A stretch of DNA of 47,066 bases, the filler included, from Jimgerdemannia flammicorona (lineage: Eukaryota): NCBI GenBank assembly GCA_003990765.1. It is 2 parts of 2 records of this genome, joined end to end, with 100 filler letters (N's around TTAATTAATTAA, not from the genome) between each part and the next. Parts side by side here need not be neighbours in the genome. Positions count along the whole stretch, not along the records: positions 1 to 23,483 come from RBNJ01001102.1; 1 more part is not named here. The stretch is one strand, 5' to 3'. This document shows, one piece after another, positions 1-47,066 of the stretch. The notes below the pieces were generated by a model. It saw only the letters and a list, made by a program, of their open reading frames with translations. It did no database searches and had not been told where the DNA came from. The translations under genes and the position numbers were made by a program. Position 1 is the first letter of the stretch. Every line of letters begins with the position of its first letter.

Positions 1-14
1 GGCTTTGTGCTGGA

Positions 15-2168
15 ATGACACCTCTGCAAATCACAGCATTGTATGGACACTACGGGATAGTACAATTCCTACTAGATGTCTGGCTCATCGATGTCGACAC
101 AAGGGGGAGCGACAGACAAATGGCACTTTTTAAAGCAATACAAAATGGTCATACGTTGATCACAGAGTATCTATGTTCGAAAGGCGCAGATGTAAACGCT
201 GTAGATGACTATGGTAACACCCCATTGCATGTCGTCGCAACACACGGTCGCGCGGCCATTACTGATCTTACAAGTTTTAATCCATTAGGAGGGCCCCATA
301 TTTTTGCTCTCAATCGCCAGAACATTAACCAACAGACTCCACTGCACCTAGCAGTAGAACACAATGCAGATGCGAATGCAGACGACCATAGAGCTGTTGC
401 GCGGTGGCTCATCCACCGGGGCACAGATTGCAATGCAGGTGACCTGCAGGGTCGAATGGCACTCCATCTTGCTATTCTCGCCGACAATTGGATCGTTGTG
501 CAGTACATGCTGTTCCGCAAACGAATACCCCCCAAAAGGGCTATTTTGCTAGCTGTAGCACATGGAACTCCACAACGAGTGAGGTCGCTGTTTGAAATGG
601 TTACCGCGACCCCTATCACACTGTTAGACTGCATAACAAAGGCTACCAAACAACCAAACAAACTATGTGTCATCGACATGTTGCTGACAATGGCCAGACC
701 TGTGGCTGCATTCGAAATAGATTGGGTTCTACATACGGCGATATCGATATACAGCCTTGTGGGCATAGCGGCCGTACTGTGCAAACACGTTACCAATGCC
801 AATTATACTACGATGCATGGATGCACGCTGCTCCATGATCTAGCTGTATACCTGAGTGGATTTCGTGTCATTGCACCCCTGCTACTCGATAGAGGCACAG
901 ACATCAATTTCAAAGATGCACAAGGACGAACGCCGCTCCATTTCGCTGTCTTGAACCAGAGAGACTCATATCTGGTATGGTTGTGCCTCGCAGGTGCAGA
1001 CGTCAACATATCTGACAACCAGATGCGTATGCCGATCCACGACGCTGTAGCCGTAGGGTCCACATTTGGGTTTGCTGTGTTGCGGGCATATGGCGCCAAT
1101 CTCGATGCTGTCGACAAGTTGGGTTGTATACTGCTGCACATATTGCTTGCCGACCGCACAGACTGCGGTCAGACTACAGCTATGGTAGAGTTTTGCAACC
1201 CACCATGCCAGCAGCATCCACCATGGCACTCAACAACACCACTACTGTATGCGCTGCCGGTCGAGATAATGTATAACATATTTGTGTGGCTACAACCATT
1301 ACCACATGGCCATCCCTGTATCAACATCACAGATCTCGTGAACGCGTCGAGGGTGTGTGTCGCGTGGTACGCGATCGCCCGTGGGATGCTCGACGATGTG
1401 ATGGCGTGTCCATTCCCTCCGAATTGCTCTACCTACACGAATCGGATCATTGGGTTCCATGCATTGCTGGAGTCGGCATCGAGGTGGACAGAGCTGCGCA
1501 TGGACTATCACACTGCAGTGACGACAGTCGTCGTGTTTGTGAACACGCTTCATGCCAATCAACTATGCTGTACAGCACTGCTGCAGATCATGGACATCAC
1601 ACGGCCAAAGCATGTGGGTCTGTATCTCGACAACTGCACAGATGCCGAGATAGCATCGCAGATACCATTCTGGACCCAGCTTGCAGGCTGCGCAGGTTCG
1701 GTGAGCGAGCTGCTGATCCGACTTCCGTTATGCAAGTACGCCAATAACATGGTGGGCATGTACATTCATGCTGTTAAAGATACGCTTTCAACAGTAACAT
1801 TAGTTGGTGATGCTGGACCGCTCACATGCAGCGCACTGGCCGACTGTTCCAAGGTTGACACCGCAATGCTCTTTGGGTGTCGGTTGTTAGTTGTTAACTC
1901 GCCTATCAACAACACCCTCGCTGCGCTTCTGATGCTGCGACACGTGCACTTAGGGATTGTAGACGGCGACCTGTCAAATGCTATACAGTGTCTTCTAGGT
2001 TCGTCGCTGGAAGATGTAGTTGTGGTGTGCAACTCGACGATCAGCGACATGGCTGTGGAGACCCTGCTTCGCAAGCTAGATCAGCTAAGACAGCGAAATC
2101 CCCATCTCCAATATATAAGCATAACACATCCTGATAGCATGCGCCGTCTTGTTGAAATAGGTACATAG
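15..2168 (+). CDS. Ankyrin-repeat protein with internal F-box-like motif and LRR-like C-terminus; intronless, probably 5'-truncated by the window edge
   Basis: Multiple ANK motifs (GNTPLHVVA, QTPLHLAVE, GRTPLHFAV, GADVNAVD, GTDINFKD). F-box-like LLYALPVEIMYNIFVWL...ASRVCVAWY. The frame is open back to the window start. Several TPLH motifs are degraded (MALH, MPIH, CTLLH). Confidence 0.85.
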   Translation: MTPLQITALYGHYGIVQFLLDVWLIDVDTRGSDRQMALFKAIQNGHTLITEYLCSKGADVNAVDDYGNTPLHVVATHGRAAITDLTSFNPLGGPHIFALNRQNINQQTPLHLAVEHNADANADDHRAVARWLIHRGTDCNAGDLQGRMALHLAILADNWIVVQYMLFRKRIPPKRAILLAVAHGTPQRVRSLFEMVTATPITLLDCITKATKQPNKLCVIDMLLTMARPVAAFEIDWVLHTAISIYSLVGIAAVLCKHVTNANYTTMHGCTLLHDLAVYLSGFRVIAPLLLDRGTDINFKDAQGRTPLHFAVLNQRDSYLVWLCLAGADVNISDNQMRMPIHDAVAVGSTFGFAVLRAYGANLDAVDKLGCILLHILLADRTDCGQTTAMVEFCNPPCQQHPPWHSTTPLLYALPVEIMYNIFVWLQPLPHGHPCINITDLVNASRVCVAWYAIARGMLDDVMACPFPPNCSTYTNRIIGFHALLESASRWTELRMDYHTAVTTVVVFVNTLHANQLCCTALLQIMDITRPKHVGLYLDNCTDAEIASQIPFWTQLAGCAGSVSELLIRLPLCKYANNMVGMYIHAVKDTLSTVTLVGDAGPLTCSALADCSKVDTAMLFGCRLLVVNSPINNTLAALLMLRHVHLGIVDGDLSNAIQCLLGSSLEDVVVVCNSTISDMAVETLLRKLDQLRQRNPHLQYISITHPDSMRRLVEIGT

Positions 2169-2268
2169 TGAATAAATATATCACGATAGTTGTCTGTAGT
2201 AACGCACAATGACCAAACAACATCGTAGACATCGCCACCCTTGAGCCAGTTCAATTCGTTTATTTGCA

Positions 2269-3633
2269 CTATAAAGTAAAGGCCACAAACGTGACGCCAT
2301 CATCAAGAACCTGACACTCTGTGCCACTATAAAGCGTCACTACAGCACAGCACGTGTCCTGAAATTGGGACGGGAATCATGCGATTTGCTTGCCGTCTAC
2401 TCTAAACTGGACTACATGACAACATTTGTAGTAGGACATTTCCATGATACTGTGTGGGGCAAGTGTAGTGTGTGTGTCATATGCTGTCTTGCTCTCGTCT
2501 GTATACGTGTAGCCAGTCGATCCGAATGACACCCCACATATACGATGACAAGGGCCATCTGTGTTATTGGAGTGCAATACCCGCTCGCCAATGAACCCGA
2601 GCTCCAGAAATGTGGTTTCCTGAAAGGCCCAGCCGTCCACAGATCTCACCTGAATGCACCATGTTATACGACATTTATCCGCATTATCTCTTGTGTTAAT
2701 GATCTGCACTCTTCTAAACTGCATGCGATCAGGATGCTTGTATGATACTGTGTGCTCCTTGTCTGAAATAGTCAGATTGTCCCACATCGCTGTTGCTCGA
2801 CTGAGCGAGGGGTGGGTGGTGTCGGGGCATTTGCAGTGCATCGACACAGTATACGGAAATAAAACGCACGCCAGTGAATCATCAGCTATCGCACAACTGA
2901 TAACATTGAGCCGATGTATGCATATCCTGTCGAGTGCGATGTAACGCATCAGTGCTACTAAGGATGCTTTGTTGCTGATGGTGATAGCGCCATAGGTAAT
3001 CTGCATGTTGCATATGTCGCGAAACACGTGCAAGCAATCTGTGAGCGACGGCAAAGGAGTCTGCTCGCGCCAGACGCAGTTGATCACGGCCAGCAACAAC
3101 ACATGTTCTGGTGTGGCAACGGAGTCGGGTGTTGCAATCAGCAGTTCGAGTGCGTCTGTGGTGAGAGTGTCCAACGTTGTCAACTCAAGGATAGCGGTGC
3201 ATGGCTGGTAGAGCACCGCACTATAGAACGATGCATTAGATATGTCGTTGTGTGCCACTACTGCTACCACCGCATTTAGAAGAGCAATCACAGTGTGTAT
3301 GTCACGAATCGCAGAAATCTGCTTGATGATGGCCTGCTTCAGATCGCCGAACAGCAAAAAATCAGCGGCGTAATACACCCCAACGAGGTCGACACACTCC
3401 ATCGTCGTTGTCTGTATCGTGTACATGAATTCAAGCATGGCTTGTAGCACAATCAAAGATATGCTGCCCAGCATTGTGGTCCTGGACTCTACCTTGCCTA
3501 TGGTGCCAAAAAACATGGCCTTGAAGACAAGACTATGCATGGCGAGGACAAAACTACAAGCATGGATGGTGACACCGTCTGAGCATGTAATCGTCACGTC
3601 GTGGTATATCGAGTCAGCGAGGTCTCTGTACAT
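2269..3633 (-). pseudogene. BTB/POZ(-BACK) protein with SPRY-like C-terminus; probable premature stop at 2377-2379
   Basis: DVTITCSDGVTIHACSFVLAMHSLVFKAMFFG...LQAMLEFMYT...YYAADFL is a BTB domain. The frame continues past the TGA at 2377 (FPSQFQDTCCAVVTLYSG...) to a TAG at 2269, followed by a minus-strand AATAAA. This fits a CGA>TGA change. The SPRY call is tentative. Confidence 0.7.
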
Positions 3634-3850
3634 TACGGATTTAAAGATGTAGTGTGTATTTACAAAATAAAATCGCTGTACCACTCCACGCTATTTTTGA
3701 ACTCTGTGGCATACATGTCTATTGTTACCTGACTAACTGGATTTAGCAGTGTGACCAGCCAAAGATTAAACTTCTTGTGTGTCGAGAACTATTTAATAAC
3801 CACAGCGTTTTTCATTGTAAGCAACTATTTCCGTTAACAATACCGCACTC

Positions 3851-4322
3851 ATGGCCGACTTAAGTGAAATTGATACACTAAGTGATGATGAACATAACTC
3901 TGATGCAAGCTCATCATCCCCACCATCACTACCACCTCCCATCGACACTTCGATGTACCCAAGCGACAAACGAGAAACTCCTCCTTTGTTATTCAACCCA
4001 AATACGAAGATTATATTCATTTTAGGATGTAAAGTTTGGTAGCTCTAGCACAATTACCAATAAATTCGATTGTTGTAAATATTTGTAGGGTGGCTGTGTC
4101 CACAGAATGCAACCGTCACAACTATGTGTGATGTCAGTGTCGTGGGCCTGGAACAACTATGTCACTGATTTGGAATCAACATTGGTTAAACGAAGTTCCG
4201 GCTACCGTAATTCTATATGGATACCACGAGCTGTTTATTATAGCATGCAACTGCATTGCGAATTATCGCAGATACTAATCAACAATGGTCATCCTCCAAA
4301 TTCGACCTGGATCCATGCATGA
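3851..4322 (+). CDS. Possible small hypothetical gene with one intron (~4030-4089)
   Basis: Acidic Ser/Pro-rich ORF 3851-4042 and ORF 4107-4322 can be joined by a GT...TAG intron. No family recognised. Confidence 0.3.
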
Positions 4323-5033
4323 AACAAAAATATTGCCGTCAATGTCTTCTGTGTCCAACACAAAGTCGTGTATTGTTAACAATCCCATGATATCTCTAGC
4401 AGAATATATAAGAGTGGATGGGTTAAATATTGAACTAGTAAAGGCATAGAACAAATTCATATACTCAACATACTCTTTTGTCAATTGACAGTCCAATTCA
4501 GGAACTCCATCATATTCTTCTTGCAGACGAATGGCAATTTTGCTGTTATTGTATATAAAATTAAAAACATTCATAGCCAGAGGATTGACTGTCGGAGTCC
4601 ACAATGATTCAATAGGATTGTGGTAATTCTTGCATGAGATGTTGCAAAAACGCTGTGCTCCCTTGTATATTTGCATCTCTGTCTCAGAGCTGATGAAGCG
4701 GGTGCTGGTCATCGTGACTTGAAAGAATTCGGCGACGCCGTCTATAGTGGTGAATACTAATACCCATCTGGAATTCTGAATGGTGTATTCCAGACAGGTA
4801 GCAGCAAACGCGATTGTTGCCCCACTTTTGACCACGTTGACCTTTCTACCAACAATATTGATGTCACCCACGGAGATGAGGATGCAAACGTCGTGCATCC
4901 ACATGTGGTAAAGGGTACCCTTGCTAGTTTTTGCCTGATAAATTTCGGCGAACTCCTCTGAAGATAGGTAGTAGAGTCCTCTGTGTTGGTCCATTATTGA
5001 GTTGTACTTTGGTGTGATTGTTGTATTACACAT
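4275..5033 (-). CDS. Hypothetical protein, 252 aa, intronless
   Basis: Long ORF preceded by an AT-rich (TATATA) leader. No family recognised. Confidence 0.55.
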   Translation of the reverse strand: MCNTTITPKYNSIMDQHRGLYYLSSEEFAEIYQAKTSKGTLYHMWMHDVCILISVGDINIVGRKVNVVKSGATIAFAATCLEYTIQNSRWVLVFTTIDGVAEFFQVTMTSTRFISSETEMQIYKGAQRFCNISCKNYHNPIESLWTPTVNPLAMNVFNFIYNNSKIAIRLQEEYDGVPELDCQLTKEYVEYMNLFYAFTSSIFNPSTLIYSARDIMGLLTIHDFVLDTEDIDGNIFVSCMDPGRIWRMTIVD

Positions 5034-5299
5034 ATATATATTGATGTCACCCCAAACAGTTGCACTTCCACTTTTGGTGTTTTAGTGACCCGCTTATTTG
5101 TACTCGATAAGCATTTGTATGATATCTATGTGTCCCTTAACAGATGCAATATGGGCGGCTGTCCTACTATCACGATCCGTATAATTGATTATTTCCTACT
5201 CGCAATTTGGAATTACCCTTCGAAACAGCATATTTATGTATGAGAACCGACTGATAAATAAACAGTTGTAAAATAAATTTACATGGTTATATAACTTTG

Positions 5300-6977
5300 C
5301 TATTTTAGTAGCGTATCCCTAAACACCCTATCCACAACTAAGTAATCCACATCTTTCACCGGTATTCCAGAATCACTCTTGAACATCACGCCTCGAAAGT
5401 TTTGTGCAAACTCTTTCAGGTCGTCAAACTTGGGATGAAATGCTGCTAAAACACTAGTTTCGAACAGCTGCGCATTCATCATCCCGGCCTTTAACATCGC
5501 AATACCATGTAACGACCCCCTTGTTCATTCGTCAAGATTGGGTCTATCATGCGATGTCGCGGTTCTACCGTGGTAGCAACAAATCCAAATAAAAACATAA
5601 AAGAGTGACTCGATGTCGTGCGAATGCGTATGCACCTCGTCGCCGAGGAGAACGTGGATTGCCATGAACGGACCAGTCCCAGTGCGATGATGATGCTTGG
5701 TGTTGGACCGCAAATCCTTGATGAACACTGCATAATCGAGGTCGATGATGACCCCATGTCCAGTGGGACCAATAACAATGTTGTTGATGGAGACGTCATG
5801 ATGACAAATTCCGATCCCAGTAAGTTGTTGGAGTCCACCGAGCGCATCGCGCAAGATGGTGAGCAACTCGTGGTGGTTGGCAAAGTCAGTGATTCGTTTA
5901 CCAACCGTCGACATGACTAGTTGCGTGTGGATACGGTATGCCAATTCTCGATCTGTCGGTTGCAAGCCCATCTGGACATCCTTTGTAGTGTTTAGGTCCT
6001 GGTGGTTATAGTACATGGCAACCTTGGCTTGCTTCTGAATCGTGTGAAGACGTTTGGTTGCATATTTCAACAGACACCACTCGGGCTCACGTGTCGACTG
6101 TCGTCATGAGTCTTTGATCACATAGTGTGTGTTTGTCGTGTCACCCAGCTTGGTCACAATCCAAACCGTCATCGCTCGTGTATTGATGCCAGCATTGCGG
6201 TAGATGCACTTCAACAGGGTGAAGGTGTCTAGTCTGATTACAACAACGCGTCCGTTTCGGGTGGTCTGGATGGTATTGTTGAATCCAAACTTGTTGTCTG
6301 CGAGGCCGACAATAATGCGTATAAACAGTAATGGCTGCACATCAATGTCGACGACCTCCGAGCCAATGGCGCCGCTCCGGTCGAATATCCAAACGTGCAT
6401 TCGATGACCACAGATTGTGACCCCTACCATGGCATTGCGGGTGTCCTGTGCACCAAACACCTCCTGGATGTAGCTGGCAAGTTGATAATATGTATCATTG
6501 TTGTTGGCATTCTCGTTGCTCTTGACCTCGAAAACGTGTTGAACATCGGCCCAGTTTGCCACCAACCACTGTCGTCTTCCCTTTAGAAGCGACACCACAT
6601 CCGGTTTGCATTTCGCATATACACCTTCCAGAGGAGTATCGCCATGCTGATGGTAATATACATATAAGCAATTTCGGATTGTGCATTTTGGTAATGATGT
6701 TCGCCAGTTTGGTAATTGCCGTTTCTAGATTTTCACCGCTATCGAGAACAGACCAGCGTGCATTCGTGTAGACCTTGGTCCATTTGCATTTCTTGAAAAT
6801 TGCGTCCATGTCCTTGCTGGGGGGGAATAGCGCATCAATGACCCCAGGAACATTGTGAACTAGACAGTCTTCGAGCTCCATTCGAAGTAAAGGGTCTACT
6901 GTTTCGCGAATGTGTGGTCCAAAGACCGAACCGCTATTCTGTATAACTGGCGTGGGTGCACGTAGTATTGTTTGTGG
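5300..6977 (-). pseudogene. Fungal-type protein kinase FunK1 (Pkinase_fungal), disrupted
   Basis: Motifs KPD, WADV..VFEVKS, QLASYIQEVFGAQDTR, WIFDRSG, YVIKDS[W>*], HHDVSINNI (canonical HRD), IIDLDYA, RTGTGPFMAI, HDIESLFYVFIWIC. In-frame TGA at 6104 and 5525 replace expected Trp residues. Frameshift near 6660. Confidence 0.9.
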
Positions 6978-7210
6978 CTACGACAATTAACAAACATTAG
7001 TATAAATATAAATATATTATTTAATTTACTCTCTATACATATATATATTATATATAACTTATATGAATATGATCTAGCATTTGCAATTCTAACCTTTTAG
7101 CAAGGTCCTTAATGGTGTAGCCATCTACACGGTAATATATAATAATGTTAATATATATATTTATATATTTCACAATATATAATATCATAAGAATTATATT
7201 AATATATTAC

Positions 7211-7603
7211 CAGATCTATACGATGGTGGTTGCTGATGCTGGTTCAGTGAAACTGGTGTATATATTGAAATGTTACATAACCACATGTTGGCAAAATAAC
7301 CTGAACGATATAATTTGATAACATTACTAGGCAGCTTGACATTGATAGGGTTGAATTCACCAATTTGATAGTAGCTGACAAGTGCGTTGAAAGAATTGTG
7401 TTTCCTAAAACAATTCCCATCTAGCTCAGTATCATCGCCAGAATTGGGATGGACAACCCAGAGAACCAGCCGGACATGACTGCAGGTAATATCATCAGGC
7501 ATAGATGTTTTGATTACGAAGCGGAGGTCGTCGATGTCTTTTCCACTGAAATTTCGGAGTTTTATTGCTTGACAGTTTAGAAGGTCGACGTGATACCAAA
7601 TAT
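7211..7603 (-). CDS. Exon encoding a second Crinkler-like ubiquitin-fold header
   Basis: AG acceptor at 7605-7604 gives DIWYHVD...KDIDDLRFVIK...LVLW, resembling the W....DVDDLR.AIK header type. The exon ends TCT G|gtaata at 7211/7210. Confidence 0.55.
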
Positions 7604-7732
7604 CTAAATATCATATAAATATAAATATTAGAAAGACTCATATACTCTACCATTTGCATAGCATCGACCCGCGTGCCTATTTTGTTTTTGTTTTTACACC
7701 ATAATCAACAAAACACATATCTTATGACATAC

Positions 7733-8090
7733 CAGAGGAAGACGTAGTATGGCGCTGTACTATAATAGATATATATTCATTGTCACCAAGTGAATTTGGA
7801 AATACCTTGGCAACTGAATCACTCTCGTGTAATATAGTAGCAGTTGTTGTCGTCGTAGGATCAACTATTTTCCATATAGAAGTTTCGTCGTTATGAAGGT
7901 GAACCTTCCACAACATGATATCCTTTACATCGATACCTTGGAATGTGTGTGGATAGCCCCTAGTTATGGTACTCTTGACGAACTCTATAGTCGAGGTCTT
8001 GTCAATGGTGACAGAGAATGGGCGACTGCCAGGATCGTTGTGGACCACACACCAGAGGGTTGTACCTCTTACTCTTAGTTTCCTAGACAT
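7733..8090 (-). CDS. Crinkler (CRN) effector N-terminal ubiquitin-like header; first exon of a probable CRN-CRN-FunK1 gene
   Basis: TLWCVVHNDPGSRPFSVTIDKTSTIEFVK...FQGIDVKDIMLWKVHL...VAKVFP...ISIIVQ matches the fungal CRN header (LFC.V...F.V.I...LWKV...HIIV). Ends TCT G|gtatgt at 7733/7732. Confidence 0.8.
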
Positions 8091-8663
8091 GACTGATAGT
8101 ACAGCATATATATATATATGAATATATAGCATCAACAATTAAATTCCTGAAATCTACTACTACTTACGTTGTTTGCAAAGAGTGTATTAGCTACCGAAGA
8201 AGCACAATGCTCTATTATGATTGAACTAAAAAGGACTCCAAAACATCTCTATTTTCGGAGATATATCACGAGATCTGGGTCTAGACTTGGCCCATTATTT
8301 TCAAATTTGGGTGTCAGTTCGCGTGATGTCATCATATACATATATATTACGGTCACAAGTTAATAATTGCAGAAATGCCTTTGTCCCAATTTCTTTCTCT
8401 GCACATTATAGTTAGCCATTGACTCGCACGGTATCACATGTAATCCCAGAGATCAATATATATCATTATCAGCTTGGCTGTCATTATTGCAAAATATATT
8501 AAATTGATTGATCAATCGGGTGGTGTTGATGCTCCGTTTTACTCTGTTTTTAAACCAAACGTATAAGCTACAACAAGCAGCAAGGTTTTGAACAATATTT
8601 GGAAAATCAGAGCAATGTTATCCCAATGCTATATATTATAGTGCAAGATGCCCTCCTTCAAAC

Positions 8664-10725
8664 TTATACACCAGATCCCATGGTAATGTACTTGATGTAC
8701 GCCGCCCACGTTGTCGAATTCGGCACCAAAAACCCTTGCACCAGCTTAGTGTAATCCTGTGGGAACAGCCCCTTGATATCGTACTGTTTCAAGGCCTGAT
8801 ACCCCTTCTGCCAGACAACCTTGCCCTTGTTATTTGTGACCGTCAAGTTGGCGTAGTACTGGGTCCAGTCGACCAACATGCCAAACCTATGTGGGTTGGT
8901 TTCGAAATCGTAAACGCGCAGGGCGGGGTTGTTGATGGGAATCACCGAGGGAGCGTTGTTAAGCATAGTGACGATTGGATTAATGGACAGGTCAATATGA
9001 GGAGGGGAACCTCCCATCAAAGTGATGAGAGAGTAGTTGCCCGTGGAGGTTTGATTGCGGACGATGAACGAAAGCATGTCATCTAGCGAAGAAAGCGAAT
9101 GATGAAATAAATAGAGATTGTCGTTTATAGTGCTGGCCAAAAAAAAAACCCAATCACGGAATTCGGGCTGATTACTATTCTTACCATCAGTATGGCCTGT
9201 GAGGTGAGCCTGGATTACATCGGCGAATTCGCCCAACATATTTATATACGCTTTGTAACAGGTAGAGTAGAATATAATGTTGCTTGGAAGATTTGTGCAT
9301 CAACAGTAATTAATCAGGTGTTATTAATATGCTTGTGTTTTTCCAAATGGAGAAAATAATGAATGAACCCCTAAATGCTCATTGACAAAGCTGTGGCATC
9401 TGCTCACCCTTTTCATCATGGGATGGGATGTGACCCCTAGATTATAGATATGAAGCGGCAAATGTCAGAGGTAATAAATGTAAGTCTCACATCCCCCCCC
9501 CCCCTCATCAATCAAAATATACTTACATCAAATATACACTATAGCGACTATGCCTTGCCTTCTGCAAGTTAGCCTGTATCCATTGAAGCTGTACATCCCC
9601 CGCGCTGCCAGCCTTGTCACAGTCTGATACCAGGAGATTTTTGGCATAGAAGTACACAGTATTCATACTGATCACTTGAAGTTTGCCAGGGAGAATATCT
9701 TGGGTAAAATAACCGCCGTTAGTGAATGTTTTACCAAAGTTGAGGTTGAAAGGCGCCCAGAGCTTTGTCAAATTAGTTAAGAGTGATTGCGGGCCAAAGG
9801 CGATTTAGTCATGTAGATATTCATCATTGTTGCCAAGTGTCGGAATCTGGACGAGGTATCGCAACACAACGGACGAACGAATATGAGCGATTGAATTTGA
9901 GTAAATGATCATCTCCAAGCGGGATCGAATACATACAAACTTAACGCGCTTCATGTCAAAGTTTTTGTAGAAGTAATCTACCACCATCTTATGGTCTGAG
10001 AGTATATCCGTACTAGTACGCGGCATCACAACATCGCAATCCTGTGAGTAACAGACGTTAATGATCAGAGCAACTATTGGAATTTCGCTCCATTTGCCCT
10101 CTTTCCCATCACCGACATGCAATACTTATATGACGGGCTGTGTCGCCTGGGCAAATGGTGAACCCAATTATAATGTCAGTTGCAGGTATCTCTATTCGAT
10201 AATGTGTGCATGAGAATGGCTTCCGCAGGTTCAACTTACCAGTATAGATGATAAAATCGATGTTTTGCAGGGCTTCATGCATGAAGCCAAAAGAGGATTC
10301 GACCTGCAGTCCTTAATATCGTCAGTCTCTATCTGTGTGTGTAACACTATGAGAAGTAGCAACCACGCGAGTTGACCAGAAATAAGCCATTACCAGGGGA
10401 ATTGGGCTATCACAATCTGTACCAAGGGCACCATAAACACCGGTAGTGTTATTAGAGGCGAGATTGGATATGCGATGACAAAGCTGCTTAGGATCAGAGC
10501 CCTCTAGATAGGTGGGATCAACATGGATATCTGTTTATATTTGAATAAAATTAAAATTCATTGTGGTAGTAATACAACTGTCTATGAATACATACCAGTG
10601 ACATACAGGAATTTGCCCTCCCAATAGTGGCGACGGTGGGGGAGATCATGATAGGACCAAGCTACGATGGTCTGACCCAACAGGACAAAGAGAGCGATGG
10701 GGGTAAATTGTGTTTTGGCGAACAT
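8664..10725 (-). pseudogene. Secreted calcineurin-like metallophosphoesterase (endopolyphosphatase Ppn1 / acid sphingomyelinase-like), multi-exon, with an in-frame stop
   Basis: Signal peptide MFAKTQFTPIALFVLLG. Motifs KFLYVT|DIHVDPTY, CDSP, DFIIYTG, PTLGNND, VISMNT, QLQW, GHIP, GHT, APSVIPINNPALRVY. In-frame TAA at 9805-9807 (likely CAA>TAA). Confidence 0.85.
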
Positions 10726-10847
10726 GGTGCAAATGAAAGAGTGAAATGTGTAAACATTTCCATACGGAAATTCACCGATGGGTGATCATCACATGATGAA
10801 TTAACTGAATAAGAAATTAGATCACAAACACACTCTTTCACACAAAT

Positions 10848-11963
10848 ATGTCCACTACCGATATTGAACACTACAACTTTGAGCATCTCCACAAGATGCG
10901 CAATGACAATGTCGAAGTGAATGTCTCAGATTTGAAATCACTCAGTTTTAAACTGACTACCTTTGGAAGTGGGTTTCTCCATATCGTTCGGCCAGACAAC
11001 AGTGATGATAAAATCCGTGTCTGCATCAGCAGTTTTGCTGACCGCAAGGATTTGCTCAGGAGAATACAGATAACACCCACCATGGGCAAAAACAGCTTCA
11101 GTTTGGTTGTTGACAATCAACTAATTGGTAGGAATACCACATTCGACATCAATGATCGCTTGCGTATCGAAATGGTAGTACCCATCCCAATCTCGCTGGA
11201 CTATCTCGAAGAATTGCAACTCGAGAGCAATGGACAGAATATCGAGATCAACGATTTGAAGGGGCTCTTTACAGAGTCCTTTTTGGCAAACACAAATTCA
11301 GGCAGGATTTCCATCGATGATCACCTTCTTACCTCTGCCATCTCCCTCAAAACCAACAGCGGTGCCATTGGCCCTATGTCGCTCTCCGCGAACACATCGC
11401 TCTCTGTTAAGACAGTGAGCGGTTCCATCAACATCCAACAATACAACAGCAGCACAACGTCATTGGTGTCGCTTGAGACAGTCTCAGGCAGCATCGAGGG
11501 CAGTTTCATATCAGGGCAGTATTTCACGGCCAAAACTATCAGTGGGTCAGTGGATGTGGTAGTGGACATGTCAGAATCAGGCTCACGGCCAAGTGTCAAC
11601 TTGCTGACTGTCAGCACAAAAGTGTCGATCATGAAGAAGCTGAAACTATCGAGCGTTTCTGGCCCCATCAGACTAGAGCTGAATTCTGGGAACAAGGCAC
11701 TTGCGATCACAGGATCGACCGTCTCAGGTGATATGAGAATCGATTTTTCTCACCCCATTGCTGTAGACTTCACGCTGGGCACTCTTTATGGTGGTATGAA
11801 TATCCGGACCCCAAAAAACTACAGTATGGAGTACCGGGAGAAAAGAAAGACCAAGTTGTCAGGGTGGGTAAGCACACAAGAGGTTGAGTGCAATGCATCA
11901 ATGCAATTGAATACAACGTATGGGAACATACAATTGTATTTACGGATAGCTGGTCAACATTAG
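10848..11963 (+). CDS. DUF4097-like (putative adhesin) beta-solenoid repeat protein, intronless
   Basis: Repeated (T/S)xSG(S/R/A/D)I motifs: TNSGRI, TNSGAI, TVSGSI (twice), TISGSV, SVSGPI, TVSGDM, TTYGNI. Confidence 0.75.
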   Translation: MSTTDIEHYNFEHLHKMRNDNVEVNVSDLKSLSFKLTTFGSGFLHIVRPDNSDDKIRVCISSFADRKDLLRRIQITPTMGKNSFSLVVDNQLIGRNTTFDINDRLRIEMVVPIPISLDYLEELQLESNGQNIEINDLKGLFTESFLANTNSGRISIDDHLLTSAISLKTNSGAIGPMSLSANTSLSVKTVSGSINIQQYNSSTTSLVSLETVSGSIEGSFISGQYFTAKTISGSVDVVVDMSESGSRPSVNLLTVSTKVSIMKKLKLSSVSGPIRLELNSGNKALAITGSTVSGDMRIDFSHPIAVDFTLGTLYGGMNIRTPKNYSMEYREKRKTKLSGWVSTQEVECNASMQLNTTYGNIQLYLRIAGQH

Positions 11964-12389
11964 AACTTATGATTACAGTATCGCTTCTCATCGATGAGCT
12001 TCTATATCATGAATTTCACATGACTCAACACCTTGTCCTCTACTTACCTAACAGTTGAAATAGCATCTATAAATTCTATGATTATTATTTAAACGAATAT
12101 TGACAATCGTTTTCATGACTAAACTCAAGTTAACAGTGTATCGGTAATAAATTCTAGTTGAGGATGTATGGGTTTCCCAATGTTTTATAGATCATAATGT
12201 TTTTGATAACATCTTCTATTTTGATTTATCAAACATAAAACAAATAGCATGGTTTAAAGTCATTTTCGTTTTTGAAAAACGGGATTTCAGCACATTGTAA
12301 ACATGTGAACAATCGGTACCTGTGTGTATAAACAATATCCTTAAAAACATTATTGTTATATTTTAAGATGCATATACAATATCGATATC

Positions 12390-13328
12390 TTAATCCAACT
12401 GCGGGTATTTCACATACTGGGCCTCAAGTTCATTAATAGCTTGATTGACTAGTTTAACATAACTACACGTGATACTCTTCTCCAAAAGAGGAGTCTTGAC
12501 GGTCTGGTGAATAGTACCCACTTGCTCTCGGAACTTGCTAAGGGCATTAGACATAAATATCAACTCATTTATGTGCACCACGCGTGCCTCCTCAAACGTC
12601 TGGAGCACGTCCAGGTTGTCAGTTAGTAGTTTCTTTTGCATGTGGTTTGCGCCCCAGTCATTCCAGACCTTTGCAAGGGATGCACTTTGTTCATATTGTA
12701 CATTGTTCTCTTTGACAATGACTTCGTAGGCTTTGGCGAGGCATATATCCATCTCTACGAAGTATTTGAGAACAATCCCCACCTGAGAATCGAGAATTTG
12801 CATGCCATTGTTCGCGTCAGTCATCGCATCCTCGAAAATTAATGCTAGGTTTGTCAGGAGCATGACATCGGTATCACTCTTCAGTTGCGTCAGATCCCGC
12901 CGAATCATCCGACTGCATTCGATGAGGAGGCGGAAAATGACAGCCGCCGTGGCCTCCAACGTTTCCATGCTGTAGGCTGCTTGAGTCGTGGCCTTCCACA
13001 GTTGATTCAACGAATTTACAAATATTCTCCTGTGGTCAGGACCCAAGTCCGAATGCTTAACCAGTGACTCGAGGTTGTGCATTGCCGACCGAGTTTTGAG
13101 CAACTCTTGACTATAATTCCCACGCAGGGCCAGGTCATAGGTCTGCACGGTCTCCAAGTGTGCATTGAGATGTGTGATTATGTTGTGGATTTCGATGAAC
13201 TGAGGAGGTGGTAGTAGCGTGCAGGCATGGCCGAGCACTTGCACCGCATTAAACTGACATATAATGTCAGTGGAAATAGGGAATAGGGCCAGGAGGCATC
13301 CGAGCCCTAGCACTAAACTCGACGCCAC
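12390..13328 (-). CDS. Hypothetical helical/coiled-coil protein with N-terminal hydrophobic segment; probable upstream exon reaching ~13540
   Basis: 312-aa ORF preceded by a ttttccag acceptor, with heptad-like helical composition. Confidence 0.6.
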   Translation of the reverse strand: MASSLVLGLGCLLALFPISTDIICQFNAVQVLGHACTLLPPPQFIEIHNIITHLNAHLETVQTYDLALRGNYSQELLKTRSAMHNLESLVKHSDLGPDHRRIFVNSLNQLWKATTQAAYSMETLEATAAVIFRLLIECSRMIRRDLTQLKSDTDVMLLTNLALIFEDAMTDANNGMQILDSQVGIVLKYFVEMDICLAKAYEVIVKENNVQYEQSASLAKVWNDWGANHMQKKLLTDNLDVLQTFEEARVVHINELIFMSNALSKFREQVGTIHQTVKTPLLEKSITCSYVKLVNQAINELEAQYVKYPQLD

Positions 13329-13573
13329 GATCGTGCGCCTGGAAAATAATATTTCTACAAATGAAATAATTGTTAGTTGATGATATACATAGCATTACTC
13401 CAATACGATCACCTAGTTTATGCAAACATATACCATACAAAACTAGAAATTTTCTAAGAACATAAGGCCACAATGATGCTAGTTTCTCAATGATAGGTGG
13501 CATTGTGATGAAGCTAGTGGCATCGTCGAACATATCCATGATAGTGATATATATATATGTGTTGTGATGTCGA

Positions 13574-13638
13574 TGTCGGGGAAAGTGCATTCACGTGGAC
13601 GGGATAATCCCGTCCACGTGAATGCACTTTCCCCGACA
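13574..13638. repeat. Palindromic element copy 1 (perfect; 32-bp arms around a central A)
   Basis: TGTCGGGGAAAGTGCATTCACGTGGACGGGAT-A-ATCCCGTCCACGTGAATGCACTTTCCCCGACA. Confidence 0.97.
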
Positions 13639-13912
13639 GACTTTACACGTGTGCGGGCTGAGGAATTTTTACAACAATCAAACTGGGTTAGTTATAACAA
13701 TGTAAACACCTAATGTATTGCCATATTGCATCGAAATCTGGATTATGCCCGTTTTTCTGTGCAACTCTCATATGGCGTTTAATAATTTCAAAAGAATAAA
13801 GAAAATGCGAGAGTTTTGTCAGGATATCGTTTCCTTGTACTATCCTCATTTATAAAGAGTTCACATGTTACCAGGTCATGAAATAATTATTGACATGACA
13901 AGCACAATAATA

Positions 13913-14812
13913 TTACAAAGCCCAATTTTCCAACATGTATGCTCCTCGCGACGCCTTCAAACACTCCTTATTAAAGCACAACTCAATTCCCCAATACGCT
14001 CTTGCACATTGATTCCCACAAACCTGGCAACACCCGCCCTTGAAACACGTCCTCAGCAGCCCTACGCTCGAGAAATTCAGGCCCCCGTGCACTAGCCTTA
14101 TCGCCTCCCCACATATCCTACAGCATTTCAGTACCCAACACTCTTCCACCTCACACACGGCATAGGCGTTTCTCCTCCCATCCATGGGGTCCTGCTTCCA
14201 GATGAGCCTACCGTTGCACGCCCAACACCGGTGGCCCTCGTGTGGGAAATAGTTTGGACAATCTACTACGTTGCAGTGGTACACCACTTCTTTAATTGAA
14301 AATTGCGAACAGGACTCGCACTGTTTGTAGTGGGGGCAGGCGAGTAGCGCCGATGATATGTCCAAGTACGGTTCGGAGGATGCAGATTGATGGTTTGTAT
14401 TCGGAAGGATGGTTCGCTCTTTGACTGACAATATCATAAAGGATGGTAGGGGGTTGGAGTGTGAAACTGGCACGTCGAGATCTAGACCCTTTGTGTGACT
14501 TTAAATACGTTGACATGTGTGGTATCTCCTTACCATCCATATAGGTCAGGTCGAAATATATATGACAATAATAATTGTTACCACAATTGAACGTAGGTTC
14601 GATTTTTGGATGCATTCCTAAATAATCCCACGATTTGGTGTACCATTCGACATTGGATATAACAATCGAAACATTTTAACAATGCGAACAATGCCAGCAT
14701 ATTGCCATATCACATCGGGATCTGGATTGTTGACAAAGAGAGCGAGTCCTTCTAGATTTATAGCTCGAAAAGTCGTCAATTGACAATATGGGTTGGGTTG
14801 TTGGCTCTCCAA
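13913..14812 (-). pseudogene. Cys-rich, putative zinc-binding protein gene, disrupted
   Basis: Many CxxC/CxxxxC pairs (CESC, CNVVDC, CWAC, CEVEEC, CRIC, CQVC, CFNKEC) in 13913-14473. The upstream ORF is broken by a TAG at 14618-14620. Exon structure uncertain. Confidence 0.5.
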
Positions 14813-15078
14813 TACTATACTGTATAAAATGCAAAGGACAGTTCAAAGCGTATATATGCTTTTAACTGATCAATTACAAGAGATATCAACGCAATTCGTT
14901 GCGTGATTGATGATATTCTGCCAGCGGACGAATGGGTTGTATGAGTTGTCGGCGAATATCGTTGGTACTTTGTTCATTGATACTCGATATACTCAATAGC
15001 GGCTGTATTCGGAATTTGTCCTCGCCTCCTATTATTTGACAACCAATGAAATGTGGAGCAGTAAATTGCTGTAATTAT

Positions 15079-15147
15079 AGCGTCAGGGAAAGTGCATTCA
15101 CGTGGACAGGATTATCCCGTCCACATGAATGCACTTTCCCCGATGCT
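15079..15147. repeat. Palindromic element copy 2 (34-bp arms, central T, CpG-type mismatches)
   Basis: AGCGTCAGGGAAAGTGCATTCACGTGGACAGGAT-T-ATCCCGTCCACATGAATGCACTTTCCCCGATGCT. Confidence 0.95.
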
Positions 15148-15200
15148 GACGCCATGACATGTGATCGATACAACCCCCAAGCCTCCTGAAACTGACCAAT

Positions 15201-15563
15201 ATGAAGATAAATATGACTAAAATCAAGGTCAAGGAGGAGATGAAATATATTGTTGAGTCTGGCGGACTAAGGGATGATGAACGTCATGGTGTAGTGGAAA
15301 CATTACCTGAATTTATCATCTTTACGGTTCGATGGTTGAACGACATGTCCCACACCATCAGGATAGCGAAGATGGCCGATATTGGTGAATTGTTGCACAT
15401 GCTTGAGACGCAGCATAATCCGAAAGGTAAAGATTTCATTCTGAAGAGGAAAGATGACAACAAACTTATCCCAATAGATGTCAACGATGAGAGCGTCACC
15501 CTGGAGAAACTTGAAGTCACTCCTCAGTGGATCCTTGTCATGGAGCCGGATCTAGAATCTTGA
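15201..15563 (+). CDS. Small protein with a probable ubiquitin-like (beta-grasp) domain
   Basis: FTVRW...HTIRIAKMADIGELLHML...FILKRK...DESVTLEKLEVTPQWILVME follows the Ubl/UBX pattern. AATAAA follows the stop. Confidence 0.55.
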   Translation: MKINMTKIKVKEEMKYIVESGGLRDDERHGVVETLPEFIIFTVRWLNDMSHTIRIAKMADIGELLHMLETQHNPKGKDFILKRKDDNKLIPIDVNDESVTLEKLEVTPQWILVMEPDLES

Positions 15564-15744
15564 GGTTCCGTGCGCAGCTGTAATCATGTATCAAAATAAA
15601 TTGTATGCTGCGCAGTCTGTTGACCCGGTTTATCGGATAATAAAAAGCCGGTTGGATTTACAATCATATCATAGACATTATGTTATACAACTAAACATAA
15701 AGACTCTAGATGAAACCACTTCATCATCATCATCTTTGTAACAA

Positions 15745-16477
15745 ATGGCATACCTCGAGTTACCATCCTTCTCAGACAAATTATATTTATCCCAAGCTTC
15801 CGATCTGACCCTATTAACACTATGCCTGAACACAGATCTGGCGCGCTTCAAATATGTCACCGGCAGAATCACTGAACTTATCATTCAATTGAGCACTCTT
15901 TTGCGAGATGACATCTGTCAAAATGTGCAGAACATTATCTCAAATCTTCCAAGATTAACGCATCTCCATGTCTTCGACATCATGCCTGGTCAATTTGAGA
16001 GAATCTTTACGAGCATCACAATCACATTCAAAGACCTTATTGAAATTCGACTGAGTCAGATTGTAGCTTCTGACGAATTCTTGGAATTCATTTCCAACAA
16101 TCCAAGTATTCAATGCGTGCAATTCACTGGTATATTATTATTGTGGTTTATGCCTTGGATATTTACATGCATAGGTTATATAACGGTTTTCTAACGATTT
16201 CTCCTGTACAGATGCCTTAGATTCGTCCCTGGATAATTCGTTTTTAATTCGGCTCATTCAGTGCTACCAGCTTCGGAAATTGATCATAACAGAGGCGCGC
16301 CACAACATAATATCATTCGACAACCTCGTAAAGGCGGCAGACGAATGGAAGGACAATTTTTGGTTAATAATCAGATATGATGATAATGAATTGTCGCCGC
16401 TACTGGAATGCACCATGTGTGGGTGGAATGGTAGTAATAGTTGTGTTTGCGATAATTGGAACGATGGTTCAACATAG
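15745..16477 (+). CDS. LRR/RNI-like protein, one intron (16130-16212)
   Basis: LPRLTHLHV, FKDLIEIRL, NPSIQCVQF, CYQLRKLII. Splicing G|gtatat...tacag|AT joins the two ORFs in frame. Confidence 0.6.
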
Positions 16478-16565
16478 TACGACGTCTCAACTTGTAATTT
16501 ACAACAGTCACATAATATAAATATGAGACACCCACATACACACATTTCCAATCTTTCAACTCAAT

Positions 16566-17156
16566 ATGCATGACACACTCGAACTCGACACATTGGAGTT
16601 TGAGAAGCACCTTCATGCACTGGAAATCCAGTTATACCGCCAAAAAATCCTCGATATCGACACCATCTTCAGGTATATAAAGAAACTCGAACATCGAATG
16701 AGATGGATAAATGTCAACCTTGCTGCTGTTCGGTATAACTTTAAACATATTGATGTGATACTGCCACGTGTGGAGAGGTTCATATTGAAGGTGGATGTGG
16801 TAAAGTCAGGACAGGAGCTGGTGTCCAAATGGAATACGTACGACGTGACCGCTTGGTCCTTGGTGCAGATGGAGTGGGGGAAAGCAGTTGCATGCATGTT
16901 TGGGAACATTATTAGAGATTTTGAAGTCGCAATCGCATATATGAGGTTTATGGAGAGAACGGCAGAGACAGCCAGAGCCAATCTCAGTAACATGGCTATT
17001 GTAATCAAAATGCGCCAGGCCCGGGATATATTCATCAAAGGCAATGGTGATAGACTGGCGAGGAAGACGGTTGAGGAGGCAGTTGGTGATGTTGAAATAT
17101 TTTTCGAAACAATTAAGGCAGATATTGAACGGCTGCAAAATGTACCCGAACGCTAA
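16566..17156 (+). CDS. Hypothetical alpha-helical protein, 196 aa, intronless
   Basis: Clean ORF followed by AATAAA. No family recognised. Confidence 0.6.
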   Translation: MHDTLELDTLEFEKHLHALEIQLYRQKILDIDTIFRYIKKLEHRMRWINVNLAAVRYNFKHIDVILPRVERFILKVDVVKSGQELVSKWNTYDVTAWSLVQMEWGKAVACMFGNIIRDFEVAIAYMRFMERTAETARANLSNMAIVIKMRQARDIFIKGNGDRLARKTVEEAVGDVEIFFETIKADIERLQNVPER

Positions 17157-17281
17157 ATGCTACATCTTTATTATAAAGTGTAAAATACAGTATTAAAATA
17201 AAAGGTACACACGTTTGTGTGTGTATATTTCCCATTATCAACTTGTTATTGGAGAATTCGGTAATACATAATAGCATACAC

Positions 17282-17360
17282 ACATCAGCGTCGGGGAAAG
17301 TGCATTCACGTGGACAGGATAATCCCATCCACGTGAATGCACTTTCCCCGATGCTGACGT
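17282..17360. repeat. Palindromic element copy 3 (39-bp arms, central A)
   Basis: ACATCAGCGTCGGGGAAAGTGCATTCACGTGGACAGGAT-A-ATCCCATCCACGTGAATGCACTTTCCCCGATGCTGACGT. Confidence 0.95.
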
Positions 17361-17906
17361 AGTAAATCGAACAAACCTTCCTCATGTTTAGTGAAGCTCG
17401 GGGCTTAAGTTAATCCTCAAAAATATTACCTATGACAAAATCGGAGGCTTTCTTTTGAAAGCCCCCTTTGTCTGCGAAAAGCAAGGAAAATATTCAGGAC
17501 ACAAGGATATACACAAAAAGAACCAGCTGCTCCAGAAGCGATCGAATTATATTTTTGTTACAAGAACAATACTGGAACATAGTCATGGTATCGGGGCCCG
17601 CAATTCAGCGTTAGTGATGATATACTGTGTCAAATCTGTTTCGAGCGGCAGTTGTTTGGTACAATGCTGGCGAAACCTGGTACCATCTACCTATATAGAA
17701 CCTGATCGCTCGATCGACGCCAATTGTATTACACCTTATAAATGACGACCGCATCAATTAATTCTTATCATGAATCTGTGTGCAGACGTTACAACCACGC
17801 TAGTGGATTGTGTAATCTGGAAAAATTCCTCATTAGAGAATAAACACATGCGTTTGTGTCAGGTTTAAATAAACAGGGACCGTAGTGTGTCTTGTCAACT
17901 GTTGAA

Positions 17907-18914
17907 ATGACAGAATCCGAAATTCCTGAGTTGGTGATGTTTCGTGATGTGTGTTTTGGTATACTGGAAGACGGGGGTGTGGTACCTCCAACACATCCAT
18001 CACAACATACCCCAGCAAATGTGTTACCTCAGACACTTCCACCACGACGTGCCCCAGCAAATGTTATACTAGAGGCTCTAATCAATCTATGGAATGACCA
18101 AACGGAAACTGCCAATGATGATGATGATGAGCATGCGCAAATGGTGAAAACATTTACAAAAGCGCTTACGTACTACACCCTCCACAAACCAATGGCACAA
18201 CTCATTACCGACCAGAAACAGGACCTGACGTACCTTGAAAAGCGCAACAGTGAGTTGCGCGTCAGGATAAAGGAATTGAAGGCGGGGAATGTGGCAGCCC
18301 AAGAAATTTCATCGGTGATGACAATGGATCGGTCACCAAAGCAAGCCGAATTGATATCGCGAGTGACGGATCGTGCAGTCAACGGGCGCGACAAAGGTAA
18401 ACCGCACAAGTATGAAACACTGGGATATAAATCTCATAGTGATCATTGCAAATTACATGGCTTTGACTGCAAGACTTACAAAAGGTATTTTATCTGTTTC
18501 GTGATTTCCGAATTGTGTGTGTGTTATCAATCAAACTTATTAGAGTATATATATGTCATAAGGTTCTACAATATAACAGGTGGCCTCCCAGTAGATATAC
18601 ATGGACCCCAGTTCCGATATTCCTTACATGCCAATACTGACAGTCGTTGGCGTTGGTTAGACCTTATGTCGAGGTATCAGAAGAGACATACCCTGCCCAC
18701 AGAGCCACCAGGGTTCTGGACCATGGACTTTTCCACCGAGGATAAGATCAAACAATAACAGGAGGATGGCAGACGCATCAATCGTGAAAAAAAGAAGTGG
18801 GAATGGTCGCCCTCACCTGGTATTGGGCACAGTCAACGTCACCGAACGCCACTGAAACGTCGATCAGGTTCACTGACTCTATCACCAATATCTGATTTTG
18901 AATATTTTGTGTAG
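17907..18914 (+). pseudogene. Hypothetical coiled-coil protein gene; probable intron ~18485-18562 and probable premature stop at 18756-18758
   Basis: The frame continues after the TAA (CAA TAA CAG) for ~50 codons to a TAG at 18912-18914, followed by AATAAA. Confidence 0.5.
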
Positions 18915-18990
18915 TTTAAGAACTATTGTTACTATTGGCAAATAAAATCGAATTCACACAATAAGCAATAACGTTAATCATGGCGTCGAC

Positions 18991-19053
18991 GTCGGGGAAA
19001 GTACATTCATGTGGACGGGATAATCCTGTCCACGTGAATGCACTTTCCCCAAC
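18991..19053. repeat. Palindromic element copy 4 (31-bp arms, central A)
   Basis: GTCGGGGAAAGTACATTCATGTGGACGGGAT-A-ATCCTGTCCACGTGAATGCACTTTCCCCAAC. Confidence 0.95.
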
Positions 19054-19180
19054 ACCACACGTGATATATGATTCTGCTTTAATAATTTGTAGATCATCGT
19101 CATTATGTCGACAAAATTGTAAGGCTTTATATATATATACACAACACAATTTTAAGGTACTAACAAATATACATATTATT

Positions 19181-19760
19181 ATGAATCTATTCAACGACAT
19201 TGGGGCCAGCCTTGGTGGTGTTACCATTGTGATTCTAATAGTCTTTGGGATTGTTACCATACCGCTCGATATCTACAACATAGTAAATGCCTCTAATGGT
19301 CTTAAAATGTACCCAATCATAGAACCATGTTGGGGTAGCGGACAGCTCTACACATTTCTAATCAGCGTCATTGTCAGTGCTGCGCTCTCTCTTGTCCACA
19401 TGCTTGCAGTCTGCTGTCGCTCAGAGCCGTCCAACAACCAACACTTGTCTAGTAGAACTATGGATAGTTTAACAGGCATGTTTTTGCTTATCTGGACTAT
19501 TATAGGTAGGCGACCTTATACACCCACCGCACTGCTGTGTCTGCCAGTTTGTCCAGGCTGTAACATATCCGTTTGAATTAGGTACTGTCTGGGTTTCGAG
19601 TGCCCGCTCATGCCAATCGGAATTTCTATTCTACTACGAAACGGTCATACGATCGCTCATAATCATGTACATTGACTGTGTAGTGGGATTGATCGTGGTT
19701 ATTTTTGGCCACTCAGCTCTATGTTGTATTAGGCTTAGTAATGCCCCCCCAACTGTCTGA
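19181..19760 (+). CDS. Four-TM membrane protein (TMEM272-like), intron 19506-19581
   Basis: The spliced product reads ...GMFLLIWTII|GTVWVSSARSCQSEFLFYY...IIMY and has four hydrophobic segments. Family assignment is from motif recall only. Confidence 0.65.
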
Positions 19761-19932
19761 TACACGTCAATGTAAACTTAATAATAACATTTCCAATTGC
19801 AACACATAATGGTTTATTTGGGATCAGAATGCACTATTGTTGCGACGTTGAGGCCAGCTACATTGATCACTCTGGTGGATTCACACAGATTGACGATGTA
19901 AATCCTATTCAACTTCAAGACATGTGGTCTGG

Positions 19933-21045
19933 CTAGCTCGTAGATGATGATATTGCTTGTGCAATTGTCAGACGCGTCAATGGGGTTGTGAGTTGCATGC
20001 TGCTCTGAGCTCCATCATCGTCCCACAGAGTGACCAACCAATGCACAGTGAGCATCCAAAGCAATTGCCGTTCTGGTCTCCCGAACGACGCCAGCTGCAG
20101 CACATCTGTTGGCCTGCTGTGCAGGAATCTGTGAAGACAGTTTACACCGACATCGTCAGCCATGTGGTTGCGCAGCTCGTCGTCAACGTCATCCACATGC
20201 AGGTGGGTGTAGAACTCGGGAGAGAGTATGTAGCTGAGAATCGCATCTGTGGTTGCTAGCATGTATCTAAACTTATCACTCAGATGCTTCAACATTCGCC
20301 GAAGCTGGTCTGGATGTCCGCCGGATGAGTTAAAGACGGCGTCCAAAATCACATTGTGGTCGACAGACTTCGCGACCTGTTGACCAACGAGGGCGAGTCG
20401 CGGTGTCACCACTGTAACTTCATTCCGTGTCAAACACAGCCATCGCATGCTCGTGGCACGGATGTACTGCAGTGGAAATATGTTGCTGTTGTGTTGATTG
20501 GGGTCAAGTCGCGACAGGAGTAGGATTTGCAGATGCTGTCCTGGCTCCACATGTAGATGCCACCAGAAGTACGGCACGTCCAGTCCAGACAGGATATCCA
20601 CATCGTCGATTATGAGGCGTACGGTCGAGTTTGCATCTGTGTGTTGCAGCCACGTTGTCATTGTTTTGGTTTTCGCGTGCCAGTAATTGCTGAACACCGT
20701 TTCTGGATTCGGTATCCTGCTGTTGATCACGAACTCTGACAGCGAAACATACATGACAGACTCCTCGTCATGCTGCAACCCAATATGCTCGATGAGCTTG
20801 TATGCAAGTACAGTTTTACCTGACGAAGGTGGACCACAGACAACAAGCACCTTACAGGTCTGCCAAAGATCAAACAGTCCAGTTAGTCGAAGCGGTGAAA
20901 TGTAACATGCATCGTTGATGGTAGTGTCTTTGACATTGTATCCATCGTCTGAGAACAATGGAGCCTGCACCTGACGTAACTTGGGCCTGTGTGGATGCCG
21001 AACTGGTACTCTTTTCAATATTCTCCCACTGCGAAGTGTTATCAT
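19933..21045 (-). CDS. P-loop NTPase (AAA+/STAND-like, resembling Crinkler-associated NTPases), intronless
   Basis: Walker A GPPSSGKT, Walker B LIIDDVD, and a GxP-type motif SGGHP. Confidence 0.75.
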   Translation of the reverse strand: MITLRSGRILKRVPVRHPHRPKLRQVQAPLFSDDGYNVKDTTINDACYISPLRLTGLFDLWQTCKVLVVCGPPSSGKTVLAYKLIEHIGLQHDEESVMYVSLSEFVINSRIPNPETVFSNYWHAKTKTMTTWLQHTDANSTVRLIIDDVDILSGLDVPYFWWHLHVEPGQHLQILLLSRLDPNQHNSNIFPLQYIRATSMRWLCLTRNEVTVVTPRLALVGQQVAKSVDHNVILDAVFNSSGGHPDQLRRMLKHLSDKFRYMLATTDAILSYILSPEFYTHLHVDDVDDELRNHMADDVGVNCLHRFLHSRPTDVLQLASFGRPERQLLWMLTVHWLVTLWDDDGAQSSMQLTTPLTRLTIAQAISSSTS

Positions 21046-21151
21046 TTAACAAACAGTGTAATGCTGATGATGACTCATATTTATGACAATGTAATAGGTT
21101 GTATTTGCTCATTTATTTGGATTGACAGAACTCAAATTCATCATTACAACC

Positions 21152-22666
21152 TCAATCATCAGGAGTGGATCCTTCCATCACAAATTCGCCATACTCAGCC
21201 TCGATCTTGGCTGCAGCCTCCTGTTTGTTTTTAATTTGCAGGGCCTCAGCAGCTTCCATTCTCAGTTTCTTTGCGTTGTTTCTACTTGGTCTGATTGTCG
21301 TGTCGTTTTCGTAATCTCTCTGACCATCCTTGCGCAACCCAACGTCAATATCGAATTTGTCCAGATAGAACCCAGGTAAGGTCCACCGTCCGCAACTGCA
21401 CAATGTCCCCTCTCTGACACGTTTACCCAGTAATTCATTGCAGTTGGAGTTGGAACATGTGATGTTACCACTGTTTAAAAATGCACCAGAGCCCCACATC
21501 TAGGCCATGGCCTGAATATGGTATTGATCGCAGTTAGGGCCAATACCACCTGTTAGGTCTGATGAAATATAGGAATCGTAGAGTAAATAATGGAAAGAAA
21601 GGTAATTTGAAATTTACAATAGTACACTATACTAGTTACCTTTGTCTTTTTGCGAATGGATCATCATGTTATCTAGTCTTGCTAATCCCCATCTGTAGTA
21701 GTAGTGGCCGATCAGTTTAATTATCTACCAAATAAAAAGACAAACATTTAAAAAGGCTAAACACTCACTTGCAGTGTATGCAGCATATTAACGTTTCATT
21801 GGGATCCGGTTCCGGATTTCCTGTTGTGCTTTCTGGATCTTTGCTGAAGTCGCCTATTTTATAGGACTCCCCAACTGATGTGTGTGATAGCAATTAGGAT
21901 CCATAGATGTGTAGATAGGCATCGACACACACACTGCATACATACATAATGGGTTGAGATCAATCAGGAACTTTGTGTAGGTCGAGTTACTTGGATCTAA
22001 CACTATCCCCATATCCTCATACAGATCCAGCTGAGCACGGAAACTTGAGTTGGGCCTTCAAAAAAGAGCTAAAATAGTGAGATAGTGCAGGCAGAGCATT
22101 CACAACAAGAATATACACGCTATCACCCCATACACACTTTGCCTGGCTCCACATATTTCTGATCATATCAAGAAGTTTGTTGACCGATTTCCCATTCAAC
22201 GGGTACTTCATGAGATATGCAATGACTAGTGTGACACTGCGTGATATTCCCTGCTCGCAATGCATGAGCACCGAGTTTCCACTAGTACACGCATCATTAA
22301 TAAATTGTGTGCCAGAGTCCAGATGTTGTATAATGTTAGTATCTTTTTTATCTGGAATGTTGATAACCATGTGTTGCATAACCTACAGGGATGAGAATTT
22401 TAATAGTGCGTTGAATATATACTATATTTAGTCAACATAGTACGTCTTTCGTACCTTTGGGAAAACGCTATTGGAAGTGTCACAGACTGACACTATAACG
22501 TTGATCCTCTTGCTGTTGATCTCATTTTGAGATGTAGCAGTATCGAGTCTATTAGACAGGTTGTTAGTTGTATGTGGATGGGGCTCTGGTTGACTACATT
22601 ACTCTCAACATACCCGCTTAGGAATAGACCATTGAACACTTCGACTGCTGGATCTGCGACTGACAT
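21152..22666 (-). pseudogene. YVH1: YVH1/DUSP12-like dual-specificity phosphatase with zinc-binding domain; multi-exon, nonsense codon
   Basis: GLFLSG, HCEQGISRS (CX5R), IAYLM, PNSSFRAQLDLYEDMG, CCIHCK, CDQYHIQAMA*M (TAG at 21500-21502 where YVH1 has Trp), ITCSNSNC..LLG, CSCGRWTLPGF. Confidence 0.85.
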
Positions 22667-22827
22667 CCTGCTAACGACGATTCAATACATGTACTCCCTA
22701 TTTTAAATTTAAATACTCTGTATATGATAATGACCACGTAAAACGACATATTTATTTAGTCATATATACGACAAATCATGACTTCATAATTTTAGTGTAT
22801 ACAGGTCGTATGTTGTATAAACAGTAG

Positions 22828-23483
22828 CTAGAAACAGTCCTGTCCAATAGTGTCAAGTTGGGCCCACAATGCTCTATCGAATGTGAGCTGGATTACTGAA
22901 CTATATTTGCTGATGACTGCATCTGTAAAGCCGCTTTGCCCCAGCACCTTTGACAACTCTGGATCCGTTAGCAGAGATGCTGGAAAGACGACCCGTTCAA
23001 GTTTCTGACATTCTTGTAGTGCCCGTTGCACAAACATCGCCTCCATGCTATACCAGTCCTTTACCTCTAGTGATTTTAATTCGGGCCATGGCCAATCGAC
23101 AGGCATTTTTAACATCCCGTTACTGTGGAATCTTGGGTGTTTGAGTTCTTCAAGCCTTGGACAGTATTCCATCAATACCTCCAAATCATCTTCATTAATG
23201 AGGCTGAATCCACTCCAAGTGGTTTTTTTATATGTCTGCACATGTTTGAGATTTGGACAATTCACTACAAGGATTTTAAAAACGGTGTGGAAGATTTCCA
23301 GATCCCAATAGTGATGATTGATTGTCTGTGTGATTGACAGATCCTCCACCATTGGAAACATATTAAAGTGTGTCTGCAAACGCGGTATACTGCGCCAACA
23401 ACGTGTATCTAATATTGTAATTCGCTGCAACTGTGGCCAGGATGGCAACAGACACCACATAATTTCGATGCCAACAGTCTGCA
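22828..23483 (-). CDS. LRR/RNI-like (F-box-associated) protein, 5'-truncated by the gap
   Basis: WPQLQRITI, FPMVEDLSI, CPNLKHV, CPRLEELK, WPELKSLEV, CQKLERV. Confidence 0.7.
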
Positions 23484-23583
23484 NNNNNNNNNNNNNNNNN
23501 NNNNNNNNNNNNNNNNNNNNNNNNNNNTTAATTAATTAANNNNNNNNNNNNNNNNNNNNNNNNNNNNNNNNNNNNNNNNNNNN
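23484..23583. other. Assembly gap (100 bp) containing an artificial six-frame-stop linker TTAATTAATTAA (23528-23539)
   Basis: 44 N, then TTAATTAATTAA, then 44 N. Confidence 0.95.
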
Positions 23584-25693
23584 TTTTAACAGACTCAATG
23601 TCCTGTGGATTTTTATTAGAAGGAAACCTAGACTATATGGGCCAAACCCCTTCTCCACCACCCATCAAGCACTGCTCCCTTATTAATCTAGGCTAGCTAT
23701 TGTCCAGCAGCTCAACTATGCCAGGTACAGTAGGGCCTATGTTGACCTGCATCCCATTCTATATACTATACTCTCCCTACCACCAGAGGGAACCCAGCCA
23801 TATGCTAATGACCAAAAGCACATGCCCGAGACCCCAACATATATATAAGACCATGCTTGAGTTAAATAGAATAGCCTCTACCACCTCAAAGAGAATAATA
23901 GATAAAGAAAAAACCCCTATCAAAGTACATTATAGTGGATAGAGCCTGGTTCTTCCAGTTGAGATGAGTAAAGAACTTACATGTAAGGCAGGAGGAGACC
24001 CCCAATACTCCACTACTCAAGTCTACAGGCCTTGATCATATTGCTGTATCAGCTCCTAGTTCCAGTTGAGTGTAGTCAAGATATCTGAAATGAGTAGCCT
24101 CAGGCCCCCTGATCTCTCCCAATGACTGGGGCCCAACCTGCTGAATTATCAAAAGAAGCTAAGAGTATCACCTATCACTTAACTACTCTGCACCAATCAA
24201 AAGGCCCCATCAAAGCAGTACCTGCCCCAGCCCTGATAACTGCCCCCAGCCTAGCACCCTATTAGTTTACTGTTATCACCCTTCCTCCTATCTGTGACAG
24301 CCATCTCTCCTCCCATCCTGACAATACCCCAAAAGCAGTCACCTATACCAGAACTGTGCTTGCCAGGAAGCTCACCAAAGCCAGAGGGCCCCACTACAGG
24401 TACTGAGAACCTGCAGATAACCTATACTGAGCACTTGATGCCCAAGGTTGGCTGACTCTCTATATAGCCCATGATATACTGAAATAGTACCTTATTGGTG
24501 ATAGCAAAAGAAAGAAGATACTGTACCAAAACAGATATACTCTAGATATAGCCAAAGATACTAGAAACTATGAAAAAGTGGAGAAGATACCAATCTGATA
24601 CTGATAAAGAGGCAACTTATCACCATTGCCTTCTCTCCACTGTTCTGCAATATGTAGATACAGAAAACCAACCTAAGGTAGAGAGGGTAATAATTATAGA
24701 AAGTAGACTCAGAAGGTTATCTACCAAACCATTATGATCAGTAAGATAGTGGAGAAAGAGATATCTTCTTTCTTTTGCTATCACCAATAAGGTATTATCT
24801 TAGTATATTACAGATTATATAGAAAGTTAGCTGACCTTGGATGTCAAGTGTCTAGTATAGATTATCTGCAGGTTCTCAATACCTATAATAGGGCTCTCTG
24901 GCTTTGGCAAGCTTCTTGGTGAGTGCAGTTCTAGTATAAGTAACTGTTTTTCAGATATTATCAAAATGAGAGAGGAGGAGGAGATAGTTATTACAGATAA
25001 AAGAAAGGGTGATAATAGTGAACTAGTAGTATACTAGGCTGGGGGCAGTCATCGAGGCTGGAGTGGATACTACTTTGGTGGGGACTTTTAATTGATGTGG
25101 AGTAGTTAGGTAGTAGGTGTTACTCATAGCTTCTTTTGGTAATTCATAAGGTTGGACCCCAGTCATTGGAAGGAGTTAGGGGGACCTAAGGCTACTTATT
25201 TTAGATATCTTAACTATACTCAACTAGAACTGAGAGCTGACATGGCAATATGATTGAGGCCTACAGACTTGAGTAGTGGAGTATTGGAGGTCTTCTCCTA
25301 TCTCACATATAAGTTCTTTACTTATCTCATCTAGGAGAACTAGATTCTATCTACTATAATATACTTTGATGAGGGGTTTTCTTTATTTGTTATTCTCCTT
25401 AGAGTGATAGAGACTATTCTATTCAGCTTAGGTATGGCCTTATATATATGTTAGGGTTTCAGATATATGCTTTCAGTCATTGGCACATGGCTGAGTTCTC
25501 TCTGGTAATAGAGAGAGTATAGTATGCAGAATGAGGTATAGGCTCTATTATACTTAGTATAGTTGAGCTACTGGACAATAGCTAGTCTAGGTTAATAGGG
25601 GAGTAGTTCTTGATAGGTGATGGAAGAGAGTTTTGGCCTATATAGTCTAGGTTCTCTTCCAATAAAAATCCATGGGACTCTGAGTCAGTAAAA
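23584..25693. repeat. Long degenerate inverted repeat (arms ~23584-24520 and ~24762-25693, ~240-bp spacer); CpG-depleted relic of a probable transposable element
   Basis: Left ...gatttttattagaaggaaacctagactatatgggccaaa matches the reverse complement of right ttttggcctatatagtctaggttctcttccaataaaaatcc. Inner ends ccttattggtgatagcaaaagaaagaagata / tatcttctttcttttgctatcaccaataagg. Only ~2 CpGs seen by eye in 2.1 kb. Confidence 0.9.
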
Positions 25694-25921
25694 CAAAAAA
25701 AAAAAAGTTATAAATTAAAACAGATTTAGATACTAAAAATAATCAAAATTATAACAATGAGTAATTTAATTTAAAATAGTTATATTAATATCTATAATTA
25801 TTCAAATATAATAAAAAATATATCATTTAAAGACTCAAATACTATATTATTAATAGTTAAAATTTAGATTTAATAAAGTTATTTTAAATAGATATTGAAA
25901 GTACTGATAATTTGAATTTAT

Positions 25922-26003
25922 GCCAGCGTGTCCGAGTGGTTTAAGGAGTGGAGCTTAAGATTCCATGTCGTAAGATTCGTGGGTTCGAATCCCACCGCTG
26001 GCA
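25922..26003 (+). tRNA. tRNA-Leu (anticodon TAA)
   Basis: Acceptor stem GCCAGCG/CGCTGGC-A, A-box GTCCGAGTGG, anticodon loop CTTAAGA, long variable arm, GGTTCGAATCC, then a T-run Pol III terminator. Confidence 0.95.
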
Positions 26004-26145
26004 CTTTTTTTGTCCCAAGACGAAAAGTAATACTCTTATACCCACCGCAGTAGTTTTTGTAGTAACTGAGGTATATATACATGATCAATGTGACTAATGT
26101 GACTGCGGTGGCTTTAGTGTTTTCGTCTTCTGCTCGCCGTACATC

Positions 26146-26514
26146 ATGCGCACCCTCTTCATCCAGCTGCGCCGTTTCGTCTCCACCAGCGCCGCCGCCT
26201 CCGCCCGCGCTACTGCCTCCACCAGTGACACCTCAACTTCCACTTCCTTCTACAAGGTCACCCTGAAGCGCTCGACCATTGGGCTGGCGTCCACCTACCG
26301 TGCCGCCACCCGTACCCTTCGCCTCAACCGCCTCCACCAAACTGTCTATCATCCCATTAGCCCGACCGCTGCGGGCCTGATTCTCAAACTTAAGGAGCTG
26401 CTCAAGGTCGAAATTGTCAAGCGCGTGCCCACGCGGGAGGAGGAAAGGGCTGAAAGGAGTCCTCCGAAGGGGTATCGTGTGGTGAAGAAGGGGAGGCAGG
26501 AGACGTTGTTTTGA
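26146..26514 (+). CDS. MRPL33: Mitochondrial ribosomal protein uL30m
   Basis: Presequence-like N-terminus, then FYKVTLKRSTIGL...TLRLNRLHQTVYHPISPTAAGLILKLKELLKVE. Confidence 0.9.
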   Translation: MRTLFIQLRRFVSTSAAASARATASTSDTSTSTSFYKVTLKRSTIGLASTYRAATRTLRLNRLHQTVYHPISPTAAGLILKLKELLKVEIVKRVPTREEERAERSPPKGYRVVKKGRQETLF

Positions 26515-27451
26515 AGCCGCGTATCGGGGCGAGGAATAGAATGGATTATTATTATTGCTTGATGGATAGCGTAAGATTGTATGTGTTATGGCAGGAACGA
26601 TCGGAGGGGTTGGATGATGTTCGTTTTGTTATCTTTGCGAGTCCTAATCACATAGGTTAATCCGTGTTATGTGTTATTGCCAATAGAATCAGAATGGATA
26701 ACCATTAAATGGCCACGGTTGTGATGTAAAGATTTTATTGCGCCAGAGCGCTCGATTCAACCGATTCAATATTGGCACTCATTAGCTTCCTAGTTTTCAA
26801 GGGGGGATCAATCAATCTACTTGGATTCCGTCCGACGGCTCCTTATCCCCACTTCGTCAATTTCGAATCGCGAAACAAGAAAAAGCACGGGACACAAGGT
26901 AAATGTGGATATTATTATTGGGAATGGTCAATGTCGTTAGAAGGGTGATGAGAGGTATTGATTCTCAGTCAATTCGCAACTGTATTCACAGGTTGAGAGC
27001 CCCCACTCTTCATCGCGAAACCGAGAGCTTCCGATTACCCTTAGGGGCTGAAGGAAATAACCTAAAGCGACACAACACCTTATAGAAAGCGATCATGCTT
27101 TGGTGTTCCACAGACAGCCTATAGGAGAGGATGTTCCAGAAGAGTATGGATTTCGATAAGACAATTTTTAACCCGAATACCCATTCCCATTCCTTCATTC
27201 AATTGGCCAAAGGCCTCTTTTCCAATCAGCCCTGAACTTTTCAGGTATTTGTACGTTCCAGCCTATCGGCACGCCGATATCCCAATCTTACGCCAGCTCA
27301 CACCACCAAACACAACGCGACCACAAGATAGTTAACCACGCAAATGGATGATCTTGTTTGGTTTAAAAAAAAAAAAAATCATGTTTCTCTTCCGTGCTTT
27401 TACGTGCACACAATGCAGACATTCAAGCACATCCAACAATCCAGCAAACCA

Positions 27452-28448
<997 letters not shown>

Positions 28449-28814
28449 TTAGTCTCCTTTCAGGTATCGATATGCATAGATGGACATGGCGCCGATGGAT
28501 GGATGTGTGATATAACGGATGGTTGCTGGTGAAATGTCGTGTTGGCTGTCCTCGAGTCCTCGGGTATCCATGATTGATGGCAGTCGGATTCCAGTCCTTT
28601 CGTACAATTCTAATAAGCACAACTGACCTTCTCTTTGACGCTAAAACCAGAACAAAAGGAGGTTTATTGTCTACGTGTGAACGGTTAATGACAAGGAGGG
28701 GTATATCACGTGATGTATGAAAGCCCATTGCGGATGGCCTATATTAATACAATTGGGGTAGTTCGTAACACTCATGCTCCAACACCAACCTGGTGACCGT
28801 CGTTCATCCAACCC

Positions 28815-31364
28815 TCACATTCCATTCCCACTCCCCCACTTCTTCACCAGGGTCGGGCAATCCCGATATTTCAACACCACCTCCGTGATCTGCATCGGCT
28901 CGAGCATCACTTTCATCATGCGATATTCCTTGGGACACCGCGCCACGGCTTCGATGGGTCGGACGAGCTCGAACGAGACAAGGTGCTCGAAGGCCTGTCA
29001 CAGATGGGTGGTAGTGTGAGTGCGAGAATTCGGTCGTCCAAGAGACCGCGAATTGGATTCATGCGCAATAGAAGATAAGGAGACGTACCTTCATCGCAAC
29101 GGCCCGCTTGTAGAGCTTCATCCCGAAACCCTGTCCCTTTATGACAGACGCGTCCATAAACTCCTTGTACTCGTCGTAGACCATTTCGAAGTTAAACGTG
29201 ACACAATCGCGCTCCAGGAGCTTCTTCATTGCGACGATAAGACATAGCTCAAGAATTGAGACTCCTGTGTGGTAAAGAAATGGTTTCAAGAACAGGGACC
29301 ACACTTCACGTTAAAACATCTTGCCCTGAATGAAGCTGCCATTCTGAGATAATGAGAGACAGAGAATATAATAGCACACCTTTCAGCAGCTCCGTCTTAG
29401 CGTCTGCACGCTGCTGCATGCCCGCGTTGTAGAAGTCAGAAAGCTGCCAGAACGGTCGTTGTGGTGAGAGGAGACTGACGGGTTCGAACTAAAGATTTTC
29501 CCAGAAAAAGGATCCACAATGTAGCGTCAACAATAACGCTTGACGAGAGGATTTGATCGGCTTCGCACATTTTTCACATAAAAACAATCCATAATATTCG
29601 AAAATATAAGTGACAACGCGTACGCAAATTTTGTAGAACATCCTCAAGTCCTTCGTCAGATCAAACACACGCCGCACAACCTGAATGAATGACGGATCTT
29701 CGAGTAGCACCTAGGTTAAAGAAAAGTGATGACAATATGTATTAAAACAACTGAAACTCACTGCTTCACGATTTCCACATAAACTCGACGGATTGTACCT
29801 CCAAAACCGCGTTGAACTCGCTCTTATATTTCTCGTTCCGAACCTCGTCCCCTAGCGCGAGTGTCGCTCGTACGATGCACATGAAATCTTTGAATTGTTC
29901 GGGCGGGAATAGATAGATCTGGCGGTGGGAGAAACGGGATTTGACGCGCTTTTCGAGGAGTTCCATGGTGTCCTGTTAATTTGATGAAATGGGGTGCGAT
30001 TCGGAAAAGGTAATCAACATGAAGGACTCATTTTCTCAGCTCACGCGGATCCAACATGAACTCCAATAACTGTAACACGCGAACTTGACTCACTAGTCTG
30101 CAACTCATCCCGATCACGGCTACGGGATTCTGTCCGCTCTGTGCGACGTCGAACAGATTGTATAACAGTGCTTGCTTCGGGTGCTGCGCGAACAGGTCGA
30201 ACTCGTCCAGCACAAAGACGACGGGAATGTTGCTCCGGGTGCCGGACTTGAGGAGCGAGAGGAGGAAGGCGAGACAGTCTGCGAAGGAGGACTGTGTTCG
30301 AGCACGTTCATCAGCATCCGACCAAAGGTGAACAACTGAAGCAATATGAAGAACACGCACAAAGGACCGCTGCTCGAGTTCCTGCTGGAAGCATAATTGC
30401 CTTGTGATCTCGCGTAGTGCAAGGCGATCGTCCGTTTGAGCGAGGCCGTTAAGGCGGACGACAATGAAGGTCTTGTCGACTTTGGCATCGTTATTGTATT
30501 TGGCATCGAGAGTTTGGAGGGCACGACGGATAACCTAAATAGAATTGAGGTGTAGGAGTCAGATGGCACGAGATTTCGCAGTGATGAAATTTGCAGACAA
30601 AAAGAGAAATGATTGATAGCCGACCATAGTCTTGCCCGTGCCGCGGTTACCCAAAAGTAGACAAGAGTTGCTCTCGCCGTAGGCGACGGTTCGTTCCAGA
30701 AGGTCGTAGACTTCGCTGTTTGTGTGGAGTGGTCGTCCGCCGAGGCGGAGATTAGATTGTAATCAACGGAGGTCTTCTGGCAATAATTAATATGTAACAA
30801 AATTGAAATAAACCGAAATGAATTCAAAACACACTTATACTGCTCGCTTAAGCCTATGAAAATATTAGGTATAGTTCGTTCTGATATCCGATCCAAAATC
30901 GACGTGCGAGCCTGCTCGATGTCCTCCTCGGACCACTGGCACGGAGGGTGTGAGAGAGGATCAACGACGGAAACTCCATCCGTAGCGCTGGAAGAACTTT
31001 GTTCACCGACCTTCATTCCGCGGCGACTTGACGAAGTTCGACTTGAACCTGCGTCTTTGTCATCAACGGCACTGTTGACCAACAACCCATCCGTCGACAC
31101 ACTCTCAAGAACGTCCATCAAATTAGATCTCTTGCCATTGGTGCGCGTTCTCGATACCAGCTTTTGCGAGGCTGGTGACAGAAATGGATTGTCATCATCT
31201 CCGTCTTGAGGGGTTGCGTCGGCGAGGAGGCCGTGTTCTACAATTGGCGGGAATGATGGGGCGCCTTGCGCACGCCGATTGTCGTCGGTGTTGTGACGTT
31301 GTTTCTTTTTCGCGTTGCCATCCGCGGAGGAGGTGGGCAAAAGCCTCTTGGGCGAGTGAACCAT
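28815..31364 (-). CDS. ORC4: Origin recognition complex subunit 4, multi-exon
   Basis: GESNSCLLLGNRGTGKT, VFVLDEFDLFAQHPKQALLYNLFD, LLEKRVKSRFSHRQI, FNFEMVYDEY, AFEHLVSFELV...CPKEYRM. Confidence 0.95.
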
Positions 31365-31515
31365 GTCGCTAGATATCCCAGCATCGAAACATGCAAAGAA
31401 ACGCGTCCCAATGATATAGTCACAAATTACAACGATGACATCATTCCCAAGCCACCCCGTCCTTTTTTATTTTTCTTTTGGCTGTAGTTCTGGTGCTGCC
31501 TGGCATTCATATACA

Positions 31516-34500
31516 ATGGCGTCCATGTTAGCGAAGCAGCTGAAGAACATTGGCACCCCGGACGCGAGGGCTGTGAAAAGTTCGCAAAAAAATAGAGCTT
31601 CCTTCCTTTTCGACTCCAAGCAGGCTGCTGATTATGACCTCGATACCATTCACTCCGTCGGCGTTAACGGTCTGACGGAATTGTGTCAGTTGGACAAATG
31701 CTTCGCGCCGTTCAAGAACACTCTGTTCTCAGACGCTATGAAAGACGTGGATCGTGTGTTGCAGGTGAGGGCTTGGGTTGGTGGAAGCTATTATGCCTGG
31801 GAGCTCTTATTTGAATGTCGCTGGTTGAAGATTAATGTTTCTGAATCCTTTCCAATTCTCGTTTTGCCTCGTAGACAAAAGAAGAGAATCAAAAACTCGA
31901 CGAGAGCATTGATGCGTTTCTTCACCAGCTATCTCAGTACTTCCTGCTGAAACCCGCGGGCAAAACTCTCGAATGGCTAATCCGGCGCTTCCGAATTCAC
32001 GAGATGAACATCGATTCGGTGATGCAGTGCATCTTGCCGTACCACGAAACCAAGCTGTTCGTCACAATGATCTCCATATTGCAAATTAAGTATGTTTCTT
32101 TAAACGAGATCGACGGTCATTACAGTTCTTTCGCACCATTTATTCCAACGTCCTTCTCCTACATCCAGAGACGAGTCGAAATGGACGTTCCTCATGCCTA
32201 TCAAGAAAACCAAATACCCTCTCGACCGCACCCTCCTTGTACAACGCCTCACCAAGGATCGCTCCATCCTCGATTTTATCTGTACCCTCGTCAACACGGC
32301 CGTGGCCCGCGAGACGACCTTTAAGACCCTTTTCTCCTTCTATGCCGCCACTTTGATTGGCTACATCAGTGCCGTTCCCCGGATCACCGATGATGTCACC
32401 ACTGCAATCATGCCCTCCATTCTCAATGGTCTCAGGTCGCGCAACTACCCCGAGTACCAGGTCGCGAGCTATATGATCCTATCGCAGATTTCGTCGCGCG
32501 CGCAGCTCTCAAAGGACGCCCTCGTCAGTATCTTTGCCGTCATCGGAGAATACTGCCCCAAGCAGTACTTGACGCATATGGTGTTGTGCATGGTGCATGT
32601 TGCTCAGACGCAGGAGGCGTTCGACGAGTTTCCCATGAAGGCGTTCAAACATGTCGTGGATATTCCGTGAGTGTCTTTGAGTTAATCGAGGTTGGGTTGA
32701 ACAAGCGGGGTGTAACCACGTTATCTGGGTTCTTTGTGAAATGTTCCGCCAGTTTTCTGGACTCCGCTAAAAACGCACTCTCATAGACGGAACTTCATTT
32801 TACGCCCCTTTACTATAGCAATCTGGCTGCTCTCATAACCGAGATTTCACGCAAGTACAACGCCGAACGCTTTGTAGAGACTTTCCTGGTACAGCTTGTC
32901 AGGCATAGGTGCGATTTGTTCGATCGCCGACCTCCAACGAAATACTTGTACGCTTCACAGTTACGCAGCAAATTTACTCTAGACGTATACACATGTTCTC
33001 GATTATAGCACCATCCATTCCAAATACGTCGACGTTCTCAGCACCATCCTCCAGAGCGAAGGGCTTTCTTCCTCCATCGTCCGCTCCCTTTGCATCACCA
33101 TTCTCGATAATTATCTGGAAGTCAAGCGCGATAACGTTGCTATGGAGGAAGACATTAAACCTCATGTCCGGAGCCTTCTGCATACTCTACAGCAGCGGTT
33201 CCCAGCAGAATTGAGCGCAGCACTCGAGGAGAAAATCAAGGTATGGCTCTGTGGTTCTTCGATGCAGCCATGAGAAACGGGCGTGTTGATCTTACAAAGG
33301 TACAACCACAAATACAGGCCGTCGGCCAGGATAAATCCGGGGAAGGCAAGAAGCAGCTCAAGCACCTTTACGGATTCGTGCGGGAAACTTTTTACGGCAC
33401 CCGGTACGCGCTTATCCAGGATGCCGGGACGACGCTGTACTTGAGTTTGAACCATACCGAGGCGGGCGTGAGATTGATTGCGCTCAGGAAGCTGGTAGAA
33501 TCGTTGGAAGATCCGGAGTCGGGGATCTCAAAGGAGGTAAGGATACTCAATGTTGTTGCGATCTCGTGTCGCCACGTCACGGGAAACCTGGAACTCGCTC
33601 GTTGCCTCGTTTTCTATCTCAATACTTACTGAACTACTGCTCGCCACATTCATCTCAGCCCGACTTCGTCCATGACACACTCCTCTCCCGCCTCCAAGAT
33701 ACGAACGAATCCATCGTGCACTACCTCCTCTCCGTCCCCACCCACCTCACGCGTTTTGTGCCCGCCCCGACCCTTCTCTCGACCCTCCAAACTGTCCTCG
33801 ACAATCCCACAACTACGCGCGCCACTACTCGCAAGACCCTCGCCTTCCTCATGGGCTACTTTCTTAAATCCCCAGATTCCTCTTCCGTTCGGAGCCTTAT
33901 CTTCGCCGTCGTGCTCGCCAACGTCCTCGTCACCAAGGAGACGCGGAAGACTAGTTACCACGTTCTCAAGTTGTTGGCGTCGTCGCCATTGAAGGAGGAA
34001 TCTGTATTCAAAGGGTTGGATGAGTTGGTGAAGTTGGTAGAGCAAAAGGAGGGCGAGGAGAAGAAGGTTATGATTGGGGAGATGGTGAAGGCGAATGTTG
34101 AGATTGTCAAGGCTTTGGGTGAGAATTTGAGCAAGAGTAAGGAGCTGGAGAGGGATGTGGAGGTTTGGATTGAAGCATTAGCTGGCCAGAAGGCGGCGTA
34201 TCGAGTGTTGGCATTGTTGGTGTTAAGCCGGGCAGTTCATGGACTTCCCGCAGGTAGCCATATGTTCAGATGTTTATCTTGATTCGATTCCATTTATAGC
34301 CATTTGGCTAAATGTAGTATTCTCCACTCGCACACCACTTCTCATCAATTCTTTCTTTTCTTCACACAGCCCGTCAACTTCCTATCATCTCCCGCTTCCT
34401 TACTGCCCTCCTCGCTAATATACACCTCCATCAGCAGCTCCCCATTGCCGCCATCAACCATCTCGATATCGAGGCGCATAGTGGTCTCCCTTCGAACGCA

Positions 34501-37500
34501 CTCCTTCTCGATCTCGCAACATCCAATTTGAGTTTGGCACGCGAGATCAAGGTTGAGCTGTTCGCGATTATGAACCTTGTCGCGTGCATCAAAATTCCTG
34601 CCAGCAGGATTGCGTGGCTGTCATCGGAGGAAGAATCGGACGACGTGGAATTCTACAAGAACATATTGGGTCGGCTATACAAGCACTTTGCATCTGGTGC
34701 TGATATCGCCTGCTACGAGGGCGCCGTCCGTGGACTGTTTGATGGCCATCTTAAGAATGACCCAGTCGAGTTTTTGTGCGCGATTTGGACCGAGGATGGT
34801 ATGTTTCGGCAGGCCCCTTGTTCTTGCACTGATTGATGGAAATTAATGACGTTCCACTTTGTTCAACAAATTAGCTGCCACTACGTCCCCGCTCGTCCAG
34901 GTGCGCAGCTTGCAGATCGCCGACGCTTATTTTGCTGCCTATGCCCACGACCAAGTAGCGCAAAAGATCGACTTCCAGTTGATAGTGCCGTCGCTGCTCA
35001 TCGCGCTGGTACATCCGGATAAGGTGAGAGCTCCTTGTTCATATGTTGCAACAAGCAAGCCAACCAAGCCTAGACACCATGCAAACATAATTGACTCATC
35101 GTGTCCTCGCATATGTTGTCCTCTGTGTAGGTTGTTCGTACCTCAGCTATTGCTTGCCTCCAGTCTATCAGAAAGGTTTATCATAAGGCCATCCACAACG
35201 TACCAGTGACCAATGGCAAGAAAGCGAAGGGACCCAGCGTTGCCATTTTCAAGGTTGATGACTTCTACGGCAAAACCTCTGGTATGTAGCCAACAGGGTC
35301 GCTTTGAGATTGTTTACGCATGTTATTTCTGTTCACAGAGGCCAATAACATCTCTATTGTTTATTATCCTCGATATTAATAGATCAACTCCAGTATTTGC
35401 TCACAGAAACTGCCGAAGCCTTTGTCACCAGCATTGTAGAGACCAAGGACGAGTTCTTGACCGATTGTCAGTATTTTCCTCGCTTCCTTGCTGATACCTT
35501 GAACAAGGACGCCGTCAAGGATACCAAGAATGTTGCCAGGTAGGTCTGCAGATGTATTTTGCGCTAGACGTTGGCGATCGTAGTCCTTCAAATTTCTCAA
35601 AATTACTTATTGTTCTTCTCGACAGCCAAAAGGAGAGCCTTCTTTCGTTCCTCCTCTCGCACATCCTTGCCTTCGAGAAGCGCATCGCCCGAATCACACT
35701 TCTCCATATGCTCTCCGGGGTGCACTCCCCAACCAAGCTGAAAATGCTCCTACCGCTCCTCGAGAGCACGCTTTCCCGCGGCATCACCACCCGCAAGGTT
35801 GTCGACAACCGTGTCGTCGAGCTCGTCGGCTTGCTGATCAAATGTTTCACGCCCAACACCTGCTCGCTTCTAGAACTCAAGAATAGCAAGTATTTACGTG
35901 CCTTTGTAGGCTTGCTCAGGAATGAAACGGTGCAACAAGGCTTGCAGACGAACGAGGACGACGAGAACCAAAGCAGCCGCTCGATCTGCAGGATGACGTT
36001 GGCGCAAGTGACAGAGCGACTTTTTGGTGGATTGTCGGTGGCGAAGCAGAGCGAGATTTTCGCAGAGCTTGTCGAACTCGCCACGAACGGAACTCAAGAT
36101 GTGGTTAAGATCGTCAAGGATGTTTTCCGTAATGTATCGATTAATGCCGCGCTTGTCATTTACGAGCTGTCCATCTTGCAAGAAGCACTTGCGCAAGAAA
36201 TTGAACAAGTTGCGAAGAAGTCGCGCAAGGCCAAGTATGTTAAGGGCACTATCCATTAATCGATTTTCGTCAAATTCTTGCAATTGGCTTACGGGCTTTT
36301 CTTAATTTCGCCAGTGACCACAATTCAGAGCCCGTCCAAGCGCTCTACCGTCTTGTCACAATCCTCGAACTTCTCGAGTATAAATCCATCGACGACGACT
36401 CCGCGCTTGTGTCGCCGCTCTTCGAGACCCTCGCAACCATGATCGATTCCGAATTTCACGACGCTCCAGTCTCCCTCGAGTACATCAATCAACTCTTGTT
36501 ATCATCGTTGACGAGTATTATTCGCGGCGTCGAGGAGAGGAAACTCAAGATAGAGGAAAGCATTTTGCGCGTCGATTTGGTGGTGCAATGTATTCGAGGT
36601 ATGTTTTTTGTGCCTAATATTAATGGCAATGGCAAGCTAGGTGATCACGGCTAATACTATGAACGGCATTTCTTCTTCCCTTTTAGTTACTGGTAATCCC
36701 CGGACTCACAACCAGTCTCTCCTGCTGATGGCCGCTATCGCCTCACTCTATCCCGAACGCGTGCTGCACAACATTATGCCCGTATTTACTTTCATGGGCG
36801 CTAATGTCTTGCGCCAAGACGATAACTATAGTTTCCAAGTCATTCAGCAGGTTCGTATACACATAAACCAGCATCTAAATTTGTTTAAACTCGTCACTTA
36901 ACAAGAATTCATTTGTAGACGCTGGAGAAAATCATTCCTCCGTTGGTTGCGTCGCATCGCCGAGACAACGAGTCGCCAATTCGGTTTGCTCTGCGTAAGT
37001 GCTTCCGATGATTATGTACAATGACTGTGTCAAGTTTGAGGTTTGAATGCTGATTTTATATGTCAATATCTGCAGAGGTCAAACCGATCATGAAGGTCTT
37101 TGTTGATGCTTTGTTCCATATCCCAAAGCATAGGCGTTTGAGGTGAGACTGTGAGACTGAGATTGTGAATGTCACTCGCTTTAGATTTCAAGCAAGCGTT
37201 GCAAACGTACGAGTTTTGCGGATCCTGATCTGGCGTGGTTTTCTCAATTGTTCATGCAGGCTTTTTACCATTTTGATCCAAACTCTCGGCGAGGATGATT
37301 TCCTTTACGCTATTATTACTCTTATATTAGAGAAGTACACCGAAAAGCTCCACAAGGGTCGCGCCACCGAGGCCGACTCCCTCAGCGAGTTCTGCCTCAC
37401 AGTCTCGAGTCAGTTCTCTCCCAAAACCCAAGTGACTTCTCTTATTGCCTTGATGGAGAATCTTTTGCTGCTGCCGAATGAGAAGTCAGATGACTATCCA

Positions 37501-39873
37501 GAAGGTACCGTTCCGGAACCAAATTCCCTTTTTGACTTGACTGAACATACCAACAAACAGCTCCGCCAGTTCAAGCTCGCTTCGCTCAATTTTGCCAGCC
37601 TGTTGCTTGTCAGCAAAGGTTTTTTGTCAAAGTTGCTTACTCTGTCACATGTCAACGGCAACTACGAGAACGAAATGCAGGATTACTATTTGAAGATGGC
37701 GAAGATCTTACTCAGACTGGTCAGCTACTTTGGCACGTACCAGGCCGCCTACGCCAAAAAAGGAGATGCTACTCCTGTGATCACTAAATTCTGGCGTGGC
37801 TTGCTGAAGTTGACATACGACGTTCTCGACAAGGTCAACGTGCTCCTCCCACTGCCGTCTTTCATAAACAATGTTTCCAGCTTACTGGCGGACAATGATG
37901 CTATGATTCGACGCAAGGCTATGTTGCTCTTCAATGATAGAATCAGTGGGATTAAGGGCGAACTTGCTGCCGACGACAAGACTCGCGTCATTGGCATGGC
38001 AAAAAACCTGGCAATCATCATCGGGGACGACAGGGACGCCGCGGTCGCAGAAAATGAGACCGCTGTGAACAAGCAGGCAGCCTTATCGTGCCTTTCGACG
38101 TTAGTTCGCGGGTTTGCAAAGGTTGATCCCTCACCCTTTGCCAACGTGATCCCGTCTGTCATCGGCAAAGGTGCTTTGCAACATCCAAACCTGCAGGTCA
38201 AAGCTTCGAGTTTGGTGTGTCTGACATTTCTGTGCCAAGAAGTTGGCCCGAGGGTTGTTCCGAACATGCCCAGGTTCATGCCGGTAGTGTTGGATATCAT
38301 GCATTCGACACTCAAAAGCGACCATATCAACATTTTGCTGCAATTGAGCTCGATTAGTGCATTGGAGACCATTGTTCGTACTCTCCCGCATTTTGTCAGC
38401 CCGTATATTTCGAAGATATTGGGCGCTGTAATGCACCCATCTATCGCTGGTTACGAAGGCGTGGATGGCCAGAGGGCTCAAGTACTCGACAAATCCAAAT
38501 CCCTACTGTCAGAGTTGGCCACTAAGGTTCAGCCTCGTGTGCTGCTCCCGCCTTTGTTTGCCTATTTCGAGACCGCCATCACGCAGGGAAAGAAGGTATG
38601 TAGCAAGGTTTGGTTTGGTTTGGTTTGATCTGGCATGAAGATTTGATCTTTTACTGGGCAGCTCATTCACATCACCCCCTCTTTTTTTTTTTTTCTTTAG
38701 ACCCTCCTGGCACTGTACGACATGGTTGGGGAAGCTATCCGTACCATGACTCGTAACATCATTACAGGTCATTACAAACAACTCTTCAAATTCTTCTTGC
38801 TTGCGTTCGATTTCAGGCGTTTGCACAACAAGGACTTTTCGGCCGAGGTGCGTTGTTTAAATTTCTGTTCACCAATGTTGACACTCACACCAAATGTCAT
38901 TTAGATCACTGTATCTCATTAGAAACCTTGCTACATTTCACAGGACGTCGACGATGTTGAGCAGCACATAATCTCCGCGTTTCTTGAGTTGGTCATGAAG
39001 CTTAACGAGACATTGTTCAAGCCGTTGTTCTTGAAGACTTTGGACTGGGCTACCGTGGAACTGACTATGACCGGCTCTATTGCGACCACGGAAGATATGA
39101 ACAATCGTCTCTTGTTTTTCTATAAGCTTATGGATAATCTGTTGGACCGCTTGAAGGTATACGTTATTCATTCCATTTTGTGGAACCAGCAAACTCTCCG
39201 TGTTGTTGTGATACTCATCTTCCCTTTGCATTCAGTCAATTATTGCGCCTTACTACGGTTATGTCCTCGACAACTGTATCGAACGACTCCAAGGTTACAA
39301 GAATGGTGATGCCGAGCCAGACAAGCTCTGGTCTTATGTCGTCCGCTCTTTGCATAAGTCACTCCTCTATGATACTGATAGCATGTGGACCGCGGAGAAG
39401 TTCGAGAAGATCTTACATCCACTCGTGGATCAATTGCTGGTTACATCGAGCGACGCTGACATTTACATGGAGCGTGTGCGCACTGACCTTATCCCTTGCG
39501 TTGGTCAACTGGCTGTGACTGTGTCGAACGATACATTATGGAAGCCACTTAACCACCAAGTGCTGATGAAGACGAGGGAGGACGATGTGGAGATTCGTCT
39601 GGCGGCATTGCGGTGCTTAGAGGAATTTTACAGTCGCTTGGGTGAAGAGTGGCTCCTATTTTTGGCTGAGAGCATTTCATTCCTGGCCGAATTAATGGAA
39701 GGTAAGTGTGATATGTGCATGCATGAAAGTATCCTCATTTGCCATCGAAATGCTCACTTTGCGTCTCTTATTTGCAAATAGATGACGATACGCGTGTCGA
39801 AAAACTCACTCAGGAAGTTTGTGCGCAAATCGAGACATACCTTGGCGAGAGCTTGGACAAGTATTTCCACTAG
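31516..39873 (+). CDS. UTP10: U3 snoRNP protein Utp10/HEATR1 (BAP28), multi-exon
   Basis: MASMLAKQL...ASFLFDSKQAADYDLDTI, LEWLIRRFRIHE, ILPYHET, VLHNIMPVFTFMGANVLRQDDNYSF, VMKLNETLFKPLF, WKPLNHQVLMKTR, LGEEWLLFLAESISFLAELMEDDD. Confidence 0.97.
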
Positions 39874-40223
39874 CATATTGCTGATGTTAATTCCAGGGAA
39901 AGAGTCTGGTTTTTTGTAAATAGCATTGATATCTTCCTATAGATACAGCAATTCGAAAATTTTCTATTTCACGCATAGATGTTATGGACACTTCATCGTT
40001 TAAAGGCATTCAAAAATAATTATTTGACCACAAAATCAGGAGCACACAAGACGACAAATGTATACTCAAATTGAAAACAGGGATGCAAGAACGTAATCAT
40101 GGACAGAACAATTACTTGTGAAGGCAAAAATACTAGCAGAAGTATTGATTTTAGTAAATATTGATCTACTGGTCTTGACGAATAAGAGAGTAAAAGTAAG
40201 ACCTTTTCATGTCAGCGTTCGTG

Positions 40224-41265
40224 TTAGCCATAGTGATAATTGGCGGGACTACTGAGGCTCTGATACGTGAGTGAGACGTAAGTTCCAGATTGGAAGTTGA
40301 GGGTTGAAGTTCCAAATTCAGTCGATAAACCGACACCTTCCGATAGGCTGAATATTTCAAGTTTTCATGATCCGGGTCTTCCTGTCTTTCCTCGTTCGCA
40401 TTGATATTCCATGTTTGGGGCTTCACCTTGGAATGCAATCTGAAATAGAGCATCATGGTTCTCTCATTTGGATCACCCGAATCTGCCGCCTTTGCCCTTG
40501 CAACAAGTTCGGGGATGCACGCAAATTTCCAGACGGCGCGGTACCTCGAACTGTGTGGCAGGAAAGTACATACCGTCATGAGATCATTCTCGGACTGGGG
40601 TTATTCCATAATAAAATAAATGGCTTACCCCTCATTGGAAACGATGAATGGCCTCTTATTGTCGTCCAATAGCGGTTCGTGATTTTGATCAAGAGCGATA
40701 TACTTGTAGATGGTCCTGAGAAGCAGATTCAGGGAGCCGGTTGTTTGAGTAAGGGTGAGAAAAACCTCTCTGAGGACCTTGTGAAATGCGACTTACTTCC
40801 GAGCCGTCCAGGTTTGTTGCAATTGCTTGCCGGAAACCCCGGCAGCTTTAAAGTAGGGGTCCTCTGCAACTTCATTCCATCTTATCCGTTGGCTGACGGT
40901 TATTCTGGCAACCGCTTCCTGTAAAATGCTTTCGAAATGGTTAGTAATATTAAACGAGATGTTTTTGGACTCATGTCGCAAAGACATTGGATGACTTACT
41001 GCCAGCCTTCATCGGTCAAGTGACATTCTTCTACTGAATCCTTGTCTTGCTCACTATGTGATCCAACGCCATCTTTTTCCTTTACCAATCTTGCCTTCTT
41101 GGTAGGACGAACGCTTTCGGCATGAGTCGGTCTCTTGCCCTCTCTTCCTAATCCTGAAAAGCAGCGGCGAAACAAGGTCTTGATTCAGGACATCTTGCAC
41201 CGTCCAAAATAATCTCGATTCTTTCTACGAGTAGCATTTGACTCACCTCCCGTGTATTCAGCCAT
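40224..41265 (-). CDS. Hypothetical multi-exon gene, possibly with a Myb/SANT-like segment
   Basis: ATG at 41265 and several GTAAG/GTGAGT donors with CAG acceptors. Segment RWNEVAED...SGKQLQQTW. One splice phase unresolved. Confidence 0.45.
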
Positions 41266-41723
41266 GATCTTTTTGGTAGTTCGCCGTGCGGAACTGGCAA
41301 TAGAAAAATTGTTTGGCGCAACAATAGATCCCGTGCAAGGATGACTTAGCCACATTCTCCCAACTGGGTGCGGTATCTTTAATTGCCAAGAAACAACGCT
41401 AACTACTAACTAGCGAACTGTCAATGGATCTGCGACACAATATGTAATGAAGACGAGAGGGTCTGGAATATACAGAATGCGGTAGACCTGTTGCACTTTG
41501 CGCTTACGCATATAATAAATAAAACAATTGAACGGAGTCGAATTTGACCCTCAAAAAGAATTTTGACATTCAGCGTTCCGTTCCTCGGGTACTCCAGGCC
41601 TCGCTGTTTGGCCGAATCAGTCTAACGACTGACGAGGCTGTGCTGGGGAAGCAAGCCACATTATAAAATAGGGGGTAAAGGGATCCATTCAACCCCGCGA
41701 CTCTTTACTTCAATTCCAACAAG

Positions 41724-43875
41724 ATGAAGCTGATTGCCAGTGCTTTGATCATTACTATTGCAACTGCCGCTCAGTTGGTCGCCTCCCAAGTACAGCCGAG
41801 CCAGCCTTTCCCATTGTCACGCGTCACTCACATCGATTCTCATAGGAATTTCATCGACGAGCATGGCAGAACGATGTTTTTCCGTGGATTGAACGTTGTT
41901 GTCAAGAAGAGTCCATACGCCCCTTCATTGGACCATTTTGATCCGTTCGACAGCTTCACGGAAGAGGACGCAAAGCTTTTGAGTGACTTAAATGTCAATG
42001 TGATCCGATTAGGTATGTCCGTATGGCCAAATACCAAAATACGAGCAGAAATTCTGACGTTCAGAAACTAATCTTTCAACAACGAATGGGTGTTCAGGCG
42101 CGTTGTGGGCTGGTATTGAGCCAGTTCGTGGGCAATACAACGAAACTCTTCTTGGCCAACTCAAGAGCATCACCACGCTGGCTCAAAAATACGGAATATA
42201 TGTCCTCCTTGAAGCCCATCAGGTAGGCGCATACATGCGAATATTGACCTATGCATATGCATAACAGAGTAACCGATTCTTTCTAAACGATGTATCCACT
42301 TCATGTTCAGGACCTGATGTCCGAGCGCTTCTGTGGTATGTGCATTCTCGTTAAAGTAATGAATGCTTCCTTTCTCGCTTTCATACCCCTTTGATCAAAC
42401 TAAAACTATTTTATTATCACCAGGCAATGGTCTTCCCGACTGGGCCTTCCCCACCGATTTGAACATCAAAAGCAATTTTCCGTCTCCGATCGGCACGGCC
42501 TTCAAGAATTACGATTCCCGCGGCTACCCAACGGAGGAAGAGTGCGCTACGTTAGGCAATAATTGGCCTTTATATTCGTTCACAACCGCAATAAACAACG
42601 CCTGGGATGCATTCTTCAAGAACGAGACCGGGATAAGAGATGCATTCAGTACTCTTTGGACAAAACTTGCACAGGAGTTCAAGGAGTATCCCAACTTGCT
42701 CGGATACGAGATCTTGAATGGTATGTTCTCGTTTTTGTATCATTAGATCATTGGGAAATTGGCATGTTCTCTATTCTTATTTGGATGCTGCCTTGCTCAC
42801 ACCAACACAGAGCCCTGGATCGGAAATCTCTTCAAAAACCCAACACGTAGGTCATGTTTTTCCTCTGCAATATCATTTACTTCCATCAAGCGGTTGTTTT
42901 GACTTCGATGACTCATTGCTCCACAGTGATTCTCCCCGGGGTTGCGGATTATAAGAAGTTCTATGCATTATGGTCGGAAGTCGCAAATTCGATTCGATCA
43001 GTTGACGGAAAGCATTTAGTCTTCTTCGAAGGTAATCTAATGTAATATGTGGCTCTGCATAGAGTATCAAAACCTGACAAGGGTTCTTTCCTCTTTCCCC
43101 CCTTCCCCCATTCCCCCTTTCAGCGGCTGTGCAAGATATTTTTAACGCTTTTCCAACGGTCCCCGGAGGAAAGCAATACGCGAATACATCCGTGATTTCG
43201 TATCATTGGTACGCATCACACAACTTCCAAAGAAAATCAAACATTCATTGATATGTCCAAATTTCTAAGCTCATACAATTGGTCCGTGCCATCGCGCTCC
43301 TGCCTTCTAGGTATCCCATCCCACAAGGTCCCAATATTGGCCCCGTCCAAGTGACAATGGCCGCACGAAAATTTGATGCGAATCGCCTGGGTTCTGGCTA
43401 CATGCTGACCGAATTCCAGTTTTGGTGGACAGGAAACCTGCACGATATCGCGGGCTACCTTAAAGTAATACAACAGGCCGACGAATACCAGCAAAGCATA
43501 ATCGGGTGGAAATACAAGAAGTATGGTACGGCCAACCTGGGCGACTTCGGTTCCCTCTACGACAATCAAGGCATCTACCACAAGGAATACGAGAAGCTTC
43601 TAGGTCGCACGTTCGCTTCCGCCGTGCAAGGCGTCCCAAACAAGATCCATTTCGACGACGCCACCGCAATCTTTACGCTCCAATACACGGCTGATTCACT
43701 TATTCAAGCCCCGACGGAGATCAGGATCGCTCCCGCCGTCTTTTATCCGCAAGGGTACAGTGTTGATGTCTCGCCAGCTGGCGCTGCGCAGTATTACGCG
43801 GCCAGCGTGGGTGTTATCAATGTATGGGCGGCAAGTGGGTTTAGTTCGATTACCATCAAGGTTCATCCGAAATAA
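41724..43875 (+). CDS. Secreted GH5 endoglycoceramidase-like glycoside hydrolase, multi-exon
   Basis: Signal peptide; FIDEHGRTMFFRGLNVV, NVIRLG..WAGIEP, VLLEAHQD, FCGNGLPDWA, LGYEILNEP (acid/base), MLTEF (nucleophile), and a C-terminal beta domain. Confidence 0.9.
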
Positions 43876-44241
43876 ACCAGAAATAAGGCATGTTATATAA
43901 TGACGCCTGGCTCGAAAGAGTGAAATATGTAGGATATTAGGTAGACTATTCAGCTAGTTGAGAAGTGAATGAAATTTAGGAGAGATTCTTCCTTTTTTTT
44001 TTTTTTTTTTTGTTCCTTTTCTTCTGAGTTCCAATTATTATAGTGATTGACTGTGCTGATAACGTAGATTTTCGTTTGTGCTTTCATACTCATTTTAAAT
44101 TGAAATACCAATCAATAATGATATAATTTATTTGGGTAATCTACATTTTATGTGAACCTGGTGTGTTTATGTCGCAGACGTGAACGTGTTGATCAATCTA
44201 CTTGATCTACTATGTGGCAAACCATGTACATTGTGGGATAT

Positions 44242-44745
44242 TTATACAGGAGGATTCTGATTCCATTTGCCGTTTTTGGGGCACGTGACCGTCTTCCAAA
44301 CAATCGAGATTACACCGACGTTCAGGCTGACCCCGAGGGACGTGAACGCGGATTTGCTCAGGTCCACCGAGCCTTTACCGCAGCCCACACACTCGTCGAC
44401 GATTCGCACGATGATCGTCTTACTATTCTTCGTATTCGTGATTTGTATGCACTGGAAACAAAGGTTATAATTATTGTCCGAGAGGCCGGGGACGGCGCCG
44501 ATCATCTCCGAATCCTTGGGCGTGTAATCGCCCAGACGTTTACCCTTGTAATTCCGGCCGTAGCAGGCGGCGTCCGCCATGTCCGAACCAGCGTACCATG
44601 TGCCTTTGCCTTTGCCCGAGCTGGTGATGCGCTTGCGCAAGATGGAGCTGCGCTTGCGCAAGATGGTGCTGTTGTAGGATCCGTCGGCGCTGACCAGCAG
44701 CGCGGAGAGGAGGATGACGGCGACGGCGACGAAGGTGAGTTTCAT
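44242..44745 (-). CDS. Secreted RlpA-like DPBB / expansin-like (loosenin-type) protein
   Basis: Signal peptide, GKGTWY, AACYG, CFQCIQIT, IVRIVDECVGC...VDLSKSAFTSL, GVISIVW. Confidence 0.9.
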   Translation of the reverse strand: MKLTFVAVAVILLSALLVSADGSYNSTILRKRSSILRKRITSSGKGKGTWYAGSDMADAACYGRNYKGKRLGDYTPKDSEMIGAVPGLSDNNYNLCFQCIQITNTKNSKTIIVRIVDECVGCGKGSVDLSKSAFTSLGVSLNVGVISIVWKTVTCPKNGKWNQNPPV

Positions 44746-44766
44746 GATGTTTCGGTTCGGGATTGG

Positions 44767-44798
44767 GTGTGTGTGTGTGTGCGTGTGTGTGTGTGTGT
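44767..44798. repeat. (GT)n microsatellite
   Basis: gtgtgtgtgtgtgtgcgtgtgtgtgtgtgtg, in the 5' leader of the DPBB gene. Confidence 0.9.
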
Positions 44799-45606
44799 GG
44801 AGGGTTTGCGAAGGTTCCTATCTCAATGCTGAGATTTTTTCGAGATGGCAGGAATCCGACAAAGCGAAGGAGAAACGCGATTTTGGTCGGGGATTTTATT
44901 GTAATTCCAGAAAGCATACGCGTGGTTGACAGTGGCATTTTTTCTGTACGGAACAAGGCAAGAGTCGGAGTTGCGTTGGGGTTACACTACGCACACGTTG
45001 TTTCGTTTTGTTAGGAATAAAAAAAAGAGCGCGCCTGAGTAACAAAAAAAACAGTAAAAGGTTATCCGTCTGTCAAACAAATGCTTCTGTTACCGAAACC
45101 CCCCTCCCCTTCATGGCCCGTCTTATTTTGTTTGCGCAATTTGTCTCAATTGCGTCGTGGCGTGGTGCGGTCCCTCCTTTCGGGCAGTCTCACTCACAAA
45201 ATCCTCGTCAAACGCGTCAAAACAAAGCCTTCGTGCAACCCAAACAACGACCTCGTTTTTCGTAGCATTTTTTTTTTTTTCCTTTTCACGGCACCAACTT
45301 TTATTGCATGCCCCATTCCGATCGAGGTATTATACATATAGTATCAAATGATAAATCAACAATCAACAAACCTCCCCCTCCCACGTTGCCAGATTTCGGA
45401 AATTGTATATACCCAATCTGATTAGCATGCAGACTTCGCGTAATCCCCGCCCCCCCCAAAAAGCACTAATAATATATAACTCTATTCCATCGTTCAACAT
45501 TGAGCCGTCCCAAACGCTACCAAACACCTGTACTATCCGCCATAATCCACACGTTGATAATCGCAGAAAGGCTGGTAACGTAACATAACGCGTGGAAAGT
45601 GACTGT

Positions 45607-45715
<109 letters not shown>

Positions 45716-47066
45716 AAACAATCCCGCCGATCAAACGCGGTGCTCCGATGCGTGCATTACCCCCATTGCGGCCGCGCCGGCTTATCGCGAAAATTCCAGC
45801 GAGAACAATCGCGTGTACAAGGTGCATATATACAAACAACTGTCATCCACCTGCTCGCCTGCCTGCATCTTTTGACCGGATGGAGTCCCTCCCATTCCTG
45901 GATCATGCGACGGCGCGTGTAACAGTTTACGGGTGGACTCCAACCCACCGATTTTGTTTTAGCTTCACGAAAATATGACAAAGGATCGCTGTCCAGATCC
46001 CCCCCATTCCAACTCCGCCTTATGCAGGGAAGGCATTGAGATTTGAAATCTTGACGTTCCAACAATCTTTTTCATTTCAAATCGATGAAGCGACGATCTT
46101 TTCGCTCGCCTTCCGATTCAGTCGCACAATCGCATCTTGCCAATAATTATTCCCCCTTATTCCCCGGCTTTATTGGCACTCGGTTCGCATGACGATCAAT
46201 CGTTTCCCACATTACATCTTGAATACATTAATACATTTGACACAATTGCATGGAACACAACCGCCCTCGCTGATCATCCCGCGGCCACAACCGCACGTGA
46301 GCCATCGTCCCCCCGAACGCGGGCAAATCCTTTCGATGCCCACCACGCACAACCCATATTTCCGCAAGCGCCAATTTCGCAAGCCATCGTCCCGCGCACA
46401 CCCACCGCACAGATCATATTCCCACCGATAACCGTACCTCGTGCCTGGCATGGGATGGAGCATGCGAGAAGCCGGATGAGAGGGTAAGGAAAGGCTGTGG
46501 TCGGACTTTCGAAAAGTCTCGCGGCCAAGATAGGAGAGTGAATGATGCGGAAATTGAAGTTAGAGAACGACCAAAGAGCCTCCCACCGCTCTTTTCCTCA
46601 CTGGCCGTCTCCCCTCTTTACACACTCGACACCCGCACAACTGACACACCGACATCCGCAAAAAAAATCCGGTTTTATCCTTAATGAAAACCATCACAAC
46701 GAAGGGCTATCCTAAAAAAGAAAAGAAAGAAAGAAAAAGGCTCCCAATGGGAAGAGAAGGAAAGAGTCGCAAGGCTAAATTTGTGGGAATAGAGTGGGCA
46801 ACCATCCATCCGAGGAAAGGAAGGCGAATACAAAGGAAAGAGAGGATCTAAAAGAGTGAACAATTGACATCGGCCCTGCCTCACCACCACCTCCCGGAAA
46901 CAGTTTCACACAAGCCACCACCACACCCGCCCCCGCCCACCGACCGCTATCCGACCACCCATGAAACCAGGGATCGCCAACCTGTAAGAACTTTGCGGTA
47001 CAGCGCCAATGATGCTTCTTTCTTGCGGTTGCTGTTCGGGGTCAAGCCAAGCGAAGGCAAAAAAAA

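What the first reader, a model, noticed from the sequence alone, without database searches (positions are those of the whole stretch)
1..23483. Whole left block looks like cargo of a silenced giant mobile element or endogenous large DNA virus
Seen: about 20 tightly packed short genes with mostly short spacers, many intronless, no intact housekeeping gene, in sharp contrast with the right block. It is enriched in ubiquitin-system modules (ANK/F-box, BTB, two LRR, Ubl), Crinkler-type parts, kinase/phosphatase and orphans. Established: ankyrin/F-box/BTB expansions typify large DNA viruses, and FunK1/CRN/NTPase genes typify TE-rich accessory regions of fungi. Limit: no capsid, DNA polymerase B, packaging ATPase, integrase or recombinase is visible in this window.
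Basis: inference. Interest (0 to 1): 0.7.

Follow-up and report, generated by a model that had tools for sequence, protein, structure and literature searches.

The report
Cargo arm of Starship-like giant transposon
This stretch is the cargo part of a decaying, multi-copy jumping element of at least about 118 kb in a root-associated soil fungus; it resembles the Starship transposons so far reported only in other fungal groups, carries its own DNA polymerase and recombination genes, and shows no sign of a virus coat gene.

Summary
The left block is one whole contig (C1102); the 'contrast with the right block' comes from an artificial join. The block is still real mobile-element cargo. It has two further colinear copies at 90-95% identity and older CpG-depleted ones, while a control housekeeping gene is single-copy. 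Its four intergenic ~65-bp palindromes recur on 24 of 35,354 contigs. These contigs overlap into one network of about 118 kb. One end carries an inward-facing tyrosine recombinase that passes the DUF3435 (Starship captain) cut-off, and five copies end there with different flanks, three of them at the same codon of a CHAT-NLR gene family. The network also encodes a Pol-delta-derived polymerase, Rad52, Mus81-like, Sae2-like and exonuclease genes. No capsid or packaging ATPase was found. The far end was not found, no single contig holds both recombinase and window genes, and self-replication is inferred. The scan earlier noted the recombinase-polymerase end on other DNA (e1-7415832); the link to this block, the size, copy number and target site are added here.

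The parts
1..23483 (.). Whole contig C1102: internal cargo segment of the giant element; both ends are contig breaks, not element ends
3..2168 (+). Ankyrin repeat + F-box-like gene, open frame, 5' end off contig
   Evidence: Pfam Ank 1.9e-29, F-box-like 1.7e-5
2377..3633 (-). BTB/POZ gene, 418 aa, one open frame
   Evidence: Pfam 6e-16
4139..4150 (.). Remnant of a palindrome whose core is deleted here but full in copies C7689 and C11610
4275..5033 (-). Orphan, 252 aa, present in three copies
   Evidence: no Pfam, NCBIfam, PHROG or Atlas assignment; fold uninformative
5300..6881 (-). FunK1-type fungal protein kinase, in pieces in different frames (ends approximate)
   Evidence: PF17667 1.3e-40 and 1.2e-21
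7194..8132 (-). Crinkler-type N-terminal pieces (7722-8132 confirmed, 7194-7502 not)
   Evidence: PF20147 2.9e-14
8664..10713 (-). Acid sphingomyelinase-like gene, multi-exon (5' part placed by eye)
   Evidence: ASMase_C 9.8e-13; paralogues C4837, C4116
10848..11963 (+). DUF4097 gene, intronless; host paralogue on C472 has GT-AG introns
   Evidence: PF13349 1.3e-13
12390..13361 (-). Helical protein, intron-lost relative of a tandem host family on C25 (5' end approximate)
13574..13638 (.). Palindrome 1: perfect 32-bp arms, 1-nt centre
   Evidence: -43.7 kcal/mol, z=-15.5
13913..14500 (-). Cys-rich orphan (5' end approximate)
   Evidence: no Pfam hit
15079..15151 (.). Palindrome 2
15201..15563 (+). 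120-aa gene, Ubl-like by eye only; scattered further copies in the genome
   Evidence: no Pfam hit
15745..16480 (+). LRR-like gene by eye only (3' end approximate)
   Evidence: no Pfam hit
16566..17156 (+). 196-aa helical orphan with a paralogue on C6615
17282..17360 (.). Palindrome 3
17907..18758 (+). Sae2/CtIP-like C-terminal domain gene (DNA end and hairpin processing family)
   Evidence: PF08573 E=0.019 here, 4.1e-5 and over cut-off in copy C5154; five element copies plus one short match elsewhere
18984..19054 (.). Palindrome 4
19172..19700 (+). Small membrane protein by eye (the ORF listed from 18980 reads through the palindrome)
   Evidence: no Pfam hit
19933..21045 (-). AAA/STAND-type NTPase, 370 aa, one open frame
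   Evidence: PF00004 1.8e-5
21152..22690 (-). Dual-specificity phosphatase with Cys-rich tail, multi-exon, in pieces (ends approximate)
   Evidence: DSPc 3.6e-18; paralogues
22828..23483 (-). 3' half of an LRR-like gene; longer in copy C5154
   Evidence: E=0.009
23484..23583 (.). Artificial spacer (N-run, TTAATTAATTAA, N-run) joining C1102 to the unrelated contig C1103

Best explanation
The block is an internal cargo segment of a giant (at least about 118 kb) tyrosine-recombinase element, present as about three young and two or three older copies in an Endogonales fungus. Shown: multi-copy colinear block; shared palindromes; overlap chain to a DUF3435 recombinase-Myb gene that faces inward from a sharp end; five different flanks at that end; decay by C>T changes. 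Inferred: (1) the recombinase excises and integrates the element at a short target motif, often inside CHAT-NLR genes, through a circle as in Starships; (2) the element's own Pol-delta-derived polymerase, Rad52, Mus81-like, Sae2-like and lambda-type exonuclease genes copy the excised form by recombination-dependent replication, with the palindromes as cruciform origins or recombination sites (weakest step, about 40%); (3) host genes were captured, some losing introns, and the ANK/F-box, BTB, kinase and phosphatase cargo acts on host ubiquitin and signalling pathways; (4) after insertion the host methylated the copies and they decayed.
For: Copies: C7689+C10230+C10114 and C11610+C15638+C5154 cover the block at 90-95%, C89 at 79-91%, C6800 at 85%; control UTP10 has 1 match. 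Palindrome half-site: 70 matches on 24 of 35,354 contigs, 0 for the reversed control; all 24 were fetched and join through alignments of 400 bp or more. C89 holds 12 kb of window-homologous DNA with pieces of the polymerase arm on both sides; C10083 fuses the recombinase 5' part to C1343-type DNA; C13066 holds window and C1343 pieces. Recombinase: P0121, which matches C94 at 99% over one exon, scores 43.8 bits on DUF3435, cut-off 25.8; its relative P0123 scores 50.1; R, YxxRR, H and Y motifs visible; Myb repeats follow. End: five copies stop within a few bases of one point; three flanks start at the Arg before 'LAFLSAC' of a CHAT-NB-ARC family with 161 matches, and for C3107 and C2582 an uninterrupted paralogue is closer (96.5%, 78%) than the other copy's flank (66%). 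Polymerase: named hits among the best 120 are Pol delta-type cellular polymerases at 36-43%; motif LVKDVDYI shared with 20 of 120 hits and the host; transition-only pN/pS 0.19-0.46 against the two young copies. Decay: 434 of 606 window-private changes are C>T/G>A, 244 at CpG, 53 transversions, in 22,139 columns.
Against: No single contig holds both the recombinase and window genes; the link runs through C352 and the rearranged, decayed C89. The far end and any direct repeat were not found. A DUF3435 profile search of the genome found 0, with silent controls, and single exons score under the cut-off. No helicase, primase, PCNA or Pol-delta accessory subunit was identified in the network. Rad52 (E=1.5e-4), exonuclease (E=1.6e-4 and 6.9e-4) and Sae2 hits are weak. 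The polymerase is a very long branch of unsure position. Copy assignment of short contigs rests on abutting coordinates. No expression or methylation data.
Confidence: 0.75

Rival explanations
1. Remnant of an endogenous large DNA virus (Nucleocytoviricota, mirusvirus or an unknown group) that integrates with a tyrosine recombinase; the virion genes lie in unsampled pieces or are too divergent to detect.
For: Gene-dense, largely intronless, ANK/F-box/BTB-rich content; polymerase plus lambda-type exonuclease plus annealing protein, and interspersed palindromes, recall herpes-, baculo- and pithoviruses (baculovirus and herpesvirus points recalled; pithovirus repeats PMC10664404, passages); intron-lost host genes; many orphans remain unassigned.
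Against: No capsid, A32, D5, VLTF3 or RNA-polymerase family among 365 ORF queries to Pfam (includes redundant copies, antisense frames and some flank genes; one sub-threshold poxvirus A30L hit, E=0.017). A32 search of the genome 0 of 1 with a control ringing; NCLDV capsid search 0 but controls silent. Polymerase is fungal Pol-delta-derived, no relative confirmed in viral contigs, palindrome absent from viral contigs. Recombinase gene has spliceosomal-type introns.
Confidence: 0.1
2. The block is an accessory host region amplified by segmental duplication. The palindrome is an independent MITE-like repeat, and the recombinase-polymerase island is a separate, smaller element that became adjacent in C89 by rearrangement.
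For: C89 is rearranged and invaded by an LTR element; most cargo genes have paralogues elsewhere in the genome; no single contig joins recombinase and window.
Against: The palindrome is confined to the network rather than scattered; sites are orthologous between copies and the two 'empty' alleles aligned keep outer-arm remnants, so they are deletions rather than pre-insertion sites; both arms show similar copy number and identity tiers; three separate contigs bridge the arms (C89, C13066, C10083).
Confidence: 0.11
3. The copies are alleles or haplotypes of several nuclei or individuals in one sample, not paralogues.
For: Fragmented assembly of 35,354 contigs.
Against: UTP10 has one match and the host Pol delta appears once, as exons; recombinase-end flanks differ between copies; differences are strongly C>T-biased.
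Confidence: 0.04

Closest known systems
Starship giant transposons of Pezizomycotina (DUF3435 captain; PMC11162782, passages read; DUF3435/MYB hybrids PMC12256816, passages read; circular intermediate bioRxiv 10.64898/2026.09.21.753150, passages read)
   Same: DUF3435 recombinase as first gene at one edge, facing inward; Myb domain attached; tens of cargo genes; about 100 kb scale; multi-copy target preference; decayed copies.
   Different: Host is a Mucoromycota fungus, whereas PMC11162782 reports no Starship recombinase outside Dikarya; carries a Pol-delta-derived polymerase and recombination genes ('polymerase' occurs 0 times in the main text of PMC11162782 and PMC12256816); regular palindromes; target inside a protein-coding NLR family rather than 5S rDNA or AT-rich DNA; direct repeats and far end not shown.
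CryptonF elements, including Rhizopus (PMC3212892, passages read) and Glomhopper/CryptonA (PMC13465315, passages read)
   Same: Intron-bearing tyrosine-recombinase gene in an early-diverging fungus; Atlas neighbours include NDC10_II and DUF3435 clusters.
   Different: Those are small elements with GCR1_C or DUF3504; here the recombinase hits DUF3435, is followed by Myb repeats and heads more than 100 kb of cargo.
Giant endogenous viral elements and Mycodnaviridae (PMC13533422, passages read)
   Same: Dense, intron-poor, orphan-rich DNA with a family B polymerase and a possible YqaJ-type exonuclease.
   Different: No major capsid protein, D5 primase-helicase, A32 ATPase or capping enzyme found; polymerase is of fungal Pol delta type.
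Interspersed palindromes of pithoviruses (PMC10664404, passages read) and baculovirus hrs (recalled, no call)
   Same: Near-identical intergenic palindromes every few kb, restricted to the element.
   Different: No sequence likeness tested; single 65-85-bp units with a 1-nt centre; no target-site duplication seen in the two empty sites aligned; function untested.

Membership tests
Starship | DUF3435 tyrosine recombinase (captain) | tested here: met
   P0121 43.8 bits and P0123 50.1 bits against cut-off 25.8; single exons score below it
Starship | Captain is the first gene at one boundary and faces inward | tested here: met
   homology of five copies ends just upstream of the probable start, placed by eye
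Starship | Large cargo, over 15 kb, moving with the captain | tested here: met
   30 kb contiguous on C94; about 118 kb by overlap chain; this block is linked indirectly
Starship | Short direct repeats at both ends and an empty site | tested here: inconclusive
   uninterrupted CHAT paralogues show the empty site; far end not found
Starship | Recombinase nests within the captain clade | not tested
   no captain reference set was retrieved; relatives found were four proteins only
Starship | Excision and circular intermediate | not testable with these tools
   no sequencing run was listed
Nucleocytoviricota endogenous element | Double jelly-roll major capsid protein | tested here: inconclusive
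   0 Pfam hits in network ORFs; genome search 0 with silent controls; network may be incomplete
Nucleocytoviricota endogenous element | A32 packaging ATPase | tested here: not met
   0 matches in the genome, control rang in 1 of 14
Nucleocytoviricota endogenous element | Viral-type PolB | tested here: not met
   named hits among the best 120 are cellular, at most 43% identity, search limited to 754-2150-aa proteins; fungal motif shared; none confirmed in viral contigs
Nucleocytoviricota endogenous element | D5 primase-helicase, VLTF3, RNA polymerase | tested here: not met
   no such Pfam family among 365 ORF queries; no genome-wide search made for these
Mirusvirus or other HK97-capsid virus | HK97 capsid, portal, terminase | tested here: inconclusive
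   no such hit for 47 ORFs in PHROGs; no mirusvirus profile available
Polinton/Maverick | Protein-primed PolB, rve integrase, terminal inverted repeats | tested here: not met
   polymerase is PF00136 Pol delta type; the only mobility gene identified is a tyrosine recombinase
CryptonF | YR plus GCR1_C, small element | tested here: not met
   Myb repeats follow the recombinase, no GCR1_C hit; element far larger

The most novel reading that the evidence does not exclude
A capsid-less giant eukaryotic element that both integrates by a Starship-type recombinase at a preferred site inside NLR immune genes and replicates its excised form with its own Pol-delta, Rad52, Mus81-like, Sae2-like and exonuclease kit from palindromic origins: an intermediate between giant transposons and nuclear DNA viruses, in a phylum where Starships were reported absent.
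Probability: 0.35. Interest if true: 0.92.

Novelty: new variant of a known kind. Interest (0 to 1): 0.76.

Why it matters
Starship recombinases were reported absent outside Dikarya and were proposed to be a Pezizomycotina innovation (PMC11162782). A DUF3435-headed element of over 100 kb in Endogonales would push their range or origin back to early-diverging plant symbionts. Its polymerase and recombination genes bear on the open question of how such elements gain copy number and move between hosts. Repeated insertion into one codon of CHAT-NLR genes gives a concrete target to test and links the element to fungal immune-gene turnover. It also warns that ANK/F-box/BTB-rich intronless contigs in such genomes need not be viral.

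Tried and rejected
Far end: terminus compared with all fetched contigs, CHAT upstream half searched and 20 candidate regions read; none showed the other end. Left neighbour of the ANK gene: only the query contig matched. NCLDV capsid and DUF3435 profile searches of the genome: 0, controls silent, so uninformative. Palindrome in metagenome and viral collections: 0. Sequencing runs: none was listed. Longer homologues of the recombinase: none at E<=0.01. Orphan 4275-5033: Atlas best 0.81 with low recognition, single-sequence fold pLDDT 30.7. The 'ERCC4 pair' on C94 noted in e1-7415832: no Pfam or PDB hit for those two frames here; a separate Mus81-like gene on C5283 is firm. PDB search of the exonuclease-like frame gave only chance hits. 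RIP was considered and set aside: changes concentrate at CpG and the TA/AT ratio is 0.70. The palindrome as a fresh MITE was set aside. My notebook's '29 contigs' for one search is a miscount; the list gives 24. Eight literature searches listed no paper describing such an element; listings and abstract starts only, subscription papers and preprint supplements not covered.
Full report
What the window is. Positions 1-23483 are the whole of contig C1102 of the own genome (231 Mb, 35,354 contigs). Positions 23484-23583 are an N-run, TTAATTAATTAA and another N-run, and the right block maps to contig C1103. The right block holds ordinary genes (tRNA-Leu, L30-family, ubiquitin-L40, UTP10, GH5), but it is not the neighbour of the left block. 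The host is an Endogonales fungus: a protein matching the linked recombinase is named as Jimgerdemannia flammicorona by its source.

Gene content. Pfam confirms ANK plus F-box-like, BTB, a fungal kinase in pieces, one Crinkler N-domain, a sphingomyelinase C-domain, DUF4097, an AAA/STAND NTPase and a DSP phosphatase; 10 of 23 frames had no hit. The Ubl and one LRR call were not confirmed. The 17907-18758 gene has a Sae2/CtIP-like C-terminus, weak here and over the cut-off in copy C5154. Two genes are intron-lost relatives of host genes: DUF4097 (GT-AG introns on C472) and the 12390 gene (C25).

The block is multi-copy. DNA searches and pairwise alignments show two further colinear copies at 90-95%, broken into C7689+C10230+C10114 and C11610+C15638+C5154, and older partial copies on C89 (79-91%), C6800 (85%), C13066 and C1421 (73-80%). 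A 4.3-kb UTP10 control has one match, so these are not haplotypes. In three-way comparisons over 22,139 columns the window has 606 private changes: 434 C>T/G>A, 244 of them at CpG, and 53 transversions. Old copies have a CpG ratio mostly of 0.0-0.4 against about 1.0 in flanking host DNA, with a sharp step on C856. This fits methylation-driven decay after insertion (inference). Pooled pN/pS of window genes among young copies is 0.40, or 0.61 on transitions only, with 12 new stops: some selection before decay, though CpG bias can lower this ratio.

The palindrome. Four near-perfect palindromes of about 65 bp lie between genes of the block and none in the right block; the first folds at -43.7 kcal/mol, z=-15.5. 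A 26-letter half-site pattern matches 70 times on 24 contigs, the reversed control 0 times. A relaxed full pattern finds 52 copies on 27 fetched contigs. Sites are shared between copies; at the two missing sites aligned, outer-arm remnants stay, so these are deletions. The pattern is absent from the viral and metagenome collections.

The larger element. All 24 contigs were fetched and overlap into one network of about 118 kb non-redundant, a lower bound from hand-set intervals. One arm runs on C94 from a recombinase gene through an LRR-like gene, a family B polymerase, TPR, BTB, an exonuclease-like gene, Rad52, PP2C and GH31, and continues through C352, C10981, C9602, C15866, C10127 and C5283 (VIT-vWA, Gti1-Zn cluster, HD, F-box, FYVE, NB-ARC-TPR, RNase III, Mus81-like). 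The window joins it by three bridges. C89 carries 12 kb of window-homologous DNA with pieces of the C352/C94 arm on both sides and C1343-type DNA between. C13066 holds window and C1343 pieces. C10083 fuses the recombinase 5' part to C1343-type DNA. No single contig has both recombinase and window genes; this is the main gap.

The recombinase end. The gene is multi-exon, shows R, YxxRR, H and Y motifs and is followed by two Myb repeats. The database protein P0121 scores 43.8 bits on DUF3435 (cut-off 25.8) and its relative P0123 50.1. The region has matches on eight contigs, about six copies. Five copies end within a few bases of one point upstream of the probable start, with different flanks. 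Three flanks begin at the Arg codon before 'LAFLSAC' in the CHAT domain of a CHAT-NB-ARC family with 161 matches. The C3107 flank is 96.5% identical to an uninterrupted paralogue but 66% to the C2582 flank, while its element end is 92-93% identical to copies with unrelated flanks, which points to independent insertions. A short RCTNG core is seen by eye in all five flanks. The far end was not found.

The polymerase. Named hits among the best 120 are cellular Pol delta-type enzymes at 36-43%, with fungi first. It shares LVKDVDYI with the host and 20 of 120 hits, has no introns in the two domain frames read, unlike the host gene, and forms a very long branch of unsure position in a 36-row tree. 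Transition-only pN/pS against two young copies is 0.19-0.46. Catalytic motifs are seen across copies; each copy examined is partial or carries stops or frame breaks.

Virus test. None of 365 ORF queries to Pfam hit a capsid, A32, D5, VLTF3 or RNA-polymerase family (the set includes duplicates, antisense frames and some flank genes, and misses short broken frames). PHROGs (47 ORFs) and NCBIfam (63 ORFs) gave no structural gene beyond coiled-coil-type hits at E about 0.03. A32 is absent genome-wide with a control ringing; the capsid search was blank but uncontrolled. A virus with an unrecognisable coat, or coat genes in unsampled pieces, is not excluded.

Mechanism. Most likely a Starship-like element: the recombinase excises a circle and inserts it at a short motif, often in CHAT-NLR genes (circle shown for Starships in bioRxiv 10.64898/2026.09.21.753150, passages read; inferred here). 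The polymerase, Rad52, Mus81-like, Sae2-like and exonuclease genes are the enzyme types of recombination-dependent replication (recalled), and the palindromes could extrude cruciforms for them; I put self-replication at about 40%, as no helicase or primase was found. The window is cargo aimed at ubiquitin and phospho-signalling, now decaying.

Comparison and novelty. It works like a Starship and meets three defining features; direct repeats are inconclusive and the phylogeny untested. PMC11162782 (passages read) reports no Starship recombinase outside Dikarya; DUF3435/MYB hybrids are known in ascomycetes (PMC12256816, passages read); CryptonF occurs in Rhizopus but is small with GCR1_C (PMC3212892, passages read). 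Eight searches listed no description of such an element. Verdict: new variant of a known kind, interest 0.76.

Noticed in passing
window 23585-25693 (start of C1103): A 2.1-kb fold-back: nested inverted arms about 80% complementary around a 241-bp centre, next to a tRNA-Leu gene at 25922-26004.
   Followed up: no
window 28052-28188: 24-bp tandem repeat, 5.8 copies, apparently inside an intron of the ubiquitin-L40 gene.
   Followed up: no
L062:2130-4643 (C3107) and 160 further matches: Very large host CHAT-NB-ARC family, some members with Sel1 and ankyrin tails, many with stops; it is the element's repeated target.
   Followed up: partly
L058:2-991 and L020:2317-3261: Element gene with a Cys-rich start, long coiled coil and C-terminal membrane segments; resembles Kar5/GEX1 nuclear-fusion proteins by eye (recalled); no such Pfam hit.
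   Followed up: no
C89:8754-18638 and C3107:1914-10937: The same LTR-type element with about 660-bp terminal repeats has inserted into two different copies of the giant element, once inside the recombinase gene.
   Followed up: no
C856:15595 (L049): A heavily CpG-depleted partial copy abuts what reads by eye as a host asparaginyl-tRNA synthetase gene, with a sharp step in CpG ratio.
   Followed up: partly
C1421 (L026-L028): A 7.7-kb element present twice in inverted orientation, 81.5% alike, beside a window-homologous piece.
   Followed up: no
L011:1285-3204 and L016:3671-5329: Two related long genes of the element with CRN-type C-terminal domains by eye and paralogues on C469 and C1479; no family hit.
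   Followed up: no
P0122, P0124: Two unnamed metagenome proteins are 40% and 30% identical to the recombinase exon, so relatives exist in environmental samples.
   Followed up: no
C94:30150-30300 (L004): The recombinase-side end has an 18-bp perfect palindrome and short direct repeats; a 33-bp look-alike lies inside the element on C15866/C15869.
   Followed up: no

Follow-up and report, generated by a model that had tools for sequence, protein, structure and literature searches.

Given that four near-identical palindromes separate small, seemingly unrelated genes at a single fungal locus, we were interested in what these palindromes are and whether the genes between them are their cargo. The original prediction, made for the 47,066-nucleotide stretch of DNA that we refer to as the window, had considered an integron-like cassette array, hairpin-ended replicons of an integrated virus or giant element, baculovirus hr-like elements and a palindromic mini-transposon. 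The last of these is the reading that we now favour. We put the probability at about one half that the palindromes are a young, 5mC-targeted, short non-autonomous repeat, resembling a miniature inverted-repeat (MITE) or foldback element, in promoter-proximal intergenic DNA. The discrete, near-identical and non-coding nature of the copies argues for it; the lack of a target-site duplication argues against it.

Repeat comparison recovered all four palindromes at the predicted centres, spaced 1507, 2208 and 1701 bp apart within a 5.5-kb stretch and only between genes (Table 1). Copy 1 has a core of perfect 32-nt arms (13574-13605 and 13607-13638) around one central base, as first described, and copies 2-4 reach 87-90% self-complementarity across 31-39 nt. 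Homology extends past 32 nt, however, reaching 38 or 44 nt in six arms, giving a repeat unit with a 65-bp core and approximately 77 bp of homology per copy. Compared with copies 1 and 4, copy 2 has its long arm and its centre base mirrored, and the centre reads GGGA-TAA/TTA-TCCC. Predicted hairpins for copies 1 to 4 have folding energies of -44.7, -29.8, -39.5 and -26.5 kcal/mol (z -13.4, -9.1, -12.3 and -6.5, respectively). A 28-nt half-site gave eight matches with 0-2 mismatches in the window and none in 100 dinucleotide-preserving shuffles; the four palindromes are far beyond chance. The eight arms scored E values of 2e-14 to 3e-11 with nhmmer (next best match, E = 1), and no further copy was found within the 47 kb by self-blastn (word size 7), nhmmer or a transition-tolerant scan. 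Tandem Repeats Finder detected no tandem arrays inside the four copies.

Table 1. Features of the palindrome locus (window coordinates; arms are given as left/right family homology)
Feature	Coordinates	Strand	Description
Gene 0, left of copy 1	12390..13541	-	helical protein, Endogonales/Mortierellales family; 5' end faces copy 1
Palindrome copy 1	13562..13638 (77 bp)		centre 13606, base A; arms 44/32 nt
Module A, Cys-rich orphan ORF	13913..14615	-	174 aa from 14437, possible upstream exon
Palindrome copy 2	15079..15157 (79 bp)		centre 15113, base T; arms 34/44 nt
Module B ORF 1	15201..15563	+	120 aa, possibly ubiquitin/SUMO-like; start 44 nt past copy 2
Module B ORF 2	15745..16477	+	two-exon orphan gene model, intron 16130-16211
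Module B ORF 3	16566..17156	+	196-aa all-helical orphan protein
Palindrome copy 3	17283..17359 (77 bp)		centre 17321, base A; symmetric arms, 38/38 nt
Module C, Ctp1/Sae2/CtIP orthologue	17907..18758	+	between palindromes 3 and 4; in-frame intron 18485-18562
Palindrome copy 4	18978..19054 (77 bp)		centre 19022, base A; arms 44/32 nt, layout like copy 1
Orphan ORF right of copy 4	19181..19576	+	hydrophobic stretches; start 127 nt past copy 4
AAA/NACHT-like NTPase	19933..21045	-	right-hand conserved neighbour; Pfam AAA 25.6 bits

Near-identity over 77-79 bp stops abruptly in unrelated flanks, the pattern of a discrete unit that has been copied and not of a short regulatory motif under conservation. 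The copies are non-coding, and ORFs that cross them are by-products of the shared sequence. Their arms, complementary at 87-100% over 31-39 nt, amount to terminal inverted repeats whose outer ends are so uneven from copy to copy that a defined terminus cannot be shown. The reported absence of target-site duplications held for all copies: no direct repeat of at least 3 nt occurs at the homology boundaries, allowing for +-3 nt, and symmetric boundaries of 28 to 60 nt yielded no direct repeat of at least 4 nt save one 4-nt chance match at copy 4. All four copies are intergenic, each upstream of at least one gene start, and approximately 21-65 nt separate copy 1 from the likely gene 0 start codon, which is placed at 13539-13541 by a gene model.

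The nearest proteins overall are those of Jimgerdemannia flammicorona (Endogonales), at 84-91% identity, in agreement with the predicted fungal origin. Gene 0, which has 8 representatives in an exhaustive search, is 91% identical to BC936DRAFT_148688 and shares 35% identity with the Endogone protein P0007 across the whole ORF 12390-13394. The NTPase on the right is 86% identical to BC936DRAFT_148686 and 90% to BC938DRAFT_480651. The module C gene, previously described only as coiled-coil, is in fact an orthologue of Ctp1/Sae2/CtIP: 188 of 220 aligned residues are identical to BC938DRAFT_480650, and Pfam SAE2 (PF08573) scores 20.6 bits on exon 2 (cut-off 19.8), with 26.3 and 23.8 bits in two J. 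flammicorona orthologues. Where BC936DRAFT_148687 has Q, this gene has a TAA (18756-18758), past which the frame remains open until 18915. Ctp1 and both array-flanking neighbours are found on one 44,358-bp J. flammicorona contig as BC936DRAFT_148686, _148687 and _148688, with consecutive locus tags. Since Ctp1 lies between the same two neighbours there, module C at least is a resident gene and not a mobile cassette, and palindromes 3 and 4 sit in intergenic DNA of conserved gene order.

A collection of 5.8 billion proteins, in which two J. flammicorona proteomes and Endogone are represented, contains no homologue of the five ORFs in segments A and B or of the ORF to the right of copy 4, whereas all three conserved genes have homologues in the same collection. 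The module A ORF, which belongs to no Pfam family, has an ambiguous codon score (-0.05) and is flanked by ~75-bp direct repeats (13670-13745 and 14657-14735). Codon scores in module B are 0.22 for ORF 1, 0.14 and 0.12 for ORF 2 and 0.20 for ORF 3; the ORF right of copy 4 scores 0.09. The leucine-rich repeat once proposed for module B finds no Pfam support, and ORF 2 matches no Pfam family and is not paralogous to other leucine-rich ORFs in the window. The ubiquitin-like assignment survives as a language-model lead, the nearest named Atlas clusters of ORF 1 being Rad60-SLD/ubiquitin (0.87-0.88), but no Pfam family accompanies it. For ORF 3, none of 118 candidates gave a score, and its AF2 model is all-helical at a pLDDT of only 43.

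These orphan segments bear on the possibility that each palindrome centre is the meeting point of two element ends or half-sites. Lineage-specific segments carrying orphan genes (A and B, which lie between gene 0 and Ctp1, perhaps together with the ORF to the right of copy 4) would have been inserted beside conserved genes, with the palindromes as junctions, either as TIR-bounded elements entering the centre of an existing copy or through site-specific recombination at a symmetric site. If true, an early-diverging fungus would possess a eukaryotic gene-capture array, built on 32-44-nt terminal repeats or a symmetric hairpin-forming site. We regard this as doubtful. The division between conserved genes with homologues and orphan ORFs without them is consistent with it, as are the consecutive J. 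flammicorona locus tags, the gene-like codon usage of the module B ORFs and an invariant centre from which homology fades outward at varying distances. The centre triplet TAA/TTA also agrees with TWA, the target of PIF/Harbinger elements. However, module C, a conserved gene in a conserved neighbourhood, is bounded identically; for the outer arms of copies 1 and 4 the window offers no partner; and the two arms around a given module resemble each other no more closely than arms taken from separate modules. Segments A and B have unlike centre triplets at their two sides (TAA versus TTA), the palindrome sites show no visible constraint, and absence of modules A and B from the annotation of relatives is not absence from their DNA. 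Moreover, 77 Pfam scans of window ORFs identified no recombinase, transposase, protelomerase, HUH nuclease, replication or viral family, upholding the original prediction that no transposase is visible. The integron-like cassette array is weakened by the conserved Ctp1 neighbourhood, by these negative scans and by CpG decay of the sites with no visible constraint; for modules A and B, whose ORFs lack homologues, it retains a small probability.

The same Pfam scans bear on whether the palindromes are hr-like viral origins, or else junctions, be it of hairpin-ended replicons, an integrated virus or a giant element. A perfect palindrome has a formal resemblance, and no other, to a replicated hairpin telomere, for which poxvirus concatemer junctions and the hairpin plasmids of Rhizoctonia are parallels. 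No viral, protelomerase or replication family was detected in the scanned window ORFs, codon usage and composition are host-like, host gene order is conserved, and the palindrome and two module proteins have no relatives in viral contigs. The palindrome pattern was likewise not found in metagenome or prokaryote contigs, plasmids or phages. The viral and hairpin-replicon reading is therefore largely refuted and very improbable; the baculovirus hr reading is equally without support. Only the faintest likelihood attaches to an assembly or library artefact, such as an untrimmed palindromic junction adapter linking unrelated fragments. Mate-pair libraries do use palindromic linkers and N gaps occur in the window, which is a scaffold, but the copies vary in arm length and by CpG-specific transitions, unlike an adapter, gene order across the array is as in J. 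flammicorona, and plasmid and vector records gave no match.

The divergence between copies follows a single pattern. All 14 departures from the consensus (8 arms of 32 nt) are transitions and 13 of them fall at CpG, in keeping with the earlier description of copies that differ almost exclusively by CpG transitions. Among the 32 CpG dinucleotides of the arms, 13 show decay, against one change at 192 non-CpG positions, a ratio compatible with neutral decay. A non-coding inverted repeat nearby, ~2.1 kb as a whole with arms of 935 bp (~940 bp; 23585-24520 and 24762-25693), carries 165 transitions versus 14 transversions and has no CpG intact in both arms; its CpG observed/expected ratio is 0.53-0.54, compared with 0.84-0.91 around the palindromes. 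This transition excess and CpG loss indicate that repeats here undergo C-to-T hypermutation, and the palindromes likewise. DIM-2-like DNA methyltransferases have been reported in Endogonales (PMC9963178), and Jimgerdemannia genomes are reported at ~240 Mb with >77% repeats (PMC10386755).

Two further explanations turn on how the copies vary and where they sit. One ancestral palindrome might have spread locally, through breakage and repair that the palindrome itself provokes or through ectopic gene conversion, as a non-mobile duplication with no genome-wide family. The four copies are strictly clustered, being confined to 5.4 kb of the 47-kb window (p ~0.006 under uniform placement), and they lack target-site duplications. 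Their variants are shared reticulately, which would be in keeping with conversion: copies 2 and 3 have L5 and R31 in common, copy 2 when flipped has two changes in common with copy 4, and at positions 33-34 copies 1 and 4 have TC where copies 2 and 3 have CT. Conversion nevertheless needs prior homology at each site, none of which is visible beyond the unit, and CpG-specific decay suggests repeat targeting, which is easier for a multi-copy family; we judge this explanation unlikely. It is improbable, too, that the palindrome is a cis-regulatory element kept by selection, in the form of an enhancer with a symmetric pair of E-boxes or a bidirectional promoter module, co-regulating its neighbours. 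CACGTG is a bHLH site, the unit has two such boxes per copy (both are carried by copy 1), and 6 of the 17 CACGTG in the window lie inside palindromes with 2 more at most 40 nt away. Every copy is upstream of a gene start, two within ~90 nt. Against this, CpG transitions have destroyed 2 of the 8 E-boxes, a rate not different from that at other CpGs (11/24), a binding site needs far less than 65-79 bp of identity, and youth explains the non-CpG conservation.

We return to the young MITE- or foldback-like repeat. The unit would have been copied into at least four promoter-proximal intergenic sites of one gene-poor 5.5-kb stretch, through a transposase supplied elsewhere in the genome or by a hairpin- or gene-conversion-mediated route, with local re-insertion. 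The genome would treat the copies as repeats and methylate their cytosines, and the copies would now be decaying through deamination of 5mC, from CpG to TpG/CpA. The genes between them would be resident chromosomal genes rather than palindrome-defined cargo, although two CACGTG boxes per copy near gene starts may incidentally affect transcription. MITEs characteristically favour sites upstream of gene starts, and the absence of recombinase, transposase, HUH and viral families from the window fits a non-autonomous element. Several observations weigh against the MITE- or foldback-like reading: no tested boundary has a target-site duplication, the outer ends are uneven, the copies are clustered, and no autonomous partner is known. 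Palindromes also mark three of the four places where conserved genes give way to orphan segments, which random insertion does not predict, and with no copy beyond these four in the window or in the viral, metagenome, prokaryote, plasmid and phage sequences searched, a dispersed family has to be assumed.

Comparison with known systems places the palindromes closest to small non-autonomous repeats. Helitrons start with 5'-TC, finish with 3'-CTRR preceded at 10-12 nt from that end by a short hairpin, and insert between A and T; the palindromes do not conform, since TC follows A at a single place, the left end of copy 4, CTRR occurs at no end and the stem is at least 32 nt. PIF/Harbinger-Tourist elements, with a TWA target and GG...CC termini, would match the TAA/TTA triplet between abutting ends if modules were the elements, but the two triplets of a module mismatch, the termini would be TCCC...GGGA and the window has no transposase or Myb-like partner. 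Integron attC arrays similarly place repeated hairpin-forming sites between unrelated genes. Integron cassettes hold one promoterless gene each in a single orientation, whereas here the strands are mixed (minus for the module A gene, plus for modules B and C), module B has three ORFs, introns are present and the genes presumably have their own promoters. The scanned window ORFs include no integrase or tyrosine recombinase, one 'cassette' is a conserved housekeeping gene in place, and the perfect palindromes decay freely. Like these palindromes, REP/BIME sequences are extragenic, lack target-site duplications, occur in both orientations and cluster locally. They are reported as bacterial extragenic palindromes that RAYT HUH transposases mobilise (PMC3733652); our host is a eukaryote, its palindromes are two to three times longer and spaced 1.5-2.2 kb rather than tens of bases apart, and the Pfam scans of window ORFs found no HUH gene. 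Foldback and other long-inverted-repeat non-autonomous elements share an architecture in which the whole palindrome is an inverted repeat capable of forming a hairpin or cruciform, and the ~2.1-kb non-coding inverted repeat lies in the same window, although the palindromes are much shorter, their arms have no tandem subrepeats and no target-site duplication is seen. MITEs such as mimp, found in the promoters of Fusarium oxysporum effector genes, differ in that the palindromes lack target-site duplications, have a single central base as spacer, end unevenly and have no known autonomous partner, none being present among the window ORFs scanned. At 77-79 bp per copy and non-coding, the palindromes fall well within the size of MITEs (<~800 bp), with which they share small inverted repeats in near-identical copies, the absence of a transposase of their own, and intergenic promoter-proximal siting beside small lineage-specific genes.

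Four near-identical palindromes lie between genes in the window, and re-measurement reproduced the centres (13606, 15113, 17321 and 19022) and spacings (1507, 2208 and 1701 bp) reported in the original prediction, as well as the perfect 32-nt arms of copy 1 around a single central base; copies 2–4 are 87–90% self-complementary over 31–39 nt. A 28-nt half-site gave eight matches at 0–2 mismatches, where 100 dinucleotide-preserving shuffles yielded none, and an nhmmer profile of the arm recovered all eight arms with E values of 2e-14 to 3e-11, the next-best match having E = 1. Folded as single strands, the copies reach -26.5 to -44.7 kcal/mol (z -6.5 to -13.4). That the palindromes are an artefact we consider scarcely credible. 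Further copies, intact or degenerate, were absent from the 47,066-base window by self-blastn with 7-nt words, the nhmmer arm profile and a transition-tolerant scan, and no tandem subrepeats were found within the arms.

Counted from the centre, 32 nt are common to all eight arms, and homology runs further in six of them, to 38 nt in both arms of copy 3, 34 nt in the left arm of copy 2 and 44 nt in the left arms of copies 1 and 4 and the right arm of copy 2. The shared layout of copies 1 and 4, mirrored in copy 2 and symmetric in copy 3, indicates a slightly asymmetric unit that is found in both orientations.

Extent and layout of the four palindrome copies as delimited by homology
Copy	Position	Length	Layout (left/right arm, nt)	Central base	Remark
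1	13562-13638	77 bp	44/32	A	
2	15079-15157	79 bp	34/44	T	mirror image of copies 1 and 4
3	17283-17359	77 bp			symmetric
4	18978-19054	77 bp	44/32	A	

The palindrome centre lies 6 nt from the middle of copies 1 and 4 and 5 nt from that of copy 2, and coincides with it in copy 3. By our own estimate, a copy length this nearly constant despite a shifting centre would arise in about 6 of 100 random pairings of arm lengths, and no model that we tried accounts for a fixed length with a moving centre. A circularly permuted unit was rejected as the source of the ~77-bp length, because comparison by hand showed that, in the long arms, the 6 nt past position 38 do not complement the part that the short arm lacks. 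Beyond 44 nt, arm homology does not rise above the shuffled null, the apparent outer CACGTG of several arms included. Extra exact CACGTG boxes stand at 13646 (copy 1, 40 nt from its centre) and 19058 (copy 4, 36 nt from its centre), in both cases just beyond the short arm, and a CATGTG stands just beyond the long arm of copy 2; judging from these outer boxes the arms may formerly have been longer, with indels, a suggestion without statistical support. The reported absence of target-site duplications (TSDs) holds at these boundaries, with no direct repeat of at least 3 nt within ±3 nt of the homology limits. When symmetric boundaries of 28–60 nt were assumed, no direct repeat of at least 4 nt appeared save one 4-nt chance match at copy 4.

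The differences among the copies are strikingly uniform. All 14 departures from the consensus across the 8 × 32 nt are transitions and 13 of them fall at CpG, in keeping with the earlier observation that the copies differ almost only by CpG transitions; by our own count over the eight 32-nt arms, 13 of 32 CpG dinucleotides have changed, against one of 192 other positions. The window also holds a large non-coding inverted repeat (23585-24520 and 24762-25693; arms of ~935–940 bp, 80% identical, with a 241-bp spacer), which adjoins N gaps at 23484-23527 and 23540-23583. Between its arms there are 165 transitions and 14 transversions, many in CpA/TpG context, no CpG is intact in both arms, and the observed/expected CpG ratio falls to 0.53–0.54 there against 0.84–0.91 across 12–21 kb. 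This transition excess and CpG loss point to strong C-to-T decay of repeats in this genome, and the pattern reads as hypermutation of a RIP-like or methylation-driven type in a member of the Mucoromycota. Endogonales are reported to have DIM-2-like cytosine methyltransferases (PMC9963178). Scaled to the large inverted repeat, the lone non-CpG change of the palindromes is close to neutral expectation (our own arithmetic). On sequence grounds the copies thus appear young, unconstrained and not conserved. A double-E-box regulatory module kept by selection is a doubtful alternative: the arms do carry CACGTG boxes, whose CpG has changed in two of eight arms against 11 of 24 for the remaining CpGs, and on this comparison the boxes show no sign of protection.

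We examined the genes around and between the copies, using gene models that are our own predictions. The left half of the window carries lineage-specific gene types (Ank + F-box, BTB, fungal kinase, Crinkler N-terminal domain and NTPase), and the right half housekeeping genes (ubiquitin-L40, ribosomal L30/L7 and Utp10/HEATR1). The Crinkler effector N-terminal domain (PF20147, E 3e-14) is encoded by an ORF at 7722-8138 on the minus strand, among the Ank/F-box, BTB and fungal-kinase genes; Rfam and tRNA scans of the window gave a tRNA-Leu at 25922-26004 as their sole match. Exact look-up of eight window ORFs in the protein collection found none of them. The NTPase ORF to the right of the array (19936-21045) is 84–90% identical to three Jimgerdemannia flammicorona proteins, and the helical protein to the left of copy 1 (12393-13082) shares 91% identity with BC936DRAFT_148688, its family being a small one of eight representatives, Endogone and Podila among them. 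A mixed-alignment search with five module ORFs returned two matches among 2420 candidates, BC936DRAFT_148687 and BC938DRAFT_480650, both of which carry Pfam SAE2 and align to the ORF that palindromes 3 and 4 enclose (for BC938DRAFT_480650, with identity at 188 of 220 aligned residues). Exon 2 of the window gene itself scores 20.6 bits for SAE2 (cut-off 19.8 bits). BC936DRAFT_148686 (NTPase), _148687 (Ctp1/Sae2) and _148688 (helical) are all recorded on one 44,358-bp contig, and BC938DRAFT_480650 and _480651 on one 12,394-bp contig, so the order helical gene–Ctp1–NTPase is common to the window and a sister taxon. The supposed coiled-coil cassette between copies 3 and 4 is therefore a resident DNA-repair gene, Ctp1/Sae2.

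The window Ctp1/Sae2 gene (17907-18915) has a TAA at 18756-18758 where BC936DRAFT_148687 has Q, the frame staying open for 52 codons more, and its C-terminal motif reads RYQKRHTLP...FS against RHRRRHTPP (RHRRRYTPP in the BC936 protein) and FP in J. flammicorona; together, the stop and the altered motif may reflect relaxed constraint or a paralogous copy. A tandem duplication within its coding region (17978-18064; 42 nt, 2.1 copies, 82% matches) encodes a repeated proline-rich stretch that the J. flammicorona orthologues have too. Ctp1/Sae2 aids the opening of hairpin-capped breaks, and it is probably a coincidence that perfect palindromes, fragile as a rule, stand immediately next to a gene for a hairpin-processing factor.

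The remaining modules are of another kind. For the Cys-rich ORF of module A (between copies 1 and 2), the three ORFs of module B (between copies 2 and 3; 120 aa, a two-exon gene and a helical protein of 196 aa) and the ORF right of copy 4, Pfam gave no family and the collection no homologue. When a frame-specific codon score was trained on other genes of the window, six of which span 0.11–0.24, the module B ORFs scored 0.12–0.22, the ORF right of copy 4 0.09 and the Cys-rich ORF -0.05; module B thus resembles real, host-like coding sequence with no counterpart in the annotations of relatives. That the modules are mutually unrelated was borne out by tblastx and BLASTP, which detected no paralogy between them. 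Of the labels proposed for module B, LRR found no support in Pfam and no paralogy by BLASTP, and Ubl persists as a language-model lead (Rad60-SLD/ubiquitin clusters at 0.87–0.88) with no Pfam family. Single-sequence AF2 models of the helical module B protein and the Cys-rich protein were of poor quality (pLDDT 43 and 48), and the Cys-rich ORF had no usable match in the Atlas. That ORF is bracketed by a direct repeat of ~75 bp (13670-13745 and 14657-14735; ~75–80% identical, one indel, ~985 bp apart), which suggests, from sequence comparison, a separate insertion or duplication event inside the segment. A palindrome stands at three of the four places where a conserved segment meets an orphan one, a figure of ambiguous meaning, since a segment missing from an annotation may still be present in the DNA. 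The original proposal of a cassette array or recombination-site system is weakened; that segments A and B are bounded by insertion junctions or belong to a cassette-like system survives as an unlikely reading, the first in rank among the alternatives.

Enzymes that might move such units were sought among the window ORFs. Just as the original prediction saw no transposase, 77 Pfam ORF scans (18 + 9 + 50, a few ORFs being scanned more than once) contained no transposase, tyrosine or serine recombinase, protelomerase, HUH nuclease or viral family. The viral and genome contigs scanned did not contain the palindrome pattern, neither the half-site nor a gapped two-arm pattern was found in metagenome contigs, blastn against plasmids and phages gave no match, and no viral relatives of two module proteins were found. 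A hairpin replicon or virus is very improbable. The 17-nt core string occurs in no paper of the literature searched, and that on Jimgerdemannia, Endogonales or Mucoromycotina repeats and on fungal palindromes describes no such element; Chang et al. 2019 (New Phytologist), the primary genome paper, may already include it in its repeat annotation or supplements.

We favour, with a probability of about 0.5, the interpretation that the palindromes are copies of a MITE/foldback-like repeat, short, palindromic, non-autonomous and young (a MITE being a small non-autonomous class II element with inverted repeats), most likely a new family of an already known sort of element. A palindromic unit would have been copied into promoter-proximal intergenic DNA, its copies would then have been recognised as a repeat by the genome, and they would now be decaying via deamination of 5-methylcytosine. 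Such a mobile repeat accounts for the discrete, near-identical unit and its two orientations, for the CpG-only decay also seen in the large inverted repeat, and for the conserved surrounding gene order and the absence of an enzyme gene. It leaves the missing TSDs, the uneven arms and the tight clustering unexplained; by our own arithmetic, the clustering of the four copies has a probability of ~0.006 under uniform placement. Purely local duplication or gene conversion, which would keep the copies together, is improbable and ranks second among the alternatives, ahead of the E-box module. The mobile-repeat reading suits a genus, Jimgerdemannia, with reported genomes of ~240 Mb and >77% repeats (PMC10386755); its key prediction would be many copies elsewhere in the genome.

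If the palindromes are an ordinary small repeat, their value is modest: a new palindromic non-autonomous family in Endogonales, and a clean small example of CpG-specific decay pointing to 5mC targeting of very short repeats. The Endogonales, plant-symbiotic fungi, are rich in repeats and have been little studied. If instead the copies mark insertion sites of orphan genes, their importance would be greater, as they would offer a concrete mechanism by which a fungus gains lineage-specific genes locally.

Among known systems, the palindromes do not match integron, Helitron, foldback or viral elements by the criteria applied here. They behave most like a MITE; since they lack TSDs, we do not file them as a proven one. 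With bacterial REP elements they share the character of an extragenic palindrome without TSD.
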